DNA from: a virus
Taxonomy: Duplodnaviria > Caudoviricetes
Virus record (IMG/VR): IMGVR_UViG_3300033182_000943
Location: 1 to 63,597 of that record
Reading direction: 5' to 3' (one strand)
Length of the DNA: 63,597 bases
This document shows positions 1 through 63,597 of this stretch, piece after piece. The position numbers were made by a program, and so were the translations under genes. Below the pieces are notes generated by a model. That model made no database searches and was not told where the DNA came from. It saw nothing but the letters and a program-made list of their open reading frames with translations. Position 1 is the stretch's first letter. Every line of letters starts with the position of its first letter.

Positions 1-199
1 GGCATTAACATTTAAAGTTATTTTGTTGGACGTAGAAAATCGATTGTGGTTAGCGTATGGTGGAAAGGCTGGAGGGGTTTTTTATACTCAAGATATACAT
101 GAAGCAGCACAATTTACAGACAATGTAGCAGTTAAAGATTTTTTAGAGACCTATGCACCGGGTGTCTTACTAGAACAGTTCTGGGTAACATATACTTAA
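1..199 (+). CDS. small hypothetical protein (5' end at window edge)
   Basis: Open frame ALTFKVILLDVENRLWL...YTQDIHEAAQFTD...VTYT*; resembles the next ORF. Confidence 0.6.
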   Translation, partial: ALTFKVILLDVENRLWLAYGGKAGGVFYTQDIHEAAQFTDNVAVKDFLETYAPGVLLEQFWVTYT

Positions 200-214
200 A
201 AAGAAATTAGATAA

Positions 215-433
215 ATGGCACAACTTACTTATAGTGGATCATGTATAATTCGCAGATTAGAAGACAGGACGTGGTGGGCTGGTCAGGAAGCTGGATGGAC
301 TGAAGATAGAAACTCCGCAATTGTCTTCCAGGATCTTCAGGATGCTAGTAACGAAATTGAAAATAACATTGAAGGGTCTCCAGGTCAATTTATAACTATC
401 TACTGGCAAAACCTGGTTCAATACGTAGAATAA
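215..433 (+). CDS. hypothetical protein
   Basis: 72 aa ORF with A-rich leader. Confidence 0.7.
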   Translation: MAQLTYSGSCIIRRLEDRTWWAGQEAGWTEDRNSAIVFQDLQDASNEIENNIEGSPGQFITIYWQNLVQYVE

Positions 434-546
434 TGAAACACATAAAGAAGTATAACCAATTCAAAGGGGTTAGAGTTCTGGGAAGATCCACTTATGCCAA
501 AGGAAGCCAAATCTGCGCTAACATTCCAAACCATTCCAGGTTATAA
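433..546 (+). CDS. small hypothetical protein
   Basis: TAATG coupling; MKHIKKYNQF... 37 aa. Confidence 0.45.
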   Translation: MKHIKKYNQFKGVRVLGRSTYAKGSQICANIPNHSRL

Positions 547-558
547 AATCAAAAGGCT

Positions 559-681
559 ATGAGAAAAGCAAAACTACTGGTAATAGCAATACTTTCAATA
601 CTCCTAATTGCATCGTGTACGCGCTATAGGTATCATAAGCATATAAAGCAAAGAGGTTCTATTCCACAATCTAAGTATTAG
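559..681 (+). CDS. putative small lipoprotein
   Basis: MRKAKLLVIAILSILLIASC: basic N-region, hydrophobic core, lipobox-like IASC. Confidence 0.55.
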   Translation: MRKAKLLVIAILSILLIASCTRYRYHKHIKQRGSIPQSKY

Positions 682-1387
682 TAGTAAACAATCGCGTTTG
701 CTCAAACAATCAAAGGTCAGCACATGGAGCACACTAATCAGACAAGCAAGCACAAACCACTAACAAAACCCCAGGAGCCCCAATGGATATTCCTGTATTG
801 GGATGAACCACCGCTACAGCCTCAAAGTGCTCAAAACGACCCTCAACCCTAACCACCACGCCATGCTCAACAACCCAATAGACCGGCTAGTCCTAACAGG
901 TATCTCAATACTCCTAATCCTGTATGGAATCGCGTTGACAGTAAGGATCCATTAATTAATCGCGTGGATAACCTCCATAGCTAATACTATCCGTATACCC
1001 TAATACTCTCGTTATCGTACCGTCTACCAGTCCTCGCAGCTGCGCAGTCTGGTAATCCCTAATCTGGCCTTCCGGTTACCGTTCCAGATGTAGTGGATAT
1101 ATACTAGCCTTTTTAGGCTCTAGGGCTATCTAGATCGGCTAATTTACCTCACCTTACCCAAATGCCTTAACTGACAACTATCCTCCTTTACCCACGTAAG
1201 CCCATGTCACAGGGGTCAATCCAAATCCGGCCGTGAAGCGTGACACCCAATGGCTATCCCCAAATACGACGGCTAGTATTACTCGTAGTACAGCTAGACT
1301 ATGTAGATGTACACTTGATAGGAAATCCCCTGTAGTAGCGAAGGGACACCGAGAAAAAAATGAGCCCTAGAGAGAAAAAAGTTGCCC

Positions 1388-1430
1388 AAAAATTTTTTTT
1401 TCCCAACAATTTGTTTTATATTTAAATATA
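1388..1430 (+). promoter_or_regulatory. class I (putative early) promoter
   Basis: TCCCAA..TTGTTTTATATTTAAATATA; motif shared with the 2012, 3132, 10061 and 15161 copies. Confidence 0.65.
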
Positions 1431-1455
1431 ACAAAAAACAATTAAAAACGGAACA

Positions 1456-1914
1456 ATGGTAAACTACTCTGACAAACCACAACTCGCACAGGACCTCAAC
1501 GAATCAAATGACTGCTTCGTCCGCGCCCTGGCTATCTCTGCTAATATTACTTACAACGAAAGCCACGGTATTGCCGAGGAACTGTTCAACCGTAATGTCG
1601 GTGAAGGTACAGAGAACGTGGAGGCTACCATCCGCTCTAAGGAAGGCCGCAACTACTTCGCACACCGCCACCTCCAATTGGAAGACGTCAACCATACCTA
1701 TGTCCGCCGAGACAAAAAGGTACATGCTCTGAACATCCGCGGATTCTACAACCGCTACGGTAAAGGAAGCTACCTGGTATTGGTCAACAAACATGCCCTC
1801 GCAATCGTTGATGGTGTTATCCAGGACTGGGAGTCCGCTAAGAAACACATTGGCCGTACGGTGGAAGCTGCCTACCGCGTAAAGAACCTCCGTCAACAAA
1901 CACTCTTTGCCTAA
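1456..1914 (+). CDS. hypothetical protein, possible papain-like Cys/His enzyme
   Basis: NDCFVRALA and HALAIVDG..D motifs. Confidence 0.6.
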   Translation: MVNYSDKPQLAQDLNESNDCFVRALAISANITYNESHGIAEELFNRNVGEGTENVEATIRSKEGRNYFAHRHLQLEDVNHTYVRRDKKVHALNIRGFYNRYGKGSYLVLVNKHALAIVDGVIQDWESAKKHIGRTVEAAYRVKNLRQQTLFA

Positions 1915-2021
1915 TGGAACTACTTACCGCAATATGGAACGACTGGTATATGACGGTACCACTGTGGATCATAATCTACATCAATTGGATCTCATACCGC
2001 GACCCTAAAGAAAATTGTTAA
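1914..2021 (+). CDS. small hydrophobic protein
   Basis: TAATG coupling; MELLTAIWNDWYMTVPLWIIIYINWISYRDPKENC. Confidence 0.5.
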   Translation: MELLTAIWNDWYMTVPLWIIIYINWISYRDPKENC

Positions 2022-2078
2022 TAACTTTCTCACAGAAAATTTTCAAATTCGGACAAAATAGTTTATATTTATACTATA
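2012..2078 (+). promoter_or_regulatory. class I promoter with upstream TTGTTAATAAC box
   Basis: TTGTTAATAAC 2015-2025; AGAAAATTTTCAA; TATATTTATACTATA from 2064. Confidence 0.7.
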
Positions 2079-2093
2079 CAAAATTAAACGGAT

Positions 2094-2261
2094 ATGGTAC
2101 AAAAAACAAATAACTTCCAGGTCGAACTCCGCAATGACCTACTGATGATCAAAGACAAAAGCGGTAACCTTCTCAAAGCTACTACTGTTCCTGTATGGAA
2201 CGCGGTTGAAAAGTTCAACGAGATGGTAAAGAGAGTAAAGGAAATCGAATCTAAAAAGTAA
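2094..2261 (+). CDS. hypothetical protein (55 aa)
   Basis: MVQKTNNFQVELRNDLLMIKDK... directly downstream of the promoter; below the ORF-track cutoff. Confidence 0.7.
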   Translation: MVQKTNNFQVELRNDLLMIKDKSGNLLKATTVPVWNAVEKFNEMVKRVKEIESKK

Positions 2262-2265
2262 GACA

Positions 2266-3132
2266 ATGGCAAAAACGGAAAAACTGCAAAGTAGACTTAC
2301 ACAGATCAACAAAGTACAGTACGCTGATGGTCTGTTCGATGCTCACAAAACAGGTACCCCACTAGACGGTCTATTCTCAATCGACGGTGGTGTTCCTAAA
2401 GCAACCAACTGGATGGTGGTTGGCGATCCTGGTGTTGGTAAATCAACCGTTACACTGGATATCATTGCCAATGCACAGAAGAATGGTTCAAAGGTACTCT
2501 TTATCTCGGCTGAAATGAACCAGGTGGATCTGTACCTCTATGTACAACGCTATCCTAAGTTTGGTAACCTGGATATCTTCTTCCCCCAGGAACTTGCTGA
2601 TGATGAAGACCCTCGCCGTGTACTTAACGAGATCCTGGATACCGGGTACGATCTGGTACTAATCGATAGTTTCATTGAACTTCAACAAACTATCCGTGAA
2701 CACGCACACATGACGAGTAACGGATCAGAGAAGTGGTTATTGGATATGATGTACAAACAGAACCTTGGACAGAATGCGGCAGGTACCTTTACCTCCTTCC
2801 TTAATATCCAACAGGTCAACAAAGGTGGTACATTCGTTGGATCTAACAAACTAAAGCATATGACCACCGGGATGATGGAAATCCGATTTGTGGATGAACG
2901 CACCCAGGATGAACGATACGTGGTATTCTCTAAGAACCGCCGTGGCCATGTTGGCAAACAAATGTTCTTTGACCTTTCGGCTGCCGGAGATGTAGTATAC
3001 GATACTGAACGATTCAAGAAAGCCGAATCGCTGAAGCAATTGAAAAAGAAAGAAAAGGAACTGATCAAACAGGAAGGCCTTGAATTTGACAAACTGTTTG
3101 GATTAGGTGGTAACGATGAGGTTACTGAGTAA
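2266..3132 (+). CDS. RecA-superfamily ATPase (RadA/Sms or KaiC-like)
   Basis: TGTPLD start, Walker A GDPGVGKS, VLFISAEM, Walker B LVLIDS, KNRRG arginine finger. Confidence 0.85.
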   Translation: MAKTEKLQSRLTQINKVQYADGLFDAHKTGTPLDGLFSIDGGVPKATNWMVVGDPGVGKSTVTLDIIANAQKNGSKVLFISAEMNQVDLYLYVQRYPKFGNLDIFFPQELADDEDPRRVLNEILDTGYDLVLIDSFIELQQTIREHAHMTSNGSEKWLLDMMYKQNLGQNAAGTFTSFLNIQQVNKGGTFVGSNKLKHMTTGMMEIRFVDERTQDERYVVFSKNRRGHVGKQMFFDLSAAGDVVYDTERFKKAESLKQLKKKEKELIKQEGLEFDKLFGLGGNDEVTE

Positions 3133-3209
3133 AATTGTTAATAACTTTTGTGAAAAAAGTCCTAGAAAACCTTTCAATTCCCAAAAAATTGTTTTATATT
3201 TATACTATA
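3132..3209 (+). promoter_or_regulatory. class I promoter with upstream TTGTTAATAAC box
   Basis: Near-identical to 15161-15237. Confidence 0.75.
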
Positions 3210-3227
3210 CAAATTAATTAAACGGAT

Positions 3228-3506
3228 ATGGATATTACAACAATCGACTTCAATGGAATGACAACCGAAGAACTGAAAACTCTTCGTAACCGCATTACCT
3301 CTGTACTTAACTACCGCTTCGGCGACGAACTCGCAATGGCTAAAGCCCAATTGTATATTGGAGCCGTTTGTAAAGTGGATCACCCTAAAGCCCACGGTAA
3401 ACAATTCCGTGTAGTAAAGATCAATCCTAAGAACGTGGTCTGTTCGGAATTAGGCAATGGCCGTAAATGGACAATCACCGCCTCAATGTTGCAGGTAATC
3501 GGATAA
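3228..3506 (+). CDS. hypothetical protein, possible SH3/KOW-like fold
   Basis: 92 aa; FRVVKINPKNVVC beta-rich C-terminus. Confidence 0.7.
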   Translation: MDITTIDFNGMTTEELKTLRNRITSVLNYRFGDELAMAKAQLYIGAVCKVDHPKAHGKQFRVVKINPKNVVCSELGNGRKWTITASMLQVIG

Positions 3507-3550
3507 ATACTATAGGTGAGAAAAAACCTCATCGCTAGGAAAAAACACTG

Positions 3551-3577
3551 AAACAAACCAAGTAAAAAAGCATATAA
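3551..3577 (+). promoter_or_regulatory. class II promoter AAAC-N18-TATAA
   Basis: Motif recurs at 5893, 9347, 13303, 21193, 29933 and 58855. Confidence 0.6.
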
Positions 3578-3591
3578 AAATAAACAAAGAT

Positions 3592-4749
3592 ATGGCAAAT
3601 TTAACAACCCTTTCTAACACCGCATTTGAACAGGCTAAGAAAGAAGCTATTGGAAACGAACTGATGCGTAAGGAAATCAGTCTGTCTGAATTTAACGTGG
3701 TGGATAACAACCACATTGAAATTGATGGAGTCCGCATCGAGGTAACGGATAAGGCATTCGGTAAACTACTTGGCCGCCTCCGTATTCCTAAGGCATTCGC
3801 AAAACGCTTCTCTGAAGGCTTCGGTAATGACGGTTTGCGTCAATTGGTAACAATGATGAAAACCATGAAGAGTAACCACAATGACCAAACGGTTACACTA
3901 TTGGTGGATCCATCCACTCGTAAGATTACCGATATCCTGCCTGCAGGGTATGCCGCTATCTCAAACGAATCGTTCTTTGACTTCGCAACCCGTTATATTG
4001 ACCAATATGGTCTGGGAGTAACCCACGTTGGATCTAGTCCATACGGTGGAGCCCAAATTAACTGCGTATCTAAGGATGGTATGTTCCATGTACCGGGTAT
4101 GTCCAATGAGGTATTTAATACTGGTGTTACCTTCCGCAATACTCCAACCAATGGATTGCAGGTATCCCCTTACCTCAGCCGACTGGTCTGTACCAATGGT
4201 ATGAGTTCTACCCAATTCGCTGAAACCTTCGGATTGCATCAATTCACGGATAAGAATATCAATGAATTCAATGAACATATGATCCGTATGGCTTCTACAG
4301 GATTCCAACCAGTTGGATTGGCTGATACTATTAAGAAAGCCCACAATACCGACGCGAGTTTGGCTGAAATGCAAAAAGCCATATCGGCTATTATGACCAC
4401 GGATAAGGCTGTGGACTACGACTATATCCAAAGGTACATTCCAATTGACCGCGCAATGAAAGCCTACGATATGGCAGGTGCTGACCCGGCTACCTTTACC
4501 GCTAACCAACTAAAGAATGCCAAGTCTGGTATGTCTGTCTGGGATGTTGTAAATGGTATGACCAATTTTGCATCTAACGATACCAGGTATAGTATCGATG
4601 ATCAGAAGATGGGAAATCTAATGATTACTGCTGGTAATATACTGACCAAGAAACAATACGATACCGAAGGACTACTCCAGGTAGATCCATTCGCTAACCG
4701 TAGCCTTCTGACCGAAGCTGAAGCTGCTCGTGTCCGAGGCGAAGCATAA
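3592..4749 (+). CDS. DUF932-like protein
   Basis: RLVCTNGM motif; C-terminal WDVVNGMTNFA helix typical of the family. Confidence 0.7.
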   Translation: MANLTTLSNTAFEQAKKEAIGNELMRKEISLSEFNVVDNNHIEIDGVRIEVTDKAFGKLLGRLRIPKAFAKRFSEGFGNDGLRQLVTMMKTMKSNHNDQTVTLLVDPSTRKITDILPAGYAAISNESFFDFATRYIDQYGLGVTHVGSSPYGGAQINCVSKDGMFHVPGMSNEVFNTGVTFRNTPTNGLQVSPYLSRLVCTNGMSSTQFAETFGLHQFTDKNINEFNEHMIRMASTGFQPVGLADTIKKAHNTDASLAEMQKAISAIMTTDKAVDYDYIQRYIPIDRAMKAYDMAGADPATFTANQLKNAKSGMSVWDVVNGMTNFASNDTRYSIDDQKMGNLMITAGNILTKKQYDTEGLLQVDPFANRSLLTEAEAARVRGEA

Positions 4750-4777
4750 ATCCAGGTTTTTCCGTTTACCCCTGGTA

Positions 4778-4806
4778 GGGACCGCTGTAATGGTGGTCCC
4801 TTTTTT
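4778..4806 (+). terminator. intrinsic terminator
   Basis: GGGACC..GGTCCC stem followed by TTTTTT. Confidence 0.85.
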
Positions 4807-5620
4807 GTGCCCAAAATACCCATCTAATAGGAAAACCCCTGCGTGGCTGAAGACCCAATCCGGGTATCCGGGTAAACCGGGTGCCCAAATAGGCCCAAAA
4901 TACACACATTTAGGCACATCTAGAACGGTCCTCTAGAGCAGCCCCCTAGAAGGACCGTCTAGAGCCCATTATTTCACACTATTTCCGGGCTATATCGGCC
5001 CAAAACGCCTAGTAGTTTGCAAAAGGACCCAAAAACACCCAAAAAAGAGGCTCTAGAAGGCCCAAATACCGCCTATATGGTAATATACGGTAATAGAGCC
5101 AAATAGTGACAATCCTCAGCTAACCTATCTACTACCATAGTAGCTACAACCATCCCCTAGTACCGTATACCGTATACCATATAAAAGGCTAATCCTACAT
5201 CTAACGGATCTACCCCTATACGGTATAAACAGTATTACCGGTCTAATCGCGGATCCGCCGTAGTTGTGGTAGTCCGGGGTGGTTATGGCCCTGGAGTACC
5301 CTAAGAGAATAATTCCCTCTAAGTGTATTTTTCTCTTGCCGCCGGAATGTGGGTCCGGGCCCATGGGCAGCCGCAGACCAAAAAATTCCAGCCGGAATTT
5401 CCAGACCCTCCAGAAGTGTGAGTAACCGGACATGTGATCTTAGCTCATTTCTAGTCTGGAAAAAAACTAGCCTGAAAAAACCGTGTGCCGCGAAGTGCCC
5501 ACTCACCTAGCGGACCCGGTCCGCAGACTACCCGCGGCTATCCCCTGGTAACCTAGGGTAACTTTTTTCTCTGGTCCCTTTCAGTTTTCCCGTAGACCTG
5601 TTACTATTATACTGTAATTA
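4807..5620. other. GC-elevated non-coding region rich in hairpins and palindromes (ncRNA, origin or terminus candidate)
   Basis: No credible ORF; many inverted repeats and CCCAAA repeats. Confidence 0.55.
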
Positions 5621-5637
5621 CCGCAAAGGAATACCTT

Positions 5638-5919
5638 ATGAAACTCTTATTCTGTAAACAGTGTAACGATATATTCCGGTTATACGTAGACCATCCCAAG
5701 ACCTGCCACTGTGGCAAGACGGTGGGACAATACGAGAAGGATGGACTACACGCCTGGTACCGCGGTCCTGCCGTTCCCCTCGGGTTTGCGAATAGTTCAT
5801 TCGTTATGGCCTTACAGTTCCAACCGGATGGTCCAGGGTTAGGTAAGGATTTCCACGCGTTTGTTATTCCAAAGGAATGCGATACGTTTGTGAAACAAGA
5901 TAGGAATACTACCGTATAA
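5638..5919 (+). CDS. putative zinc-ribbon protein
   Basis: CKQC ... CHCG. Confidence 0.7.
   Translation: MKLLFCKQCNDIFRLYVDHPKTCHCGKTVGQYEKDGLHAWYRGPAVPLGFANSSFVMALQFQPDGPGLGKDFHAFVIPKECDTFVKQDRNTTV
5893..5919 (+). promoter_or_regulatory. class II promoter AAAC-N18-TATAA
   Basis: Motif match upstream of ATG 5936. Confidence 0.55.
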
Positions 5920-5935
5920 TAACTATATACATACC

Positions 5936-6079
5936 ATGAAAAAGTTTTTTGAACAATCCCTCTATCTCTGCATGAACTGTGTGGTTTGGGGACTCTCTGC
6001 AATGCTCCTTTGGGGAGTAACTCTGGCTGCCTTCCACATACTGGGTATACCGGTTCCGCAATGGTTATTTCCGGTCTAG
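5936..6079 (+). CDS. small membrane protein
   Basis: MKKFFEQSLYLCMNCVVWGLSAMLLWGVTLAAFHILGIPVPQWLFPV. Confidence 0.55.
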   Translation: MKKFFEQSLYLCMNCVVWGLSAMLLWGVTLAAFHILGIPVPQWLFPV

Positions 6080-6188
6080 GGGAACTATGTGCTGCAATGT
6101 GCGACCGCCACTAGAAATATGTGCTGAACACTAGAAGTCTACTAATATCTAAATAAACCTCAACTTAATTTTTTAATCTTTAGAAACC

Positions 6189-6416
6189 ATGCAAATGGAT
6201 ACTATCTTTGTTAAGGCGCCGAAAGCCGGCGAAATGGTAAAGCTGTGGAGCTTGCCTACAGGAACAGTGGTTATCCGCGAAGGTCTTAGACTGGACGGAG
6301 GGAAACTTGTTGGACCTTTTACTATAACTAAACAGGCTGGTGCGGCCACCTTTGGAAAGACCTCGTGGGATTATGAATTCCACCTGGATGCTTCACTGGA
6401 AGTTACTGTGGCCTAA
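6189..6416 (+). CDS. hypothetical protein
   Basis: 75 aa ORF. Confidence 0.65.
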   Translation: MQMDTIFVKAPKAGEMVKLWSLPTGTVVIREGLRLDGGKLVGPFTITKQAGAATFGKTSWDYEFHLDASLEVTVA

Positions 6417-6554
6417 CACTTGCGGCCGGTTCCTTAGACCACTACACCGGTTACTGGGTCTTTGGATTTAGTACGAGAGTACACGGCCTCATCCACCCTA
6501 CACACTCTACGAGTTCTGCACCTCTACAAAATTTTACATAGGTGCTATCAACAT

Positions 6555-6628
6555 GGGAATGTAGCTCAGTTGGTTAGAGCAGGACTCTTATACAGTCAAG
6601 GTCAATGGTTCAAGTCCATTCATTCCTA
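6555..6628 (+). tRNA. tRNA-Ile(TAT)
   Basis: Acceptor GGGAATG/CATTCCT; anticodon loop CT-TAT-AC; GGTTCAAGTCC T-arm. Confidence 0.9.
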
Positions 6629-6647
6629 CAAACTCGTGTGTGAGGTA

Positions 6648-6721
6648 GCTTCTTTAGCTCAGTTGGTTAGAGCATCTGACTGTTAATCAGAGGGTCCTTG
6701 GTTCGAGGCCAAGAAGAAGCG
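6648..6721 (+). tRNA. tRNA-Asn(GTT)
   Basis: TCTGA-CT-GTT-AA-TCAGA; full cloverleaf. Confidence 0.95.
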
Positions 6722-6726
6722 CAAAT

Positions 6727-6808
6727 GGGAGTATCGCATAGCGGCTATTGCAGCGGACTGTAACTCCGCCGTCGTAAGACATCCCTGGTTCGAGTCCAGG
6801 TGCTCCCA
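6727..6808 (+). tRNA. tRNA-Tyr(GTA)
   Basis: GCGGA-CT-GTA-AC-TCCGC; long variable arm. Confidence 0.93.
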
Positions 6809-6813
6809 CAAAA

Positions 6814-6884
6814 GCGTCCATGATGTAATGGTAGCATAACGGTCTCCAAAACCGTTCGTCTAGGTTCGAGTCCTAGTGGGCGTG
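6814..6884 (+). tRNA. tRNA-Trp(CCA)
   Basis: ACGGT-CT-CCA-AA-ACCGT. Confidence 0.93.
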
Positions 6885-6890
6885 CAATAT

Positions 6891-6965
6891 GGTTCCTTAG
6901 CTCAGTTGGTTCAGAGCATCTCGTTTACACCGAGAAGGTCCTTGGTTCGAGCCCAAGAGGAATCA
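6891..6965 (+). tRNA. tRNA-Val(TAC)
   Basis: TCTCG-TT-TAC-AC-CGAGA. Confidence 0.93.
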
Positions 6966-6967
6966 CT

Positions 6968-7041
<74 letters not shown>

Positions 7042-7512
7042 CTAAAGTTTTTTCCTTACGGATAATTGAACAAACTCTTTTGCTGATGTAGTAAAAGAAG
7101 TCTCTAATGATAGACCTTCCTTAAGTTGGAGATGTGCATACACACTAGTAGGGGTTTTGTAGAAACCGTTTCTTGGTAAAGGTCCTAGTAACCAAAACGG
7201 TGCAACACCTAATCTTAAGTGGTCGTTAACCTGGTATTCAATCTGAGTTAGTCTTACTCTTACCTGGGCATTCATTTGATATGTGGAATCTTCTCCCTTA
7301 TATGAAACGGTATTGAAGAGATTGACTAGTTCTACTCTAGGACCAAATAACCACCTACCTTCTGTAAAAGTTTTTTCAACACTTATTGATAGTGAGTTAT
7401 AGTAAGATACATTAGCTGACATTTCTACTGCCCAGCTTTCTGAAGTATCTTTGGACTGTCCTAATACAAACGAGAAGAACAAACAGAGTAAGCATGTTAA
7501 AAAACTTTTCAT
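7042..7512 (-). CDS. secreted protein, putative outer-membrane beta-barrel
   Basis: Signal peptide MKSFLTCLLCLFFSFVLG; alternating amphipathic beta strands; ends FVQLSVRKKL. Confidence 0.6.
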   Translation of the reverse strand: MKSFLTCLLCLFFSFVLGQSKDTSESWAVEMSANVSYYNSLSISVEKTFTEGRWLFGPRVELVNLFNTVSYKGEDSTYQMNAQVRVRLTQIEYQVNDHLRLGVAPFWLLGPLPRNGFYKTPTSVYAHLQLKEGLSLETSFTTSAKEFVQLSVRKKL

Positions 7513-7667
7513 AAGGCTTTTCTTTATCTATTGAAGAATGAGACAGCTATACCTACATATAATGTAATATGACTGTAAACTAAATGAGGGTTAAGCAATA
7601 TAATAATAAATCAAACACAGTTTGGTTTAGCTTAAGAAACACAGACCGACCTTATTAGACTATTATA

Positions 7668-7841
7668 ATGCCAGTACCTACATTAGATGAACATATTCAG
7701 ATTCAAGAAATCTTAGCAGAAGCCCGTGCATACGGTTTACAACACGAAGTAAATGAATGGGCCGATAAGTTCATGGATGAATCACCAGAGCTAACTCCAC
7801 TTGAGGCTTATGTAATGGCATTCAATGAGTGGATTAAATAA
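7668..7841 (+). CDS. hypothetical protein (57 aa)
   Basis: MPVPTLDEHIQIQEILAEARAYGL...EWIK. Confidence 0.65.
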   Translation: MPVPTLDEHIQIQEILAEARAYGLQHEVNEWADKFMDESPELTPLEAYVMAFNEWIK

Positions 7842-7858
7842 ACTAAAATAATTGTATT

Positions 7859-8152
7859 ATGATCACAGAAGATAAAAGCATTCTTAAGGAAGGTAAAGTA
7901 CTTATTGACTTTTGGGCTGAATGGTGTGGCCCTTGTAGAATAATGAAGCCAACTGTTCAAGGGTTTGCAGAATCTCACCCAGATGTAAATGTATACTTTT
8001 GTAATGTTGATGAAGACTCTGAAATGGCAGCAGCATTTGGGGTTAGATCAATTCCTACATTGGTTTATTTAGAAGATGGTGAAGTAAAAGGTCGTAAGGT
8101 TGGTAATGTACCACCTGCAATTATTGAGGAGATGGTTAACTTCAGTGCTTAA
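7859..8152 (+). CDS. trxA: thioredoxin
   Basis: DFWAEWCGPC active site; SIPTL cis-Pro motif. Confidence 0.95.
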   Translation: MITEDKSILKEGKVLIDFWAEWCGPCRIMKPTVQGFAESHPDVNVYFCNVDEDSEMAAAFGVRSIPTLVYLEDGEVKGRKVGNVPPAIIEEMVNFSA

Positions 8153-8153
8153 T

Positions 8154-8339
8154 ATGCCTATCTTACAATACATAATGATTTATTTCCTAGTTGGTGCAGT
8201 GTGTGGGTTCTGTATAGAATTCATTATGCATCGTTTTAAAATGAATGAAGATACAACAATAGGCGAAAGAATTCTTTGGGTTTCTTTATGGCCATATTTT
8301 GTTCTTGCCTTTCTCTATGGCATGATGAAAGATGATTAA
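8154..8339 (+). CDS. small membrane protein
   Basis: Two hydrophobic segments; start reassigned to ATG 8154. Confidence 0.6.
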   Translation: MPILQYIMIYFLVGAVCGFCIEFIMHRFKMNEDTTIGERILWVSLWPYFVLAFLYGMMKDD

Positions 8340-8407
8340 TTTTTACTAATACTCTTTCAGAACATACATCCACTTGTTATAATTATTCTGAATTAATTAA
8401 ATAACAG

Positions 8408-8632
8408 ATGAAAGATAATTTAAGTTCTATCGCTGCCGCCTTTCTATTATTGATTGGTGCATTGCTAATCGGTCTTATCATGGCCTATCCCATGATGTGG
8501 CTATGGAATACCTGCCTAGTACCTGCAGTTACATTTGCAAGCCCTATTACATTTTGGCAAACCTGGGGATTATACATTCTTACCCAGTGGTTCTTTACTA
8601 AATCAACAACAGCAAAATACAAAAAAGATTAA
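8408..8632 (+). CDS. membrane protein
   Basis: Hydrophobic; MWLWN..VP...ITFWQ motif. Confidence 0.75.
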   Translation: MKDNLSSIAAAFLLLIGALLIGLIMAYPMMWLWNTCLVPAVTFASPITFWQTWGLYILTQWFFTKSTTAKYKKD

Positions 8633-8638
8633 CCGAAT

Positions 8639-8726
8639 GGCCGGGTGGTGAAATTGGTATACACGAGGGACTTAAAATCCCTTGGACTGAAAGTCCGTGC
8701 GGGTTCGAGCCCCGCCCCGGCTACCA
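8639..8726 (+). tRNA. tRNA-Leu(TAA)
   Basis: AGGGA-CT-TAA-AA-TCCCT; long variable arm; encoded CCA. Confidence 0.95.
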
Positions 8727-8787
8727 AGTGGGGAGTTACACAATACGCGTTGGAACTATGTAACTTTAAAATAGAACCCCACGATAT

Positions 8788-8861
8788 GCGCCGTTAGCTC
8801 AGTTGGATAGAGCATCTGCCTTCTAAGCAGACGGTCTCAGGTTCGAATCCTGAACGGCGTA
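8788..8861 (+). tRNA. tRNA-Arg(TCT)
   Basis: TCTGC-CT-TCT-AA-GCAGA. Confidence 0.95.
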
Positions 8862-8876
8862 CTAAATTTTAAACAC

Positions 8877-9128
8877 ATGAGTAAATTTGAAAAAGGACAG
8901 AAGGTAACATGGATCAAAGAGATGGCCGTTGTTCCCCACCCGGAAGGGAAAACAGATCGTAAAGGAAATGTACTTCCAGTATTTCGTGACAAAGAAATGA
9001 CAGGTACTATTGTAGGACCTTGTAGTAAAGGGTATGTCGTTAGACCTGATGGTAATCATAAACTGCCACACGGTATGGAAAGGTATTATGACATTACAGT
9101 TGAAACGGAAAAACTAAAAGCAATTTAA
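8877..9128 (+). CDS. hypothetical protein
   Basis: 83 aa; MSKFEKGQKV SH3-like start. Confidence 0.7.
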   Translation: MSKFEKGQKVTWIKEMAVVPHPEGKTDRKGNVLPVFRDKEMTGTIVGPCSKGYVVRPDGNHKLPHGMERYYDITVETEKLKAI

Positions 9129-9131
9129 GAA

Positions 9132-9353
9132 ATGGAATTCGACGTTTTAGACTCACGAGAAGTTTGGTGGCAAACCACTAACGAGTATGAACTCAGATTT
9201 GATGACGGCGAGGTTAAACAATACCGGGCATCTGAAAATCCTAAAGGTACTGAATTCTTTGTACTAACCAGTGATGGCTGGGAAGAACTAGAAGATGCAG
9301 ATGAATATGATGATGCCTTTTATGAAGCATGGTCTGAAGGAGAGTTAAACTAA
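9132..9353 (+). CDS. acidic hypothetical protein
   Basis: 73 aa, D/E-rich. Confidence 0.7.
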   Translation: MEFDVLDSREVWWQTTNEYELRFDDGEVKQYRASENPKGTEFFVLTSDGWEELEDADEYDDAFYEAWSEGELN

Positions 9354-9372
9354 CTCTTCTTTTTCCGTATAA
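9347..9372 (+). promoter_or_regulatory. class II promoter AAAC-N17-TATAA
   Basis: Motif match. Confidence 0.6.
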
Positions 9373-9378
9373 TAATAA

Positions 9379-9775
9379 ATTGCTGCTATCAACAAAAAAA
9401 GCAATAACTATATGGAAACATTTTACTTTCTCTCAGGTGTATGTGCAGTTATCATTCTTATGATGGTTGTGGGTACGTTTGTAAACTACAGAACAATAGG
9501 TCGCTTGAGAAACGAACTTAATGATGCATTTGATGCAATTGACAATTTAGCAAAAGACTTAGAAAATGATCTAGGTCGCGCCGAAGAAAGCTTGGACTCA
9601 AACATTAACATGGTAGAGAAAAGCCTAACAGACGAAGTCAACGAAATTTATCGTACCCTTGATTCCAGGTTAGATAAGTTAACTGATGGCGTCTCAAAAC
9701 AAATCGCAAACATTTACACGGAGTGTGAGTGTTTAACAAAGGGGTCAAAATAAACTAAACCAAGATAGCAGCAAT
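9379..9775. repeat. 12-bp perfect inverted repeat flanking ORF 9412-9753
   Basis: ATTGCTGCTATC 9379-9390 and GATAGCAGCAAT 9764-9775. Confidence 0.9.
9412..9753 (+). CDS. membrane-anchored coiled-coil protein
   Basis: N-terminal TM segment followed by a heptad-rich helix. Confidence 0.75.
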   Translation: METFYFLSGVCAVIILMMVVGTFVNYRTIGRLRNELNDAFDAIDNLAKDLENDLGRAEESLDSNINMVEKSLTDEVNEIYRTLDSRLDKLTDGVSKQIANIYTECECLTKGSK

Positions 9776-9848
9776 GCGGGAGTAGCTCAGTTGGTAGAGC
9801 GATAGCCTTCCAAGCTATAGGTCGCGAGTTCGAACCTCGTCCCCCGCT
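9776..9848 (+). tRNA. tRNA-Gly(TCC)
   Basis: ATAGC-CT-TCC-AA-GCTAT. Confidence 0.95.
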
Positions 9849-9862
9849 CAAATAAATAAAGT

Positions 9863-10063
9863 ATGATAATAATTAAGAAAGGGCCAAAGGATTCAATTGA
9901 TAAGATGCTTAAGAAGTATAAGCGTAAGTCTATTCGATGCGGATTGCTTAAACAAGTTAGAGAAAGGCAAGAGTACGAAAAGCCTTCATCCGTAAAAAGA
10001 AAGAAAAAGGCAAAGGCGGTTTATCGTCAGAAGATTAATTCTGATAGAGAAAAAAGATCGTAG
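9863..10063 (+). CDS. rpsU: ribosomal protein bS21 (phage-encoded)
   Basis: SIDKMLKKYKRK...GLLKQVRERQEYEKPS..KR. Confidence 0.9.
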   Translation: MIIIKKGPKDSIDKMLKKYKRKSIRCGLLKQVRERQEYEKPSSVKRKKKAKAVYRQKINSDREKRS

Positions 10064-10106
10064 AAAATTTTCAATTCCCAAATTAATTTGTTATATTTAA
10101 ACTATA
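10061..10106 (+). promoter_or_regulatory. class I promoter
   Basis: TAGAAAATTTTCAATTCCCAA...TTATATTTAAACTATA. Confidence 0.7.
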
Positions 10107-10119
10107 AACAACTTCAATT

Positions 10120-10590
10120 ATGGATAAAGACATTGTAATTTTTGACCTTGATGGTACCTTGGCTGATATTGATCAGCGGAGAGAGATTTCCACCAAAGAC
10201 AATGGCAAGATGGACTGGGGCAAGTTTTTTGATCCTACTAACATTTCATTGGACCAACCAAACATTCCAGTAATTAAGACGGCTCAAGCGTTGGCTGACC
10301 AAGGTCTTAAAATTGTTATCTTTTCTGGTAGGAGTAAGGCAACCAAGGATGCAACCAAGGATTGGTTAAATCAATTTGGAGTACCGTTTTCTGTTCTTAA
10401 GATGAGACCGACCGGTAACCAATTTCAATTTATGCCTGATGATAAACTGAAGAAGATGTGGTTGGATGATCTTTTCCCTGGGGATACTAAAGACCGAATT
10501 CTTTGTATCTTTGATGATAGGCAAAAGGTCGTGGATATGTGGAGAGATAACGGTCTCTCTTGTTTTCAAGTTGCACCCGGAGATTTTTAA
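10120..10590 (+). CDS. HAD-family phosphatase (PNKP phosphatase-like)
   Basis: IFDLDGTL, FSGR, MRP, FDDR motifs. Confidence 0.9.
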   Translation: MDKDIVIFDLDGTLADIDQRREISTKDNGKMDWGKFFDPTNISLDQPNIPVIKTAQALADQGLKIVIFSGRSKATKDATKDWLNQFGVPFSVLKMRPTGNQFQFMPDDKLKKMWLDDLFPGDTKDRILCIFDDRQKVVDMWRDNGLSCFQVAPGDF

Positions 10591-10592
10591 TC

Positions 10593-10808
10593 ATGGTAAA
10601 ATTTACATCACAGGATATGAAGCTGCTCGAGGTCTATAAGAATAGATATGTGAGCTTTGGCTTAAGGGAAGGGCAGTCATATATGAATGCTCTATATGAC
10701 ATTAACCCCTCTCTTTATGAGAAGGCATCAGGAACTGATGCTGATTGTTTTTATGTGGATGATAACATCCCGCAATTCCTAAATTTTCTAAATGATGATA
10801 ACGACTAA
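10593..10808 (+). CDS. hypothetical protein
   Basis: LREGQSYMNAL...DCFY; start reassigned to ATG 10593. Confidence 0.7.
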   Translation: MVKFTSQDMKLLEVYKNRYVSFGLREGQSYMNALYDINPSLYEKASGTDADCFYVDDNIPQFLNFLNDDND

Positions 10809-10968
10809 AAAATTGTACCGAGGTAATGGGTACATTGGTGGGGTATGTGCTGGGCTCGGTGAGTGGAGTGGAGTACCTGCAATCTTATGGCGAATTCTTT
10901 TCTTGTTTGTCGCCGGTAGTTTTTGGGCCTATCTATTACTGTGGGTCTTCGTTGAACAAAAAGATTAA
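10792..10968 (+). CDS. pspC: PspC-domain membrane protein (58 aa)
   Basis: KKLYRGNGYIGGVCAGLGEWSGVPAILWRILF...AYLLLW; absent from the ORF track. Confidence 0.85.
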   Translation: MMITTKKLYRGNGYIGGVCAGLGEWSGVPAILWRILFLFVAGSFWAYLLLWVFVEQKD

Positions 10969-10971
10969 GTT

Positions 10972-11547
10972 ATGTTTTATAAGTGGGACGAAAAAGAACT
11001 GCAGTTTGATAAAGTATGTATGAAAAGAATAACTCTTATTGTAATCACGCTTTCAGCAATCATACTTCTTGCAGGTTACCTTGTGGGAACGTCTGTTAAA
11101 AAGGAAACTGTAGTACAAGAGTTTACTGAGGCTGAGCAGGTTGTACTTATTCAGGAAATTGATACCTTTAGCCAAGAGGCTTTGGTGATTATGCTAAAGG
11201 AACTTAATGTAAAATATCCTCATATAGTATTGGCCCAGTCTATTGTTGAAACTGGTCATTGGACTAGTCACATCTTTTTGGAGAATCATAATCTCTTTGG
11301 TATGAAACAGGCTCGTCGTAGAATTACCACAGCAGATGGTACCTCCAGGAATCATGCTTATTATGGTCATTGGAGAGAATCCGTGTATGATTATGCATTT
11401 TACCAATGTAGGTATTTGTCTAAATTAGACTCAGAGGAAGAGTATTTTCAGTATCTCGGTTCAAGCTATGCGGAGGCACCTAATTATATAGGCTCATTAA
11501 AGACAGTGATCAAAAGAGAAAACTTAAAAGATCTATTTGATGAGTAA
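10972..11547 (+). CDS. glucosaminidase (GH73/FlgJ-like) peptidoglycan hydrolase
   Basis: AQSIVETG, NLFGMK, YAEAPNY; N-terminal TM. Confidence 0.85.
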   Translation: MFYKWDEKELQFDKVCMKRITLIVITLSAIILLAGYLVGTSVKKETVVQEFTEAEQVVLIQEIDTFSQEALVIMLKELNVKYPHIVLAQSIVETGHWTSHIFLENHNLFGMKQARRRITTADGTSRNHAYYGHWRESVYDYAFYQCRYLSKLDSEEEYFQYLGSSYAEAPNYIGSLKTVIKRENLKDLFDE

Positions 11548-12172
11548 GGCTTTTTGTCTAGGCGTGTGGAAAACAGGTACTACTTCGGTAGGTAAGGCTC
11601 TTAATCAATTGATAGGTGGTTATCATGATGGTAATACTGATTGGTCCGATCATAGAGCACTTCATCTTAAAAATATAGTAGATGGAAATACTTCAAAGAT
11701 TGCTAGTCTTAATCATCTAATAAGTAGATATTCAACCTTTGATGATAATCCTTGGAATAGATCCATGGTAATTGAAGAACTTAAAAACTACAAAAAATAC
11801 AAATACATACTTACTACGAGGGATCCTGACGAATGGCATTATAGCGCATATTCATTTTATCGTAAGAAAATGGAAAGAGGAGAGCTTAGTGGTTTTGATA
11901 TTTGGAGTTTGTATCAAGCTGAATTCAAATGGGTGTTAGGTGATTCCGTTGATCTGACACAAGTAGTTGAAGATGATTTTTCAGGAATGGTTAAACATAA
12001 ATCATTTTGGGTTGATTGGTTTAACCAAAGGAATGAAAAGGTTAAAGGGATGTTTAAAGGTAATCTATTAGAGTACAATATATCCGATGGGTTAGGTTGG
12101 GAACCTTTATGTAATTATCTTGGTAAAGAGATTCCAACAAAACCTTTTCCAAGACTTAATAGCCAAAACTAA
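11540..12172 (+). CDS. sulfotransferase-family P-loop protein
   Basis: LGVWKTGTTS, ILTTRDPDEW..S, GWEPLCNYLG..P..PFPRLN. Confidence 0.85.
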   Translation: MSKAFCLGVWKTGTTSVGKALNQLIGGYHDGNTDWSDHRALHLKNIVDGNTSKIASLNHLISRYSTFDDNPWNRSMVIEELKNYKKYKYILTTRDPDEWHYSAYSFYRKKMERGELSGFDIWSLYQAEFKWVLGDSVDLTQVVEDDFSGMVKHKSFWVDWFNQRNEKVKGMFKGNLLEYNISDGLGWEPLCNYLGKEIPTKPFPRLNSQN

Positions 12173-12197
12173 AAAGGAACCTTAAGGTTCCTTTTTT
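12171..12197. terminator. bidirectional intrinsic terminator
   Basis: AAAAAGGAACC-TTAA-GGTTCCTTTTT between convergent genes. Confidence 0.9.
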
Positions 12198-12577
12198 ATC
12201 TCTTCATCAGATTCTACTATGTAGTCATATTTAAGTAAGATAGGTTCTATTGCCTTTTGGACTGCATCTTTTATTTCATCTCTCATCTTAGCATTTGTAG
12301 ATGGACCAAATGCAGCAGGAATCATTTTAGAAAGGACATTCCTCATAAAGATCTTTACCTTTTCGTTAACCTCACCTTCGCTAAGGTTTGAAGTTTTCCA
12401 GTGTGGGCTTTGGTTATCGCCACGGGTAGGGTGTACATCATTAAAGCCTTGATACTCAGGAGTACCAAATGCATTAGTTTCTACACCAGCCATTTCATCC
12501 CAGTAATTCTTAAAGTCTTTTACCGTTCCTTTATAGTGGCGGATTCTACTCAGGTCTTCTCTTTCTTGGTTATCCAT
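12182..12577 (-). CDS. hypothetical protein (possible head-internal protein)
   Basis: 131 aa; third gene of the minus-strand operon. Confidence 0.7.
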   Translation of the reverse strand: MDNQEREDLSRIRHYKGTVKDFKNYWDEMAGVETNAFGTPEYQGFNDVHPTRGDNQSPHWKTSNLSEGEVNEKVKIFMRNVLSKMIPAAFGPSTNAKMRDEIKDAVQKAIEPILLKYDYIVESDEEIKKEP

Positions 12578-12825
12578 TATTTGCCGTATTTCTTTTTAAG
12601 ATCGTGTATAGCAGTTTGTACCTTTAACCCTTCAAGATCAATCTTATCCATTTTAATCTTTAGTTCATATAAAGCAATTGCAAAGTTATCACCACGATCT
12701 TGTGCTGCTCTATATCTTTGGATATTTTCCTGTTCTCTTTTCTTTAACCTTTGTGCCGCTGCGCTAGGATCAAACTCGTAATCACTTGCCTCGTTTAGGT
12801 ATTCGTTAAATGTAGGTAAACTCAT
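12577..12825 (-). CDS. hypothetical protein (possible head-internal protein)
   Basis: MSLPTFNEYLNE N-terminus. Confidence 0.75.
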   Translation of the reverse strand: MSLPTFNEYLNEASDYEFDPSAAAQRLKKREQENIQRYRAAQDRGDNFAIALYELKIKMDKIDLEGLKVQTAIHDLKKKYGK

Positions 12826-12827
12826 AA

Positions 12828-13274
12828 TTAAAATGTATTGTCCATTATCATTACCTGTACGGCATCCTTTACCATGTTAAGGTTAACCCCAGGCTTAAGC
12901 ATTTTAGAACTTGCAAGATTATCAACAATAACCCCTGCTAAGACTTTAGCCCCAGCGGGTTTGTTTCTTCCAGCAATACCAACCATTGCTTCATTAGTTG
13001 CACCATAGGCTTCGCATGCTTCATCGATCTTTTTATTAATTAGATCCTTTGCTTCTTTAACATAACCTTCTGCCGTATGTTCGGGGTTATCGTTAGCTTC
13101 ATGAGCATATGCCTGTTCGGCTACCTTATTACAAGTTTCATCTAAGGTAGGTCCTACAAAGGCATCCATGTTATACCCGGTGTTAATATTTCTACCACTT
13201 GCCCCAAATGAGGTTGAGTTATTTGTACCAAACCCAACAGGAACAAAATCTTCAAACATTCTAATCTTATCCAT
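12828..13274 (-). CDS. hypothetical protein (possible head-internal protein)
   Basis: MDKIRMFEDF N-terminus. Confidence 0.75.
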   Translation of the reverse strand: MDKIRMFEDFVPVGFGTNNSTSFGASGRNINTGYNMDAFVGPTLDETCNKVAEQAYAHEANDNPEHTAEGYVKEAKDLINKKIDEACEAYGATNEAMVGIAGRNKPAGAKVLAGVIVDNLASSKMLKPGVNLNMVKDAVQVMIMDNTF

Positions 13275-13291
13275 TACTTTTTTGATTTTTT

Positions 13292-13300
13292 TATATATTC
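13292..13300 (-). promoter_or_regulatory. class III (putative late) promoter GAATATATA
   Basis: Same RATAWATA motif found before virion genes. Confidence 0.55.
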
Positions 13301-13302
13301 AT

Positions 13303-13328
13303 AAACTAAGTAAGGTTTCCACATATAA
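13303..13328 (+). promoter_or_regulatory. class II promoter AAAC-N17-TATAA
   Basis: Motif match, back-to-back with the class III promoter. Confidence 0.6.
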
Positions 13329-13344
13329 AAATAAACCATAGAAT

Positions 13345-13539
13345 ATGTCAGACTTTTTTAGAACCGTAATGGGCCGCAAATTTTACGAGGCAGATATTCC
13401 TAAATTGACTAATGCATTAGAAAGAATTGCAAATCAAATGGAGGTTGCTAATAAATTGGAAGAAAAGAAAATGCTCTTAAATGAAAAATTAGCAAAGCTT
13501 CAAATGAAAGAGATCAATGAAAACCGAAGCAGTAAGTAA
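13345..13539 (+). CDS. hypothetical protein
   Basis: FFRTVMGRKFYE..IPKL..ALERIA. Confidence 0.75.
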   Translation: MSDFFRTVMGRKFYEADIPKLTNALERIANQMEVANKLEEKKMLLNEKLAKLQMKEINENRSSK

Positions 13540-13792
13540 AGAAGACTTTCTTAAAGCCTTAGATAAAGGTAAGAAATGTTATCTTAGGAAACCTAGATCA
13601 TGGCAAAAGGTTTGGTATTGGTGGGAGATAGATAAAAAGGATCCTACTGAAAGATGGTTCATGAACATTTACCGATCCGATAAAAAAGGTAAAGAAAACT
13701 TTGATCAATCAAGTTGGATAATCGCAAAAGACTTAGACACCTGGCTTAATCATGCAGAACGAGAAGGCTACAAATATTACATACATGAATAA
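13517..13792 (+). CDS. hypothetical protein
   Basis: 91 aa, Trp-rich. Confidence 0.7.
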   Translation: MKTEAVSKEDFLKALDKGKKCYLRKPRSWQKVWYWWEIDKKDPTERWFMNIYRSDKKGKENFDQSSWIIAKDLDTWLNHAEREGYKYYIHE

Positions 13793-14129
13793 TCTTATAC
13801 TTGCTTTTTTACTATTCTTTGCAGGACAATCTCTTATATGGTTTCAATCAAACGGACAATTCGTATGGCCTTGGTTTAAAGAAAATCCTTGGACTGTATC
13901 TATTATCTTTGGTACTGTTGCAAGTTACATATTCATTAAAGCAACAGAGGCCGTGTACACACACTTTAATGGTGTTTTGTGGCCTGGTAGGTTTATAGGT
14001 TTCTCTAGTGGTATCGTAGTCTTTGCCGCATGTACCTATATCTTTATGGGCGAAGGAATAAATGCAAAAACAGTAGTGTCATTAATTTTGGCTATCGCAT
14101 TAGTGTGCGTGCAGATATTTTGGAAATGA
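13785..14129 (+). CDS. four-TM membrane protein, DMT/SMR-like
   Basis: Four hydrophobic helices; YIFMGEGINAK motif. Confidence 0.65.
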   Translation: MNNLILAFLLFFAGQSLIWFQSNGQFVWPWFKENPWTVSIIFGTVASYIFIKATEAVYTHFNGVLWPGRFIGFSSGIVVFAACTYIFMGEGINAKTVVSLILAIALVCVQIFWK

Positions 14130-14938
14130 AAAACCCATATCACATATTAGGTGTTCAAGAAGGTGCTTCGGATGCTGATGTAAAAAAGGCATATAGGAAA
14201 CTGGCCAAAGAGCACCACCCTGATAAAGGTGGAGACGATGCTAAGTTTAAAGAAATTGCAGAAGCATATGATATCTTAAGTGATCCTAAAAAGAAATCAC
14301 AATGGCAAAATAGAACAACCTTTGGTGGTGGTTTTGATGAACAATTCTTTGAAGATTTTTTACGTAACCAAGGTTTTGCCGATGCGTTTAATTCAAGGTA
14401 CGGTTGGAATCAAAACGGTAAAGGCCAAAATGTAACCGCACAGATACATGTTACTTTAGAGGATTCATACTATGGATCAAGTAGAGAAATAAGATTAGGA
14501 CTTAAGACAGTATCGGTTAACATTCCTAAGGGTGTAAAACATGGGCAGAGATTAAGACTTAAAGGGTTAGGTCAAAAGGGAATGACAGAAGACTTACACG
14601 GCGACCTCATCTTAACTATACTGATAGTTGATCATTCCGATTATATGTTAGATAATAGAGGTTTACATAAGATGCATAAAGTAAATCTGTTTGATGCATT
14701 ACTTGGCGGAAAATCCACTATAGAAGTTTTTGATAAGAAGATAATATTTTCAATACCACCCGGTACACAAAATGGTACAATGTTAAGATTACAAGGTAAA
14801 GGGTTTCCAATCTATAATCAAGATAGATGTGGTGATTTATATGTTAACATCATGGTTGATTTACCTAATGATTTGACCGATGAGGAGATCTCTTTAATTA
14901 AACAAGTAAAAGATAAAATAGATGAACGCAAAGGATGA
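14126..14938 (+). CDS. DnaJ-class chaperone without Zn finger (CbpA-like)
   Basis: J domain with HPD; C-terminal DnaJ domains (LRLKGLG, GDLYV). Confidence 0.92.
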   Translation: MKNPYHILGVQEGASDADVKKAYRKLAKEHHPDKGGDDAKFKEIAEAYDILSDPKKKSQWQNRTTFGGGFDEQFFEDFLRNQGFADAFNSRYGWNQNGKGQNVTAQIHVTLEDSYYGSSREIRLGLKTVSVNIPKGVKHGQRLRLKGLGQKGMTEDLHGDLILTILIVDHSDYMLDNRGLHKMHKVNLFDALLGGKSTIEVFDKKIIFSIPPGTQNGTMLRLQGKGFPIYNQDRCGDLYVNIMVDLPNDLTDEEISLIKQVKDKIDERKG

Positions 14939-15170
14939 GTTTCTAAAGGCTATTTTGGCTAATCTTGAAATGTATAATTGGGATGAGTTTATGAACTTAA
15001 GCTATAACCTTTTAGTAAGTTTTCCACAAGACGCAATAGATCATAATGTTGATAAAATTGCAAAGGTTGAAAACATTGACAAAATGATTAAGCATTTTGA
15101 GAATAAAGAAGAGTTTGAAAAGTGTGCTGCTTTACAAGAGTTGAGAGAAGTCATAGACAAAAATTGTTAA
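14922..15170 (+). CDS. UVR (UvrB/C coiled-coil) motif protein
   Basis: EEFEKCAALQEL. Confidence 0.6.
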   Translation: MNAKDEFLKAILANLEMYNWDEFMNLSYNLLVSFPQDAIDHNVDKIAKVENIDKMIKHFENKEEFEKCAALQELREVIDKNC

Positions 15171-15237
15171 TAACTTTTTAAAAAAAGTCCTAGAAAAATT
15201 TTCAATTCCCAATTATTTGTATTATATTTATACTATA
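15161..15237 (+). promoter_or_regulatory. class I promoter with TTGTTAATAAC box
   Basis: Near-identical to 3132-3209. Confidence 0.75.
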
Positions 15238-15253
15238 ATTAATTAATCGGAAT

Positions 15254-16558
15254 ATGGAAAATTTGACAAAAGACCTTAACTATCTGCAATCCTTCCTGGA
15301 TGAAATGAACGAATCATCCTCAGGTAATCATAAGATTGCTACTATCCGCAAACATACTGATAACGAATTCCTTAAGAAGGTCTTTCACTATACTTATAAC
15401 CACTTTAAGAAGTACGGAGTTCATACAAGAATTCTGAAGAAACACCCTGACTTGGTAGCACCTACCAATAACTACCCTGACCTTTTCCAATTGTTGGACA
15501 ACCTGGCAGATAACAATCTAACTGGTCATGCTGCTATCATGGCGGTTAACTCATTCGTTAACCAACTTCCAACTGACCAACAAAAATTGGTCCACTATAT
15601 TTTAGATAGAGACCTTCGTATGGGAGCCTCTATTACTTCAATCCTTAAAGTACATCCTAACATTGTTCCAGTGTTTAAGGTGGCATTGGCAAATCCTTAC
15701 TCACCAAGCCGAGTGGATTTCGTAAACGAAAGCTGGTACGGTTCACGTAAGTTGGACGGTGTCCGTTGTATTTGCCGTAAAGAAGGTAACACTGTAACTT
15801 TCTATTCAAGGAACGGTAAAGAATTCCTTACCTTGGATCGCATCGCCGATGAGGTACTTAAGGTGCCTGGTAACTTTATCATGGATGGAGAAATCTGTTT
15901 AGTAGACCAAAACGGTAATGAAGACTTCCAAGGTATTATGAAAGAGATCCGCCGTAAGAATCATACAATTGAAAATCCTAAGTTCTTTGTATTTGACTAT
16001 CTAACCCTCGAGGAATTTGATAATCATAGTGGTACCACTCCGTTGTCTACAAGGCTTCGCAATGGCTATGACAATCTTCCTGAAAACATTAACTCTGACC
16101 GATTGGATTTTCTACCTCAAATGGAAATTAATACCGAGGAAGAATTTACTGAAATGGCCAAAGATGCTGAGATTAATGGATTTGAAGGTATCATGGTCCG
16201 TAAAGATATCGGATATGAAGGTAAGAGAAGCCATAACCTTCTGAAGGTAAAAAAATTCCATGACGAGGAATACACGGTATTGGAATGTGTCAATGGTACT
16301 ATCCGATGGACTGAGGATGGACAACAGGTAGAAAAAGACTGTCTAAGCAGTATCATTATTGAACATAAAGGTTACCGAGTATCGGTAGGATCTGGTTTCT
16401 CAAAGGAACAACGAGAGTATTACCTTACTCGCCATGATGAACTCATCGGTAAGACTGTAACGGTTCAATACTTTGAAGAAACTCAAAACCAAATGGGTGG
16501 CTATTCCCTCCGCTTCCCGGTTGTAAAACACATATATGAGAACGGTCGAGATTGTTAA
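15254..16558 (+). CDS. ATP-dependent DNA ligase
   Basis: KLDGVR adenylation motif, DGE, EGIMVR, LLKVK, SLRFP. Confidence 0.95.
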   Translation: MENLTKDLNYLQSFLDEMNESSSGNHKIATIRKHTDNEFLKKVFHYTYNHFKKYGVHTRILKKHPDLVAPTNNYPDLFQLLDNLADNNLTGHAAIMAVNSFVNQLPTDQQKLVHYILDRDLRMGASITSILKVHPNIVPVFKVALANPYSPSRVDFVNESWYGSRKLDGVRCICRKEGNTVTFYSRNGKEFLTLDRIADEVLKVPGNFIMDGEICLVDQNGNEDFQGIMKEIRRKNHTIENPKFFVFDYLTLEEFDNHSGTTPLSTRLRNGYDNLPENINSDRLDFLPQMEINTEEEFTEMAKDAEINGFEGIMVRKDIGYEGKRSHNLLKVKKFHDEEYTVLECVNGTIRWTEDGQQVEKDCLSSIIIEHKGYRVSVGSGFSKEQREYYLTRHDELIGKTVTVQYFEETQNQMGGYSLRFPVVKHIYENGRDC

Positions 16559-16618
16559 TCACTCTCTGCTATCTCACCTCTAGGGGGGAGAACACAACTT
16601 AACCGATAAATATTATAT

Positions 16619-17206
16619 ATGAAGCTATATGAAGGATACAACAAAAATAAAAGCATCACCATATTTGACGTGGATGATACCCTTGTTGTAACCAAGAGTA
16701 AGATAAAGGTTTATAACCCTAAGACTGGTTTCTCTACGGAGCTTACACCGCAAGAGTTCAATACCTTTCAACAAAGACCTAATGACAAGATGGATTTTTC
16801 GGATTTTCAAAATCCTAATATTCTTAAAGGTGGTCTGATCATTGAATGGGTATTTGAAATTTTAAAAAGAACAATTGCAAAAGGTCAACCTGTAGGTATT
16901 ATAACTGCTAGAGATAGTGCCGACCTTATCTATGATTTTCTCTCACATCATGGGGTTCATATTGATCCTCAATATATCTTTGCAATTAATGATCCTAGTT
17001 TAGGCTTCACAGGATCTACCGCAGAAAAGAAAAAAGAAGCCTTTATGAAATTCGTATCAATGGGATTCAGAAACTTTAAGTTCTTTGATGATGACAAAGA
17101 AAATGTTAACATAGCCAAAAAATTGGCAAGAGAGAATAAGGACATAAGAATGGATGCCACATTAATCAAACAAAAATGGATTCCAAAGTTCAACGACTTC
17201 AGTTAA
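16619..17206 (+). CDS. HAD-superfamily hydrolase
   Basis: IFDVDDTL, ITAR, FFDDDKEN. Confidence 0.85.
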   Translation: MKLYEGYNKNKSITIFDVDDTLVVTKSKIKVYNPKTGFSTELTPQEFNTFQQRPNDKMDFSDFQNPNILKGGLIIEWVFEILKRTIAKGQPVGIITARDSADLIYDFLSHHGVHIDPQYIFAINDPSLGFTGSTAEKKKEAFMKFVSMGFRNFKFFDDDKENVNIAKKLARENKDIRMDATLIKQKWIPKFNDFS

Positions 17207-17649
17207 AGTTAGATGTATTTGTAAATATTTTAACGAATATCAAAAACCTCTCTAATTCTTCAACTACAAAGGTTGGGTGCATGGCATTAAGAAAAGATTT
17301 TAGTAAAATTGCCAGCTTTGGATATAACGGATCTTATAGTGGTGCTGGTATTAATGATGAAACCGGAACAGAGGAAGATTCATTAGTACCTGGTGAAAGT
17401 GGGTTTATCCATGCTGAGGTTAATATGATTGCTAAATTCAAGGAGTATGATCCTGAAAATTACATTGTTCTATTGACACTTTCACCGTGTAAAATGTGCA
17501 CAAAGATTTTAGTTAATGCAGGTTTTAAACATGTTTATTGGCTAACCGACTACCGTGATACTGATCATCTTTCAATTTTTAAAAACGTAGGAGTTACTTC
17601 AGGTAACATTCAAAACCTATTAAGTGACTACCATTCCATAAAGGGTTGA
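17176..17649 (+). CDS. dCMP deaminase-like protein
   Basis: GYNG, HAEVN, LSPCKMC. Confidence 0.9.
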   Translation: MDSKVQRLQLKLDVFVNILTNIKNLSNSSTTKVGCMALRKDFSKIASFGYNGSYSGAGINDETGTEEDSLVPGESGFIHAEVNMIAKFKEYDPENYIVLLTLSPCKMCTKILVNAGFKHVYWLTDYRDTDHLSIFKNVGVTSGNIQNLLSDYHSIKG

Positions 17650-17674
17650 ATATATACAAAAAAGTATATTCCCA

Positions 17675-18250
17675 TTGGTAGTTGAGGCTCTTACATTTAA
17701 ATTAGCAATAGACTTTTTTAGATATCTCTCCAAGAATAAGATTAATCTTGAGAATACTAGACTAAGCTATTATGACCGCATTAAGCGAGAGTATGTAGGT
17801 TACTCTTCCATAGCTGATATGCAATCTTACTTTGATGAAAATTATCTTATCTTAGATAATTGCGTTTTAGGAGACCTGGTTTCAATTGAGACCTTTGGTA
17901 TAAGTAGTGATGTATATGATTTTAACACTGGTTACATTGGTACTGACGTTACTTCAAATTATAAACTAGTTTCAGGCTCTTCTTATGATATAGAAAGAAA
18001 TAGCCAATGGTTAATACTTAAGAATAGACAAATAGGATTAGTTAATAATGCAGTTGCTGATTATCTTAAGTTTTATAATGAAATAAAAATGATCTATGTT
18101 ACAGGTATTTACTCTCCGTGTTATGCGGTGCCTGGGTGGTCTCAGAATACTTGGTATCTAAAGTCTTTAAGAGAAGGGTTACTTAGAACAGACCCGGTTG
18201 ATCAATTTCCTTATGATAATACTAAGATAGAAAAAGAACCGCCTGCTTAA
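17675..18250 (+). CDS. hypothetical protein
   Basis: 191 aa; TTG start after a class III promoter. Confidence 0.6.
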
Positions 18251-18278
18251 TAGAATAAATAAAAAAAGAATTGCATCA

Positions 18279-21194
18279 ATGGCATTTAATTTAAAAGAAT
18301 ACATTCTTTATAGAACCGAGATTAACCGTGAGCTTTTTAATAGTGAAGTTGACACTAACTTTAAAAGTGTTGCTAATCCATGGGTAGAAGAAAGAGTGTA
18401 TGAGGAAGGTAATATCGTATATCATCCAGTCACTGTTGAATTAGCAACAGGATCCGAGGAGGAGGCCTTAGCATGGTGGAGAGCAAACCAAAGAACAACG
18501 CAAGGTTCATTTGACACCAATGAATGGGACCTTATTGGAGGTATAGGTACTGGTGATATTACCATAGGTGCCCAACCTGGATTCGGAAAGATCGTTGTTA
18601 ATTACACTGGAACTACAGGTACTTTCCAAGCAGGCAATGATGCTGTTCTATCTGCAACGGTTCCTAATGATACCACTAGGCTTATAGGCGGTGCGGGTAT
18701 TAATCTGCAATATGATACCACAACAAATACAGTTAAGATAATTAATTCAGGTTCTGTTGGTGAAGCAAATCATGGAGTTAATATAGGTGTTGGCGGCCAG
18801 GATGTTTATGCAGGTTTAGATGGAACCGATTTAGAGTTTAGAGGATTTGATGTTAATGCTTCAAGTAGTCCTGCATTAACAATATCTTTAGATGCTACAA
18901 ATAATAATATTGAATACGGACTAAGTGAAGGAGCAATAAGCTTGGCTAACTTAGACGGTGGATCTCCTACCATTACAGATCTTTCTGACGTATCATCAAC
19001 ACCTCCTACAAATAATTACATTCTTCAGTGGAATAGTGGTACAGGTCTTTGGACTCCAGTAAGTGTTGCTTCATCAGGTGCACAAGGTCCTCAAGGTTAC
19101 CAAGGTTACCAAGGTTACCAAGGACTTACTGGTTCTGGTGCTACTGGTGCTACTGGTGTAGCCGGCCCACAAGGTAATACTGGTGGATCTGGGGCAACTG
19201 GACCTATAGGATATACTGGAGCAACCGGTTCTGGTGCTACTGGGGCAACCGGTCCACAGGGATTTGATGGAGAGCAAGGAAATGTTGGTGCCACTGGTTC
19301 TGGTGCTACTGGGGCAACCGGTCCTGCTGGGACTGGAGCAACTGGAGCAACTGGTCCTGCTGGGACTGGTGCCACTGGAGCAACTGGTCCTGCTGGGACT
19401 GGAGCAACTGGAGCAACTGGTCCTGCTGGGACTGGTGCCACTGGAGCAACTGGTCCTGCTGGGACTGGTGCCACTGGAGCAACCGGTCCTGTTGGTGCAA
19501 CTGGTGCTGGTTCCATTGGAGCAACCGGTAATCAGGGTGATCCTGGTTCTATTGGAGCAACTGGGGCTCAGGGTGATACTGGGTTTACTGGAGCAACTGG
19601 CTCTGGTTCCATTGGAGCAACTGGGGCTCAAGGTGATACTGGGTTTACTGGTTCAACTGGAGCCCAAGGAGATACGGGATTTACTGGTTCAACCGGAGCC
19701 CAGGGTGATACCGGGTTTACTGGTGCCACTGGATCTGGTCTCACTGGAGCTACTGGAGCCCAGGGCGATACCGGGTTTACTGGTGCCACTGGATCTGGTC
19801 TCACTGGAGCTACTGGAGCCCAGGGTGATACCGGGTTTACTGGAGCCACTGGTGCCCAAGGGAATATTGGAGCCACTGGAGCCCAAGGAGATACCGGGTT
19901 TACCGGTTCAACTGGAGTGCAAGGTGATACAGGATTTACTGGAGCTACTGGTTCTGGTCTCACTGGAGCAACTGGGGCACAAGGTGATACCGGGTTTACT
20001 GGTGCCACCGGATCTTCTGGAGCCCAAGGATTTACAGGTGCAACTGGAGCCCAAGGTGATACAGGATTTACCGGTTCAACTGGGTCTTCTGGGGCCCAAG
20101 GATTTACCGGGTTCACTGGAGCTACTGGCGTAAAAGGATTTACTGGAGCTACTGGAGCACAGGGATTTACTGGAGCTACTGGAGCACAGGGTAACGATGG
20201 TGGTATTGGTGCCGATGGTTCAAATGCACTTAGATGGGAATTTGGTGGTGTTTCAATATCTAATCCACCGTCAGGAGAATTTTATGCTAATAATGTAAAC
20301 ACTGGCGGTGTTGGATCTTTTAATATTAGTTATGATGATACAAACTCAACTAACGTAAGTACATGGCTTTCTAATTTGGAAGCAGGTGATACTCTTGCTA
20401 TTTACCAATTAGACAACACTTCACAGTTTGGAATTTATATAGTCAATTCAGTCACAGACGTTCCGGCTGATAGTTACTATACAATTACTTTTAGCTCGGT
20501 GGTTGCTTCTAGCGGATCATTTAGTATTGGTGAAACGTGGTCCATTTCTTATAACAAAGCCGGTAATACTGGAGCTACTGGGTTAACTGGAGCTACTGGG
20601 GCGCAAGGTGCTACTGGTGGTTCAAGTACACTAGGTAAAGAAAATCCTATAGCAGAAACATCAATCTATATTCAGGGTGGACTTCCAGTTGTATCAACAT
20701 ATGCGGTCTGCGGTCGGAACACTGATGGGGGCTGGTCTCAAAACTGGACCGCTGCTAGTGGACAGATAAATTCAAGTACCTTGAGATTAAGTTATGATTA
20801 TTCTAATGCTGCAATTAATCTGATAGATGATCTCCAGGCGGACCAGGCAATATATGTTAGATATAAAATTACATGGCCACATGTTGGCGGTACCAGCGGT
20901 GATATAGGAATTCGTGCATTTAAACATACGTGCGGTGATGATGATGGTGCTGGGTCCATGAACATTCAAAATATAAATTCAGCAGGATATACTTCATCCA
21001 CCACGGTTTATGATGGTAGTGGTAATTGGGCAACCGATTGTGGAGTGGCTGTATTACCGTTGACCCAAGTGGTTACTGCTTCTACCGATAGAATCTTTAT
21101 AGGTTTTGCTGTAAATGTATCTGAAAGAGAATTGCAAACCGCTAACATTCAACTTTCATGGAAGGCATGGGTAGATGATGCCCCAGTTCCGTAA
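18279..21194 (+). CDS. collagen-like repeat fibre protein
   Basis: Long Gly-X-Y tract (GAT/GFT/GAQ/GDT) flanked by globular domains. Confidence 0.85.
19078..20210 (+). repeat. collagen-coding tandem repeats (33-bp and 60-bp units)
   Basis: [11 protein letters not shown] about 5 times; [20 protein letters not shown] repeated at 60-bp period. Confidence 0.9.
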
Positions 21195-21219
21195 ACAATT
21201 TGATTAATTTTCCGTATAA
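21193..21219 (+). promoter_or_regulatory. class II promoter AAAC-N18-TATAA
   Basis: Motif match. Confidence 0.6.
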
Positions 21220-21229
21220 AAAATAAACA

Positions 21230-21727
21230 ATGGTAGATAGTATAGAAACCGTAGACCCTATTAAGTATCAGTGGATTAAAGGAGATAAGATAGGTACGGT
21301 AGAAATTCTTGATAAACAAGAGGGTGAATGGTCAATTTTTAAAAGTGGAGGTAGAATTAATACCTCACTTATACCAGAATTTATGTTAGAGGTTGATGGT
21401 GAAGAGTTGGATTTTGATCCGCCAACACCAGCTCTTGTTAATGCAGCAGAGACATATAAGAAACGGGTAAAAAACCAACCTAAGAATACATCACCAATAC
21501 GTACTCTGTTAGATAAACAAAAGAAACTTGATAAACATAATATTCAAATTTCAATTCCTATAGACTTACTTAGTCTTGATATGTATAGTTTACTTAGTAC
21601 TTCATTTGATGAAGAAGAAGTAAATCAAGAACTCCAACAATTTATAGAAGATCAAATCCAATCGGATAAGGTTATAGGTATGGTACAGGAAAGTATCCAA
21701 TCTCTCATTAAAGAGAGATACTCATAA
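21230..21727 (+). CDS. hypothetical protein
   Basis: 165 aa ORF. Confidence 0.75.
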   Translation: MVDSIETVDPIKYQWIKGDKIGTVEILDKQEGEWSIFKSGGRINTSLIPEFMLEVDGEELDFDPPTPALVNAAETYKKRVKNQPKNTSPIRTLLDKQKKLDKHNIQISIPIDLLSLDMYSLLSTSFDEEEVNQELQQFIEDQIQSDKVIGMVQESIQSLIKERYS

Positions 21728-21770
21728 TAACAGCTACAAATAATAGATAATATATAATAAAATTGAAAGT

Positions 21771-22145
21771 ATGAATAACATTCCTAATCGTAGAGAAAGA
21801 AGAGCCGCAATGCGCTACCAAGGTGTCCTAAAGGCTAAAAGCAAATTACCTTTTGCTAAATGGCTAGAACTTATTAGAGAAACTAATAAACAAGGTAAGG
21901 AAATATTTGAAACCAAAAGAGATGCTACTGAACAATCTATTGCAGATCAATTGGAAGCCAAAGAATTGGTACAAATTGAGAGATGGAAAGAACAGGGATA
22001 TACACAAGAAGAAATTGAAAAGCTTAGAGAAGCTTGGGCCATTCTTACCATTAGGGATAAAGAAACTTGGCATACAGATAAAAAGGTAGCTAGAAAAATT
22101 TTAAAAGAAACTTCTGAAGCTCTGTATAATAGAAAGAATGATTAA
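21771..22145 (+). CDS. hypothetical protein
   Basis: PNRRERR start; helical. Confidence 0.75.
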   Translation: MNNIPNRRERRAAMRYQGVLKAKSKLPFAKWLELIRETNKQGKEIFETKRDATEQSIADQLEAKELVQIERWKEQGYTQEEIEKLREAWAILTIRDKETWHTDKKVARKILKETSEALYNRKND

Positions 22146-22467
22146 GATAGTTTTAGAACCAGCAAGAAATGGTGTCATTAAAAGAATCATAGATGATAAT
22201 CACGGTGGGAGTAAAGAAAGATGGTCCTCTACTGATGTATATGAAAGTAGCGACGATGACACGTCAGACTATCATTATGTGATGAAATTCTTTTATGAAC
22301 TATGTGAAGATTTAGGAATTAATTTAGGAAATAAATTTAACAAAAAGGTTGTCAAAATTGATACCGCATGGGGTACTCATTATGAACCTTCTGCTAAAGA
22401 AATTGATTCAAAAATAAAAGAGCTCGAGGCAGAGATACAATTACTTAAAGAATGGAAGAATTCTTAG
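22138..22467 (+). CDS. hypothetical protein
   Basis: 109 aa, coupled to neighbours. Confidence 0.75.
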   Translation: MIKIVLEPARNGVIKRIIDDNHGGSKERWSSTDVYESSDDDTSDYHYVMKFFYELCEDLGINLGNKFNKKVVKIDTAWGTHYEPSAKEIDSKIKELEAEIQLLKEWKNS

Positions 22468-22850
22468 ACTTTGTTTTTGTACATTCTAAAGATGCACTAA
22501 AGGTAAAAACATTTTTAGGTACGGTTCCTAGAAATATAGAGTGCATCAATTATATGGATATTTACAACAAATTAACTAAGAATGATTACTTTCAAACTGA
22601 ACCATCCGATGCTGTAGTATCATCTTATCTGATGAGGCAGTTACAGAATCTAATAAACAAAGATACCACCAGAACAATATACTATGTATTGGAGGAATTG
22701 GATGAAGACATTATTTTAGGAATAAAAGAATATGTACTATCATTAGCAGATAAAGATGTTAATTACCATCTGATAGTATCGGATGATTTAATTGATGCGG
22801 TAAACGGTTCAGCAAAACTTTTTGAGTCGGTCAATGAATTTGAAGTGTAA
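22452..22850 (+). CDS. hypothetical protein
   Basis: 132 aa, coupled to neighbours. Confidence 0.75.
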   Translation: MEEFLDFVFVHSKDALKVKTFLGTVPRNIECINYMDIYNKLTKNDYFQTEPSDAVVSSYLMRQLQNLINKDTTRTIYYVLEELDEDIILGIKEYVLSLADKDVNYHLIVSDDLIDAVNGSAKLFESVNEFEV

Positions 22851-23413
22851 TGAAGGCTCATCGTATTTTTACAAAAGGGCAGATTGTCTATTGTCTATTA
22901 TCATCTCATAGTAGACCTAATATCTTATTACCCGTAAAAGGTATCATAGTTGATACATCATGGGATCCAGTAAATCCTTTATATAAAATTAGGATAACTA
23001 AGATGTATGATAATATGGGTTATCTAAAAACTCATTTCTTTGATATGAATTTTAAATATGAGTTTGATAACCGTGCTAGAAAAATGCCTCTTAAAAAAGA
23101 AGACTATAAAACCACAAAGTCTTTAGAGGATAGGTTTAAAGAAAAGGACCACGAAAGATTCTATGTTATAGTTGAATCTGTTATGTGTACCAAAACAAAA
23201 ATAGACTTACAGGAATTATTTGGCCGGGTACAATTCTATATCATATCCAAGAACCTTAAAGAGATAAGAGAAACTTCAGCCAGACCTTTTTATAAAGGTA
23301 CCCTTTCTATAGATGGTGTAAAAGAATTTGATGCAAGGTTCAAAAAAGGTTGGAAAGATAAATTTGAAAACTCTGATATAGACATTGATAAGTATCTCAA
23401 TAGCTTAGGCTAA
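22850..23413 (+). CDS. hypothetical protein
   Basis: 187 aa, TAATG coupling. Confidence 0.75.
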   Translation: MKAHRIFTKGQIVYCLLSSHSRPNILLPVKGIIVDTSWDPVNPLYKIRITKMYDNMGYLKTHFFDMNFKYEFDNRARKMPLKKEDYKTTKSLEDRFKEKDHERFYVIVESVMCTKTKIDLQELFGRVQFYIISKNLKEIRETSARPFYKGTLSIDGVKEFDARFKKGWKDKFENSDIDIDKYLNSLG

Positions 23414-23440
23414 ATATATACAAAAAATAGATCATAGTCT

Positions 23441-25237
23441 ATGGCGTTTAATCTCAAGGATACAATCAACGATTTAAATGATGCAATGGCACCTTTCCCA
23501 TCTAGTAATAGTGGAGATAGGTTATCTGCTTTTGGTGGGGAGTCTGCTGGTTTTGCTCATGGTTTTGCCGAAGAATACGCAAAGGCTTTTTATGCAGAAA
23601 AGACCGACCCTGATGCATACACTGTAGCAAAAGGTCAAGGTGCCATACCGCGCTCTATTTTTAATCAATACGCCTTATTTAATTTTAAAGGTATGTATGG
23701 GTCTTTGGCTGGTGATGTTTCAGCTGATTATAGAGATTCGGAAAATAATTCTTTAATGGGTGGAGCTGATGCTAAGAATGTATCAGTAACCAGCCTAGTG
23801 GGAGCCTTTTCAGAAAGATATCCAAAGATAAGCTATAAGGCACAGGACTTTTTATATGCTAAGTATTATAAGAAAATTCCAATCAACCATCTGATTACTT
23901 TAAGAAGATTTCCTACACCAGTGGTTGATAATATTTTTGAAACTTCAATAACACCGGCACCTAAAGAAAAAGGAGAGGCGTTCGGTGATCCGGTTGATTC
24001 AACCCAAACCGCTGGGGTTACTGCTGTTACTTACTTAAGTGAAACTGCTGGAAATAAGCTTGATGATATTCTTAAGTTTACATACGGACTTACCTGGAAA
24101 GAAGTAGAATCAGAAATGGAAAGTATATCATCTGGTGATGGTGGTTATACACAGCAACCTTTTTACAGTAAAATTGGTGGAGCTGGTAGAGCAATCGCCG
24201 ATGCGTTAAAAGGAGATTCGGCTGGTGCTAAATTTAGAAAATCTATAAACTCAACTGGAGATAAGTTAGGAACTACATATGCAAATTTTGTAATTGGACC
24301 AGTTAACGTTGTTAATAAAACTACCGTCAGGGATCGCGGTATTAATTTTGCAAATGATATAACTCTTAACTTTGAATATGAACTTAAATCTCTGTCATAC
24401 GTTAATCCTAAAATTGCAATGATTGACATTATGAGTAATATGTTAACTATGACAACTAATAATGCCCAGTTCTTTGGTGGGGGTCACCGGTACTATGGAA
24501 GCGGTGGTTATGTTGCTAGTCAATTTGGTGATATTAGTAAACTTAGAAACGGTGACTTTGCTGGATATATTGGTAGTGTGGTATCTGATGTAGAGACCGG
24601 TATGAAACAAGTATTTGGTGGTGGTGCATCTGGTGGTGGAGATTTTAGTCTAGAAAATATTCTTGAAGGGTTTAAGACAGTAGGTAAAACAATGCTAGGT
24701 AATATGCTAGGTGGTTTCCTTGGAGAAAATGTAGGAGCGGTTGGTGGTACACAGGCTACCAAGGCATTCATTAGCGCTGAACCGACTGGGGACTGGCATA
24801 TTACAGTAGGTAATCCTTTTAACCCAATTGTTATGATGGGTAATATGTATTGTGATAGTACTACAATGACATTAGGTAGCGGTTTAGGTTATGATGACTT
24901 TCCAATGGAGGTTAAATTTGAAGTTGGATTAAAGCACGGTAAGCCAAGAGATAAAGGCGATATTGAAAATATGTTTAATGCAGGTAAAGGTAGAATATAT
25001 GCATCTGCTGCAGGTGAAGATGATATTCTTAACCTAAGAGGATTAGATGTTGCTACATACGGTTCGGTTAAAGCAGGAACTACAAATATTCAATCTGGGC
25101 AAGCAGCCAATGCGATGGGTGCATCCCCATCGTCTGTAAATAATAGTAATGTTTCAAACATTAAAAAACAGGGTAGCAGTTCAACTGAGTCTGGTGAATA
25201 TGTTTCAAACTTAGTATCTATGGTAATTGATTCTTAA
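23441..25237 (+). CDS. putative baseplate/tail-associated protein
   Basis: 598 aa; first gene of the baseplate operon after a class III promoter. Confidence 0.6.
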   Translation: MAFNLKDTINDLNDAMAPFPSSNSGDRLSAFGGESAGFAHGFAEEYAKAFYAEKTDPDAYTVAKGQGAIPRSIFNQYALFNFKGMYGSLAGDVSADYRDSENNSLMGGADAKNVSVTSLVGAFSERYPKISYKAQDFLYAKYYKKIPINHLITLRRFPTPVVDNIFETSITPAPKEKGEAFGDPVDSTQTAGVTAVTYLSETAGNKLDDILKFTYGLTWKEVESEMESISSGDGGYTQQPFYSKIGGAGRAIADALKGDSAGAKFRKSINSTGDKLGTTYANFVIGPVNVVNKTTVRDRGINFANDITLNFEYELKSLSYVNPKIAMIDIMSNMLTMTTNNAQFFGGGHRYYGSGGYVASQFGDISKLRNGDFAGYIGSVVSDVETGMKQVFGGGASGGGDFSLENILEGFKTVGKTMLGNMLGGFLGENVGAVGGTQATKAFISAEPTGDWHITVGNPFNPIVMMGNMYCDSTTMTLGSGLGYDDFPMEVKFEVGLKHGKPRDKGDIENMFNAGKGRIYASAAGEDDILNLRGLDVATYGSVKAGTTNIQSGQAANAMGASPSSVNNSNVSNIKKQGSSSTESGEYVSNLVSMVIDS

Positions 25238-25240
25238 GGC

Positions 25241-25789
25241 ATGAATATAAAAAGTTTAAATTTAAAGAATAAGCTCATAGATGATAATACTGGCCAGTAT
25301 TATTATGATTTAACGGCACCTTCATTTATTTATGATTCTGATTTAGGTGTAAAGGCATTGCATTATGTGTTACCAGATCAAGTTGGTAGGATAGATAAAA
25401 TATCGGAAATCTATTTTGGTAGTGGGGAATTTATTGACGCAATATGTGTAGTGAATAACATCTTTAATCCTTTTTCTTTAAGTGAAGGTGATGTTTTAGT
25501 TATACCTAATTTAGCTAGAAAGGATTTAGTATATAAGAGACCTAATCCTGCGAGCAGACCTACTAATCCACAGGAAGCTTATATTGATACTGGAAGAATG
25601 TCCGAAAAGGACCAGAGTAGAATACAAAGATTAATTGAAAAGGCAAAGACTAAGAAGTCTGGGGTTAAGACCCCAATGCCACCTAATATGTTACAACCTG
25701 GCCAAGAGGCTAAGAAGTACGAAGGCGGTAAGGTTAAACTAGGTACTAATCTTAATTCAAGAAGTACGTTTACTAATAACCCTGAATAA
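25241..25789 (+). CDS. baseplate wedge protein, gp53/LysM-like
   Basis: GRIDKISEIYFG...NNIFNPF...GDVLVIP. Confidence 0.75.
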   Translation: MNIKSLNLKNKLIDDNTGQYYYDLTAPSFIYDSDLGVKALHYVLPDQVGRIDKISEIYFGSGEFIDAICVVNNIFNPFSLSEGDVLVIPNLARKDLVYKRPNPASRPTNPQEAYIDTGRMSEKDQSRIQRLIEKAKTKKSGVKTPMPPNMLQPGQEAKKYEGGKVKLGTNLNSRSTFTNNPE

Positions 25790-25791
25790 GA

Positions 25792-27285
25792 ATGTCAGCT
25801 GTAGATAGAAACATATTAACGGTCATTGAACCGACAATCGTATTGGATGAATTGGCGATACCTGATTTTGAAAGCGGTAGCGATAACCAGGTTGGTGATG
25901 GTGAACCTCCTATGGTTGAAAAGGGTTCAAAGTTTAGTACTATGATACCTCTCATTAGAGTAAATCAATATGAAATACAGGGTGATAGATTGGAGATGTT
26001 TGAGCTGAGTTGTACAGGCTTTTATCCAACATGTAGATTTTCTTTTTATGACAGGGATGGTTTATTTACTGCTAGACATTACCCCAAAGACGGGGACATT
26101 ATCCAACTTAATATTAGATCACAAGGTGAAGAAACTACATTTAAGCCTATAAGAATTGATTTTACGATTGAAGATATTAAACCAATGGGAGGTGGTGGAT
26201 CTACTAACTCTTCTTCACAACTTATGATAAGCGGTAGAATGCATGTACCTAATCTATTTACAGAAAAGGTTCAGTTCCAAGATAACACCAGTTGGAATTC
26301 ATTACTTTCAATTGCAGAAGAACTCCAATTAGGATATGCATCAAATGTTGAAGATACTGATGACCAACAGATATGGACTAATCCGTATGACACTGCATAT
26401 AAGTTTATGCAAGACATTACTGCAAATAGTTACCTAAACGATGATTCGTTTTTTACTTCGTATATAGATCCTTATTATTACTTAACTATGGTTGATGTAA
26501 ATAAGTTATTTGATAATGAAGACCAGGACCTAGAAGCAGTAAAAGCCTTTTTACAAAATGCACCTGATACTATTGGAAGAAATGACGGAGACGATTCAGA
26601 TTTTGATGCACCTTACTTTTTAAGTAGCCTTACTCAATATCAAGGTACTGCAAATTACATTTCAAAATATCAGCAGGTTAATAAGAGTGGTCAAATTTCA
26701 AAAAACAATGGATATAAAAGATATACTCAGTATTGGGATTTAGAAGCAAAGGAATTTATTAGTGAGTTTGTTGATCCTATAGTTGGTGATACACCAGGTA
26801 TGGTACCGGCAACTAAAGGAAGGTTGGTACAAGGGGAAGTAGAAGGACCGAGAAATGATCAAGTAAAGTTTAAGTACTTAGGGACACAGGGTGATAATGT
26901 ACATGCTAATTATTACTATGGTTCTATTCTTAACTATCAAAATATGCAAGAGATTGAAAAGTTTGGAATGGAATTAGAGTTAGATACAATTAACCCATCC
27001 ATTTTTAGGTACAGTAGAATATATGTTGAAATTATTGAAACTGCAACAAATGTTAAGAGTGTTTTAACTGGACCTGATAATGATGACAATGTTCCAGAAG
27101 ATGCGCAAAGAAGGCAGGATAAAGATCCTGAGGTTACTGCTGATAAGACGAGTGACACAGGAATAAAGAATGAATACTTATCAGGTTTTTATGTCATAAC
27201 AGGAATTGAATATATTTTAACAAAACCTGGTGGTGTTAGACAGAGACTTCATTTAAGAAGGCGAGAAGTGGTTCCAACAACATAA
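25792..27285 (+). CDS. putative baseplate hub (gp27-like)
   Basis: C-terminal LSGFYVITGIEY; genomic context. Confidence 0.6.
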   Translation: MSAVDRNILTVIEPTIVLDELAIPDFESGSDNQVGDGEPPMVEKGSKFSTMIPLIRVNQYEIQGDRLEMFELSCTGFYPTCRFSFYDRDGLFTARHYPKDGDIIQLNIRSQGEETTFKPIRIDFTIEDIKPMGGGGSTNSSSQLMISGRMHVPNLFTEKVQFQDNTSWNSLLSIAEELQLGYASNVEDTDDQQIWTNPYDTAYKFMQDITANSYLNDDSFFTSYIDPYYYLTMVDVNKLFDNEDQDLEAVKAFLQNAPDTIGRNDGDDSDFDAPYFLSSLTQYQGTANYISKYQQVNKSGQISKNNGYKRYTQYWDLEAKEFISEFVDPIVGDTPGMVPATKGRLVQGEVEGPRNDQVKFKYLGTQGDNVHANYYYGSILNYQNMQEIEKFGMELELDTINPSIFRYSRIYVEIIETATNVKSVLTGPDNDDNVPEDAQRRQDKDPEVTADKTSDTGIKNEYLSGFYVITGIEYILTKPGGVRQRLHLRRREVVPTT

Positions 27286-27306
27286 AATAAATAAAATAAA
27301 CCTAGT

Positions 27307-28734
27307 ATGCCCTTAGTAGATTTAGCAAACCCTTTAAATAGTGGAGGCCTTAGACAATTGGCCGGACCATTTGGTGATGTATTTGGGCCAGGTGATCAAT
27401 TTCCTAATTCATATGAGTTCGGTAAAAGATTTGTTTCTACTGCCTCATCTGTATCAGGTGGAGGTAACGGTGTTACTAGTTTAGATGACCCGACATATTT
27501 AGGGTTTCAGATTAGATTTGATGGTATGAGTCCTCTATTTAACGGAGCAGAGATAGGGTCTACAGAACCTCCTGTCAACCAGGTACCATCAATTGCAGAT
27601 TTAGCAGCACAAGAGTTAGGATTTATAAATGGAAACCCTGATGATACTACTAATGCTAATTCAGGGAGCCATCCATCGGGTGAGTCTGCTGTAGGTTACT
27701 TGGAAAAGGTAGGTGAAGCAAACAGAGCTAATTATCTTAGATCATTTGTACAAGGTATTAGACACATAGAGAGAACTAGGCCTTATTATTTTCAAACCAT
27801 TGAAGGGCTATCGGAAGCATGGAACAAAACCGTTAATATGGTTGATCCTTATGGTGGAGCTGCCGAAGGCGAAGGAATTACGATAGGATTGCTTGAAGCT
27901 ATCGACCTAAAAATGTCAGCTCTATTTAGTCTTTATAAATTGGCATGTTATGACACTAGGTACAAAAGAACAGTTTTACCTATTAACCTAATGTACTTTA
28001 ATGTTGATGTTGATGTATTTGAAATTAGAAAATTTAAAACAGTTAGAAATTGGTTAGCTGCTCTTAATCTTAGCGATACTTCACCAGATACAATTAACTT
28101 CGTAAATGAAAATACTTCAAAGATTACCTTTAGATTTGAAGAATGTAAATGGGATCCTACCCAAACCGGAGTTATATTTGGTAATGTTACAAATGCAGGT
28201 GGAAATGCCATGGCCGTCAGTTCTATGAAATGGAGTTATGGGAGAGTTTTAATGGATTCCCAATTCTCAGGTTACAACTCAGCTCTTAAAGATGCAGCGC
28301 AACAAAAACCTGAATCACCTACATTAAAGAATGCAGTTAAAAACTTTGCAAAAGATCAATTAGCAAATGCAGCTAAAGGGGCTGTGAATAATTTACAAAG
28401 AGGGTTATCTTCAAAGTTTCAAAGTTTTGCTTTAGGTAATGTATTTGGTTTAAGAAATCAAATATTTAATGCAATACAAAATCCACAAGCAGTATTAAGT
28501 GCTGCACAAGGTGCATTGGTTCAAACCGAGCAAATAGGTGGTGATTTAGCTAAAATAAATAGGCTAGGAGATAATCCATTGGGTGAAGCAGTACAACCGC
28601 CTAACTCATTACCTACTGATAATATAAACGCAGGACAGATCCCATCGGATCCTAGTCCTTTAAGTTCTAATAATATATTTGGGCGTGGACCATCAGGACC
28701 CGCCCCTCTTGAATCTAATAATGTATTTGAATAA
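27307..28734 (+). CDS. putative baseplate tail-tube initiator/cap (gp48/gp54-like)
   Basis: Located between hub and spike; beta-rich core. Confidence 0.45.
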   Translation: MPLVDLANPLNSGGLRQLAGPFGDVFGPGDQFPNSYEFGKRFVSTASSVSGGGNGVTSLDDPTYLGFQIRFDGMSPLFNGAEIGSTEPPVNQVPSIADLAAQELGFINGNPDDTTNANSGSHPSGESAVGYLEKVGEANRANYLRSFVQGIRHIERTRPYYFQTIEGLSEAWNKTVNMVDPYGGAAEGEGITIGLLEAIDLKMSALFSLYKLACYDTRYKRTVLPINLMYFNVDVDVFEIRKFKTVRNWLAALNLSDTSPDTINFVNENTSKITFRFEECKWDPTQTGVIFGNVTNAGGNAMAVSSMKWSYGRVLMDSQFSGYNSALKDAAQQKPESPTLKNAVKNFAKDQLANAAKGAVNNLQRGLSSKFQSFALGNVFGLRNQIFNAIQNPQAVLSAAQGALVQTEQIGGDLAKINRLGDNPLGEAVQPPNSLPTDNINAGQIPSDPSPLSSNNIFGRGPSGPAPLESNNVFE

Positions 28735-29621
28735 TGGGAAGATTAAGTGCAAGAGACCTAGCATCTGATAGTTTAAGAGGTACCCAATGGGTTGGGGTGG
28801 TTGAAGATACTGAAGACGAACTTTTTGAAGGAAGGGTTCGCTTAAGAGTTTTTGGTAAGATGGATCAAAGAGTAGACCCAGAGGATCCTGAGAGTGATTA
28901 TGTAATGCCTACAGCTGCATTACCTTGGGCAAGGCCTTCTGTTGCATCTTCCGGTGGAAGCAATAGTGGAAGTGGAACCTTTTCGGTTCCTAAGATAGGT
29001 ACTATAGTTAGGGTTACTTTTGATAACGGAAATTACTATTCTCCAGTTTATCATGAAAGCTTATATCCTTCAGATGAGCTGAAGGCTGAAATAGAAGCAT
29101 CATATCAGAATTCTCATGTACTTATTTACGATACCGCCTTTGGTTTAACTGGCGGTGGTAATGAAGAAGTTACTAATGAAAGAGAAGGTGAAAGTATAAA
29201 GGTTTTCTTTACTGAGGAAAAGGGACTAATGATGGATTATACCACAACGGAAGGTCCTACTACAGTTAACATTAAGCCTGATAATTCTGTTGAAATAATA
29301 AATGCAAACGGGGATTCAATTGTAATGCTTAATGATGGTAACATTACATTTACACATTCCGCAAAATTCATAATTAATAGTACTGATAACACAGAGATTA
29401 ATTGTAAGGATGCAATTATTAATTGCCAAAATACTATTATTAATCATTCATCATCAATTGAATTAGGCCAAGGTGCTAGCGAAAAGATCATATTAGGTGA
29501 TACCTTTATGAAGTTCTTTAATCAACATACACATGTTGGAAACCTCGGGGCTCCTACCTCGCCTCCTATAGTACCTATGTCTCCTGCACAACTTAGTAAG
29601 AAGAACGTCAAATCTCTATAA
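28734..29621 (+). CDS. baseplate central spike (gp5/VgrG-like)
   Basis: WVGVVED..D..EGRVRLRVFG, LPWA, VPKIG OB fold; beta-helix repeats; HTH tip. Confidence 0.88.
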   Translation: MGRLSARDLASDSLRGTQWVGVVEDTEDELFEGRVRLRVFGKMDQRVDPEDPESDYVMPTAALPWARPSVASSGGSNSGSGTFSVPKIGTIVRVTFDNGNYYSPVYHESLYPSDELKAEIEASYQNSHVLIYDTAFGLTGGGNEEVTNEREGESIKVFFTEEKGLMMDYTTTEGPTTVNIKPDNSVEIINANGDSIVMLNDGNITFTHSAKFIINSTDNTEINCKDAIINCQNTIINHSSSIELGQGASEKIILGDTFMKFFNQHTHVGNLGAPTSPPIVPMSPAQLSKKNVKSL

Positions 29622-29645
29622 ATATATAAACTAATAAATTAAACT

Positions 29646-29933
29646 ATGGCACTAGTACCTCCAACTCTACAAGAATCATTAACAGCTGCTTATGCGGCGG
29701 CATTAACAGACTTCATTGCAGTCATTAAAGCTAACCCACTAGGAACCGATGCAGGCGCCGCGAACTTAACAGCAGCTGTCGCATCTTCATCTGTGATATT
29801 TGGTAAGTTATCCGGAACTGCAATTGATGCATATATTAGATCTGCACAGGTTGCACCAGGCCAGGTTGTTACAACTGCGGGTACCGCTGTTGCCCAGACT
29901 GGTGCTACAACAACCCCAGGTGTTCTGGTATAA
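29646..29933 (+). CDS. small structural protein (possible spike tip)
   Basis: Directly after the spike gene; Ala/Thr-rich. Confidence 0.55.
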   Translation: MALVPPTLQESLTAAYAAALTDFIAVIKANPLGTDAGAANLTAAVASSSVIFGKLSGTAIDAYIRSAQVAPGQVVTTAGTAVAQTGATTTPGVLV

Positions 29934-29958
29934 AACAATTTGCTTTCATAATATATAA
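29933..29958 (+). promoter_or_regulatory. class II promoter AAAC-N17-TATAA
   Basis: Motif match upstream of the bS1-like gene. Confidence 0.6.
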
Positions 29959-29990
29959 TCTATATAGTTCAACTCTTTAAACAAAAAATA

Positions 29991-31154
29991 ATGATCGAAC
30001 AAGAAATTACGATCCAATTAAGCGACGATCCGTTTGACACAAAAACAATTAAAGTCCTAGTTCCACCAGGAACCAAAATTTTATCCACAGAGCCTTATGT
30101 AGCCGATGTACTTGAAATGTACAGTCTTTCAGAATCTGTAGAAAAGCAACTTCATTTATGCGAGGATATGCAAAGCTATACCACCCAAGGCGAAATAGTT
30201 GGATTTTCATTAGATAAAGAAGGTAATAAAACTACCGCAATAATTGACTTAGGAACTAAGTACACTGCAATATGTCATTTATTGAAAGAACCTAAACACA
30301 TAGTAGAACAATTAGAAGAAGGTATTGTTGTAGATGTTAAAGTTAAGCCTGGTAAAAATGGAAATGTTATAGCTTCAATCTCAGATGCAATAGATGAAGT
30401 TAAGATGAAGGAAATTATGAATGCTATTGGTGATAAGACCATAGGATTCACTGGAAAGGTTACCGAGCTGTTACATGGTGGTTACTGGGTTGAGGTTGGT
30501 GGTATACAATGCTTTATGCCAGGTTCTCTAGCAGGCCTTAATAAGTTATACGATTTTAACTCTTTAGTTGGAAAGGAAATTATAGTTATGCCAATATCTT
30601 ATTCTGATGAAAAGAATACGATTATTGTTTCTCATAGAGAATACTTAAGAACTTTAATTCCTAGCGCAGTTGAATCGGCTAGAGAAAATATCAAAGATCA
30701 TATAACCGGGTTTGTTACAGGTACTACTAAGTTTGGTATATTTGCTGAGTTTAATGAATGCTTAACAGGTCTTATTCCATTATCTGACGTAGATGAAGAT
30801 ACATTAACCAAGTTTAATAATAGAGAGATTAAGCCAGGTGATGATATCAGTTTCTGGATTAAAGAAATTATCACCGAAAGAAAAATTATCTTATCTCAAA
30901 CCGGTCCTAAAGAAAACATCTGGGATGATGCTAATGATAAGTATAAGCCTATGATGATTACACCCGGTAAAGTTACAAAGGTTACTAAATACGGAGCCTT
31001 CGTTGAACTAGAAAAAGGTATCAGCGGATTAATTCATAAATCTAAACTTAAAGAAATTGAGTTAACTAAAGGTGATGTTGTTAATGTAAAAATACAAAGC
31101 ATCAATGCAAGTGATAGAAAGATAACTATGAATCTAGCTGAAAGTGAAGGGTAA
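29991..31154 (+). CDS. rpsA: ribosomal protein bS1-like protein (about four S1 domains)
   Basis: GGYWVEVGGIQCFMPGS, KFGIFAEF..LTGLIPLS, GKVTKVTKYGAFVELEKGISGLIHKS. Confidence 0.85.
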   Translation: MIEQEITIQLSDDPFDTKTIKVLVPPGTKILSTEPYVADVLEMYSLSESVEKQLHLCEDMQSYTTQGEIVGFSLDKEGNKTTAIIDLGTKYTAICHLLKEPKHIVEQLEEGIVVDVKVKPGKNGNVIASISDAIDEVKMKEIMNAIGDKTIGFTGKVTELLHGGYWVEVGGIQCFMPGSLAGLNKLYDFNSLVGKEIIVMPISYSDEKNTIIVSHREYLRTLIPSAVESARENIKDHITGFVTGTTKFGIFAEFNECLTGLIPLSDVDEDTLTKFNNREIKPGDDISFWIKEIITERKIILSQTGPKENIWDDANDKYKPMMITPGKVTKVTKYGAFVELEKGISGLIHKSKLKEIELTKGDVVNVKIQSINASDRKITMNLAESEG

Positions 31155-31722
31155 AGAGAAACTTATAATAAACGATGAAAGGATCGTCTACGCAGATCCT
31201 AGCTCAGCTAGCTTAGGTCAAGGAACTATGGTTATGATGCGGTGGGAGGACGAGATCATGAGGTTAAGCTCAAAATGGGTAACTTATAATCAAGGTGATA
31301 TTTTGGAGTTTGGTTTTGGTATGGGATTATCTGCTGGTCATATACAATCATATAAACCAAAAAGTCATACTATAATTGAAATACACCCTGAGATTGCAAA
31401 GAAAGCTGAAGAATGGGCAAAGGATAAACCTGGGGTTAAAATCATAAATGCAGATTGGTGGGATGTAAAGGATGATTTGGAAATGTATGATGGTATATTT
31501 TTTGATACATTTAATGATCGCCATGAACCCGACTGGTTTAAGGTAGCCCAGAGTAAATCAAAGCCAAACTGCCACATATCATTTTATAATAACAGGCCGT
31601 ATAGAGGTAATGCATACGGCATAGAAGTGGTTGACTATATTCACAAGAGAGTTATGCCACCTAAGAATGACTATTACTGGTACACCAATTATTATGTACC
31701 TTTGGTTATTCATAATCCATAA
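31144..31722 (+). CDS. class I SAM-dependent methyltransferase, Rmt2/GAMT-like
   Basis: VMMRWEDEIM, ILEFGFGMG, HTIIEIHP, DWWD, YDGIFFDTF. Confidence 0.85.
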   Translation: MKGKEKLIINDERIVYADPSSASLGQGTMVMMRWEDEIMRLSSKWVTYNQGDILEFGFGMGLSAGHIQSYKPKSHTIIEIHPEIAKKAEEWAKDKPGVKIINADWWDVKDDLEMYDGIFFDTFNDRHEPDWFKVAQSKSKPNCHISFYNNRPYRGNAYGIEVVDYIHKRVMPPKNDYYWYTNYYVPLVIHNP

Positions 31723-31760
31723 TCTTTATGCATGGAATATATAAACAAATTAGATAATGC

Positions 31761-33059
31761 ATGTATTCCAACGAACAGCTTAATGCCATATATTCGTCTA
31801 AGGTAGGTTTTGAATTTGAATTTTTTGCTAATGAAGATATACAAGAAGCAAAAACAAGCATAGCCAATACTCTTAATAAGAAAATCCGTATCGAGGAAAA
31901 GGCCCATAGTGACTTTACCCCAACCGATGAAGTATTTAAGATGGAGCCTGATAATTCCGGTGGTACTGGAATGATTGAGCTAGTTACCGGCCCACTACCT
32001 TTTGTTGAAGCTAAAATAATAATGGCTAAAACTTTAAAGTGGATTCAGGAAAATGGATCAACTAATGATAGATGTTCTATTCATGTTAACTTAGCATTTG
32101 ATGGTAAAAAGTTAGGACCAATAACCAATATGTCTAAACTGGATATTGGTAAGTTTGTTTTAAACTTTGATGAAGATAAAGTATATGAAGCCTTTCCAAA
32201 CAGAAAGGATTCTGTTTATGCTAAATCAATTAAGTTTATCGTGCCTCTTAGCGGAATGACTCAGAATTCGCCAGGTAAAAATATGTGGCATAATTACATG
32301 TTTGTTAATGAGAAGTATTATGGAATTAATTTTACCAAGATTCCTAAGGGTTATATTGAATTCCGTTACTTAGGTGGTAAAGATTATGAAAAGAAGTATA
32401 ACACCATTCTTTCTATGACTGAGCATTTTCTGCTTTCTCTTTATGAAACATTAACCAATCCAACTTATAGCGAGGATGATATGAAAAAGCTTGATGCTGT
32501 TCTTGAAAAACACCAAGATGTAATTCAATCATATAAGACCTATCAAAGGTTTAAGGAAAAGTTTCCAGATGTTAAGATTATGATTGATCTTAAAACTGCT
32601 GATCAAATAGTAGAAATGTATTATCCTAGAATAAGAGATCGCATTTTTGATTTGCTTACTAAGGCAGATTTAAAAGAAGGACTTATAAACTATGATAGCG
32701 ATACTGGGCGTATTCAAATAAAGGATGCCGAGTTAAAAAGATGTTTTGAAATCAATGATGTTGATATTGTTGATTGTATAATAAAAGGAAACATTAAGGG
32801 CTGTGATATATTTAGCAGTGAATTGGTGGATTCATCAATTTTTGAATGTAACCTTTTCGGTGGTACTGAATGTAAAGGATGTAAGATTGAAGAATCTTAT
32901 GTTAGTAGAAATGTAACTGCTGATGAGTGCTATGTGTTTGGTCATAGGGGTGTATTCAGTGGAGAGATGGAAGGTGGAATATTTAGACAAGGCAGAGCCA
33001 CAAAGTTTGCCAGATTTAGTGATACCACTGAGGTCATAGAAATAGAAAAAATTAAATAA
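31761..33059 (+). CDS. putative amidoligase (COOH-NH2 ligase) with C-terminal beta-helix-like repeats
   Basis: VGFEFEF, ELVTGP, CSIHVN, KYYGIN, IEFRY. Confidence 0.75.
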   Translation: MYSNEQLNAIYSSKVGFEFEFFANEDIQEAKTSIANTLNKKIRIEEKAHSDFTPTDEVFKMEPDNSGGTGMIELVTGPLPFVEAKIIMAKTLKWIQENGSTNDRCSIHVNLAFDGKKLGPITNMSKLDIGKFVLNFDEDKVYEAFPNRKDSVYAKSIKFIVPLSGMTQNSPGKNMWHNYMFVNEKYYGINFTKIPKGYIEFRYLGGKDYEKKYNTILSMTEHFLLSLYETLTNPTYSEDDMKKLDAVLEKHQDVIQSYKTYQRFKEKFPDVKIMIDLKTADQIVEMYYPRIRDRIFDLLTKADLKEGLINYDSDTGRIQIKDAELKRCFEINDVDIVDCIIKGNIKGCDIFSSELVDSSIFECNLFGGTECKGCKIEESYVSRNVTADECYVFGHRGVFSGEMEGGIFRQGRATKFARFSDTTEVIEIEKIK

Positions 33060-33061
33060 GT

Positions 33062-33904
33062 ATGCCATACGTAGACTGCAATGATCCGGATGCTAAAGAT
33101 TGTTTAGACGCTCTCATTAAGGAAATAAATGAAGAGCTAACTATTACATGCCAAATACCTTTTACCGTTCCTAAGAAGGAAATAGCTAGAATAGTAAGTA
33201 AAGCAAAAAACTATTTCTATAAGATCTATGAAGATAGTGTAGAGGAAATGTATATTGCATTACCTAGATCTGCGTGGGCTAAAACAAGCTTTAGAAAAGG
33301 TATTAACGATGAGAGTGATGCTCTATCTAAAACCAACCTAGATAGTACAAGAGGGATAGTACCAATGCCTCCTGGTGTATGGGCTGTAAATAATGTTTGG
33401 GAATGGTCAGGTTTTAGTGGAGAAGATGGTGGATTTGGTAGTACTTCTTTTTCCGCAGGCGATCCGGATTTTTCAATTGATAAGTTTATTTACTCTGATA
33501 CATACGGTGCTGGTATAGGTTCAGAAAACCTGATGTATTATGTAATTAATTCTAAGTTTATTGATAATGCAAGACAAGTATTACAAGCACAAATATCATA
33601 TTCCTATAATAGGTTAACTAATAAGTTTAGATTCCAAGGACAGTTACCCAAACATGCATGTATCTTCCAAATATACAAAACAATTCCAGACTGTGCACTG
33701 TTCCAAGATGAAGCCTTCTACCGTTATTGCGTAGGTATGGCTAAAATACAGCTATCTAGAATTCTAGGGACCTTCCAATTTAATCTACCAGGTAACATTA
33801 CCATAAACTACGATATGATAGCCAGTGAAGGGAGAGAAGATGTTGATCGTGTAGTTGAGGAGATTAAAGGAGATGAAGGTGTTGACTATTTCTTCACAGG
33901 ATAA
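33062..33904 (+). CDS. neck protein (gp13-like)
   Basis: LPGNITINYDMIASEG...FFTG C-terminus. Confidence 0.7.
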   Translation: MPYVDCNDPDAKDCLDALIKEINEELTITCQIPFTVPKKEIARIVSKAKNYFYKIYEDSVEEMYIALPRSAWAKTSFRKGINDESDALSKTNLDSTRGIVPMPPGVWAVNNVWEWSGFSGEDGGFGSTSFSAGDPDFSIDKFIYSDTYGAGIGSENLMYYVINSKFIDNARQVLQAQISYSYNRLTNKFRFQGQLPKHACIFQIYKTIPDCALFQDEAFYRYCVGMAKIQLSRILGTFQFNLPGNITINYDMIASEGREDVDRVVEEIKGDEGVDYFFTG

Positions 33905-33960
33905 TTATAATCTAAGATCGGTACTTTTTTAAGAGAATATATATTAAAAGAATATTCTCC

Positions 33961-34323
33961 ATGATTAGAGACATATATAGTAGGAATGCCGAGGCCTTCA
34001 AATATAATGAAGATGTTGTAGAGGTTACAGATGAGGTGTCTCAGCTTATACTGAAAATAGAGAACGTTTTGTTTTCAAGAAGAGGCGATGTATTAGGAGC
34101 ACCGGGTTATGGCTGTAATCTTGATGATCTTATCTTTTCTTTAGTATTTAATGAAGCAGTAGTTAAGCAGAGAATTGTATCCCAGATACAAGCATATTGT
34201 TTACCTGATGATTCAAGGTTCTCTATTGATGTACAGGTTAAATTCTTTCAAACATTAGAAAGAGCAGGTGCATTGGTGGATATTTTTATTAATGAAAATA
34301 GGGTCATAGGCGCATTATTTTAA
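33961..34323 (+). CDS. baseplate wedge subunit (gp25-like)
   Basis: LFSRRGDVLGAPGYGCNL. Confidence 0.85.
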   Translation: MIRDIYSRNAEAFKYNEDVVEVTDEVSQLILKIENVLFSRRGDVLGAPGYGCNLDDLIFSLVFNEAVVKQRIVSQIQAYCLPDDSRFSIDVQVKFFQTLERAGALVDIFINENRVIGALF

Positions 34324-34337
34324 AAATATAGAATTGA

Positions 34338-36194
34338 ATGTCATTCTTTAGTAGAACACGAATAAAGGCAACAGAGCTGTTTCAGGATTCATTTGAATAC
34401 CTGGCAAGAACTTATGAACAGGCAAGAGAGGTGTTTACTCCAGCTTCGCCGTTTGGGCAAATCCTTACTGTGATAGCTAATTTAGGTGAAATGATTTTCT
34501 TTTATATTGAAGCAGTTGCTACCGAGCTCAATATATCAAGAGCAAGAAACATTGAATCTATTTACGGTCTTTCAAGATTAACCGGTCACGATCCTACGAG
34601 AGGTATTTCTGCCAGGGGAATTATAGGATTAAGATTAAATCAAAATGCAAGTGCATTAGTAAACGGTGACTTTGTTCAAATTATGAATAAAGCAAAATTT
34701 GAAGTAGGGAACAACGGATTATCCTACTTCTTAAACTTTGATAGTGATTACATTAGATTAGAAAAGACAGATAGACAATTTGTAAATGTTGAAATTATAC
34801 AGGGGGAGGTTGAAGATCAAACATTTACTGGAAGCGGTACATCATTACAGAGTTACAATCTTACCACCAAAGAACCAACGGACCAACATCTTGTAACGGT
34901 TCATGTTGATGGGCAGCTTTGGAGAAAGGTTGATTCACTGTATGATATGGGTCCTAATGAAAAATGTGTAATGGTCAAAACCAGCGTTAATGGTGGTTTA
35001 AGTATATTCTTTGGCAATAATCAGTTTGGTATGGCTCCTGCATTAGGATCAATTATTAAAGTTACTTATGTTAAGACTAGAGGTAATGCAGGTAATATAG
35101 GTGGTAAGAATTTAGATATTAAGTTCCAAGATGAAGGTACTGATTACATCGGTGATGGGGTTGATCTTAATGAGGTTCTTTCTTTAGATATTGTACGTAA
35201 TCCTAATTTTGGATCTGATACTGAAGACCCAGCGTTTACAAGATTAATTGCTCCATACCAAAGCAATTCATTTGTATTGGCAAATCCTAATAATTACATT
35301 TACTATCTTAGTAAGTATGATGCGTTTTCTTTCATAGATGCATACAATACGAAAGATGACCAATATTTAGATGATGACAATATCATTTATCTTTTCTTAG
35401 TTCCAGATATTAAGAAAAAGATTACAAGCGATAAGGATTACTTTAATGTAGCTGAAGAAGAGTTTACTTTAACGGCTGATGAAAAGGAGCAGGTTTATGA
35501 AATCTTAAATGCTAGCGGTAGGCAAGTAGTAACCGCTGAGGTTAGAATTAATGATCCTATAATAAAAAGATATGCTCTTAACATTGTTCTTAGGTGGATA
35601 GAAGGATATGATAAAGATGATATTACTGTAGAGATAAGAAAGCAATTAAATGACTATTTCTTAAATGTAAATAGAAGAGATCGTATTCCAAGATCTGATA
35701 TTATTTCAATCATAGAAAATGTTGAAGGGGTTGACTCTGTTAATGTGTTCTTTATTTCACAGGAAAATGAAAAGGCAATTGCCGATGGTTTTTATTTTGT
35801 GCCGGTTTATGGTATTGATCCAGCAACAGATCAAAAGGCATTGATTGAAAATAAAAAGATTGTATTAGCAGAAGGGGAAGATCCACAAATAGGTTTGGAT
35901 GAATTTGGTGATATTATTATTGGCCCTGATGATATAGCAATTATTAGAGGTGGTTGGAAAGACAGAAACGGTACGTACTTTGAAGAAGTTCCTGTTAAGA
36001 ATGGTATCGGTTCATTGAATGTTTTCTATAAGTCTGTAATTTCAGGTAACTTATACAACAAAACTCAACAAGAAAGATATGATCAGTTAAGAAGAAACAG
36101 AGGTACTACTATTGCTACTGGTAGAAATTCTAGATCATCTAATACTGGAAGATTACAGGGCGAATCAACACAAAAAGTAATTAACAACTTATAA
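34338..36194 (+). CDS. baseplate wedge subunit (gp6-like)
   Basis: IFFGNNQFGMAP..GSIIKVTYVKTRGNAGN; follows gp25. Confidence 0.8.
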   Translation: MSFFSRTRIKATELFQDSFEYLARTYEQAREVFTPASPFGQILTVIANLGEMIFFYIEAVATELNISRARNIESIYGLSRLTGHDPTRGISARGIIGLRLNQNASALVNGDFVQIMNKAKFEVGNNGLSYFLNFDSDYIRLEKTDRQFVNVEIIQGEVEDQTFTGSGTSLQSYNLTTKEPTDQHLVTVHVDGQLWRKVDSLYDMGPNEKCVMVKTSVNGGLSIFFGNNQFGMAPALGSIIKVTYVKTRGNAGNIGGKNLDIKFQDEGTDYIGDGVDLNEVLSLDIVRNPNFGSDTEDPAFTRLIAPYQSNSFVLANPNNYIYYLSKYDAFSFIDAYNTKDDQYLDDDNIIYLFLVPDIKKKITSDKDYFNVAEEEFTLTADEKEQVYEILNASGRQVVTAEVRINDPIIKRYALNIVLRWIEGYDKDDITVEIRKQLNDYFLNVNRRDRIPRSDIISIIENVEGVDSVNVFFISQENEKAIADGFYFVPVYGIDPATDQKALIENKKIVLAEGEDPQIGLDEFGDIIIGPDDIAIIRGGWKDRNGTYFEEVPVKNGIGSLNVFYKSVISGNLYNKTQQERYDQLRRNRGTTIATGRNSRSSNTGRLQGESTQKVINNL

Positions 36195-36463
36195 TGAATA
36201 CTTTAACTGAAAGAAGAAAAGGTTTTGATAGTCCGTATAAGGCAATGTATGAACATGGGTGGGATCTAAAAAATCTTGGAAATGATTATTCTAAAAATTT
36301 AATGACTAACTCTTTTTCAAAGTATATGTTCGGGAACAAGAGATTAGCCGACTTTATTTTACTACACCTTCAACCATTAATGACATTCTTTATTAACAAG
36401 GTTAAGTATTTAAGAATTTACTATAACTTCGCTGTACCTAAAGATTATCAAAAAATAAACTAA
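36194..36463 (+). CDS. hypothetical protein
   Basis: 89 aa, coupled to neighbours. Confidence 0.7.
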   Translation: MNTLTERRKGFDSPYKAMYEHGWDLKNLGNDYSKNLMTNSFSKYMFGNKRLADFILLHLQPLMTFFINKVKYLRIYYNFAVPKDYQKIN

Positions 36464-36464
36464 G

Positions 36465-39400
36465 ATGAATCGCTGGGAACATTTATATTTCTTTGATAAG
36501 AACGGTAAGTATTATAACTTTGAATATGATTCTACTAATGATATGTGGACAGGTGACATATACCTTCCTGAAGTATCGGTAGGTCTTTTTGAGGTTGGTC
36601 AGCTTTTTATTCTACAAAAATTTGTTGATACTACAACGAATACATTTAAGTTTGGTTTTCCACATTCTTATATAGGAGGTACTACTGGAATCACTGGAGC
36701 CACCGGGAGTTGCGATTGGTTGGTTTCTTGGGAAACAACTGACCCTTCTGATATTTTACTTTTTCAATTTGATTTAGATTATGATACAGGTACTCAAACT
36801 TCATTGGAGATTGAAAATGCCGGTCCTCCTATTGAAAAGTATGATACTATTGATATACCTTTAGAATATGACCCCACTCAAACGGTTGATGCCAACGGTT
36901 ATGTTAACACTAACGTAATTACATCTGAAGCAATTCAAATTAATTTTGCCATTAACTCAGAAGAGGAGAATACATTTAAGAGAACCTTAGTTATAGAAGA
37001 TGAATGTACCGGTACTACGATTGCTAAGTTTGTTATTTATGCTGAGACTATAGGGGAAGATGAACGACTAAGGGTAATGACAAATAACTTAGGTTATAAC
37101 ATTGCACTTAGTGATAGTAAGATTTTTAGAGATACTAACATATATGAACAATTTCCTGACTTTATAGAAATTAATCGCAAGAGAAAGGAAATCATGTTGG
37201 AAGGACATAACATATACCCTTTCATTGGTTCTTATAAGGGTTTGATTAATGCAATAAATTACTTTGGTTATAATAACTTACAGGTTAAGGAATTTTGGAG
37301 AAATGTAAATTCATCCTCTCCTAATTATGGAAAGTATATTCAATCTTCACCTATAAAGATTTTTGATCCTACCGTCTCTTTAAATGATTTAAGTATTACT
37401 TTACCTAATAAAAACTTTAGAAAGACCAGCCTTTTTAGTTTAGTTTACAAAATTAATCAGGTTGTTGATGGTAAGTATGACATTGAAGATCTTCCTGTAA
37501 CAGAAGAGGTTTTTGACTATACAATAGAGGAAGTATTAATTAAGCTATTTGGATTAAAGAATAAATTAGAAAAAGAATTCCTACCTCTTAATGCTAGGAT
37601 TAAAGATATCACAGGTGAGGCAGACTTCTTTGGTCTTTTAGAAGTTACTAATACATTAAGCAGAAACGATAAGAGAAATATATCGGCTGGAATTGCAGCA
37701 GATTTTAAAGTTAGTCCTGAAGGATGTAATTACTTAGAAGATCTTAGATCATTTGCAACTTTTTGTTTACAGGAAGAGGCTGTAGTAGGTCAGGCAATTA
37801 TTAATTTCTGTAATGCTTACATTGCGCCACTGTTCGGTGGCACAGGCAGCACTAGTTCTGTTAGTGGCGGGTCTAGTGGGGTGGGGCAGAGAAATTTAGT
37901 ACTAGGTCCTTATGATGATGGTGATCCTTTACCCCCAGCACCTATAGGTCCTGATATTAATGATATCTTAGGATCTCCTTATGGTGGACAAAATTTAACA
38001 GTCGATGGTATTGCTGATGTATATCTTGCTTACTTTTCAAAATATGCACCTAATCTTAAAGAGATTGGATACCCAGAAGATGGTTGGTCTTCTCTATACT
38101 TACCTGATAAACCAGGTATTCCGGTTGGTGCTTTAACTGTATTAGAAAATACAAGCTTTAATAATTTAACATGGAATAATATAGATATGACATGGGATCA
38201 AATATCAAATGCTAATAGATTCCATACATATGACTTAGATCCACAGGGTGCTGTACCTGGGGATGTTTATAGAATATTTGATCCTATATCAGAAACCGAA
38301 GCATTATACACAGTACAGGCTGGAGATACCGACAGCGACATTAGAGACCAATTGTACAATCAATTGGTTGCATTTAGAACATCATTTGTTGACCCTTGGG
38401 TATTTTGGGATATATCAAAGGAAAATTTACCAACCGAAGGGGATGTGATTAGAATATTTGGTGATGGTACAGAAAGGATAGTGTTAAGTGTTACGACATC
38501 ATCAGGTGCATTATTTAGAAAGATTGACTACACAGGAGAATTACTCTATACATGGGATAGTATACAAAGAGGTAACTTTAGTGAAATTGAATGGACAGTT
38601 TATAAAGATAAGACCGATGTATCCCCTGCATTTTATTACAATATAAGAGGGCCTATTGCTGATTATAATAGATTACCTATAACCCTCCCTTATGTTGGAA
38701 ACTATTCTGTAGAAATGAGGTTATATGATTTATACAATAACATATCTTCTCTGGTTAAGACTGATGAAATTTGTATAGATGCTAAAGAAGTAGAATACTC
38801 GGGGTGGTATCAGGCAAGGAAGGCTGAGTATACTTGGAACGGTGAAGGTAAGTGGAAATGGAATGATTATGGATCAATGTGGAATCTCCCCATTGAACCT
38901 TCTGTTAACTGGGATGAAGAAACGCCTAGTTTGTATGAATCTTTAGATAGGGTTAATGCTATACTCAATACATTTGGTTTAGGTGTTAGTCCAAATTTTC
39001 AATTACTTAACTACCAAGATGACGGTAAGGTCAGCTTTATGGGACCTTATTATTGGAATAATATTAAAGAAGGTACCTGGAATGATTCATACCACTTATG
39101 GTGGGATGTTACTGCTGTTACTGGTGATACTCCAGCATTTTTTCAGTTTAAAGAAATTCAACCAGATTCTTATCTTAAGATAATAGATAATAAAGGAAAG
39201 GTTGGTGAACATTATTTTAGCCCAACAACAACTACATTAGCCCAAGCAGCAACTCAACTTAATCTGAGTAAAGATCCCGTAATTAATAAGTATGTCTATA
39301 ATGTAGTATATGATGCTTCAAATAATCAGAAGTTTATACAGGCTGTTGCAAGATACTTTGGTGTCTATGGTGATTGGAGATTCTTAGATATGGTTGATGT

Positions 39401-39806
39401 TAATGGTGATAGAATTTGTGCTAGTACCGGATCTACTGGGTCTACCGGGTCTACCGGGTCTACCGGATCTACTGGTACCGGGTGTGAGAGTTTAATTTAT
39501 AGAAGCGGATTACATAAATCAAGTAACCCAACATGGAGTACAGGTAAGTTTATAAATGACGGCGTAACCTTACCTAAACTAACATGGATAATGTTTGTAT
39601 ATGATAAGTGTAAGATCAAAGGTAAAGGAAAACCTAGATGGACTATTAAGAATACTACTGCACGAAATACATCCGATATATATTTTGAGAGTAAATACTT
39701 AACTTACCTATTTCAGGATCCAGGGAAGTATGAAATAACTTTAGAACTTACAGATTCTAATGGGAATAAATATAAAAAAGGAAGAAACATCCTAATAATA
39801 AAATAA
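36465..39806 (+). CDS. large baseplate wedge protein (gp7-like) with PKD-like segments
   Basis: IGSYKGLINAINYFGY; YLFQDPGKYEITLELTD. Confidence 0.6.
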   Translation: MNRWEHLYFFDKNGKYYNFEYDSTNDMWTGDIYLPEVSVGLFEVGQLFILQKFVDTTTNTFKFGFPHSYIGGTTGITGATGSCDWLVSWETTDPSDILLFQFDLDYDTGTQTSLEIENAGPPIEKYDTIDIPLEYDPTQTVDANGYVNTNVITSEAIQINFAINSEEENTFKRTLVIEDECTGTTIAKFVIYAETIGEDERLRVMTNNLGYNIALSDSKIFRDTNIYEQFPDFIEINRKRKEIMLEGHNIYPFIGSYKGLINAINYFGYNNLQVKEFWRNVNSSSPNYGKYIQSSPIKIFDPTVSLNDLSITLPNKNFRKTSLFSLVYKINQVVDGKYDIEDLPVTEEVFDYTIEEVLIKLFGLKNKLEKEFLPLNARIKDITGEADFFGLLEVTNTLSRNDKRNISAGIAADFKVSPEGCNYLEDLRSFATFCLQEEAVVGQAIINFCNAYIAPLFGGTGSTSSVSGGSSGVGQRNLVLGPYDDGDPLPPAPIGPDINDILGSPYGGQNLTVDGIADVYLAYFSKYAPNLKEIGYPEDGWSSLYLPDKPGIPVGALTVLENTSFNNLTWNNIDMTWDQISNANRFHTYDLDPQGAVPGDVYRIFDPISETEALYTVQAGDTDSDIRDQLYNQLVAFRTSFVDPWVFWDISKENLPTEGDVIRIFGDGTERIVLSVTTSSGALFRKIDYTGELLYTWDSIQRGNFSEIEWTVYKDKTDVSPAFYYNIRGPIADYNRLPITLPYVGNYSVEMRLYDLYNNISSLVKTDEICIDAKEVEYSGWYQARKAEYTWNGEGKWKWNDYGSMWNLPIEPSVNWDEETPSLYESLDRVNAILNTFGLGVSPNFQLLNYQDDGKVSFMGPYYWNNIKEGTWNDSYHLWWDVTAVTGDTPAFFQFKEIQPDSYLKIIDNKGKVGEHYFSPTTTTLAQAATQLNLSKDPVINKYVYNVVYDASNNQKFIQAVARYFGVYGDWRFLDMVDVNGDRICASTGSTGSTGSTGSTGSTGTGCESLIYRSGLHKSSNPTWSTGKFINDGVTLPKLTWIMFVYDKCKIKGKGKPRWTIKNTTARNTSDIYFESKYLTYLFQDPGKYEITLELTDSNGNKYKKGRNILIIK

Positions 39807-39814
39807 CAAAAAAG

Positions 39815-40465
39815 ATGGCAATTAGCGTAACAGAAATTCTCGGAACGGATTCTTTATCAGGATCTAGGTTAGTTATCAATGATAACTTTAACATTCTTGC
39901 TAGTGAGATTAATGCAATGGAGGTTTACTTCAATCCTACATCTGGAACTCTTAACAACTTGAATGATGTTAAGACAGAATCCTTAAGAGTTGGGTTAAGT
40001 ACCGTCTTATTGGATATTAATGCTAGCACATTTGACATTTTAACTAATGTTGAATCGACTGGAAACATTACTTTAACCGGCGCAGGTTTATTTAGAAATG
40101 ATGTTGACCCACAAACTCTTAATGATACTTTTGCAGGTCCTTCATTGACTATCAGCGTTGGTACTAGTACTGCAATTCCTCCTTACACGGTGGAAAGAGT
40201 AGGTAACTCTAACACAAGTGCATTAACTATAGAACTTCATGATGGATCAATCGGTCAGGAAATTTTCTTTGTTTATTCAGAAGCTCAAACCGGTGTTGTA
40301 GATATCACAGGTGCAGTTAATCCTTTGGTATTACCTGGAGCTGGTGGAACTCCTACAGTTTCATTGAACGCGCAAGGTGAAAGTGTACACTTACTATGTG
40401 TTGATGATGGTACTGGAAATGGAGATTGGTATTTAGTAGGAGGAGTTGGATATTCTATTTCCTAA
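39815..40465 (+). CDS. virion structural protein
   Basis: DSLSGSRLVINDNF fibre-type N-terminus. Confidence 0.65.
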   Translation: MAISVTEILGTDSLSGSRLVINDNFNILASEINAMEVYFNPTSGTLNNLNDVKTESLRVGLSTVLLDINASTFDILTNVESTGNITLTGAGLFRNDVDPQTLNDTFAGPSLTISVGTSTAIPPYTVERVGNSNTSALTIELHDGSIGQEIFFVYSEAQTGVVDITGAVNPLVLPGAGGTPTVSLNAQGESVHLLCVDDGTGNGDWYLVGGVGYSIS

Positions 40466-40484
40466 TTAAAAAATTAACAATTGA

Positions 40485-42599
40485 ATGGCTACGACGCCCT
40501 TAATAAAAACACCACAAGCAGATGGAGGTACATTTTATACCTTCTCGTCTTCAGCAAGAGACCTATCTAAGACTCTTAATAATGATAATCTTAGACTGGT
40601 CTTTTCTAAGTTTGTGCTTTTAAATATTCCGGATTTTGATAGGTTAGATCCTACAACCTTTAGCAATTATGAAAACTATATGCAGTTTGATACCATTGAT
40701 GGTATGATTGCAAATGGCGGCTTAAAGGGAGATCCTAATGTTAACTGGGCAGAAAGCTTTCAAAACTATGCTCTTAACCTTGAAGAATTAATCATAAGCG
40801 ATCCTGACTATGATAACACAGAAAGAAGATCTGTTTCCGAGAGGGTCTTCTTTAAATGGTTAAAGGAAACTGGAGCAATGAGATTCCGCGAAGCCACTAA
40901 CTTAGAAAAAAGTGGTGCTGTAACTAATTCATTATATGTTGAAGAAGATGAAGTAAAGTCTGGCCCAATCCAATACCGTAGGGTTGTTAAATACATAGGC
41001 GATATTGATATTGTAAATAATGTAGATAGGGCCGGCGAGGCATATACGGAATTATATATAAATGTACCTACAGAGGTGGGTGGCACTCCTACAATCCTCT
41101 TTGACACCGTGTCTGATAATAACTATCAGCCTGGTTTAAAGATCCAAGGAGATAGTGAATATATCTTAGGGCGAGGGACTAGTACAGTTCATCCACAAGG
41201 ATTAGATTTATTTGCATTTTATGATTATGATCAACCGCTATTGGGAGGAGGGCCTGCTGGATATACAGATCCTAATGCAAACTGGATGAATGAATCAACT
41301 CCGCCTAATACTACCGATGCATACTTTACAGAGCCTACCACATTTGATAGCGCGGCTAATGTTGATATTAGAAAATATCCAGCTGACTATGGGAGCCCAG
41401 CCGGTTATTCTGGGTCTGCATATAGAAGATCAAGTTTAGATGGAATATCTGTTGATTTTACTGCTAGCGATTACCAGCAAATAGTACAAGATCCTACTAT
41501 ATCTACTATTGCTCAATTTAATGGAACTGACCTTGCATCTACCTTTGAGTTTAATGCAGCGTTAGTTTATTATGATTTGGTTGATTTAAGTAACAGTGCA
41601 AATACTACCACTAACTTATATGGTATTTTACTCTTAGATAATATTACACCAACTACTGACGGTGGATACATTCAAAGATATCCTAAGTATAAACCAAATA
41701 AGGTTACCGGGCAAAACGGTAATAGCTATGGGTTTAAAATAAATTTAAGATTTGATGCATCACCAGGAACGGCTGGAATTGATACGATTGTCAATGACTA
41801 TAACACATTCTCAATGGGTCTATTCGCAGATGCTACCGCGCAATTGCAAGAATCGGCCAGAATATTCCAAAGACAACAGATTGAAATATCTGAGATTGAA
41901 CAAAGAGTACAAGGATTAGAAAATACAATAAATGCAATAAGTACCTCAACTACATTACAGAGCCAATTAGATAATATACAGAATCAACTTGATAATGCAA
42001 GCCTTGCTTTTGCAAGTGAAAGTTCTTTATTGGATCTTATTGCTAAAAACTCTGATGAAATACAAGGGTTGGCAAACGGTAACGTTGCACAAACCTTACA
42101 ATACAACACAGACGTTTTAAGAGGGGGTCCTGGGATTAGACTTAACAAGAATACACCTAATCAGGTTAGAGTGGATCTTGTAACACAACAATATAATTTA
42201 ATGATACCATTTGATGAAAACAGTGTACAAATCTCTGTTGGTAATCCTTTGGATTTAAATGTAGTTTCACCTAAAGCTTATGCTGAACTAATACCGTTTA
42301 CAAATATGCTTAGGTTGGATACTGTGAATGATCCTAATGGTGATTTATTGATATACATTGATGATACTGATACACAATGGTCAGTAGGACAGACGGTAAG
42401 ATTGACATTTAACAATAATGTTAACTTATCATCAAGAAATGTTAGAATATTTACCGATGCGCCAAATAGGCTTAATACCGGGGTTTATGGTAAAACCATT
42501 GCAAACATTACCGGTGGTGAGTTAAGCACAAGACCTATTATAGAATTAATATGTACCGAGCAAGGTATCTTAAATTTCGTATACGATGTTATCAAATAA
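40485..42599 (+). CDS. virion structural protein
   Basis: 704 aa with coiled coil; structural module context. Confidence 0.65.
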   Translation: MATTPLIKTPQADGGTFYTFSSSARDLSKTLNNDNLRLVFSKFVLLNIPDFDRLDPTTFSNYENYMQFDTIDGMIANGGLKGDPNVNWAESFQNYALNLEELIISDPDYDNTERRSVSERVFFKWLKETGAMRFREATNLEKSGAVTNSLYVEEDEVKSGPIQYRRVVKYIGDIDIVNNVDRAGEAYTELYINVPTEVGGTPTILFDTVSDNNYQPGLKIQGDSEYILGRGTSTVHPQGLDLFAFYDYDQPLLGGGPAGYTDPNANWMNESTPPNTTDAYFTEPTTFDSAANVDIRKYPADYGSPAGYSGSAYRRSSLDGISVDFTASDYQQIVQDPTISTIAQFNGTDLASTFEFNAALVYYDLVDLSNSANTTTNLYGILLLDNITPTTDGGYIQRYPKYKPNKVTGQNGNSYGFKINLRFDASPGTAGIDTIVNDYNTFSMGLFADATAQLQESARIFQRQQIEISEIEQRVQGLENTINAISTSTTLQSQLDNIQNQLDNASLAFASESSLLDLIAKNSDEIQGLANGNVAQTLQYNTDVLRGGPGIRLNKNTPNQVRVDLVTQQYNLMIPFDENSVQISVGNPLDLNVVSPKAYAELIPFTNMLRLDTVNDPNGDLLIYIDDTDTQWSVGQTVRLTFNNNVNLSSRNVRIFTDAPNRLNTGVYGKTIANITGGELSTRPIIELICTEQGILNFVYDVIK

Positions 42600-42620
42600 A
42601 TAATAAAAGTATAAAAACTG

Positions 42621-45600
42621 ATGGCCGAACAAAACTCAATATCTACTCTCTTACCTGAATTATTAAGACTATTTAATAATTCTATGGAGAGCTTTGAAAA
42701 AGTGAATCAGGCAATTACCTCAAGCAGGGATTCTGTCACGATTAACTTACAAACAGAGGATGGTACTAACCAGCGTGTTACTGTACCTTCGTTTGGCTTT
42801 TTGAAAAACTCTATCGATAGATTAGATGCTAATGTTAATACTATAACTAATGTAGATGGCGGTGGAAGTTCAATAAGACTATCGGATGGAACATTTAGAA
42901 AATTAGTATTAGCAAAATTACCAACAGAGGCGCCTGACTTAACAGGTATTAATTCTGTTAATGAATTCAATATTAAGCCTAATTGGTTTTTTGAAGAGCT
43001 TATTAATCCCTTACTTTATGTTTCATTTGATTTAACTGACCAGGTACCTATTGATACCGAAAGAGCAATTATCCAAAGATACATACTAGATACCAATACA
43101 CAAAGTAAGATTCAGTTTTTTGATAATACCTATAATGGTAGATCTGAAATTAACTACAATGACTTTTTACAGAGTATAGTTGAAAGGAACATTTCATATG
43201 TATTGGATGAAGCCGTTGTTGATTTACCACCTAGAGTAAAAAGATATAGTGGTAAGTTTGGTGTAACCAGAATTACTGAAACTGATTTTACTGAGGAAGT
43301 TAACGGGGTAACTGTTACCACAAAGAAAAAGCAATATAAATTAAATAAGCTTTTCTATTCTGATGCCGAAGCCGATTTTCCTGATACAATTCAACTTAAA
43401 GTAGGAGATTCATTAGAAGTTATATCAAACCCTATTGATACTAGATACATAGTTAAGAGCGTTGATAGTAGTACAAATACAGTAATTTTAGAATTGGTTG
43501 AAGGTAGTAAACCAATTCAGATAGGTGCAGATATTCTTAAGATAGGTTCTGATTTGAATGATCAAATTCAGGTTGACGTTACCGTTGGTTTTAATGAAAG
43601 GTGTGTTACCTTTATTAAACCTATTGATCCTGATTCAAAGATACCTTCTGTTAATTGGTCACCAGGTTCTGGTTTTTATACAAACACATTAACTACTATT
43701 GCATCAAATGGTACAAGACAGACCTTAGCCGATTATTACCAACGTAATGCTGTTGATTTTGGTAGATTCTTATTATCATTTGCACAAGATAAGATGCCAA
43801 CAAGTAGAGAAGGCTTGGTGCCTAATGCCCCACTCTTATCATCTACTGATTTTAGTGTAAAGCTTATTAATGGGCAAGTTACAAACTCAGATGCAATTGT
43901 ACAATTAGAGGATTTAAATAATCAAAAGAATACTCTTGAATCTGGGATTAAAGAATTGGATAGTGCAATATCCCAAACGAGAACAAAGATACAAACTACC
44001 AATTATGCAACTGCCGTTGAAAGAAATGCTGATAAGAATGCTTTACAAGGCTTAATTACAGAAAGGGCTTCTAATGCACAGCTTTATTCATCTGTAGTAA
44101 AAGAGATTGATGCCAAAAGTAAAGATAATTCTGTAGGCAGTGTAACTCCTAAATATAGGGTTAGAGGTTTTTGGCCAATGCCTGCCGAAAAATCTAGTCC
44201 TGCTACAGGAGTACAATCAATCATTAAATACAAAATAAGATACAGATATCTTTCACAAGATGGTGCAGCTAATCCTGTTGACCAATTTACATATGAAGAT
44301 GGACAAACCGCCAGCCAAGGCGCATTTTCTAATTGGAATATTGTTGAAAGTGTATTAAGACCAAGATATAAGAACAGTATTACAGGGCTTTATGAATGGG
44401 CACCTATTGATAATGACAATGCGGATGCTGTCAATATTAACCAATTGGATATTCCAATAAGAAAAGGTGAAATAGTTGAAGTACAGGTAAAATCTATATC
44501 TGAAGCAGGGTGGCCTTCTAATCCTCTTGAGAGTGATTGGTCTGCTGCTACTAGGATTGAGTTTCCTGCAGATTTAAGTTCGGATAGTGCAGTTGAAGCT
44601 ATACTTGCCCAGAATTCTGAAGACTTGGCAAAAGTTAGTTTACAGGAGCAATTAGATGCCCAAGGAATTAATGAACATTTATCGAGTTCATTTACCGCAA
44701 ATGAAACTTATTTTGCACACAGTGCGCCGGTCATTGCTTCAGGGTTCTTGTCAGAAAACCAAACACCTATTGATTTATTTACTAAGCTAACAGAAATGCA
44801 GGCAAGGTTAGATGAGTTTGCTGAAATTCTTAGAAATGCTGCAGGTGAACTATCGGTTACTTTATTAGATGAACAAGGAAATGTACAAAGACTTAAAAAG
44901 AATGCAACCACTAAGATATTTGCTGGATTTTACTTTAATGAAGTTAAGGATTTGGATGATCCTAGAGGAGCGGTTGTTACCAAAACATTCTTTATTAATT
45001 TAGCTAATACTGAACAAACAGGTTTAAGATTAATTTCAAGATTAGCAGGTTCACGAGTTAGGATGGGTAAACAATCCGAAAACCCATCATACAGTTTATC
45101 TGAGGCATCAGGTGGAAGCGTAATATTACCTGCTACATATTCTTGGTTAGATAATAGCCAGGCTAATCAAAGCAACGGTAAAGCTACTTATGATACAAAT
45201 GATTCAGACTATAATACCATTCGTAAGTATGATCTAACACCTATTCTTTTAACTAACCCAACCGTTGATGTTAATGATAAGTATGGGCAAGATGTTTCAT
45301 TAGCCCCTTATCAGTCTGCACAAAACAAAAATCAATTAATTTATTCAAGATTCCAGGATGTATCTTCTGAAGAATCATTCTACGATTATACTAACCCTGA
45401 TGGTAAGTATACATTTAATCTTGACACAGCAGAAAACTTTTACCTAAAAGATACGTTTGATACAGTTGCTACAACTGGTGAATTTATTTGGGGTGGTGGA
45501 TTTGACGCAAGCGGTAACCCAACAACGGCTGCTGCTTTTGATTTACCACAAGGTGATGAAACTATTGAGGTGCATATTACTCACCCGTGGGTGGCTTCAT

Positions 45601-46487
45601 ATGAAGCATATAGAACTGCATATGTAAGTTTAACTGGAGATAACACTACATTACCTTCAGTGTTAACTGGAACCATTGATTGTACATCAGGTGGTAATGG
45701 TACTGCTCCAATTTTGTTTAGACAATCTAAATTTATTCCATTAACATCGGATCAAGTTAAAGGTAAAAAACAGGCCATTTATCTAAATGAAAATGCTAAT
45801 GATTTAAACGCTTTAGCAAATGCAACACCTATATCATTTGGAGGTACAGGTCAAACATTAGAAACGAGCCCAACGTTAGCGGCAATACCTGCTCTTAGTG
45901 ATGGAACAGATCCTAACTTTATTGATTATAGCAGAAATGTTAAAACTTCGTTTGAGGCATTTGATCAATACTTATTAGGAAAAAATACATGCGGTTCTTA
46001 TCTCTTTATATCTGCCGATGATCATGAAGTAATACAAGTAGATGGGGATTCGGTACAGTCTAGCAAAATTGTACAGTTCGGATCTTCTAATTCTATTAAC
46101 ATACCTTTAGTATTCCAATATAGAATGACTGATTACTTTGGTACGGGCTCAGGCTCGGGTGGTGGGGTAGGAAATATTGCAGGTGATAGCACTGGAGCAA
46201 CAACTAATTTAACTTATTCAAAGAAAATTGGATTTGATGTTTACCCTAACAGTGTAGAGCCATTCCAATTTGATGTTGAAATATTTGCTAAGTATAAGTC
46301 AGATAATCTTAATGTAGATGTATTCCCTGCTGCAACCGTTACCAAAGGATTGAATGATTTGGAAAAAGTAATTTCTAAATTATCACCTTCAGTAACCGCC
46401 ACTAAGGTTAATCAGGTTGTAAGATCAGGTGGCGGTAGATCTTCTTCTGCAATCAGTAGAGGGTTTGTGAATGAGGCTACTCAATAA
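42621..46487 (+). CDS. large virion structural protein
   Basis: 1288 aa; coiled coil and FN3-like segment. Confidence 0.65.
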   Translation: MAEQNSISTLLPELLRLFNNSMESFEKVNQAITSSRDSVTINLQTEDGTNQRVTVPSFGFLKNSIDRLDANVNTITNVDGGGSSIRLSDGTFRKLVLAKLPTEAPDLTGINSVNEFNIKPNWFFEELINPLLYVSFDLTDQVPIDTERAIIQRYILDTNTQSKIQFFDNTYNGRSEINYNDFLQSIVERNISYVLDEAVVDLPPRVKRYSGKFGVTRITETDFTEEVNGVTVTTKKKQYKLNKLFYSDAEADFPDTIQLKVGDSLEVISNPIDTRYIVKSVDSSTNTVILELVEGSKPIQIGADILKIGSDLNDQIQVDVTVGFNERCVTFIKPIDPDSKIPSVNWSPGSGFYTNTLTTIASNGTRQTLADYYQRNAVDFGRFLLSFAQDKMPTSREGLVPNAPLLSSTDFSVKLINGQVTNSDAIVQLEDLNNQKNTLESGIKELDSAISQTRTKIQTTNYATAVERNADKNALQGLITERASNAQLYSSVVKEIDAKSKDNSVGSVTPKYRVRGFWPMPAEKSSPATGVQSIIKYKIRYRYLSQDGAANPVDQFTYEDGQTASQGAFSNWNIVESVLRPRYKNSITGLYEWAPIDNDNADAVNINQLDIPIRKGEIVEVQVKSISEAGWPSNPLESDWSAATRIEFPADLSSDSAVEAILAQNSEDLAKVSLQEQLDAQGINEHLSSSFTANETYFAHSAPVIASGFLSENQTPIDLFTKLTEMQARLDEFAEILRNAAGELSVTLLDEQGNVQRLKKNATTKIFAGFYFNEVKDLDDPRGAVVTKTFFINLANTEQTGLRLISRLAGSRVRMGKQSENPSYSLSEASGGSVILPATYSWLDNSQANQSNGKATYDTNDSDYNTIRKYDLTPILLTNPTVDVNDKYGQDVSLAPYQSAQNKNQLIYSRFQDVSSEESFYDYTNPDGKYTFNLDTAENFYLKDTFDTVATTGEFIWGGGFDASGNPTTAAAFDLPQGDETIEVHITHPWVASYEAYRTAYVSLTGDNTTLPSVLTGTIDCTSGGNGTAPILFRQSKFIPLTSDQVKGKKQAIYLNENANDLNALANATPISFGGTGQTLETSPTLAAIPALSDGTDPNFIDYSRNVKTSFEAFDQYLLGKNTCGSYLFISADDHEVIQVDGDSVQSSKIVQFGSSNSINIPLVFQYRMTDYFGTGSGSGGGVGNIAGDSTGATTNLTYSKKIGFDVYPNSVEPFQFDVEIFAKYKSDNLNVDVFPAATVTKGLNDLEKVISKLSPSVTATKVNQVVRSGGGRSSSAISRGFVNEATQ

Positions 46488-46560
46488 GGTACGATCTAAC
46501 TTTTCACTACCGTCATGGTGAATAAATAAAAAAAGTGAAAAATAGATGGTCGAGACCTTA
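46485..46560 (+). promoter_or_regulatory. class III promoter inside a start-codon-occluding hairpin
   Basis: GAATAAATA 46520-46528 in the loop; arms TAAGGT/ACCTTA, ATCTA/TAGAT, TTTTCACT/AGTGAAAA. Confidence 0.7.
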
Positions 46561-49500
46561 TTAGATAAAGCATCGTTTAACTTATTAAGAACTAATCCTA
46601 AATTAACTGGAAATGTCAAGCTCGTAAGTAATGGGAATGACCTGTACTTAGAATCATTTAGTGCAAATGGTCCTTTGTCATCTTCATCATTTAAGGCCTT
46701 TAAGATTGACGGTAGTCAAACTTATGATACTGATGTTTATAACTTTTTTCAAAGAGGAAAATTTCCAACCGATTTAGCTTACGAGGTATTTCAGGAATTT
46801 GAAGATGTATCTGTATTGTCATCGTATTCAGGGCAATATGAAATGTTTTATTCTGCAGGTACAAGATCAATAGCATCTGAGGCGTATAATGAAAACTTAG
46901 GTATGCTATCACCTTTATGGTTAAATCAAAAAATACCCAATTACTTTGTTATATTTAGGTTAGATAATCCGTCGGCTGTAAATAACACTGATGCTCTATT
47001 ACCTAATGAGGATGAAACCTTAGCACAAACTTCTGAAAAATTTACTGAGTTTGTATTACAAAATTGTACAGCGATAAAGACATTTGATCTTACTGAAAAT
47101 TCTAAACTAGGATCTTATATTAGAAGATATAGAAATAAGGAAGGTTTTCCTAAAGCCCCATTAACCGTAAGTTGGAGAAAGGATGAGCCTATTACATGGA
47201 ATGGTATTTCATATAAGAAAGGTGGGTTTAGTTCAGGTGGGAGTTTTTCATATGATGATTTAATAGGTCAAGATGCCACCATTATTCAAAATGAATTTTT
47301 CTTTACTCAAGGGTTTGAGAGAAATGGTATTCTTTTAGCTAACCTGATTAATATGGAGTTTTTATTCTCCGATCCTGATGCAGATGATTATTCAATTAAT
47401 AGATACTTTGGTTTATACGTTAATGAAATAGAAGAAGGTACTTTTGATATATCAGGTGAAGGTTTTTATAAGAATACTGAAAAGACACAATTGCCTGCTA
47501 TTAAGACAATCAATGAAGTTTCTCAATATCTTAATAAGCCATTTGAAATGACAAATGAAAACGGGATATTGGTATTTCTTGATCCTTCTAAAACAACAGA
47601 GATTACAGGATTGCCTACACCACAGAGGGTAAATGAAGTAGAGTCTATTTTCTATGTTAAAGATAAAACAAACCAATTTCATACTATTAAAAAAGGTTCT
47701 AGGTGGGGCAAGAATCAAATCAGACTTTTTGATAAAAAGATTGATATATCAAAACTTGCAGGATATAAAAATCCTGATACTTTTGCAAATGCAACAGTCA
47801 TTAATAAAGCAGGATCATCGTCTTCTTTTATTAACATACTAGGAGAGTTGCCTATAGGTGCTACAATTACATTTTATGATGGTAATACCCAGATAGGTCA
47901 GGTAGCTGCTAATGAATCTTTAACCAATGGTCCAGGTACTTCGTTTGAATCGTTTTTTAATCCTAAAGGTACAACTGCTGAAATTGCAAAAGCTATAACA
48001 AAGGCTGTAACTTTTGGTATTATTCCGGATAAAAGATTTTTTAATGCTACTATTAATGGATCAACTGTTTATTTTACTAGTAGGTTTAGTGGATCAAGAT
48101 TCAATAGACTTAAGGTTAAAATAAACTGGGATGACTATCCTAGTGAACTTGAGGGAAATATTGAAAGCTATCCTTTAACTTCTGTTGGTAATGAAACTGC
48201 AAATTTTGTTGGTGGTAATGATAAGACCTCATCTTTATTAAAAGTAACCGCAGGTGACCAACTTAGATTTGTTAAAGGTAATTATGTAAAGACTCAATCT
48301 GGGTTTGCATTAATATCTGATTGGGTTCCTTATTTAGAAGAGCCTATCTTTGATGGCAGAGGTAATCAATTAGGTTATACTGACGTTGATAAATATGTCA
48401 TAATTACAATCGAAGATAATCAAATTGATGTAACAAGATCTGGACAAGTTCAACTATATTCTGATTACAAGCCATCATTTGGAAGATTTTCTTTCTTCCC
48501 GGTTAAAGATTTTGACTTTGATTTTTATAGTGATTTGTATAGTGAGCTAGGGGAACTTAATTATGAGATAGCTGAATACAATCAGTATGATGGAACTGCT
48601 ACTGGTACTACTGGTGGATCTACAGGTGGTTCTACGGGTGGCGCCATAGATTATACTGGGATTAGTGCATGGAACGATATTAGAGAGTTTTATGATGCAG
48701 GTGGTTTTACTAATCTAATAGGATTACTTAAAGATTCTGATCCTGATATTATTTTTGACTCTTCTATTTCATCAGAGTATAAAAGATTAGAAGAAAATTA
48801 TTTAAAGCAGCAAGCTGTTGCTTCTAGAATTATTCCTTACATAAATAAGTGGGGGTGGTATAACGGTGGAACTGATGTAAGAAACCACCCATACAGATTA
48901 GACCTTAGTCTTGCTTTCGGTACTAATAACTTTGCCCCATCTAAATGGGATACGGGTAGATCACCACAAGGCTTCAGTCATGAATGGTATTACTTATGTG
49001 AATTTCCATCTTACTTTACGGATGATGCTATAAAATCATCTTGGAGTTATTTTGATGAAGCCCCAGTTGATAGCAGCTTTGATAAAACGGGTGCCTATGT
49101 ACCAGGTACATTCCAAAGAACAGATAAGAATTTCTTTAATGAGTATTTTATAACAGATAGATTTAAAACCGGCGGTTCTATAAATTTAGTAGATAGACAA
49201 CTTAGATACGGTAGATTTACTGGTGGTGATAGACAAAATTTTGCAGAAGCATTTTTAAGAGGCGTTAGAATTTCAGTTAAGCCTAAATCTAGCGGTGAAG
49301 AAAAACCTAACTTTAATGCCACGAAGCTATCATACATTAGAGATGGTAGGTTTAATGATTATATGTTCTCTGTTATGTTAGTACCTAATGCCCCAGATAA
49401 ACCAAAGAATCAAATTAAATTTATAAAGAATGAGAAATGGAAAACCGTTGTTATGCTTATCTTTATTTCATTTGATGATGCATGTTTAAATGGCGGTAGA

Positions 49501-51225
49501 CAGTCTATAGATAGGACATCTCTATATTCCATGAATAGTTCAATTGAGACACTAGCGGACTGTTCGCCTGATGTTTCATACGGTACATATTCATATCAAG
49601 ATTCTGTGATGCAAGGTTCAATTAGTTTTACTTCTTCTAGTTGGGAACCTGCTGTTAATGCATATCTTATCCAAGGTGTACCTGATATCTTTGGTAATCC
49701 TACTAGGTTTATTAGGGATATCCAAATTGGATCAACTGGCCAATTTAATGACATCGGTTTTAAAATAGAAGGAACTAGTGACACTTACGTTATTAAAGGA
49801 ATAAGTAGAGTATTAAATGACAATCAGCTTTATGCAAATGAGATAACAAAAAATGGTGTTAGTATTACATTACCTGATCCAACCGTCCCTTCTATTTCAT
49901 TAAAGAGATCAACTTATGTTGTAATTGGCGGGGGGTATAATGAATATACTGATGTATTAAATAAAGTTAGTTTTGCTGAAATATTAAACGCAGTTAATGA
50001 CGGAGACCCTAACATTATTTATGAAACTATAGATAAAAACGGAAATAGGGTTCTTAATCCTGATGGTAGTCTTGCTATGACCTTTGCGGTTCAATTAAGA
50101 GCACAGGAGGATATTCTAAAGGCTTCTTATATTGGGGTTTTACCGGATCCTAATAAACCAACTGTCTTTAACTTAACTGATATTATTGGTTATGATTTAT
50201 CATTACAAACAAAACCAAGAATTAATCCTATAGGTAGACATTCGGGTTGGTATGAACCTATTACATCGCCTATACTGTTTTTTAAAGATCCATATTCAAA
50301 TATAGATTTTGATAATTCTTATAATACAGGCAGCACAGGAAGCACGAGTAGTACATCATATCCTGTTATACCTGATGAGGTTTATAAGTTTAAGGTTTTT
50401 GAACTATGTAGATATGCTAACGCAGAATTTAATAGTACCTATTTAAATTTTGGACAACTAAAAAACTTTTTCTATCATAAGGTTAACCAAGAAGATCCAT
50501 CTACGATTTTAGAGTTATCTAACGATAGTGCATTTCTTAGCTTATACCCATTAATCAATGAGGTAGGTATAGACTATAAAGATTTTTATGTATTTTCATC
50601 AAACTGGGAACCTGGTTATTTTATAAAAAGTATTGATAAGTCTAAGATACAGTCCGTGATTGGTACCAGATCAATGACAGAAAAGAAATCATTTTTTGGT
50701 TCAAAATATCTTAAGGTACCAGAGCAGATAACTTTAGAGACTTTTGTACCTAGTGAATTTTTCATTGATGCGATTAAAGACCCTGCTCTAATTGATGGAA
50801 CATTTATGTATGAGGAAGATGAAGCCAATATTAAGTTTTACCTTTTTATACAAAAGAGATTAACAGAATACTTGTTTAACGAGATTAAGCCTAAGTTTGA
50901 AGAATACGTTAATCCTGAATTTGGGTTTGGTAATATTGAAACTTTAGATGATGATGTTAATCAATACATTGAGCAAAACATATTAAAGCTATATAAAATA
51001 GGTAGTATTAATTTCTATGTTAGAACTAATAGAGCCAACGTACCTCCTAATTATGATACGGCAGAATTAACTAATTCTGAAAAAGGTGCGGCTGGTCTTT
51101 CAATAGATAATAATGTATCATCTAAAATACTTAATACAAACCCATTTGATTTAAGGCTAATATATAACAAAAGGACCGGTTTCTCTGAATCTTTTGGATT
51201 TAGTGTTACACTAGTTAAAAAATAA
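46546..51225 (+). CDS. very large virion structural protein
   Basis: 1559 aa; structural module context. Confidence 0.65.
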   Translation: MVETLLDKASFNLLRTNPKLTGNVKLVSNGNDLYLESFSANGPLSSSSFKAFKIDGSQTYDTDVYNFFQRGKFPTDLAYEVFQEFEDVSVLSSYSGQYEMFYSAGTRSIASEAYNENLGMLSPLWLNQKIPNYFVIFRLDNPSAVNNTDALLPNEDETLAQTSEKFTEFVLQNCTAIKTFDLTENSKLGSYIRRYRNKEGFPKAPLTVSWRKDEPITWNGISYKKGGFSSGGSFSYDDLIGQDATIIQNEFFFTQGFERNGILLANLINMEFLFSDPDADDYSINRYFGLYVNEIEEGTFDISGEGFYKNTEKTQLPAIKTINEVSQYLNKPFEMTNENGILVFLDPSKTTEITGLPTPQRVNEVESIFYVKDKTNQFHTIKKGSRWGKNQIRLFDKKIDISKLAGYKNPDTFANATVINKAGSSSSFINILGELPIGATITFYDGNTQIGQVAANESLTNGPGTSFESFFNPKGTTAEIAKAITKAVTFGIIPDKRFFNATINGSTVYFTSRFSGSRFNRLKVKINWDDYPSELEGNIESYPLTSVGNETANFVGGNDKTSSLLKVTAGDQLRFVKGNYVKTQSGFALISDWVPYLEEPIFDGRGNQLGYTDVDKYVIITIEDNQIDVTRSGQVQLYSDYKPSFGRFSFFPVKDFDFDFYSDLYSELGELNYEIAEYNQYDGTATGTTGGSTGGSTGGAIDYTGISAWNDIREFYDAGGFTNLIGLLKDSDPDIIFDSSISSEYKRLEENYLKQQAVASRIIPYINKWGWYNGGTDVRNHPYRLDLSLAFGTNNFAPSKWDTGRSPQGFSHEWYYLCEFPSYFTDDAIKSSWSYFDEAPVDSSFDKTGAYVPGTFQRTDKNFFNEYFITDRFKTGGSINLVDRQLRYGRFTGGDRQNFAEAFLRGVRISVKPKSSGEEKPNFNATKLSYIRDGRFNDYMFSVMLVPNAPDKPKNQIKFIKNEKWKTVVMLIFISFDDACLNGGRQSIDRTSLYSMNSSIETLADCSPDVSYGTYSYQDSVMQGSISFTSSSWEPAVNAYLIQGVPDIFGNPTRFIRDIQIGSTGQFNDIGFKIEGTSDTYVIKGISRVLNDNQLYANEITKNGVSITLPDPTVPSISLKRSTYVVIGGGYNEYTDVLNKVSFAEILNAVNDGDPNIIYETIDKNGNRVLNPDGSLAMTFAVQLRAQEDILKASYIGVLPDPNKPTVFNLTDIIGYDLSLQTKPRINPIGRHSGWYEPITSPILFFKDPYSNIDFDNSYNTGSTGSTSSTSYPVIPDEVYKFKVFELCRYANAEFNSTYLNFGQLKNFFYHKVNQEDPSTILELSNDSAFLSLYPLINEVGIDYKDFYVFSSNWEPGYFIKSIDKSKIQSVIGTRSMTEKKSFFGSKYLKVPEQITLETFVPSEFFIDAIKDPALIDGTFMYEEDEANIKFYLFIQKRLTEYLFNEIKPKFEEYVNPEFGFGNIETLDDDVNQYIEQNILKLYKIGSINFYVRTNRANVPPNYDTAELTNSEKGAAGLSIDNNVSSKILNTNPFDLRLIYNKRTGFSESFGFSVTLVKK

Positions 51226-51233
51226 ATAAAGGA

Positions 51234-53549
51234 ATGCCAATTACTATACAAGAACTGCTAGCATCGGATACCATATCACAGGCAGTTGATAAAATTAATT
51301 TTAATTTTGACCAGCTTATTCTGAATGGTGGAGGTCCTGTTGGGCCTGCTGGTGTTGCTGGGCCTACTGGTCCAATTGGGGGCAGAGGTATTAGAGGCGA
51401 AAAGTGGTATGAAGATCCTAATGTAACTGCAACCGATCCTAATACATTAATTTTCACGGACCTTATCGAAGGTGATAATTACCTTGATGCAAATGGGGTG
51501 GTGTGGAAATATAATGGAACATCTTGGGTTATAACACCCGTTGACTTAACTGGGCCTACTGGGCCTGCAGGTAGTGCAGATGGTTTTCTTTTCTTTGGTG
51601 GTTTCCCAGGTGGAGCACCTGCTGGTAATGAAAACGTTGCGTATCCTACACTGATGCCTAGTGGTACTGCAGGTGGTGCCAATTCAACCAATGAGGCGGT
51701 GCCTTCCCTGATCATTGCAGGTATACCCCAAAATGCGCCAGCAACTTCTGGTATAACTTACACCGATGCATATCAGATAAGTACGGCAATGATGGAAGAT
51801 TTGGATTCATCTGTTGTGAGTACTATCATTCACCAAAAGGACAGTGGTACTAGTGCTATTAAGTTTATGGGTGGTGGTGCTTTATTATCTGAAAATTTTG
51901 AACAAGATGATGTTACTCAACTATCAGGCATAAAGTTAACTGAGGACGATACTTTAAACATTATTGTACCTAAACCTGCAACGTCACCTACTGTTATTAG
52001 CGATCTTATTGGATTTAATCTTAATACAAGTAGAAGAGGACAACAGTTTAGGGCAGGTAAGCAAATTGATATTATATCTGGGGTTGATAGTACTCCGTCA
52101 GGTTTAGTTTCTGAACACTCAGATATTACATTTACCGTTAACACAGCAAATCCTGCTACCCCAGCAAAACTTTCTATGGCCAGTACAAACACGGCTTCAA
52201 CTGCTCTGTTTGAATTGGGTGGAAATATTTCATCACCTACAACTACTACAAACACAGGAAGAATTTATGGAGCTGCCGATAATGTTAGATTTGTTGGTGG
52301 TACAGAAGTAGGAATGAGAATTGGTAACAACTTTATGATAGTTGAACCAAGTAACATTACTATTGAAAGTGCATTAGGTGATGTTCAAATTAATACAAAT
52401 AACAATGACTTTATTGTACAGGCTGGTTCATCCGGGACTCTTGATCTAAATGGTTTTTCTATTAGCGGTAGTGCTGCTGATGATGTGACATTCTCAGCTC
52501 CTGATATTGATCTTATTGGACCAGATATAAAGTTAAAAGCACAAAGTGGTACCCATCAACTATTTGTAGACAATAGCTCTATTACCACAGGTGGCATAAA
52601 ACTTACAGGTAATGTGGTTTGGGATTATTCCGGTGTAGGTTCCCCATCCCCTTATACCTCAACCCGCCAAATACTTATTAGACCGCAGAACACCACAAAC
52701 CCTCCCTTAATTATACAAAGCTTTTCGGGGGATGGGGGTACTTTGAAAGGTATAAGAATTGCAACAGGTACCGGTACCGGTGTCTTTGTAAATTCAACTG
52801 AAATTTATAATGCAGGTGTTTATATTGATGGTAATTCAGCAGCTACTGGTATTATAGGATTTAGATTAAATGCAGAGGATAGTGTCTCCAGCAGGAATCA
52901 TACCCAGTTTCACGCAAAGCGAGATACAACTGAGATTGGAAATAGACTTCGGTATGTTAGGAGATCAGTAAACGTTAATCCATGTACTGCAGGTATTACT
53001 GGTGGTTCTGGTGGAACAGGTTATACTGTACCTGCTGCAGCTATGGATGCAACTTATCTTGATATCCAATTTGCCTATCCAGGAGGTCCTACCTCGCCGT
53101 CCCCCGCCGCATCCGACGATGAATTTGATTTCTATTTACCGGATGGTGCGTATGAAGGGCAAAAACTTGTTTTACATATAACGGCTGCACCGAGTAGAAA
53201 TTTACTTAATGACGGGTTTGGGTACAGTTATTATGATTGGCCTTCAGCTTCTGGAAGTGGTGGAGAAATAACCATTTACGTTAAGAGCTCTTCTAATGGC
53301 TATAGCACAACCTATGAACAGATTGCCCAGATGGAAGTTGGAAAGGTGGGTTCTTCTCCTAGAAACGGTTCCGAATTTTTAGCTGAGTTTATCTGGAGTG
53401 GTAGAACATATACAGCAGTTGAGGATTCTATCGGTGGTTCTACAATCAGAAGAAGAACTATGGGTTGGATTATGGTAAGTGGCCCTGGTGTAGTTAGCGC
53501 TACGGCTGGGCAATATAAGGCGGTTGAAAATACACAACAATATTCTTAA
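51234..53549 (+). CDS. tail fibre-like protein
   Basis: DTISQAVDKINFNF N-terminus, short collagen tracts, beta-rich body. Confidence 0.7.
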   Translation: MPITIQELLASDTISQAVDKINFNFDQLILNGGGPVGPAGVAGPTGPIGGRGIRGEKWYEDPNVTATDPNTLIFTDLIEGDNYLDANGVVWKYNGTSWVITPVDLTGPTGPAGSADGFLFFGGFPGGAPAGNENVAYPTLMPSGTAGGANSTNEAVPSLIIAGIPQNAPATSGITYTDAYQISTAMMEDLDSSVVSTIIHQKDSGTSAIKFMGGGALLSENFEQDDVTQLSGIKLTEDDTLNIIVPKPATSPTVISDLIGFNLNTSRRGQQFRAGKQIDIISGVDSTPSGLVSEHSDITFTVNTANPATPAKLSMASTNTASTALFELGGNISSPTTTTNTGRIYGAADNVRFVGGTEVGMRIGNNFMIVEPSNITIESALGDVQINTNNNDFIVQAGSSGTLDLNGFSISGSAADDVTFSAPDIDLIGPDIKLKAQSGTHQLFVDNSSITTGGIKLTGNVVWDYSGVGSPSPYTSTRQILIRPQNTTNPPLIIQSFSGDGGTLKGIRIATGTGTGVFVNSTEIYNAGVYIDGNSAATGIIGFRLNAEDSVSSRNHTQFHAKRDTTEIGNRLRYVRRSVNVNPCTAGITGGSGGTGYTVPAAAMDATYLDIQFAYPGGPTSPSPAASDDEFDFYLPDGAYEGQKLVLHITAAPSRNLLNDGFGYSYYDWPSASGSGGEITIYVKSSSNGYSTTYEQIAQMEVGKVGSSPRNGSEFLAEFIWSGRTYTAVEDSIGGSTIRRRTMGWIMVSGPGVVSATAGQYKAVENTQQYS

Positions 53550-53559
53550 TAACTAAGAA

Positions 53560-53802
53560 ATGAATATAGAAGATAGAAAAGAACTTAAAAACTTTATAGA
53601 TCGCTATAAAGAAATTGAAACATCAATTGAATTAATGCAAAAGAGCATTGAATCTTTAGCGGAAAAAAGAGATAATCTTTTTGACGAGTTAGACGGCCTT
53701 AAGAAAAGGGAAGAAGCCTTTATGAATAGGTTAATTGAAAAATACGGAGCAAGTGAAGTAACCCCTCATAAGTTACTACAACTTTACGAAGAAGGTATAT
53801 GA
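53560..53802 (+). CDS. coiled-coil hypothetical protein
   Basis: 80 aa, heptad pattern. Confidence 0.75.
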   Translation: MNIEDRKELKNFIDRYKEIETSIELMQKSIESLAEKRDNLFDELDGLKKREEAFMNRLIEKYGASEVTPHKLLQLYEEGI

Positions 53803-54569
53803 TAGTTATTAAAAACATATTAGCTTTTTTAACAGATACAAGGAATACTAGAATGCTACTGTTAGGTGGAATTGTGGTATTGGTTATGCTATTGTTTAGA
53901 CAGTGTCAGGCAACGGCGGAGGCCAGACGAGAAGTAACAAGAGTTGTGAATAACTATGAAGCTGCAAATGATACAATCAGAAATTACATAAATGAGTTAG
54001 GAAACGCAGAGGCAGAGAAAAAAGCATTAGTATTAACTCTCACGGAGGTTAGAGATTCATTAGAATTTGAAAAAAATAAACCACCAATTACTGTTATTAA
54101 GTATCGTACTAGAATAGTTGAAAAGATTGTTGAAGTACCGGTTTATCAAATAGATACCATCATAGGTGATTTTAGTTCTGCTTTTACTATTGATAAATGG
54201 TCAAGTTGGGGAAAGAGCTCTAGAAAAATTAAGTTTTTGGTTCCTTATGAAACGCAAGGTGACTCTCTTACCTTAGGTAATGCTACAATCGATTTGGAAC
54301 AGAACATTTGGTTAACTGCATCAATTCTAAGAGATAAGAAAACTGAAGAGGTGTTTGTAAACTTAACAAGCGATTATCCAGGAACGACCTTTAATAGCGC
54401 GCAAGGAATTATGATTGATCCTAATAGCAAAGGTTTATTGGATCTTCAATATCAAAATAGAAAAACATTAGGACTGGGATTGCAATTAGGTGTAGGCCTT
54501 AGCGGTACGGGCTTTACTCCGTATGTTGGTCTAGGTTTAAATTACACCCCTAAGTTTTTACAGTGGTAA
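53799..54569 (+). CDS. membrane-anchored protein, possible lysis/spanin-like
   Basis: N-terminal TM, coiled coil, C-terminal GLGLQLGVG..PYVGLGLNY beta hairpin. Confidence 0.5.
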   Translation: MIVIKNILAFLTDTRNTRMLLLGGIVVLVMLLFRQCQATAEARREVTRVVNNYEAANDTIRNYINELGNAEAEKKALVLTLTEVRDSLEFEKNKPPITVIKYRTRIVEKIVEVPVYQIDTIIGDFSSAFTIDKWSSWGKSSRKIKFLVPYETQGDSLTLGNATIDLEQNIWLTASILRDKKTEEVFVNLTSDYPGTTFNSAQGIMIDPNSKGLLDLQYQNRKTLGLGLQLGVGLSGTGFTPYVGLGLNYTPKFLQW

Positions 54570-54582
54570 ATAAATAGAATAG

Positions 54583-55962
54583 ATGGAATCTTCTAGATTT
54601 ATACAAATAACCCCAGAGATCTTGATTGAGTATATCTATACCGATCAAACGAATCCTACTACATTTAATACCTCTACTTATCCAATAGAGATAATGAGAG
54701 ATGGGCATACTGGAGGATCTTATATGTTTAATACAGATTCTGTTTCTGCCACTATGGGTAATTACAGGGACATATCAGCAGCTGCACTAAATCAAAACAA
54801 ATCGCAGTATGTATCATTAGATACTGATGTAGGTGTACCTTATAATGATTATGATCCGGAATTAACTGATAGTGCTAACCTACTGCAGACTTTTACACCT
54901 TTCCTTGATATTGAATATGATAGGGTTAGAGTACATTTTATTGCAGGATTTAATTTTCAAGGATATGATGGTTTAATTTTTAATGTAACATGTCCAAGAA
55001 GGGATGGCGTTGACATTAATCTTTCTGCTATTAATTTTCTAAAAGATGATACCCCGGTATTTAATCCTGACCCTTTACTTATAGCGGATAAGTTATTCTC
55101 AACATACATTGAATGGAGAGTACCTTCTCTGTACTTTATGAATGATAACTTTGTTACAAGTGATCCTAATGGATTAGGTTATAGGTTAACAGAAGGTCAA
55201 GGGTTTAAGACTACCCCAACATTAAATTTACAGGTACTAGGAATATCAAAAACTACTGTTGATAACGGCTATAGTTTTTATGAAGTACGTGAACTTAATG
55301 CAGTTAATATATTAAGTAGAGATATTTATGATAATCTCTATGCACAGGTAGTTGAATCAAGTATAGGTGATTACTTTGAACTAACTGGGATAGTTACAGG
55401 ATCTTCTCTATCTAATTTTATCGCCCAGTTAAATTCTTCTGGTGGTGATTACATAATATTTCATGAAATTACTGTTAGTGAACAGATTGGAAGTTTATTT
55501 GAACAGTCAAGTAACCAGATAATATCGCAAACTACTGATTTTGATGAACCTATATTATTTAGGCCAATTATACTTAACAGTGCAATAGCGGTATCATTTG
55601 CAATTAACTATACATTAAGACTTTATAACAGAGCCGATAGTACACAGATTATTAAAAATGCTAGATTAGTTTCAACTGATACTAAGAAGTATGGAAGAAG
55701 ACTTATGAAGATTAATTTAGGAGTAGTTCCTACTGTTGCTAATGTAGTTAATCAAATAGCACCTGATGATGGTAGAAATATTATCGTTTCAACAGGATCT
55801 TCTTTAGGATCCAATAGGGCTAATACATCTGAGCAGATTACAGAAAAATTAGTGGTTAAGACTAAGTATGTTACTAGCTTTAGGGATAGAATAAATGTAA
55901 AGGCATCAATAGCGCCGGTAAAAATACAAAACATAACAGAGACAGATGGCGGTACAAACTAA
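54583..55962 (+). CDS. putative structural protein
   Basis: 459 aa after a class III motif. Confidence 0.65.
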   Translation: MESSRFIQITPEILIEYIYTDQTNPTTFNTSTYPIEIMRDGHTGGSYMFNTDSVSATMGNYRDISAAALNQNKSQYVSLDTDVGVPYNDYDPELTDSANLLQTFTPFLDIEYDRVRVHFIAGFNFQGYDGLIFNVTCPRRDGVDINLSAINFLKDDTPVFNPDPLLIADKLFSTYIEWRVPSLYFMNDNFVTSDPNGLGYRLTEGQGFKTTPTLNLQVLGISKTTVDNGYSFYEVRELNAVNILSRDIYDNLYAQVVESSIGDYFELTGIVTGSSLSNFIAQLNSSGGDYIIFHEITVSEQIGSLFEQSSNQIISQTTDFDEPILFRPIILNSAIAVSFAINYTLRLYNRADSTQIIKNARLVSTDTKKYGRRLMKINLGVVPTVANVVNQIAPDDGRNIIVSTGSSLGSNRANTSEQITEKLVVKTKYVTSFRDRINVKASIAPVKIQNITETDGGTN

Positions 55963-56893
55963 CATAGCATTAACAGAAAAGGAGACTAAGATTTATAAGA
56001 AGTTTAAATCTCTTTCTGTAAATGAAGATCCTAAATTGCAAGGAGACGGTGTTATTAGAATATCTCCCTTTGATGATTACTTTTTGTTTACACTCTTTAA
56101 TGAAATCAATTCTGAGAATGTCCCGATTGATTTGACTAATGTAGGTACTCTTTATATGGTTTTTGTTGGTCAGAATGATGAAATAAGAATTCCTAATTAT
56201 ACAAATGTACAGGATATTGATATGTCATCCGGGCAGGTATTATTTAGAATAGATAAGGAAAATTCAAAAAAGATACTTGCATTAGATAATAAAAACTTCT
56301 ACATATCAACTATTATGGTTGATGCGGATGGTGAGTCTGATGAATCTGTAGTTTATACCGGAACCTTTTTATCATTTGAAGATGGAGCAAAACAATCAAC
56401 CACCGATCAAATAGAGGAATTAAGAATTCAGTATTCTAAAGAACTTGCAGCATTGCAATCAAAAATAGAATCACTTAATACTACGGTATCGGATTTAACC
56501 GAGACAAATGAAGAGCAATTGGTTACCATAGAAGCTCTTAAAAATAGTAATGTTAATCTTACAAATGAAGTTGCATCATTAAGTGAAGCCTTAGGTGATT
56601 CGCAAGCCGAGACTTTACTAGCGGAAGCACAAGCGGCTCAGCGTGCGGCTGAATTGGCTCAATTGCAGAAGCAACAGCAGATTGCTTTAGCTTCATCTGG
56701 GACTGGCGGTTTTAATTATATAGCAGCTTCTAAGAATTTACAAAATTATACATTAGGCGTAAATCCTGTTACATCAGGTACTTCAGGAGTATCTTCTATA
56801 GTTACACGATCATTTAACCCACCTGGTCCAATTAGTGTTGCAGGTAGGGCACAGGGTGTAAGTGGTGTAAGTGGAGAAAGAGGAATTGATTAA
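55946..56893 (+). CDS. putative structural coiled-coil protein
   Basis: 315 aa. Confidence 0.65.
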   Translation: MAVQTNIALTEKETKIYKKFKSLSVNEDPKLQGDGVIRISPFDDYFLFTLFNEINSENVPIDLTNVGTLYMVFVGQNDEIRIPNYTNVQDIDMSSGQVLFRIDKENSKKILALDNKNFYISTIMVDADGESDESVVYTGTFLSFEDGAKQSTTDQIEELRIQYSKELAALQSKIESLNTTVSDLTETNEEQLVTIEALKNSNVNLTNEVASLSEALGDSQAETLLAEAQAAQRAAELAQLQKQQQIALASSGTGGFNYIAASKNLQNYTLGVNPVTSGTSGVSSIVTRSFNPPGPISVAGRAQGVSGVSGERGID

Positions 56894-56900
56894 TTAAGAT

Positions 56901-57455
56901 ATGTTATTAAGCGCAAGAAATAATCAGTTTAGGTTTTCTTTTCCAAGAAACTTTATACCTAAGGAAATTGCAGATAAGTACAGACCTTATCTCAATCGCA
57001 TGCCTGGTGGTTTAATTAAGGAACCTATTGACTTTTTTAATTATGGTATTCAATCGTTAAATTTACCAGGTCCTAGTTTTGATCCTACTACCCAAAACGA
57101 TTTTCCTGGTAATACCAGAAGATTTAGATCAAGCATACCTAAACAAGAGCTCTATGATAAATCATTGACAGTAACAATGCAAGCGTTTGATGGGTGGGTT
57201 AATTATTGGATGGCGGTTGAGGTCTTTGATTATTACTATAGATTAGATGGTAAGAATCCATTTTTACCAGAAGGAGTAGGAATCCAAATGTTAGATGGTG
57301 AAGGTAACGTATTTGTTACTGCTAGGTTAGGCGAAATGATTATGTCTAGTGTTAGTGCATTAGATCTTAATTTTTCAAGTAACACAATTGAATTCCAAAC
57401 GTTTGATATAGACTTCTCATATAACATTCTAGATGTCACGGTAAATCTTACCTAA
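56901..57455 (+). CDS. tail tube-fold protein (gp3/gp19-like)
   Basis: IQSLNLPG, LTVTM, SALDLNF..FDIDFSY. Confidence 0.65.
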   Translation: MLLSARNNQFRFSFPRNFIPKEIADKYRPYLNRMPGGLIKEPIDFFNYGIQSLNLPGPSFDPTTQNDFPGNTRRFRSSIPKQELYDKSLTVTMQAFDGWVNYWMAVEVFDYYYRLDGKNPFLPEGVGIQMLDGEGNVFVTARLGEMIMSSVSALDLNFSSNTIEFQTFDIDFSYNILDVTVNLT

Positions 57456-57482
57456 TATATAATTAAATCAATAAGTAGAATA

Positions 57483-57836
57483 ATGAAAACTTTTAAAGAT
57501 TATCTTACCGAGACTCATACTGATTCTTTAGACATCTATCATACTTTAAATGAATCAAATTTGACAGAAGAACAGGAAGCTGCGATCGACGAAGCAGTCT
57601 CTCGTATTATGGAAGAGCACGAGAAAGGCAAGAATATTGAAGAAGTAATGGAAGAAATTGTTAATGAAGGTATTCTAGGCTCTGTATTAGGTGGTCTTAC
57701 TGGTTTTGCTTTAGGTAAAGCAGTAGGTAAAGCTCTTGCCAAAGTATTAGGAATTGAAAAAGGTGCTCTTTATGATTTGTTAACCAGTCGATTAGTAGGT
57801 GCTGCTCTCGGTGCAGTACTTGGTAAGAGGCTCTAA
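57483..57836 (+). CDS. glycine-zipper protein with capsid-targeting-like N-terminus
   Basis: MKTFKDYLTE; C-terminal GxxxG repeats. Confidence 0.75.
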   Translation: MKTFKDYLTETHTDSLDIYHTLNESNLTEEQEAAIDEAVSRIMEEHEKGKNIEEVMEEIVNEGILGSVLGGLTGFALGKAVGKALAKVLGIEKGALYDLLTSRLVGAALGAVLGKRL

Positions 57837-57846
57837 TATTTGTAAT

Positions 57847-58500
57847 GTGATTTACATAGGAATAGACTTCTCTCTTAATAGTCCAGCTGTTTGTACACAA
57901 GATAACAAAGGTAAGTACAGATTCATTTCATTTTTTAATTTTGGTAACCGTCTTTGGGAAAGCGAAAAGATCCCAAAGGCATTTTCTGTGCATAAGGAAC
58001 TTTCCGATGATAATACAATTTTAGCAATACCCTATAACAGACAAGTTGACAGTAAAGACTTTCTTACTAGGGAGAGGCAGAAGTTAGACGATGGTGCTGC
58101 AATTGCTCAACTTATGTCTGATGTTCTAATTACTTTTTACGGTACCCAAAATGTTACAATTGGTCTTGAAGGATTTTCTTATGGATCTAAAGGTAACTCC
58201 TTTATCGACATTGTACAATACAATACCTTTTTAAGAAATGCTATTTTGCAAACATATGGGTCAGAAAAGATAAATGTATTTCAACCATCTCATGTAAAGA
58301 AATTGGCTGGTAAAGGTAATGCAAATAAACACTACATGGTTAAGGCATTTCAAGATGATGTCTTTAATGATAAAGACCTTAGAGATACAAAATTTTGGAA
58401 ATGGTGTAAAGGAAAGGACTTTTCGGAAAAGATCCCAAAACCTATTGATGATCTTGTAGATTCATACTTTATACTTAAATCTATACAAGCTAACCAATAA
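57847..58500 (+). CDS. RuvC-like Holliday junction resolvase
   Basis: IGIDFSLNSPA, LEGFSYGS, VKKLAGKGNANK, DDLVDSY; GTG start. Confidence 0.85.
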   Translation: MIYIGIDFSLNSPAVCTQDNKGKYRFISFFNFGNRLWESEKIPKAFSVHKELSDDNTILAIPYNRQVDSKDFLTRERQKLDDGAAIAQLMSDVLITFYGTQNVTIGLEGFSYGSKGNSFIDIVQYNTFLRNAILQTYGSEKINVFQPSHVKKLAGKGNANKHYMVKAFQDDVFNDKDLRDTKFWKWCKGKDFSEKIPKPIDDLVDSYFILKSIQANQ

Positions 58501-58530
58501 ATACTATTCTTTCAATCAATTAGTTAAATT

Positions 58531-58557
58531 TTATATTGTAGATCCAGAAAATAGTTT
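58531..58557 (-). promoter_or_regulatory. antisense class II promoter AAAC-N18-TATAA
   Basis: Reverse complement reads GAAACTATTTTCTGGATCTACAATATAAAA. Confidence 0.5.
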
Positions 58558-58567
58558 CAGCTTTTTT

Positions 58568-58855
58568 ATGATAAAGGCAATAAAAAATAGAATAATTCTT
58601 ATAAAGGATGAACAACCAGACAAAATTGGTTTAATCTATGTACCGAAATTAGAAGGGCAGCACGCACCGCCTTATTCAGGTACAATCATTTCAGTAGGCC
58701 CAGGCGTAGAAGATACTGATTATGTGGAGGGTGCTCGTGTACTATTCCACGACTTAGCAGGTACCGAATTTGAAGTTGATGGACAAAAAGTGTTTAGTAT
58801 CAGGGATAACGATGTGACTGCAATACTTTATGATAAAAATATTCAAATTCGCTGA
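58568..58855 (+). CDS. groES: co-chaperonin GroES
   Basis: NRIIL, GLIYVP, GTIISVGPG, GARVLF, IRDNDV. Confidence 0.88.
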   Translation: MIKAIKNRIILIKDEQPDKIGLIYVPKLEGQHAPPYSGTIISVGPGVEDTDYVEGARVLFHDLAGTEFEVDGQKVFSIRDNDVTAILYDKNIQIR

Positions 58856-58881
58856 AACTAAGTAGGGAATTGGATATATAA
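58855..58881 (+). promoter_or_regulatory. overlapping class II and class III promoters for the SSB gene
   Basis: AAAC-N18-TATAA with embedded GATATATA. Confidence 0.6.
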
Positions 58882-58918
58882 TTAACAAAGGAACTGATTA
58901 TTCAGGGACTTTTAAACT

Positions 58919-59031
58919 GGCACTAACGAGGCAAAGAATATTGGCAATTCCCGGGCAAGCAAATAGGCAATGCTAAGTTAGGCTTTTAATAAACAAAAGT
59001 TAAACTTAAAAAAAGGCAAAGTAAAATGGCA
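58919..59031 (+). repeat. GGCA array in the SSB leader
   Basis: GGCA at 58919, 58930, 58943, 58954, 58966, 59015 and 59028. Confidence 0.8.
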
Positions 59032-59931
59032 AATGAATTTGACATCTTCAGTGTAAGCGTTAATGACCTTGACACTGGCGACAGAGAAAGAACCGCTGGT
59101 TCTGATCTCTACGCCCCGAAGCCCGACCAAGGGCAAGACGGTACTTACCGTTCTCTAATTAGGTTTCTACCTAACATTAAAAATCCACGTAAACCTTTCG
59201 TTCGTAAATTCGTTTATTGGTTAGAAGACCGTGACGGAAATGGTTTCTACGCTGATTCACCATCAACAGTTGGAGATAAGTGTCCAGTACAGGATATGTT
59301 CTTTAAACTTCGTAATAGTGAATCTGCTGTAGACAAAAAAATGTCTGAAAGTTTAAAGCGTAGAGAAGTATTCTATGCGTTGGTTCAAATCGTAAAGGAT
59401 CCACAAAACAGAGATCTTGAAGGTCAAATCAAAGTATTCAAATTTGGATATAAGATTAAGACTAAGATTGATGAAGAATTGAATCCACAGTTTGATGAAC
59501 CTACTCAGGTATTTGATCCGTTTGAAGGTAAGAACTTTGAATTGGTAATCTCTAAGAAAGGTGGTTATCCTAACTATGATTCTTGTAAATTCCAAGGTTC
59601 TAAATCTGCAATGGCTATCCAAGGTGAAAATGTAACTGATTCCGACGAAGGAAGAAAGGCAATCTTGGAATACCTTAAGGATGCACCTGATCTTGGTAAC
59701 TTTGATTACAAGGCATGGACTGACGAAACGCGTAACAAAGTAATGAATGTACTTTCTCAATACAGCTCGCCGGGGGCTTCTATTGAAACTGTTATGAAAA
59801 AGTCTGAACCTACATCCCAACCAAAGAAAGTTGAAAAAGCGGCTGAAGCCGTAACTGAAACTGCCGAAGCTTCAACAGATTCTTCAGGCGGAGACGACTT
59901 TGATGATTTCATTAACGGATTAGATCTTTAA
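59026..59931 (+). CDS. single-stranded DNA-binding protein (T4 gp32-like)
   Basis: IRFLP, CPV, GQIKVFKFG, FDPFEGKNF, NYDSCKF; acidic tail. Confidence 0.92.
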   Translation: MANEFDIFSVSVNDLDTGDRERTAGSDLYAPKPDQGQDGTYRSLIRFLPNIKNPRKPFVRKFVYWLEDRDGNGFYADSPSTVGDKCPVQDMFFKLRNSESAVDKKMSESLKRREVFYALVQIVKDPQNRDLEGQIKVFKFGYKIKTKIDEELNPQFDEPTQVFDPFEGKNFELVISKKGGYPNYDSCKFQGSKSAMAIQGENVTDSDEGRKAILEYLKDAPDLGNFDYKAWTDETRNKVMNVLSQYSSPGASIETVMKKSEPTSQPKKVEKAAEAVTETAEASTDSSGGDDFDDFINGLDL

Positions 59932-59935
59932 TCCT

Positions 59936-61006
59936 ATGGCAACGGAAGTAGTAATTTCTTCTGAGATGAGAACTCGGATTATCGATAAGATAGTCCGGGT
60001 TCTTCATCATAGCCATTCTCACCCAGAGAAAAGAAGACCGTTAGAGAGTAGGGACCGCTTAAATTTTGCATGTCCTTACTGTGGCGATTCCTCTGATAAC
60101 CCTAGAAAGAAAAGAGGTAACCTTTATTGGAACGATCTGTATGTACACTGTTACAATTGCTCTGCTCATGTTTCATTAGATGTATTCCTAAAGGATCATA
60201 ATCTAAATTTTGAAGGAGAAGATAGAGTAGAGGTTTTAAATTACATAAAGGAAAATAAAAGAAACTTTTCATTTGGTGAAAGTTTAGACTTTTACCTTTT
60301 TGATAAAGCAAAAGAACTTGCATTAACCTTTGATGAAATAGCATTAGGATTTAATGTCTATCCAATTAATTCATTAACATATAGAGCTTATCCATATCTT
60401 AAGAGTAGATTACTTCATCATAAAGCTGCTCACTTCGGATATGACCCTCGTAGAAAAGAACTCTTTGTTTTTAACCTAACACCAGAAGGTAAGATATTAG
60501 GTTTTCAAACTAGAGCATTAGATGGAAATGGCCCTAAATACAAAACATGGAATATCCAAAGAATTTATGATAGATTAAAGAAGCCACTGAATGTATCCGA
60601 TGAAGAGTTAGATAATCTTAATAAGATATCAATGTTGTTTGGTATTCTTACGGCTGACTTTAGTAGAGAATTCACTGTATTTGAAGGTCCTATAGATTCT
60701 ATGTTTATGACAAATTCAATAGGCTTAACTGGAGTTAAGAAACAGATTATTGAATTCAATGAAATACCTACGGTGAGGTACTTTTTTGATAATGATGTTG
60801 AAGGTAAAACCAGAATGATAGAAAAACTTAAAGCAGGTCAACATGTATTTATGTGGGATAAGTTTTTAAAGGATTATGCTATACCAAGTAAAAAGGTAAA
60901 AGACCTTAATGATTTGGTTAAGTATGAATACTCTAATCGTACTGGGTGCCTTAAAGAGATTGATAGATATTTTACAAATAACCACTTGGACATTATTTTT
61001 ATATGA
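59936..61006 (+). CDS. DNA primase (T4 gp61-like)
   Basis: CPYCGDS...HCYNC Zn finger; FEGPIDS and FDND TOPRIM; KDLND. Confidence 0.92.
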   Translation: MATEVVISSEMRTRIIDKIVRVLHHSHSHPEKRRPLESRDRLNFACPYCGDSSDNPRKKRGNLYWNDLYVHCYNCSAHVSLDVFLKDHNLNFEGEDRVEVLNYIKENKRNFSFGESLDFYLFDKAKELALTFDEIALGFNVYPINSLTYRAYPYLKSRLLHHKAAHFGYDPRRKELFVFNLTPEGKILGFQTRALDGNGPKYKTWNIQRIYDRLKKPLNVSDEELDNLNKISMLFGILTADFSREFTVFEGPIDSMFMTNSIGLTGVKKQIIEFNEIPTVRYFFDNDVEGKTRMIEKLKAGQHVFMWDKFLKDYAIPSKKVKDLNDLVKYEYSNRTGCLKEIDRYFTNNHLDIIFI

Positions 61007-61215
61007 TTAAGAATTTCATAACATTTGTAAACGAACAGTTTGATGATTTCTATGAAGACTTTGAAGATAGTCAAAAAAGACTTAAGCTGTTTGCTAAATT
61101 TACAAAGAGTGAATTGAATCATGAAGAAAAAGGAATTAAGATCGGTAATCCTAAGAAAAGGTTTCAACCTAAAGTAAAGGTTATGTCTAAGAAAACTGAT
61201 AAAGGAATATTTTAA
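61003..61215 (+). CDS. hypothetical protein
   Basis: 70 aa; MIKNFITFVNE. Confidence 0.65.
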   Translation: MIKNFITFVNEQFDDFYEDFEDSQKRLKLFAKFTKSELNHEEKGIKIGNPKKRFQPKVKVMSKKTDKGIF

Positions 61216-61664
61216 TGGCGTTTGATGATACACAGATAAAACAGGCTAATGAAGAATTAGAAACTCGGTTGGCCAATGATCGTATAGATTGGAAAAATAA
61301 GATCAATGATCTTGTCCATAAGATTAAGAATATGAATGACTTGGCAGAATGTCAGGTTAATATGCTATCCTATAGACAAATACTTTTAGATAAGGTTACT
61401 GATTTTAAGACCATGATATATAAAAGGAACGCGACATGGGAAAGATACTATCGCCAGCAATATCGTGAATATACTCTTGACTATGATGTAAAGTTAACGA
61501 GTGGTGAAAAACACCAATTCATTAAAGCCGACCTATCTGCACTAAGAACACAGATTGATATGTTACAATCCCATGTTGATTATTATTATGAATGCATTAA
61601 GACATTGGATAATATGGCATTTGCAATTCGTAATAGAATTAGACTTGATGACGAACAACAATAA
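61215..61664 (+). CDS. uvsY: recombination mediator, UvsY-like
   Basis: Helical; IKAD...IKTLDNMAFAIRNRI; directly upstream of UvsW. Confidence 0.75.
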   Translation: MAFDDTQIKQANEELETRLANDRIDWKNKINDLVHKIKNMNDLAECQVNMLSYRQILLDKVTDFKTMIYKRNATWERYYRQQYREYTLDYDVKLTSGEKHQFIKADLSALRTQIDMLQSHVDYYYECIKTLDNMAFAIRNRIRLDDEQQ

Positions 61665-63166
61665 TGGAACTATCACTCTCTGATAATAAAAAGTTTTTGG
61701 TTATTGACTCATGTACTGAATTGGAATATGAGCAGCTAAAAAGTAGCTTAACCAAAAAGATTGAAGGATGGCGATTCCACCCTTTGGTTAAAAAGAGAGT
61801 GTGGGACGGTAACATTTCATTCATTAAACGTAATAAGATACCTGCCGGTTTATGGAAAGAGGTCATTGATATTTGTAAAGAATATGATCTTAAGTATAGC
61901 CTTAACGGTATAACTGAAATCTTTGATACCAATATCAAGGAATCAGACTTTTTAGATTGGGTTGAAGACTTTTTTAAGGATTCTGATATTAAGCCTAGGG
62001 ATTATCAAATTGACGCAGCCTTTAAGATCCTAAGGTACCGCCGCTGTCTTGCTGAACTAGCAACCTCTGCTGGTAAAACTCTTATCTCATTTATGGTGGT
62101 TGCCTATATGATGGAACAATTAGGTATTAAGAAAATTTTGATGATCGTACCTAACGTTAGTTTGGTTGTACAGGCTACTGGAGATTTTGAACAATACAAT
62201 AAAAGTAGAGTTCCAATCAGAATCCAACAGATTTATGCAGGCGTTAAGATAAGAAAAAGCTCAAACATTGTTATTGGTACTTATCAATCGTTAACCAAGA
62301 AAGATGAGGAATACTTCCAACAGTTTGATGCTGTCTTTGTAGATGAGACTCATAAGGCAAAGGCAAACTCAATTCAGAAAATCATGGATATGTGTTGGCA
62401 TTGTGATTATCGTTTTGGTCTTAGTGGAACTATTCCAAAAAGAGGTACGGTTAATCGCTTAAGTCTTATGTCAGCCATGGGACCTTTGGTTACACAAGTT
62501 AAAGCCAATTACCTACAAGACGAAGGGCATATTGCAAAATGTAAAGTGTTACAGATCCACATGGATTATGCAACTAATGAACAGAAGGAAGCATTCTCTA
62601 ACTTATCTAAAAATCCTTATGATAGACAAAAACTGTTTACATTAGAACAAAACTTTATTAACCAGAGCGACAAAAGGCTAGAGTTTGTATGTAATGTAAT
62701 TAAAAAGTCAACTTCTAATTCTCTTGTCCTATTCCATAAAATTGCATACGGGGAAAGACTCTATCAAAAGCTAAGAGAAATAACAGATAAGAAAATCTAT
62801 TATGTAGATGGCTCGGTTAATGCAGAGATCCGCGAAGAGTTTAAAAAGAGAATGGAAAAAAATGATGATGTAATTATTGTTGCGTCTTATGGTACTTTTT
62901 CTACAGGTATTTCCATTAAAAATATACATAACATCTTTTTTACAGAATCATTTAAGTCTGAGGTTATTATTAGACAATCAATCGGTCGTGGTTTAAGAAA
63001 GCATGCATCTAAAGATACTGTTAAGATTTATGACTTTATTGATGACTTTAGATATAAAACTGAAGATCATGATTGGTTAAACTATATTTACCGCCACGGC
63101 ATGTCACGGAGAACAATTTACAAAGAAGAGAAATTTCCATTTGATGTACAAAATATCAAATTCTAA
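61664..63166 (+). CDS. uvsW: UvsW-like SF2 DNA helicase
   Basis: WDGNI, RDYQ, ATSAGKT, DETH, GLSGT, STGISIKN, QSIGRGLR. Confidence 0.93.
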   Translation: MELSLSDNKKFLVIDSCTELEYEQLKSSLTKKIEGWRFHPLVKKRVWDGNISFIKRNKIPAGLWKEVIDICKEYDLKYSLNGITEIFDTNIKESDFLDWVEDFFKDSDIKPRDYQIDAAFKILRYRRCLAELATSAGKTLISFMVVAYMMEQLGIKKILMIVPNVSLVVQATGDFEQYNKSRVPIRIQQIYAGVKIRKSSNIVIGTYQSLTKKDEEYFQQFDAVFVDETHKAKANSIQKIMDMCWHCDYRFGLSGTIPKRGTVNRLSLMSAMGPLVTQVKANYLQDEGHIAKCKVLQIHMDYATNEQKEAFSNLSKNPYDRQKLFTLEQNFINQSDKRLEFVCNVIKKSTSNSLVLFHKIAYGERLYQKLREITDKKIYYVDGSVNAEIREEFKKRMEKNDDVIIVASYGTFSTGISIKNIHNIFFTESFKSEVIIRQSIGRGLRKHASKDTVKIYDFIDDFRYKTEDHDWLNYIYRHGMSRRTIYKEEKFPFDVQNIKF

Positions 63167-63228
63167 TATGTAATATCTTTCTTGATGTACATGGATATAT
63201 AAAAAAAGAACAAAAAAAGCAATTTACA

Positions 63229-63597
63229 ATGAAGCCTATTAAAAAGTTTTCAACGATTTCAACTGGTACTACTAAAAGTACCGACTCTATTTTGGAATCT
63301 GCAAATCTTAGCCCAGAAGCATTAGCTGAACTCGTTCAGAAACTGGGTTATAACAATATTGATGAAGTAAAGAAAGAAAAAGCTTTACTTTCTAAGTTAG
63401 AAGCTCTACTTAAAGAGTTTGCCCCTAAGGACGATGTTAGCGAAGACGATGCTGAAGATATCGAAGATGAGATTGTTGCTATGGGAGAACCTAAATCATT
63501 GGAAGATGAAGAAGGTGAAAAGGAAGAAGATAAAGAAGTAGGTGCTGAAGGCGAGGTTGCTGAATCTGACGATGACGATGACAACGATGACGACGAA
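63229..63597 (+). CDS. highly acidic protein, 3' end beyond window (possible prohead core/internal protein)
   Basis: MKPIKKFST...ILES...D/E-rich; preceded by GATATATA 63194-63201. Confidence 0.7.
   Translation, partial: MKPIKKFSTISTGTTKSTDSILESANLSPEALAELVQKLGYNNIDEVKKEKALLSKLEALLKEFAPKDDVSEDDAEDIEDEIVAMGEPKSLEDEEGEKEEDKEVGAEGEVAESDDDDDNDDDE

Follow-up and report, generated by a model that had tools for sequence, protein, structure and literature searches.

Genomic context and conservation of the intergenic region

The window analyzed here is the whole 63,597-nt stretch of IMG/VR record IMGVR_UViG_3300033182_000943, assigned to the Caudoviricetes. Within it, an 888-nt gap (positions 4750–5637) separates a gene encoding a 385-aa protein from one encoding a 93-aa protein; in the ten first-round relatives carrying both genes, the corresponding gap spans 1059–1161 nt. 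The features of the locus are listed in Table 1. The 385-aa protein, relatives of which were found at 70–96% identity, matches phrog_1362, a family of unknown function; a Pfam search with it returned no match, and a comparison with solved structures returned no relative (best E 0.62). In a protein atlas it is placed near DUF932-bearing clusters, which is a lead only. A RecA/KaiC/DnaB-like ATPase gene is located two genes upstream. The 93-aa protein has no family match, and its predicted model (mean pLDDT 68.6) has no fold match at E ≤ 0.001. The tRNA genes begin 0.9 kb downstream, as they do in the relatives.

The first-pass annotation described the region as richer in GC than the genome background and devoid of a credible ORF, and both descriptions hold. 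The GC content is 0.483 in the gap against 0.365 in the whole window, and none of the reading frames present, among them ones of 102 aa (5125–5433, − strand) and 87 aa, keeps its strand or position across 36 relatives.

The same gap was recovered from relatives in many metagenomes, as 54 distinct versions forming 18 sequence clusters. Its order is fixed: the terminator of the 385-aa gene is followed by 0.5–0.75 kb of palindrome-rich sequence, in which the palindromes are TCTAGA/CTCTAGAG, then by the core, a promoter-like site, the 93-aa gene and the tRNA genes. A lack of positional conservation, together with a lack of covariation and of a transcript, had been named beforehand as what would refute the proposal; the gap and its internal order are found again in each relative whose sequence extends far enough. 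The core lies 549–778 nt past the last codon of the upstream gene in every locus that reaches it, except in L109 and L112, in which a three-gene insertion precedes the module, leaving it on the downstream side. The same motifs, island order and skew profile were found in all 36 relatives across the 18 clusters. A 181.6 kb relative holds one copy of the core, at 110–111 kb, where TCTAGA density also peaks, with 6 per kb versus a mean of 0.28. A blastn search of the region against 50,697 phage records gave no match.

Judged from these sequence comparisons, one group of large aquatic phages shares the gap as a conserved DNA module, present once and rich in palindromes. These phages probably infect a member of the Bacteroidota, an assignment that is a lead only; the structural proteins of the clade are similar to those of jumbo phages infecting Flavobacterium, Tenacibaculum and Chryseobacterium. 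Annotation of large uncultured aquatic phages covers almost nothing but their proteins; the present analysis defines, within a single clade, a conserved non-coding module of 0.7–0.9 kb that occurs once and whose motif grammar is clear. In the repeat-rich part, L015 and L030 share 87% identity with 3% gaps, compared with 59% for third codon positions in the upstream gene, an excess over synonymous sites that could reflect recombination instead of constraint. The window and L015 show the opposite pattern, with 33% gaps beside an upstream protein that is 95% identical.

Table 1. Features of the 385-aa gene–93-aa gene interval (window coordinates)
Feature	Position	Strand	Remarks
385-aa gene, function unknown	3592–4749	+	ORF; anchor for finding relatives
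Island TTTCCGTTT	4759–4767	+	Between stop codon and terminator; invariant in 9/9 rows of alignment A1
Predicted intrinsic terminator of the 385-aa gene	4777–4807	+	11-pair stem, then T run; terminator scan
GCCCAAA(W) copies, strand-oriented, with three CCGGGT (4860–4882)	4809–4901	+	
Four TCTAGA-type palindromes (CTAG at 4920, 4933, 4946, 4959)	4919–4964	.	Exact 13-nt spacing
Further CCCAAA/GCCCAAA copies; fifth TCTAGA at 5052–5057	4965–5103	+	
Island CCTCAGCTA	5104–5112	+	Place conserved family-wide; alignments A1, A4
C/A-rich, then G/T-rich segment with 11-bp inverted repeat	5113–5294	.	
Core, ~190 nt, non-coding, without shared fold	5295–5486	+	nhmmer; sequence alignment A3
Mini-hairpin/palindrome GCCCATGGGC (CATG palindrome)	5359–5368	+	A3 columns 103–112
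Mini-hairpin/interrupted palindrome TTCC-AGCC-GGAA	5386–5397	+	A3 columns 132–143
Nested GC-rich hairpins, GCCGCG...CGCGGC around GCGGAC-CCG-GTCCGC	5488–5538	+	Window's subgroup only
Weak terminator-like hairpin, then T run (5563–5568)	5543–5568	+	Terminator scan
Promoter-like site: CTTTCAG, 14 nt, TGTTACTAT (extended −10 type)	5578–5607	+	Consensus match
93-aa gene with conserved cysteines	5638–5919	+	Then small ORFs, tRNA genes

Palindrome array and strand-oriented repeats

Short repeats are strongly enriched in the gap. In the window it contains four TCTAGA (0.17 expected) and 11 CTAG (2.14 expected). The tandem CCGGGT triplet and the six or more CCCAAA copies reported from the first reading are both real: CCGGGT begins at 4860, 4868 and 4877 (three in the gap versus 0.28 expected by length), and CCCAAA occurs seven times versus 0.34 expected, with no TTTGGG in the gap. 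Close relatives L015, L016 and L030 retain the CCGGGTA repeats. The hairpin read at 4919–4963 also stands, its arms (4919–4936/4946–4963) being 72% complementary without gaps and folding as UCUAGA/UCUAGA plus CGGUCCU/AGGACCG, and the 11-bp inverted repeat at 5166–5176/5217–5227 is 100% complementary. Arrays with 11–13 nt spacing are likewise present in L015, L006, L007, L003, L012, L035 and L114.

Motifs were then counted in 36 relatives below 93% identity, which are mutually related, so that the counts are not independent events. TCTAGA occurs 231 times versus 6.2 expected and CTCTAGAG 61 times versus 0.1, each in all 36 relatives (on average about six TCTAGA copies per module), and CTCTAGA 130 times versus 1.9, while GATC is depleted (40 per strand versus 111 expected). 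The spacing is preferred as well: 105 of the 421 consecutive CTAG–CTAG distances are 11–13 nt, compared with 22.6 for random placement. Other motifs are strand-oriented, with ratios of + strand to reverse-complement counts of 40:1 for GCCCATA, 35:0 for ATAGCCT and 41:1 for TAGTGGT. The skew profile is kept, the bin 300 nt before the core being C-rich in 36/36 relatives and the bin 50 nt before it G-rich in 35/36. Among the islands, CAGCTA keeps a similar distance to the core in 17 of the 20 representatives, and TTTCCGTTT occurs once on the + strand of the window.

Conserved core

An nhmmer search yielded 83 full-length + strand rows of the core, of which the 46 distinct sequences were aligned (A3). 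The core holds A-tracts, and its GC content per 50-nt bin (0.36–0.49) is not below that of the genome (0.30–0.37). Indels of 1–2 nt rule out a reading frame, and a small ORF starting from the CATG of the core was excluded on the same ground. Two mini-hairpins are conserved. The three pairs of the GCCCATGGGC hairpin are formed in 99.3% of cells over 46 rows, with the pair types UA 30/CG 12/GC 3, CG 45/GC 1 and GU 32/GC 14; the four pairs of TTCC-AGCC-GGAA are formed in 93.2% of cells, the inner one as UA 20/CG 12/UG 4 with 10 unpaired. Together, the two show two-sided changes in 28 cells versus 10.2 in shuffles, and none of 500 shuffles reaches 28. The UA 30/CG 12/GC 3 distribution at the CATG palindrome points to a real hairpin, in RNA or in extruded DNA, and not to base-specific protein contacts. 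An attP-type or host-derived origin of the core was considered and rejected: an 18-mer had at least 120 hits in 596 billion bases of reference genomes, approximately the chance level by estimate, and the core was absent from the 120 loci examined (best E 7e-4 over ~70 nt).

Promoter-like site and subgroup-specific hairpins

Promoter and terminator assignments are consensus matches only. The promoter-like pattern has two matches in the window (5578–5607 and 8354–8383) versus 0.27 expected, the second of which precedes the second tRNA group. The site is conserved in A1 and A3 and scores 10/12 in L006, with TG preceding TATAAT; in most relatives the core adjoins it. In the window's subgroup, GC-rich hairpins and a T run, ~90 nt in all, lie between the core and the promoter-like site, so the distance to the core is not fixed. 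The palindrome at 5510–5524 is read directly in the sequence, as originally described. Its stem is identical in the window, L015, L016 and L030, with a 3-nt loop that varies (CCG, TCT, CTT, AGG), and L002 has a similar nested layout of other sequence at the equivalent of 5488–5538. The GGTAACTTTTTT element of 5543–5568 is retained in four of the five rows of A4; the 3′ T run and the hairpins are missing from most relatives.

A putative protein-bound control region

The initial proposal had offered a large RNA or a DNA signal; its RNA half, read as a large structured RNA, is not supported, and its DNA half fits the data better. Our leading reading, which we hold tentatively, is that the gap acts in cis as a protein-bound control region of double-stranded DNA and is not a large folded RNA gene. 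Transcription of the 385-aa gene would stop at the strong predicted terminator. Next would come the TCTAGA palindromes, often CTCTAGAG, about one helical turn apart and mixed with strand-oriented GCCCAWATA-type repeats, and this array may recruit multiple molecules of a sequence-specific DNA-binding protein, probably a dimer, encoded by phage or host. The core, with its A-tracts and two small palindromes, could act as an upstream regulatory part, timing the transcription of both the 93-aa gene and the tRNA operon. The layout of the module, its conservation, the motif counts, its single copy and the missing common RNA fold come directly from the data; that protein binds it, that the promoter is active and that the module regulates is what we infer from them.

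In MetJ boxes and the parC site of plasmid R1, small dimeric repressors bind cooperatively to arrays of short repeats that serve as operator or centromere. By analogy, the module may be likened to these arrays in having short repeats about one helical turn apart near a promoter; it differs in that its repeat is a 6–8 bp palindrome in variable spacers and its array extends over 0.5 kb. Several observations run counter to a control region: the 93-aa protein next to it, a candidate binder, lacks a family or fold match; the pair types at the CATG palindrome and the variable distance between core and promoter-like site, both described above, also count against it; and a + strand RNA would equally account for the strand orientation of the motifs and for the G-U in 32 of 46 rows. 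If the module is a control region, it would be a major regulatory node beside the tRNA operon and could serve as DNA bait for finding the binding protein.

Folding and the structured-RNA alternative

That the module is instead a + strand non-coding RNA of ~0.7 kb, with helices changing too fast for alignment-based covariation, appears unlikely to us; one possible form of such an RNA would display repeated UCUAGA and GCCCAAA to bind or titrate a protein. The elevated GC content and the strong strand orientation of the motifs speak for it, as do the adjoining tRNA genes: GOLLD and ROOL are described in PMC5737381 as large non-coding RNAs of phage DNA near tRNA genes. The module is similarly large, non-coding, phage-borne and adjoined by tRNA genes. 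However, it has no match to the GOLLD and ROOL Rfam models and no covariation-supported multi-junction fold, and what it conserves are primary sequence blocks and short palindromes. The Rfam scan suggested in the first-pass annotation returned, at gathering score, nine tRNAs only for the window, with neither GOLLD nor ROOL, and only tRNA and tmRNA for 16 relatives; at E ≤ 10 the region itself gave only potC and U3, at chance level and far below gathering.

Shuffled sequences fold less well than the region on either strand (20 shuffles per strand; z = −4.8 for + and −5.6 for −). Under a composition-preserving block-shuffle null, z is below −2 in 20/20 lineages on the + strand, which favors an RNA, but the − strand folds about equally (18/20). 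For the core, in a run covering six representatives, z is −0.1 (+) and −1.4 (−), so the earlier label "highly structured" applies to the repeat-rich part and not to the conserved core. High GC, low folding energy and tRNA proximity can mimic a structured RNA when a DNA palindrome array is the cause.

Consensus structure is sparse, and the covariation expected of a large RNA fold is absent. One consensus fold alone is both strong and family-wide, that of the upstream terminator (−15.4 kcal/mol); its 9-pair stack with six covarying pairs exceeds all 10 column-shuffled nulls, and sliding consensus folds recover this terminator only. Apart from it, the family-wide consensus comprises the two mini-hairpins of 3–4 bp and nothing else. 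RNAalifold predicts three pairs on the 46 cores, and no core pair on the + strand reaches a mean probability of 0.3. The two-sided changes in the mini-hairpins would suit an RNA, and the G-U in 32 of 46 rows at one pair fits the + strand only; so would the 5510–5524 stem, kept while all three loop bases vary among four close relatives and followed by the T run at 5563–5568. Against this, broken pairs equal or exceed two-sided changes in 13 of 14 strand-wise counts over seven subgroups, with both strands alike, and the T run and hairpins are the elements that most relatives lack. A consistent promoter on the 5′ side was looked for and not found. All alignments were sequence-based, which makes the negative covariation result weaker in the poorly alignable part.

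Long-range pairing gave no better support, as no more than 2 of 120 bin pairs rise above the null and the relatives therefore have no common long-range layout. Of the pairings proposed at the outset, 5131–5157/5263–5288 is outside the 25 longest inverted repeats and missing from the minimum-energy fold. The pairs 5298/5555, 5351/5511 and 5364/5496 are correct to the letter, but dozens of such hexamers are expected by chance in 0.8 kb (an estimate), and these 6–7 nt pairs involve sequence that the window's subgroup alone possesses. A large conserved hairpin formed by the C/A-rich arm with the G/T-rich arm was rejected, the pairing matrix resembling the block-shuffle null. Pairing of the 5′ ACTCACACATTCTAGA with TCTAGAATGTGAG of the core was also rejected: the best duplex partner is inconsistent in 36 sequences, and one 6-pair covarying stack between those regions scores 5 in a null range of 4–7.

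Less probable still is a decoy or sponge, that is, a ~0.7 kb + strand RNA without one conserved fold made by the phage for a nucleic-acid-binding protein of host or phage. Such an RNA would expose many copies of UCUAGA palindromes and GCCCAAA/GCCCAUAUA on hairpins that differ between lineages, and would be encoded next to the tRNA genes in jumbo phages of the Bacteroidota type.

Origin, packaging and injection-stop alternatives

We regard it as similarly unlikely as a ~0.7 kb structured RNA that the module is a DNA site built on the palindrome array and serving as an origin, a pac or terminus-related site, or a T5-like injection stop. Its single copy in 181.6 kb and the RecA/KaiC/DnaB-like ATPase gene upstream are compatible with such a site, as are the minimum of cumulative GC skew in the window at 5709 and the fact that 13 of the 18 locus-holding contigs longer than 50 kb end within 8 kb of the 385-aa gene end.

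The origin suggested earlier was not borne out, since the 181.6 kb relative shows no polarity change in GC skew and DnaA boxes are not conserved. Its skew is positive on both sides of the module (0.03–0.25 in every 5 kb bin); as all long ORFs also lie on one strand, the minimum in the window is a local dip and not a polarity switch. Nine of 36 relatives have relaxed DnaA boxes (TTWTNCACA) and none has a strict one (TTATCCACA), and a search for IHF-type sites found none. As to an adjacent A+T-rich unwinding element, the core offers A-tracts, but its GC content is no lower than that of the genome. Iteron-type origins carry direct repeats of ~17–22 bp for the initiator, whereas the repeats here are 6–8 bp palindromes at 11–13 nt, not iterons of ~20 bp.

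The T5-type injection stop from the same proposal fares no better, as paired DnaA boxes are absent and the 181.6 kb relative shows a single copy without evidence of a terminal repeat. The module does resemble the T5 iss regions in being untranslated over a long stretch and in holding repeats, inverted repeats and palindromes whose order is kept among relatives. The T5 regions, however, contain a set of paired DnaA boxes and have a copy in each terminal repeat, whereas no second copy was found in the 181.6 kb relative, a genome estimated to be 65% complete. T5 infects an enterobacterial host, in contrast to the probable Bacteroidota host (a lead) of these phages, and the module is without sequence similarity to any record of the phage collection.

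The P1 pac site carries GATC within its repeats, which are controlled by Dam methylation. In the module, the hexamer is TCTAGA and the depletion of GATC argues against a pac of this type. What the two share is a clustered, repeated palindromic hexamer at a unique phage site: seven clustered hexanucleotide repeats are described for P1 pac in PMC11260489, and here TCTAGA is arranged in groups of 3–4 at 11–13 nt. The module array is larger, averaging about six copies, and non-coding, with no terminase gene identified nearby. Furthermore, contig ends within the module are scattered (23 ends on one side and 10 starts on the other, without a common position), which fits assembly breaks at a strain-variable region; the module would account for the frequent assembly breaks at the same place in these phages. 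As 3 of the 23 contig ends (L042, L028 and L017) fall within 1 nt of the CATG palindrome, we considered a physical terminus at that point and rejected it, the opposite starts being scattered.

Spacer and hidden-gene alternatives

It seems rather improbable that the gap is mostly fast-changing spacer in which only the terminator and promoter are functional and the palindromes are by-products of insertion or recombination. Large indels between close relatives, such as the 33% gaps between the window and L015, would be expected of a spacer, as would the gene insertions in one subgroup and the many contigs that break here; moreover, more distant phages lack the module although they carry a homologue of the 385-aa gene (LR756508) or of the 93-aa gene (21 loci). 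Yet the motifs, island order and skew profile persist in all 36 relatives of 18 clusters, conservation of the core is well above spacer level, and a preferred spacing of 11–13 nt is unexpected of relics.

A gene hidden by a reassigned stop codon (the gap being TAG-rich because it is CTAG-rich) or recently decayed has next to no likelihood: reading TAG as a residue does open 235 codons on the − strand of the window (4910–5617, 15 TAG), but the longest frame with TAG, TGA or TAA read-through shifts in strand and place among the 36 relatives, the longest standard-code frames (47–104 aa) are inconsistent in strand, the core carries its 1–2 nt indels, none of the nine tRNA genes of the window is a suppressor, and the adjacent genes are intact under the standard code.

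Genomic setting and composition of the gap

The window, a fragment 63.6 kb long, comes from the record of an uncultured virus and has an estimated completeness of 22%; nearly all of its long ORFs lie on the + strand, and ligase, baseplate and tail-fibre genes are present. The nearest cultured relatives of its 1288-aa protein, at 26-31% identity, are jumbo phages of Flavobacterium, Sphingomonas (PAU), Chryseobacterium and Tenacibaculum together with Lak phages, and therefore the host is probably a member of the Bacteroidota, a lead rather than a test. The 93-aa protein encoded downstream of the gap retains cysteines 6, 9, 23, 25 and 81 in all nine relatives compared, gave no match in family and fold searches, and has homologues also in far larger phage contigs of up to 545 kb.

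The gap is GC-rich relative to the window (0.483 vs 0.365), and the repeats reported in the first-pass annotation sit where it placed them, with counts far exceeding chance: CCCAAA occurs seven times (0.34 expected by length), always on the + strand and with TTTGGG absent, and CCGGGT three times (0.28 expected). TCTAGA and CTAG are found four and 11 times, against 0.17 and 2.14. The perfect 11-bp inverted repeat, the hairpin at 4919-4963 and the palindrome at 5510-5524 are real, and on both strands the region folds beyond dinucleotide shuffles (z = -4.8 and -5.6). The proposed pairing of 5131-5157 with 5263-5288 was recovered neither among the 25 longest inverted repeats nor in the minimum-energy fold, and the nested long-range pairs of 6-7 nt do not rise above the chance rate that we estimate for 0.8 kb.

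Conservation and placement of the module

With the 385-aa protein as a query, 13 viral loci were retrieved, and a profile search extended these to the best 80 of 178 metagenome stretches and 22 viral loci, at 70 to 96% identity. In all ten first-round loci with both flanking genes, the gap measures 1059-1161 nt and holds no ORF longer than 78 aa. An nhmmer profile of the core, which is the best-conserved part, gave 83 full-length + strand rows among 117 sequences, from which 46 distinct core sequences were aligned, three further matches at locus edges being left out. The whole gaps occur in 54 distinct versions that fall into 18 clusters; a set of 36 has pairwise identities under 93%.

Features of the module and its flanking genes (window coordinates unless a relative's locus, L003 etc., is named).
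Feature	Order in module	Coordinates	Position and conservation
385-aa gene		3592-4749	bounds the gap upstream
Gap with the module		4750-5637	between the 385-aa and 93-aa genes
TTTCCGTTT	1	4759-4767	between the 385-aa stop codon and the terminator; invariant in 9/9 aligned relatives
Terminator hairpin	1		after TTTCCGTTT; covarying stem
Repeat-rich part	2		0.5-0.75 kb
Core	3	5295-5486	~190 nt
Promoter-like site, CTTTCAG-N14-TGTTATAAT	4	5578-5607	
Small ORF, 53-78 aa stop to stop	5	L003 4146-4332	after the promoter-like site, before the 93-aa gene; most relatives (L003, L006, L009, L012, others)
93-aa gene		5638-5919	bounds the gap downstream; then small ORFs and nine tRNA genes

A distance of 549-778 nt separates the last codon of the upstream gene from the start of the core. 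Loci without a core are either truncated before its position or belong to a subgroup of 70-74% identity with inserted genes; the sole two members of this subgroup that reach far enough, L109 and L112, carry the core 2.8 kb downstream. The terminator of L109 is set apart from its repeat-rich part by three ORFs (284, 182 and 85 aa; 4422-6443). These insertions upstream of the module place it with the downstream side. Genes are likewise inserted between terminator and module in L010 of the same subgroup (7285-8157). Among the products inserted in this subgroup is a protein of 291+ aa, rich in N, S and W, whose start is hydrophobic. In phages further removed, homologues of one or the other flanking gene occur without the module, and it was not found in reference bacterial genomes. 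A Trichodesmium genome bin (L142, 1919-4516) contains five exact copies of an 18-mer search pattern, four of them spaced 193 nt, which suggests a tandem repeat; by profile search these copies are unrelated to the phage core.

Within the window, TTTCCGTTT occurs once on the + strand. The promoter-like site of the relative L006 scores 10/12 with an extended -10, and a second copy of CTTTCAG-N14-TGTTATAAT is located at 8354-8383 of the window, ahead of a 74-aa ORF and the second tRNA group (tRNA-Leu/Arg). The window's subgroup is without the small ORF; in its place, ~90 nt with nested hairpins rich in GC and a T run (5488-5568) separate core and promoter-like site. In the relative L014, a tmRNA gene (5545-5875, tag GNTELAMAA) and eight tRNA genes are situated downstream of the module.

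A candidate DNA control region

Across the 36 relatives, the repeat-rich part contains 231 TCTAGA sites, where the flanks predict 6.2, and 61 copies of CTCTAGAG, where they predict 0.1; both are present in 36/36. Among 421 consecutive CTAG-CTAG distances, 105 fall at 11-13 nt, compared with 22.6 under random placement, and the window's four sites are spaced by exactly 13 nt. Other motifs are one-stranded (GCCCATA 40:1, ATAGCCT 35:0, TAGTGGT 41:1), and a compositional profile, C/A-rich and then G/T-rich, is kept ahead of the core. GATC is depleted in the repeat-rich part and core of the same relatives (40 per strand vs 111 expected, ~2.8x rarer than in the flanks), and CTAG is enriched.

We hypothesize, as the most likely but still tentative reading, that the module is a double-stranded DNA control region composed of an upstream terminator, a palindrome array of putative binding sites and a core beside a predicted promoter. 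The terminator would insulate the region on its upstream side, the palindromic sites, about one helical turn apart, could be bound by a protein, and the core may serve as a sequence-conserved upstream region adjoining a putative promoter that would drive the 93-aa gene and the tRNA operon. Literature searches, which were not aimed at the exact motif, returned no published description of the module.

Alternative readings

A non-transcriptional DNA role, as an origin or in packaging or injection, is possible with a low probability, and the specific marks looked for were not seen. One relative, of 181.6 kb and an estimated 65% completeness, has a single core, and its TCTAGA density peaks at the module; its GC skew is positive throughout, and therefore the cumulative-skew minimum at 5709 of the window is a local dip and no origin-type switch. 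DnaA boxes show no conservation among the 36 relatives. Eighteen contigs longer than 50 kb include the locus, and by our arithmetic 13 of them stop no more than 8 kb from where the 385-aa gene ends. Contig ends inside the module are scattered, the pattern expected where strains differ; those of three shorter contigs (L042, L028, L017) fall within 1 nt of the middle of the CATG palindrome in the core. The closest described counterpart in kind is found in T5-like phages, whose untranslated repeat region holds the injection-stop signal. Its paired DnaA boxes are unmatched in the module, and no second copy that would point to its terminal-repeat location was seen in the 65% complete relative.

The large non-coding RNA suggested by the first-pass annotation found little support. 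Rfam gave no family match for the window and 16 relatives; RNAalifold predicted three base pairs for the 46 cores, for which a mean pairing probability of 0.3 or more was reached by no + strand pair and by a single - strand pair. Sliding consensus folds of the 36 relatives and of a 26-sequence subgroup found the upstream terminator alone, and only the terminator exceeded ten column-shuffled nulls in stacks of covarying compatible column pairs. Of the 14 strand-wise counts made for seven subgroups, 13 had substitution-broken pairs at least as frequent as two-sided changes, the strands being alike. For six representative cores, the z values (+ strand, -1.9 to +1.0; - strand, -2.6 to +0.9) showed no excess in folding energy. 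The repeat-rich part does fold in excess of a null preserving local composition (z < -2 in 20/20 lineages on the + strand and 18/20 on the - strand); this excess on both strands, at paired places that vary by lineage (2/120 bin pairs above null), is the pattern produced by repeated DNA palindromes. All alignments behind the covariation tests were sequence-based, none structure-aware, and within these limits the tests speak against a large structured RNA. The module's likeness to GOLLD and ROOL (PMC5737381) is limited to size and nearness to tRNA genes.

Some base pairing is still favoured by two covarying mini-hairpins in the core, GCYCATGRGY (5359-5368) and TTCY-AGCC-RGAA (5386-5397), with two-sided changes in 28 cells against 10.2 in shuffled data (0/500 shuffles reach 28), by a G-U pair in 32/46 rows of the first, and by the hairpin at 5510-5524, whose stem is kept in four close relatives with all three loop bases variable. 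To a putative + strand RNA lacking a conserved fold we give the same modest weight as to a non-transcriptional DNA role.

That the gap is mostly neutral spacer is improbable: the indels agree with it, but the motif grammar does not. In some pairs the likeness of the repeat-rich parts exceeds that of synonymous sites, as in the relatives L015 and L030 (0.87 compared with 0.59), and those of the window and L015 differ by large indels, a similarity pattern that fits constraint combined with recombination.

A hidden gene is highly improbable, as the longest standard-code frames (47-104 aa) are inconsistent in strand, frames read through TAG, TGA or TAA lie on differing strands and at differing positions from one to another of the 36 relatives, and core indels are of 1-2 nt; the absence of a credible ORF reported earlier holds for conserved frames, none being kept, but the - strand does contain ORFs of 102 and 87 aa, and judged by these comparisons the gap is non-coding.

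A second stretch without long ORFs lies at 434-1455 of the window, upstream of a 152-aa gene at 1456; it is C-rich, with GC skew down to -0.30, and carries 6 CTAG within one kb, a piece of CTCTAGGGCTATCTAGA, and GCCCAAAAA at 1384.

What the first reader, a model, noticed from the sequence alone, without database searches (positions are those of the whole stretch)
9863..31722. Candidate translation-takeover system
Seen together: bS21, a four-domain bS1, an Rmt2-like methyltransferase coupled to bS1, nine tRNAs, SD-less A-rich leaders, hairpin-gated late start codons and an early-mRNA CGGA tag. Established: bS1 and bS21 both sit at the 30S platform that selects mRNAs. Inference: middle-phase remodelling of the 30S platform makes ribosomes prefer unstructured A-rich late phage leaders. 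Phage bS1 and bS21 are reported separately; I do not know of the integrated circuit being described.
Basis: inference. Interest (0 to 1): 0.7.

Follow-up and report, generated by a model that had tools for sequence, protein, structure and literature searches.

The report
Phage ribosomal proteins S21 and S1
A fragment of a large marine phage carries its own copies of two ribosome proteins (bS21 and a short bS1) and nine tRNAs, a known kind of phage translation toolkit, but these parts are scattered genes, not the integrated switch that was proposed.

Summary
The main parts are real. bS21 lies at 9863-10063. A four-domain bS1 homologue lies at 29991-31154. A GAMT/Rmt2-type methyltransferase (31144-31722) overlaps the S1 stop. 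Nine tRNAs are present, but at 6555-9849, outside the stated span. Leaders lack Shine-Dalgarno motifs and are A-rich.

Three linking claims fail or shrink:
- The A-rich, SD-less leaders occur on early and late genes alike. Their A peaks at -13/-12 match the pattern published for Flavobacterium, so they look like the host norm.
- "Hairpin-gated" late starts are not supported. Start regions are less structured than coding sequence, and late starts do not differ from the others.
- "CGGA" is part of a ~55-nt promoter/leader repeat. It occurs in 4 of 5 copies, and only one copy with CGGA lies in the span.

The methyltransferase is accessory cargo. It follows S1 in 1 of 27 related loci, and 79 of 80 loci holding its family have no S1 nearby.

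S1 is a fixed gene of the baseplate module (27 of 27 loci). bS21 follows the tRNA array in 3 of 3 relatives that reach that far. Across phages at large, S1 and S21 occur independently.

The takeover model joining S1, S21, tRNAs and absent SD was published in 2020. Verdict: a new member of a known kind, of moderate-to-low interest.

The parts
6555..9849 (+). Array of nine tRNA genes with small ORFs between them: Ile-UAU, Asn-GUU, Tyr-GUA, Trp-CCA, Val-UAC, His-GUG, Leu-UAA, Arg-UCU, Gly-UCC. It lies outside the stated span.
   Evidence: ARAGORN and Rfam RF00005, 52-71 bits. Relatives hold 6-7 tRNAs at the same place, sharing Ile-UAU, Leu-UAA, Arg-UCU and Gly-UCC.
9863..10063 (+). Ribosomal protein bS21 (66 aa). 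It starts 13 nt after tRNA-Gly, has no SD, and has Tyr at position 54.
   Evidence: The gap-free alignment to F. johnsoniae bS21 (7jil_z, residues 3-61) places Tyr54. For the role of Tyr54 see PMC7797042.
29950..29957 (+). AATATATA box 41 nt upstream of the S1 start. It resembles a late promoter (inference).
   Evidence: 8 of the 9 + strand copies lie 22-41 nt upstream of a start codon. The total count is not enriched: 12 against 11 expected.
29991..31154 (+). Short bS1 homologue (387 aa): an N-terminal extension plus S1 domains D1-D4. It is a fixed gene of the baseplate module.
   Evidence: Synteny. Predicted docking on uS2.
31144..31722 (+). GAMT/Rmt2-type SAM methyltransferase (192 aa). Its GTG start overlaps the end of S1. 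It is accessory cargo in the slot between S1 and the amidoligase-like gene.
   Evidence: Distribution.
31761..33059 (+). Amidoligase_2-like protein (432 aa). It is the neighbour that always accompanies S1.
   Evidence: Pfam PF12224, E 6e-4, below the cut-off. Atlas clusters are 100% viral. S1 lies directly upstream in 27 of 27 loci.
15199..15256 (+). One copy of the repeated early/middle promoter-leader element (TTTTCAATTCCCAA ... TTATATTTATACTAT ... AATCGGAATATG), ahead of the DNA ligase gene. It is the only copy with CGGA inside the span.
   Evidence: Conserved in relatives.
10068..10122 (+). A copy of the same promoter-leader element directly after bS21, ahead of the PNKP-phosphatase gene. 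It has no CGGA.

Best explanation
The window is about a quarter of a jumbo myovirus genome (roughly 215-280 kb). The host very probably belongs to the Bacteroidota, probably Flavobacteriia, whose ribosomes ignore Shine-Dalgarno sequences.

The phage carries three separate translation-support modules:
- A tRNA array that reads A-ending codons.
- A bS21 gene placed at the 3' end of that array.
- About 20 kb away, inside the baseplate gene block, a shortened bS1 (domains D1-D4 plus a phage-specific N-terminal extension).

Most likely mechanism (inferred): bS21 and bS1 are the loosely bound, exchangeable proteins of the 30S platform. The phage copies enter host ribosomes and keep them fully equipped while host gene expression is taken over. 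bS21, with its Tyr54, would keep the anti-SD sequestered. bS1 would capture A-rich leaders. Initiation on the SD-less, A-rich, weakly structured leaders of all phage genes would then stay efficient, above all during mass production of virion proteins. The tRNAs serve the ATA, TTA and AGA codons, which are enriched in the structural genes. This is supply and maintenance of a host-type initiation mode. No switch of mRNA preference is shown.

The Rmt2/GAMT-type methyltransferase is an accessory gene dropped into a variable slot behind S1 in one sub-lineage. It is expressed by coupling to S1, and its substrate is unknown.
For: SHOWN
- Identity of the parts: bS21; four-domain S1. D2 carries the bS1-D2-like CFMPGSL motif aligned to E. 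coli AFLPGSL. The aromatic RNA-binding positions of D3 and D4 are invariant in 29 homologues.
- Docking on uS2: the complex model of S1 residues 1-150 with F. johnsoniae uS2 scores 0.77 (three runs: 0.77, 0.78, 0.77), with the best of 3 controls at 0.00. The runs agree in at least 93% of contacts, and the partner pLDDT is at least 85. The mark was reached by 58 of 80 solved complexes and 2 of 110 mismatched pairs; the tool warns these counts hold only roughly with my own alignment. A bS1-uS2 complex has been solved, so this pass shows likeness, not binding.
- Genome size: CheckV rates related contigs of 36-72 kb as 13-26% complete. S1 homologues lie on contigs of up to 215 kb.
- Host type: 2 of 60 genes have an SD core, and A peaks at -13/-12 (0.73/0.75). 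This matches the F. johnsoniae motif at -14..-11, which that paper places near S1 (PMC6847099 section 15). The bS21 matches include F. johnsoniae 7jil_z as second-best PDB match, with Tyr54 (PMC7797042). A related phage contig is binned in a Flavobacteriaceae MAG.
- Lineage conservation: S1 lies directly upstream of the amidoligase-like gene in 27 of 27 loci found through that gene. The same synteny occurs in the 462-kb phage LR756500.1. S21 is found in 3 of 5 related records; the other two end before that position. tRNA arrays precede S21 in all three.
- Codon link: ATA 0.37 against 0.20, TTA 0.50 against 0.26, AGA 0.72 against 0.39 in the structural block against the other genes.

FROM PAPERS (passages read)
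- F. johnsoniae ribosomes lacking bS21 or its C-terminus formed barely any dipeptide on SD-less mRNAs. Added bS1 doubled initiation on an SD-less mRNA (PMC9976891).

OTHER
- The phage bS21 gene has no SD, whereas many Flavobacteriia rpsU genes carry a strong one used for autoregulation (PMC7797042).
Against: - No expression, incorporation or activity data exist for this phage. No RNA run holding the stretch was listed.
- The host is inferred, not shown.
- The S1 gene's fixed place among baseplate genes, far from bS21 and the tRNAs, is not what a dedicated translation module would predict. It leaves room for a non-ribosomal or virion-linked role.
- S1 scores far below every NCBIfam rpsA equivalog cut-off (130-148 bits against 368-624 for the five best-scoring).
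- The complex prediction may pass from memory of solved bS1-uS2 structures. It also used a stand-in uS2.
- 'Supply' and 'selectivity' cannot be told apart from sequence.
Confidence: 0.55

Rival explanations
1. Selective takeover. Phage bS21 and phage S1 replace the host proteins and change the platform so that phage mRNAs, especially late ones, are preferred over host mRNAs.
For: - The phage S1 differs from a six-domain host-type bS1. It has four domains and a strongly conserved N-terminal extension of about 47 aa. In the complex model, residues 25-58 contribute contacts to uS2.
- The phage bS21 differs from F. johnsoniae bS21 at positions 23 and 28. Chen 2022 names these among the divergent sites (PMC9723584).
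- S1 lies behind a late-promoter-like box within the structural block.
- The phage bS21 lacks the SD used for host autoregulation (PMC7797042).
Against: - No feature separates late from other leaders: A fraction 0.53 against 0.50, p=0.37; fold energy p=0.44.
- The leader pattern is the one published for host genes, so no discriminator is visible.
- Tyr54 is kept, which suggests the host-like mode of anti-SD sequestration.
- S1 and S21 occur independently in other phages.
Confidence: 0.2
2. The S1 protein works mainly off the ribosome. It could be an RNA chaperone or a cofactor for a phage RNA-processing, replication or regulatory activity, as host S1 serves T4 RegB and the Q-beta replicase. 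Alternatively it could be a protein packaged or assembled with the baseplate and delivered at infection.
For: - It holds a fixed position between the baseplate hub and the amidoligase-like/adaptor-like genes in 27 of 27 loci. The same holds in a 462-kb phage at 43% identity and in a MAG-binned contig.
- No translation gene is adjacent to it.
- Known extraribosomal uses of S1 by phages are listed in PMC13157829 (passages).
- Chen 2022 raise virion packaging for bS21.
- Al-Shayeb 2020 say S1 may act 'on or off the ribosome'.
Against: - The domains are collinear with bS1 D1-D4, including the D2 signature of the ribosome-binding half.
- The D1-D2 pair superposes on ribosome-bound bS1 (9guq_B, TMt 0.71).
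- Docking on uS2 is predicted (0.77, best control 0.00), though this may come from memory of solved structures.
Confidence: 0.15
3. The methyltransferase is functionally tied to S1. It would methylate an arginine of phage S1 or of a ribosomal protein, as yeast Rmt2 does on Rpl12 R67, and so tune the ribosome.
For: - Its start overlaps the S1 stop in both genomes that have it: GTG with an 11-nt overlap in the window, and TAATG in L001.
- It has no promoter-like box of its own.
- It has the GAMT/Rmt2 fold. The residues aligned to GAMT positions 45 and 134 are invariant in 34 family members. Asp134 is the proposed catalytic base (PMC12471008).
- Rmt2's substrate is a ribosomal protein (PMC10265986 table).
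Against: - It is present behind S1 in only 1 of 27 related loci and 1 of 10.
- Of the best 80 of 466 viral stretches encoding this family, 79 have no S1 and 80 have no S21 in the held flanks of up to 10 kb.
- Its usual neighbours are a giant fibre-like protein (at -1 in 57 loci) and a 250-aa protein (at +1 in 59 loci).
- The same slot holds unrelated cargo in other relatives: a 135-aa ORF, a 332-aa repeat protein, and small ORFs.
Confidence: 0.07

Closest known systems
Phage-encoded bS21 of Bacteroidota-infecting large phages (Chen et al. 2022, PMC9723584; Mizuno et al. 2019)
   Same: A small bS21 (66 aa) that passes the family cut-offs. Among solved structures it is second-closest to F. johnsoniae bS21, and it keeps Tyr54, as 54 of 61 phage bS21 do in Chen 2022. 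The phage is large and its genes lack SD motifs.
   Different: Here bS21 is not among the capsid/terminase genes on the reverse strand, as in Chen's clades. It sits at the end of a tRNA array, 13 nt after a tRNA in the window and in one relative. It has no N-terminal extension of the kind Al-Shayeb 2020 describe.
Candidate rpS1 of huge phages (Al-Shayeb et al. 2020, PMC7162821), e.g. LR756500.1
   Same: A multi-S1-domain protein in phages that rarely have SD motifs. It is 43% identical over 95% of its length to the LR756500.1 protein, with the same hub - S1 - amidoligase-like - adaptor-like gene order.
   Different: That paper could not confirm 'true' rpS1. Here domain-by-domain collinearity (D1-D4), the fold match to ribosome-bound bS1 and a controlled uS2 docking model are added. 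LR756500.1 lacks S21.
Cellular bS1 (E. coli six-domain form; Firmicutes four-domain form)
   Same: The order of OB domains, the D2 signature, RNA-binding aromatic residues in D3/D4, and a predicted uS2 contact through the N-terminal part and D1.
   Different: It has only four domains and an added conserved N-terminal segment of about 47 aa. It scores far below all rpsA equivalog cut-offs. It is encoded inside a baseplate gene block.
Guanidinoacetate N-methyltransferase / yeast Rmt2 (type IV protein arginine methyltransferase)
   Same: The fold (TMq 0.84 to human GAMT), the SAM motif GxGxG, and conserved acidic residues aligned to GAMT positions 45 and 134. Some source annotations of homologues read 'type IV protein arginine methyltransferase'.
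   Different: It consists of the catalytic domain only (192 aa), with no solved or tested substrate. In marine viruses the family was reported as a 'GAMT' auxiliary metabolic gene for creatine synthesis (PMC11360552). Its usual place beside fibre-like structural genes does not obviously fit that reading.
T4-type phage tRNA arrays matched to late-gene codon use (general knowledge, recalled)
   Same: The tRNAs read A-ending codons. ATA, TTA and AGA are 1.8-1.9 times more used in the structural block.
   Different: Nothing unusual, apart from the bS21 gene attached to the 3' end of the array.

Membership tests
Ribosomal protein bS21 (Pfam PF01165 / TIGR00030) | Score above the curated family cut-offs over the whole domain | tested here: met
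   PF01165: 40.6 bits against 27. TIGR00030: 44.5 against 28.95. 29 PDB bS21 sequences matched.
Ribosomal protein bS21, Bacteroidota type | An aromatic residue (Tyr54) that stacks on the 16S 3' tail to sequester the anti-SD | tested here: met
   The gap-free alignment of residues 3-61 to 7jil_z residues 3-61 puts Tyr at 54. Role of Tyr54: PMC7797042. Whether it acts this way in the phage protein is untested.
Ribosomal protein bS21 | Incorporation into the 30S subunit | not testable with these tools
   Needs ribosome purification and mass spectrometry.
Ribosomal protein bS1 (rpsA) | Score above the NCBIfam rpsA equivalog cut-offs | tested here: not met
   Best scores are 147.9 bits (NF000907, cut-off 624), 132.6 (NF004952, 524), 129.8 (NF005208, 368) and 129.5 (TIGR00717, 577). 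The protein is therefore a bS1 homologue, not a standard equivalog.
Ribosomal protein bS1 (rpsA) | Tandem S1/OB domains collinear with bS1 D1, D2, D3, D4 ... | tested here: met
   Query 153-384 aligns to E. coli 108-348, and 62-384 to M. smegmatis 31-364. The model has four OB barrels. The top Foldseek hits are bS1 on 30S.
Ribosomal protein bS1 (rpsA) | Binding to uS2 through the N-terminal segment and D1 | tested here: inconclusive
   The complex model with F. johnsoniae uS2 scores 0.77 against a best control of 0.00. This is a model only, with a stand-in partner, and a like complex has been solved.
GAMT / RMT2-type methyltransferase | Class I SAM-methyltransferase fold closest to GAMT | tested here: met
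   pLDDT 94.9. Foldseek: 3orh TMq 0.84, E 1.8e-13; the first non-GAMT hit is at 2.4e-7. phmmer against 1xcj: 3.6e-10.
GAMT / RMT2-type methyltransferase | Acidic residues that hold and deprotonate the guanidino group (GAMT Glu45, Asp134) | tested here: met
   E35 and D121 align to chain positions 45 and 134 of 1xcj_A and are invariant in 34 family members. Role of Asp134: PMC12471008. Role of Glu45: recalled, not checked in a call.
GAMT / RMT2-type methyltransferase | Methylation of a guanidino nitrogen (arginine in a protein, or guanidinoacetate) | not testable with these tools
   Needs an enzyme assay.
Integrated phage translation-takeover system (as proposed) | The components co-occur and are co-inherited | tested here: not met
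   The methyltransferase is with S1 in 1 of 27 loci and without S1 in 79 of 80 loci. S21 is absent from LR756500.1 although S1 is present. Within this lineage, S1 (27 of 27) and S21 (3 of 3 records that reach far enough) are both kept, but 20-22 kb apart.
Integrated phage translation-takeover system (as proposed) | Late mRNAs carry a distinguishing leader (A-rich, hairpin-gated) | tested here: not met
   late and other genes do not differ, and there is no excess structure at starts.

The most novel reading that the evidence does not exclude
In this abundant marine jumbo-phage lineage, the two exchangeable 30S platform proteins are both phage-supplied and deliberately wired differently from the host's.
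- bS21 is released from a tRNA precursor transcript with a leader of about 13 nt and no SD, so it would be blind to the host's SD-based autoregulation.
- A short bS1 carries a phage-specific N-terminal clamp onto uS2. It is made with the baseplate genes and would displace the six-domain host bS1.

Together they would build a phage-type platform that favours phage messages late in infection. In one sub-lineage, an Rmt2-type arginine methyltransferase translationally coupled to S1 would add a further modification of S1 or of the platform.
Probability: 0.12. Interest if true: 0.7.

Novelty: new member of a known kind. Interest (0 to 1): 0.3.

Why it matters
Phage-encoded ribosomal proteins are known from metagenomes, but none has a demonstrated effect on which mRNAs are translated.

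This lineage offers a compact test case:
- It is abundant in marine data: 2054 S1 homologues at E <= 1e-10, the best 120 at 63-95% identity.
- It keeps both bS21 and a clearly bS1-like protein.
- It appears to infect hosts whose SD-independent initiation has a working biochemical assay (F. johnsoniae ribosomes, PMC9976891).

The phage proteins can be tested against that assay for either topping up ribosomes or redirecting them. As it stands, the finding adds anatomy to a published hypothesis and does not amount to a new system. The added points are the fixed place of S1 in the baseplate block, bS21 at the end of a tRNA array, and the variable cargo slot behind S1.

Tried and rejected
- Nearest phage genome: megablast of 9000-32000 against the phage collection found no match.
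- Close methyltransferase relatives in viral contigs: none with the single protein. The alignment A2 then found 466 stretches.
- Expression data: the look-up of sequencing runs on 27000-33000 listed 21 runs and no RNA holder, with the best DNA holder at 0.27 of the words. No reads were laid, so nothing can be said on expression or habitat from this.
- A T4-lysozyme-like gate, meaning a late promoter inside a hairpin that hides the AUG on read-through transcripts. Stems that pair the AUG with or near the AATATATA box exist at the starts at 23441, 31761 and 33961 (-8.0 to -8.1 kcal/mol). Their z-scores are only -0.83 to -1.40, and 19-45 of 200 shuffles fold as well. Across nine relatives, RNAalifold chose a different stem upstream of the amidoligase-like gene, one that encloses the box and leaves the AUG free. 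I rejected this as a class feature; it remains open for single genes.
- CGGA as a residual SD: rejected, because it ends 1-3 nt before the AUG, too close for SD pairing (general knowledge).
- The amidoligase-like neighbour has no PDB sequence match and only viral Atlas clusters, so its role stays open.
- The genome-contig scan with the S1 alignment gave only two phage-like contigs inside MAGs and no cellular rpsA. The cellular origin of the phage S1 was therefore not traced.
- Supplementary tables of Al-Shayeb 2020 and Chen 2022 (lists of S1/S21 phages and RBS motifs) could not be seen. They may already list relatives of this phage.

Full report
WHAT THE WINDOW IS
The window is a whole virus record of 63.6 kb. 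Nearly all genes are on the + strand and G+C is about 35%. PHROGs and Pfam give T4-like replication and structural genes:
- gp32-like SSB, primase, UvsY-like protein, helicase and GroES at 58-63 kb;
- baseplate wedge and hub proteins, and a collagen-like fibre.

Related IMG/VR contigs of 36-72 kb are rated 13-26% complete. S1 homologues lie on contigs of up to 215 kb. The phage is therefore a jumbo phage of roughly 215-280 kb, and the window is about a quarter of it. Megablast found no close genome in the phage collection.

THE PARTS: CHECKED

bS21 (9863-10063)
- It passes both curated cut-offs.
- Among solved structures it is second-closest to F. johnsoniae bS21 (7jil_z; the closest chain, 9i5v_9, is not identified by organism in the output). 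The alignment has no gaps and puts Tyr at position 54.
- In F. johnsoniae, Tyr54 stacks on A1534 of the 16S 3' tail and helps to sequester the anti-SD (PMC7797042, passages).
- Chen 2022 found Tyr54 in 54 of 61 phage bS21 (PMC9723584, passages).

S1 protein (29991-31154)
- It aligns to E. coli bS1 residues 108-348 (domains 2-4) at 6.4e-34, and to other bS1 from their residue ~31 onwards.
- The AlphaFold2 model (mean pLDDT 78.7) has four OB barrels after an N-terminal hairpin-and-helix part.
- Its best structural matches are ribosome-bound E. coli bS1.
- It fails every NCBIfam rpsA equivalog cut-off. I call it a short bS1 homologue, not a standard rpsA.
- A controlled complex prediction of residues 1-150 with F. 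johnsoniae uS2 scored 0.77 in the median of three runs, with the best of 3 controls at 0.00. The runs agreed in at least 93% of contacts and the partner pLDDT was at least 85. The mark was reached by 58 of 80 solved complexes and 2 of 110 mismatched pairs; these counts hold only roughly with my alignment. A bS1-uS2 complex has been solved, so this shows likeness, not binding.

Methyltransferase (31144-31722)
- It has a confident model (pLDDT 94.9).
- The model is closest by far to guanidinoacetate N-methyltransferase: TMq 0.84, E 1.8e-13, with the next fold at 2.4e-7.
- E35 and D121 align to GAMT positions 45 and 134 and are invariant in 34 homologues.
- Asp134 is the proposed base of GAMT (PMC12471008, passages).
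- Yeast Rmt2 methylates Rpl12 R67 (PMC10265986, table row).
- 'Rmt2-like' is thus a fair name for the fold. The substrate is unknown.

tRNAs
- The nine tRNAs are real, but lie at 6555-9849, just outside the stated span.

LEADERS
- Of 60 confidently placed genes, 2 have a 4-mer SD core at -20..-4, against 12.3% of coding 17-mers.
- A reaches 0.73/0.75 at -13/-12.
- This is the pattern reported for F. johnsoniae genes: A at -14..-11, above all -12/-13, a region the authors place near S1 (PMC6847099, section 15 read).
- Late-block genes (n=29) and the others (n=31) do not differ in A content: 0.53 against 0.50, p=0.37.
It is not a late-phage mark.
- One of the 60 genes was entered one base off (2095 for 2094).

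HAIRPINS
- Start windows are much less structured than internal coding windows: -4.17 against -8.82 kcal/mol, p=6e-18.
- Late and other starts do not differ (p=0.44).
- The AUG is paired no more often than internal ATGs: 0.52 against 0.53.
- Of 13 late start windows folded against 200 shuffles each, none has z below -2.
- Three starts (23441, 31761, 33961) can pair with or near the upstream AATATATA box, which recalls the T4 lysozyme gate. The stems are within chance, and relatives favour another fold.

CGGA
- The tetramer is part of a bipartite promoter/leader repeat: TTTTCAATTCCCAA, about 10 nt, TTATATTTATACTAT, 8-13 nt, AAACGGA(A)TATG.
- The repeat is found five times, ahead of the genes starting at 1456, 2094, 3228, 10120 and 15254.
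- Four copies have CGGA. Only one of these (15248) lies in the span.
- The element is conserved ahead of orthologous genes in relatives, where CGGA is in 1 of 3, 1 of 4 and 1 of 3 copies.
- It is a promoter-linked leader motif of some early/middle genes, not a general tag.

DO THE PARTS BELONG TOGETHER?

Within the lineage:
- All ten loci found through S1 share the order hub, small ORF, S1, amidoligase-like gene, adaptor-like gene, wedge.
- In the non-circular test, 28 loci were found through the amidoligase-like gene. 27 hold at least 1400 nt upstream, and all 27 have S1 directly upstream.
- The same order occurs in the 462-kb phage LR756500.1, where S1 is 43% identical, and in a phage-like contig binned in a Flavobacteriaceae MAG.
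- S21 was found in 3 of 5 related records, 20-22 kb upstream of S1 as in the window. The two records without it end before that point.
- In all three, S21 follows a tRNA array. It follows by 13 nt in the window and in G002, and by about 0.9 kb in G003 and G005.

The methyltransferase behaves differently:
- It follows S1 in 1 of 10 loci and 1 of 27 loci. Both are the same contig, where its ATG overlaps the S1 stop as TAATG.
- In 22 of the 28 loci (21 of the 27 with enough upstream sequence), S1 is followed after 44-50 nt by the amidoligase-like gene. In others the slot holds a 135-aa ORF, a 332-aa repeat protein or, in LR756500.1, several small ORFs.
- The family is common in viral contigs (466 stretches). 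Of the best 80 loci, 79 have no S1 and none has S21 in the held flanks.
- Its usual neighbours are a giant fibre-like protein and a 250-aa protein.
- Marine viral 'GAMT' has been reported as an auxiliary metabolic gene (PMC11360552, passages).

Across phages at large:
- Of the five huge-phage genomes with the best S1 matches, four have S21. LR756500.1 does not.
- Only LR745206.1 has the methyltransferase, 31 kb from its S1.
- Chen's bS21 phages are described without S1 (0 occurrences).
- PhiMa05 has bS1 and other ribosomal proteins with no mention of bS21.
- So S1 and S21 are co-kept in this lineage but are not an obligate pair. The methyltransferase is independent of both.

HOW IT MOST LIKELY WORKS
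Shown:
- the identities of the parts;
- their conservation;
- the host-type leaders;
- a codon link. ATA, TTA and AGA, read by the conserved phage tRNAs Ile-UAU, Leu-UAA and Arg-UCU, are 1.8-1.9 times more used in the structural block than elsewhere.

From papers (passages read):
- F. johnsoniae ribosomes without bS21 or its C-terminus barely initiate on SD-less mRNAs.
- Added bS1 doubles initiation on one SD-less mRNA.
- bS1 is sub-stoichiometric on purified ribosomes (PMC9976891).

Inferred:
- The phage supplies the two exchangeable platform proteins and scarce tRNAs. This keeps ribosomes competent for SD-independent initiation on its A-rich leaders while it takes over the cell. Demand peaks when structural proteins are made.
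- The phage bS21 has no SD, so it would escape the SD-based autoregulation proposed for host rpsU.
- Whether the phage proteins also bias ribosomes toward phage mRNAs is open. Nothing in the leaders points to a discriminator.

COMPARISON WITH WHAT IS KNOWN
- Al-Shayeb 2020 (passages read) already present a single model in which phage S1, S21, tRNAs and other factors intercept translation. They report that huge phages with candidate rpS1 rarely have SD motifs.
- Chen 2022 propose late-stage preferential translation through phage bS21 in Bacteroidetes hosts.
- No paper in the library holds bacteriophage, Rmt2 and arginine methyltransferase together.
- This window adds three things: a better-founded bS1 assignment, the fixed baseplate-module position of S1, the tRNA-bS21 junction, and the variable cargo slot behind S1.

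VERDICT
The finding is a new member of a known kind. Interest is 0.3.

Noticed in passing
window 31155-31760; L106 3507-4000; L125 2953-4000; L098 7081-8346: The gap between S1 and the amidoligase-like gene is a variable cargo slot. It is 44-50 nt in 22 of 28 loci. Elsewhere it is filled by the methyltransferase, a 135-aa ORF, a 332-aa repeat protein, or several small ORFs.
   Followed up: partly
L015-L094 (loci of the methyltransferase family): The GAMT/Rmt2-type methyltransferase family usually lies just after a giant fibre-like protein (at -1 in 57 loci) and before a conserved 250-aa protein (at +1 in 59 loci), in structural regions of marine phages. This suggests a virion-protein substrate and fits poorly with creatine synthesis.
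   Followed up: partly
window 31761-33059: A viral Amidoligase_2-like protein with a Cys-rich repeat C-terminal half always accompanies S1 (27 of 27 loci, plus LR756500.1 and L104). Its role is unknown, and a functional tie to S1 was not tested.
   Followed up: partly
window 9849-9863; L095 4529-4543: bS21 starts 13 nt after the 3' end of a tRNA (Gly in the window, Pro in the relative), with a similar A-rich spacer. tRNA processing would leave a bS21 mRNA with a very short leader.
   Followed up: partly
window 10120-10590, 15254-16558, 16619-17206: A PNKP-type phosphatase, an ATP-dependent ligase and a polynucleotide-kinase-like protein lie near the tRNA array. Together they could form an RNA or tRNA repair set.
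   Followed up: no
window 14030-14938 and 58568-58855: The phage encodes a full DnaJ (J domain plus C-terminal domain) and a GroES-like co-chaperonin.
   Followed up: no
window 1-6000: This stretch has higher G+C (0.41-0.46 against about 0.35), several - strand ORFs and different codon use. It may be a region of different origin.
   Followed up: no
window 18279-21194: A 971-aa collagen-repeat tail fibre gene stands out with G+C of 0.46.
   Followed up: no
L002 11176-11215 and like relatives: Directly after the S1 stop, a stem (ATCCTGGTTT ... AAATCAGGAT) encloses the late-promoter-like box GGAATATATAAAC in its loop. The stem is not kept in the window or in L001, where the methyltransferase is inserted.
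   Followed up: partly
window 11537-12172: A sulfotransferase (Sulfotransfer_4, E 5e-31) lies next to a glucosaminidase-type lysin.
   Followed up: no

Follow-up and report, generated by a model that had tools for sequence, protein, structure and literature searches.

We identified, directly behind an S1-like gene in the baseplate module of a large marine phage, a gene for a predicted SAM-dependent methyltransferase that belongs, by sequence, modelled fold and catalytic residues, to the GAMT/RMT2 family (PF27704). Its pairing with the S1-like gene is a recent insertion, and the association is an accident of that insertion; the data support neither a conserved S1-methyltransferase gene pair nor a functional link between the enzyme and bS1. 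In family membership and insertion, taken jointly, we have high confidence. The best explanation overall, to which we give an even chance, is that a guanidino/amidino N-methyltransferase was acquired horizontally, was inserted after the S1-like gene and probably modifies virion components. The window, by which we mean the whole stretch of 63,597 nucleotides analysed here, makes up about 22% of the phage genome, and no near-identical DNA was found in deposited phage genomes. The layout of the locus is given in Table 1; it bears out what a sequence-only reading had described, namely a bS1-like open reading frame (ORF) that overlaps a methyltransferase by 11 nt within a baseplate setting, with both ORFs inside the module.

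Table 1. Features of the S1-like/methyltransferase locus, in window coordinates
Feature	Position	Strand	Remarks
Baseplate hub / central spike OB-domain protein	28734..29621	+	Pfam Phage_base_V 1.4e-05; phrog_430 baseplate hub 1.1e-15; upstream structural context
Promoter-like ATATATAA element	29951..29958	+	39 nt upstream of S1-like start
bS1-like protein, 387 aa, ATG start	29991..31154	+	Phage-specific N-terminal ~78 aa, then four S1/OB repeats
S1-like / methyltransferase overlap, 11 nt	31144..31154	+	S1-like stop region over methyltransferase GTG start
GAMT/RMT2-family (PF27704) SAM-dependent guanidino N-methyltransferase, 192 aa, GTG start	31144..31722	+	Predicted; lineage-specific insertion
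Conserved promoter-like element GGAATATATAAACAAATTAGATAA	31734..31757	+	Upstream of next gene (432-aa protein)
432-aa amidoligase-like protein	31761..33059	+	Pfam Amidoligase_2 6.3e-4, below cut-off; conserved downstream partner of S1-like gene
gp25-like and gp6-like baseplate wedge proteins	33961..36194	+	phrog_43 7.6e-4, phrog_219 2.2e-26; downstream structural context

Family and fold of the methyltransferase

The sequence-only reading had proposed a guanidino methyltransferase of the GAMT/Rmt2 type on the strength of four motifs. All four (MVMMRWEDEIM, EFGFGMG, SHTIIEIHPE and YDGIFFDTF) are present in the translation and fall at positions that are invariant, or close to it, when 30 family sequences are aligned, and no other methyltransferase class fits the protein better by sequence or by fold. 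The GTG start is backed by close homologs that share the N-terminus MKGKE, and also by the nearest relative, where an ATG overlaps the S1 stop. Close homologs are 180-200 aa long, and the window protein is a single domain. When it was searched with phmmer against the PDB, the best matches were four GAMT sequences (E 3.6e-10 to 4.6e-09), the next match having an E-value of 0.2. The alignment to GAMT ends at residue 131, the C-terminal third not being alignable by sequence. Within it, GAMT residues E45 (RWE) and D134 (YDT) align with E35 and D121 of the phage protein, both of which are invariant in all 30 aligned family members. In GAMT, E45 and D134 form the acidic pair that binds and deprotonates the guanidino group. 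D134 has been proposed as the proton acceptor in GAMT (PMC12471008).

The predicted structure points the same way. In Foldseek searches with the AF2 model (pLDDT 95.5), ranks 1-5 were GAMT chains (E 1e-12 to 2.5e-11, TMq 0.71-0.82; next chain E 1.2e-07), and a VIA comparison with 48,161 chains again placed GAMT first, with Z 22.8 and an rmsd of 1.9 A over 182 of the 192 residues, followed by a chain at Z 15.0. Model residues 1-191 superpose on GAMT 17-236, including the stretch aligned to the GAMT N-terminal segment, so that the phage protein appears to share the fold of mammalian GAMT (PDB 3orh, 1xcj, 1khh) almost from end to end; it also retains the glycine-rich SAM motif and the counterparts of E45 and D134. 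The phage protein nonetheless differs from GAMT in size (192 aa against about 236 aa), and identity in the structural alignments is 22-25%. PF27704, which the Atlas lists as GuanidinoAc_N-MeTrfase, is precomputed for the window methyltransferase entry and for all of its listed homologs. A Pfam scan with a library that does not contain the PF27704 model returned only the generic Methyltransf_25, below cut-off, and a PHROGs search with the protein returned no family. The family itself is already known and catalogued, and the window copy adds one member to it.

Insertion at the S1 junction

The upstream protein is best described from its domain matches as S1-like, and not as a bS1 equivalog. It matches the Pfam S1 domain (E 3.7e-24), and its residues 79-382 align to NCBIfam rpsA models (E 1e-38 to 3e-43), TIGR00717 being matched over profile positions 30-342 of 516 (E 1.4e-37), with the tandem S1/OB domains collinear with rpsA. 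Its scores nevertheless lie far under the rpsA equivalog cut-offs (148 bits vs 624; 130 vs 368), and the earlier S1 assignment holds at this level. More than 100 homologs share 63-95% identity with it, while the best matches among deposited phage genomes come from huge phages of 462-735 kb (35-43% identity). Phage-encoded homologs of ribosomal protein S1 were reportedly described by Mizuno et al. in 2019. The gene upstream of the methyltransferase is a homolog of this kind, comparable to those that Al-Shayeb et al. 2020 (PMC7162821) describe from huge phages, and no obvious Shine-Dalgarno leader precedes its start in the window, a feature that the same paper notes for S1-bearing phages. Unlike in those accounts, the S1-like gene here is fixed in a baseplate module and paired with an amidoligase-like gene, a position not found in the accessible text of PMC7162821.

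We examined 80 viral S1 loci (63-85% identity), taken from 107 S1 matches, and in 74 of them the S1-like gene is followed directly by the gene for the 432-aa protein, at a distance of 41-43 nt in the common patterns where the gap is printed (smallest printed value 33 nt). One locus ends at the S1 gene; in all 79 with readable downstream sequence the 432-aa gene lies within two genes after S1, and the methyltransferase is absent from 78 of these. The S1-like gene has a fixed place in the baseplate module and is invariably accompanied by the amidoligase-like gene. This pairing extends from marine phages of ~200 kb to a huge phage of 462 kb, which keeps the order hub, S1, amidoligase; its junction contains three small ORFs of other kinds but not the methyltransferase. 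As for the 432-aa partner, 9 of 15 members of its family match Amidoligase_2, while searches of PDB sequences with the single sequence and with a profile gave no match. The S1-amidoligase pairing merits separate study.

The methyltransferase, by contrast with this fixed pair, occurs at the S1 junction in a single locus of the 80, that of the closest relative (L093). Other lineages carry unrelated inserts at the same place: a 135-aa ORF in three loci and a 332-aa PKD+LRR protein in one. In the window the methyltransferase is placed precisely in the interval that separates the S1 stop from the conserved GGAATATATAAAC element preceding the next gene, and the GGAATATATAAACAAATTAGATAA element directly follows the S1 stop in loci L093, L094 and L101. 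In the nearest relative the methyltransferase ATG lies in a TAATG stop/start overlap with S1, at the same place; this retained overlap could still reflect selection for co-expression. The view from the methyltransferase side is the same. Among the best 80 of 532 viral matches, taken from an alignment-based scan, an S1 gene is nearby in one (L068, which is on the same contig as L093) and in none of the other 79. Both genes are present in the 634-kb phage LR745206.1, where they lie about 31.5 kb apart. The linkage to bS1 that the sequence-only reading relied upon is, in short, unconserved in both directions.

The S1-like gene had also been credited with its own class II promoter, the class being the label of that reading. 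A ATATATAA element does stand before the gene, and copies of it occur 20-40 nt ahead of at least five further + strand ORF starts (21771, 29646, 31761, 57483 and 63229); its total in the window, however, is not above chance (13 vs 10.6 +/- 3.0), and it is the placement upstream of ORF starts, not the count, that is suggestive. No promoter-like element of the ATATATAA type was found before the methyltransferase, and scans for sigma-70 promoters and intrinsic terminators between 28500 and 34500 gave nothing above shuffled expectation. The methyltransferase would be transcribed by read-through from the late-promoter-like element of the S1 gene and translated by stop/start coupling with S1.

Neighbourhoods of the family in other phages

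The 79 methyltransferase loci outside the lineage of the window, among the best 80 of 532 viral matches, have a recurrent setting. In 60 of them a protein ending in a shared C-terminal domain of ~115 aa is encoded on the same strand no more than 1.5 kb upstream, and in 52 it is directly adjacent to the methyltransferase. Pfam matches this domain only to families of phage cement proteins (PF09956 for 5 of 31 members, PF22758 for 3 of 31); its profile found nothing significant among PDB sequences, with a phage minor capsid protein on top (E 0.52). An Arg residue is invariant in the domain. Directly downstream, 61 of the 79 loci encode a protein of ~228 aa, modelled as a beta-sandwich (pLDDT 87), for which carbohydrate-binding modules rank first among structural matches (8wab, E 2e-05, TMq 0.50). 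This protein has nearly invariant arginines in an SGRGGGTxR stretch; locus L039 is an example with both the cement-like fibre and the beta-sandwich protein flanking the methyltransferase. PHROGs searches gave no family for this protein, nor for the large ORFs upstream of the methyltransferase in LR745206.1. One or both of these neighbours, cement-like and beta-sandwich, are present in 72 of the 79 loci, and the pattern extends across the family: when the methyltransferases are grouped at 70% identity into 19 clusters, the cement-like neighbour occurs in 15 and the downstream protein in 14. Further neighbours include portal, terminase, sheath and tube proteins, a ConA-like lectin and glycosyltransferases.

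Collagen-like fibres were considered as targets of arginine methylation and rejected. An initial upstream cluster of 69 loci, obtained by BLAST single linkage, seemed to be driven by collagen (its representative is a 2655-aa collagen-like protein), yet the feature common to the cluster is the C-terminal ~115-aa domain and not the collagen repeats. G-X-Y repeats of at least 30 aa occur upstream in only 12 of 76 loci and contain no arginine there, and the repeats of the collagen-like protein of the window (18279-21194) are also without arginine.

The siting of the family between genes for virion surface proteins suggests that proteins or glycans of the particle are modified, and in the window too the methyltransferase sits in a structural module. 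This fits the alternative that the sequence-only reading had itself mentioned, modification of virion components, better than it fits a ribosomal target. This reading is drawn from gene neighbourhood, and we put the chance that the target is a virion-associated component, whether surface proteins modified at arginine side chains or glycans of these proteins modified at an amidino group, at somewhat less than even. Neither the cement-like domain nor the beta-sandwich family was found in the window, which covers about 22% of the genome, and what holds across the family may therefore not apply here. The cement-like neighbour is also missing in the loci with the most similar methyltransferases (L002-L005, L013 and L019; 44-54% identity). 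Structural modules often receive unrelated accessory genes, which counts against a virion target.

Under the explanation we prefer, modification of virion components, the ORF would encode a functional class I SAM-dependent methyltransferase acting on a guanidino or amidino nitrogen; its conserved residues Glu35 and Asp121 would bind the substrate and take up its proton, as the E45/D134 pair does in GAMT. The gene would have been gained horizontally from other marine phages, with the ~42-nt spacer between the S1-like and amidoligase-like genes as the site of insertion. A wider proposal can be put forward tentatively: that the short PF27704 methyltransferases of tailed phages, the one in the window among them, are arginine/amidino N-methyltransferases that modify virion surface proteins, and are not creatine-pathway genes. 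Possible substrates, equally tentative as part of the same joint reading, are fibres that carry a capsid cement domain, adhesin-like proteins of beta-sandwich fold, and proteins of the baseplate or of fibres.

Other candidate substrates

The GAMT N-terminal segment closes over the small substrate. Since the model matches this segment too, a small-molecule enzyme would fit the structure equally well, and the characterised structures of the family are only of a small-molecule enzyme, which also speaks against a virion target. The gene might then be an auxiliary metabolic gene (AMG), either for a true GAMT serving creatine synthesis or for an enzyme that methylates some other free guanidino or amidino metabolite. 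Among characterised enzymes GAMT is the closest, and both residues aligned with its guanidino-binding pair are retained; moreover, a related domain is fused to a non-ribosomal peptide synthetase in Nitrospira, which suggests small or carrier-bound substrates within the family. Tian et al. 2024 (PMC11360552) treat viral GAMT (K00542) of ocean viromes as an AMG, 85-fold enriched over microbial homologs, and propose creatine production; those genes, from uncultured marine tailed phages, probably belong to the same family, PF27704. The neighbourhoods described here contain cement-like, beta-sandwich and lectin-like proteins and favour, by contrast, a modification of the virion. An amidinotransferase or creatine kinase gene adjoins the methyltransferase in none of 81 inspected loci, and, in contrast to GAMT, the phage gene lies inside a structural module with no creatine-pathway partners nearby. 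Most loci embed the gene among virion genes of head, tail and baseplate modules, which is unusual for metabolic genes, and the sequence alignment, ending where it does, falls short of a comparison at the GAMT carboxylate-binding site. We consider a small-molecule substrate unlikely.

More doubtful still is the target that the sequence-only reading had favoured, in which an Rmt2-type protein-arginine methyltransferase, co-expressed with S1, would act on the phage S1-like protein, on bS21 or on a host ribosomal protein and so remodel the ribosome for phage translation. Yeast Rmt2, a type IV enzyme of this class, belongs to the same GAMT-like domain family; it is a protein of ~400 aa with an extra N-terminal region, whereas the phage methyltransferase is the bare domain. 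Rmt2 makes delta-N-methylarginine on Rpl12 R67 and so shows that the domain can act on protein arginine (PMC10265986). Automatic annotation in the source databases gives some homologs of the phage protein Rmt2-type names ('protein arginine N-methyltransferase 2' or 'type IV protein arginine methyltransferase'), although no Rmt2 entry was listed among the PDB matches from phmmer, Foldseek or VIA. A ribosomal setting is likewise suggested by the S1 stop/start overlap kept in one close relative and by relatives that are huge phages, for which translation takeover has been proposed (PMC7162821). A bS21 protein is also encoded in the window, at 9890-10030. Against these points, the linkage to S1 is confined to one contig, more than 70 relatives retain S1 without the methyltransferase, other lineages have filled the same junction with unrelated genes, and LR745206.1 holds both genes far apart. 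The conserved partners of the methyltransferase family are virion proteins, not translation genes, and, unlike Rmt2, the phage enzyme has no conserved link to uL11 or any ribosomal gene. None of the results implicates the ribosome, bS1 or bS21 as the target. Because the S1 pairing is an insertion in one close relative and the neighbours in other phages are genes for virion surface proteins, the ribosome or S1 is an unlikely target; and since the coupling is an accident of insertion, the claim of ribosome takeover is dropped.

A nucleic-acid methyltransferase, acting on rRNA, tRNA or a phage DNA base, for example at an exocyclic amino or amidino nitrogen, is very improbable: the weak generic RrnaAD match (E 4.2e-4, below cut-off), the ksgA/Erm model matches (E 0.013-0.032) and the RlmLK and tRNA methyltransferases among the lower-ranked fold matches are no stronger than class I Rossmann methyltransferases give in general (Z 13-15), whereas GAMT scores about 8 Z units higher and five orders of magnitude better by Foldseek E-value, and the (D/N)PP(Y/F) motif carried by m2G enzymes is absent, the motif IV region reading FFDTF.

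An S1-coupled, ribosome-directed arginine methyltransferase would have been a new device of translation takeover. What the survey offers in its place is a widespread phage family that bears the label 'GAMT' in catalogues and is interpreted as a creatine AMG, and yet lies mostly between genes for virion surface proteins. Our literature search for arginine or amidino methylation of phage virions found no paper describing such an activity. If the virion reading is true, these methyltransferases would represent a so far undescribed modification of the bacteriophage virion, and the published AMG reading of the family would be overturned.

Family assignment of the methyltransferase

The 63.6-kb IMG/VR virus record has an estimated completeness of about 22%, which makes it part of a phage genome of about 300 kb, and by protein comparison its nearest deposited relatives are 'huge phages' of 462-735 kb. 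A sequence-only reading had described a bS1-like ORF and a methyltransferase (MTase) ORF overlapping by 11 nt within the baseplate module, and this arrangement is indeed present. The four MTase motifs that it quoted were recovered in the translation, at positions that are invariant or nearly so in the family alignment. The GTG start is the correct one: the closest homologs share an MKGKE start, and in the nearest relative the gene begins here with an ATG, inside a TAATG stop/start overlap.

We confirmed that the enzyme belongs to the GAMT/Rmt2-like family (guanidinoacetate N-methyltransferase and yeast protein-arginine methyltransferase): GAMT is the best match by both sequence and fold, the catalytic pair is kept, and no other methyltransferase class fits better. 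The only matches below E 0.2 in a search of PDB chain sequences were four from GAMT (E 3.6e-10 to 4.6e-09). With an AlphaFold2 model built from a 30-sequence alignment (pLDDT 95.5), GAMT chains took the first five Foldseek ranks (E 1e-12 to 2.5e-11, highest TMq 0.82; next entry 1.2e-07), and a Foldseek-independent aligner run against 48,161 representative chains placed model residues 1-191 on GAMT 17-236 (Z 22.8 with an rmsd of 1.9 A over 182 residues; runner-up chain Z 15.0). In the PDB sequence alignment, E35 and D121 of the phage enzyme, both invariant in 30 of 30 aligned homologs, correspond to the GAMT catalytic residue E45 and to D134. D134 has been proposed as the proton acceptor of GAMT (PMC12471008). 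The homologs carry a precomputed assignment to Pfam PF27704; the Atlas listing names this family GuanidinoAc_N-MeTrfase and shows many clusters from tailed viruses. The MTase adds a new member to this known and already catalogued family. Related GAMT-like domains also occur in bacterial (~400 aa) and choanoflagellate (~350 aa) proteins, and one is joined to the C-terminal part of a 1901-aa Nitrospira non-ribosomal peptide synthetase (P0204/P0408, residues about 1710-1813, E 2.3e-19).

Positions of the features discussed (in the window unless an IMG/VR locus, L, is named)
Feature	Position	Strand	Basis or site
Baseplate hub with Phage_base_V OB domain	28734-29621	+	domain match
S1-like ORF, 387 aa	29991..31154	+	ORF call
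MTase ORF, 192 aa, GTG start	31144..31722	+	ORF call
Amidoligase-like ORF, 432 aa, next after MTase	31761..33059	+	ORF call
gp25-like and gp6-like baseplate wedge proteins	33961-36194	+	profile match
ATATATAA element, upstream of six ORF starts	21750, 29622, 29951, 31737, 57455, 63195	+	sequence match
Insert at junction	L095 5191-5598; L110 5185-6183; L172 7083-8077		S1/amidoligase-like spacer

The S1-like gene and its junction with the methyltransferase

The label 'bS1-like' also holds: the protein matches Pfam S1 (3.7e-24), and over residues 79-382 NCBIfam rpsA models align collinearly, from profile position 30 to 342 of 516 (E 1e-37 to 3e-43), though with scores far under the equivalog cut-offs. 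The alignment indicates four S1/OB repeats after an N-terminal segment of about 78 aa that is phage-specific. There are very many well-conserved homologs (more than 100 proteins, 63-95% identity), and S1 homologs are already known in huge phages, where they correlate with the absence of Shine-Dalgarno sites (PMC7162821). The leader of the gene studied here is A-rich and has no obvious Shine-Dalgarno site. A bS21 homolog lies at 9890-10030 (+; Pfam Ribosomal_S21, 39.7 bits, above cut-off), so the phage encodes bS21 as well as the S1-like protein.

An alignment-based IMG/VR scan with the MTase gave 532 viral matches, and all ORFs of the best 80 loci were searched with every protein of the window. 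The S1-like gene was found in a single one of these best 80, L068, in which the MTase is 77% identical and synteny extends across the whole baseplate module. Among 80 viral loci fetched from the S1 side, 74 have the S1-like gene followed directly by the 432-aa gene (printed gaps are 41-43 nt for the common patterns, and 33 nt at the smallest) and one, L093, on the same contig as L068, has the MTase; three carry a 135-aa ORF of unknown family at the junction, one a 332-aa protein containing PKD and leucine-rich repeats, and one terminates at the S1 gene. The 634-kb phage LR745206.1 encodes an MTase (42.6% identity) and an S1 homolog about 31.5 kb apart, and no S1 was found beside its MTase. The 462-kb huge phage LR756500.1 retains the order hub, S1, amidoligase-like, with three other small ORFs and no MTase found at the S1/amidoligase-like junction. 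The proposed coupling of bS1 to the MTase is thus not conserved in either direction, and the evidence does not support an S1-methyltransferase system.

The spacer separating the S1-like gene from the amidoligase-like gene is a hot spot for insertions. In the junction sequences, the MTase is placed exactly between the S1 stop and the conserved GGAATATATAAAC element, present ahead of the 432-aa gene in every relative compared. The simplest account is gain of the MTase in the window/L068 lineage at this insertion-tolerant spacer, with other marine phages (copies 44-55% identical) as the likely donors.

The reading had also noted a class II promoter of its own. An ATATATAA element, which resembles a T4-type late promoter, does stand 39 nt before the S1-like start, as it does 23 nt before the 432-aa start and 20-33 nt before ORF starts at 21771, 29646, 57483 and 63229. 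The octamer is no more frequent in the window than in shuffles (13 versus 10.6 +/- 3.0), which leaves its positioning and its conservation in relatives as the sole arguments for a promoter; the copy preceding the 432-aa gene is conserved. Scans of 28500-34500 for sigma-70-type promoters and terminators gave nothing above chance, and no ATATATAA-type element precedes the MTase, which we infer is transcribed by read-through from the S1-like gene and translated by stop/start coupling.

Neighbours in other phages and possible substrates

We surveyed the neighbours of 79 MTase loci outside the window's lineage, from the best 80 of the 532 matches. In 60 of them a same-strand protein ending in a common C-terminal domain of ~115 aa lies within 1.5 kb upstream, directly adjacent in 52. 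These cement-like proteins range widely in size, from about 100 aa to over 2,600 aa, and some have long collagen-like stretches; when 31 of the domains were scanned singly against Pfam, five matched Phage_cement_2, three Phage_cement, and none any further family. Possibly they are head fibres anchored through the cement domain. Some are mostly collagen-like (loci L006-L067 and others, e.g. L039 6268-7986), and the domain has an invariant Arg within an IVRxxGY stretch. The window itself encodes a 971-aa protein (18279-21194, +) in which collagen-like G-X-Y repeats make up about 400 aa and contain no arginine, and this gene accounts for a local rise in GC to 0.46.

Directly after the MTase, 61 of the 79 loci encode a ~228-aa protein (e.g. 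L039 8553-9230) without a Pfam or PHROG match, modelled as a beta-sandwich (pLDDT 87) with moderate best matches to carbohydrate-binding modules (8wab, E 2e-05, TMq 0.50). Its consensus includes an SGRGGGTxRxxR stretch in which two arginines are nearly invariant. One or both of these neighbours occur in 72 of the 79 loci, and three of the other seven have less than 400 nt of upstream sequence. When MTases were clustered at 70% identity, the cement-like neighbour was found in 15 of 19 clusters and the beta-sandwich in 14, so the association does not reflect one clonal population. Other neighbours include terminase, portal, sheath, tube and a ConA-like lectin, with glycosyltransferases in a minority. 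Neither partner was found in the window (22% of the genome), and the MTases closest to its own come from loci without the cement-like neighbour. The common theme, window baseplate included, is late, virion-surface genes.

This neighbourhood favours modification of virion components, which the sequence-only reading had offered as its alternative; by guilt by association, we tentatively consider a virion component a plausible target. A free metabolite is a rather unlikely one: an ocean-virome study counts viral GAMT (K00542) among auxiliary metabolic genes and proposes creatine production (PMC11360552), and both the near-complete structural match to GAMT and the peptide synthetase fusion would suit a small-molecule substrate, yet none of the loci inspected showed a pathway partner and the gene's position is unlike that of a metabolic gene. 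Methylation of the ribosome or S1, now left with only the analogy to yeast Rmt2 (PMC10265986), the overlap with the S1-like gene and the bS21 gene of the window, seems improbable. Nucleic acid, for which the support is generic, at the level of the Rossmann fold, is a most improbable substrate; some other target takes the remaining probability.

The S1-like and amidoligase-like genes form a fixed pair in the baseplate module, in all 79 viral loci with readable downstream sequence (window 29991-33059; L093-L171) and, at 43-44% identity, in LR756500.1 (L172 5911-9654); nine of 15 members of the 432-aa family weakly match Amidoligase_2. The RNA-binding S1 homolog, a conserved member of this baseplate operon, may be packaged or injected, or may just be expressed late. 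This fixed pair of the phage clade, and the family-wide link between phage 'GAMT' genes and virion surface proteins, may each be worth more than the original finding.
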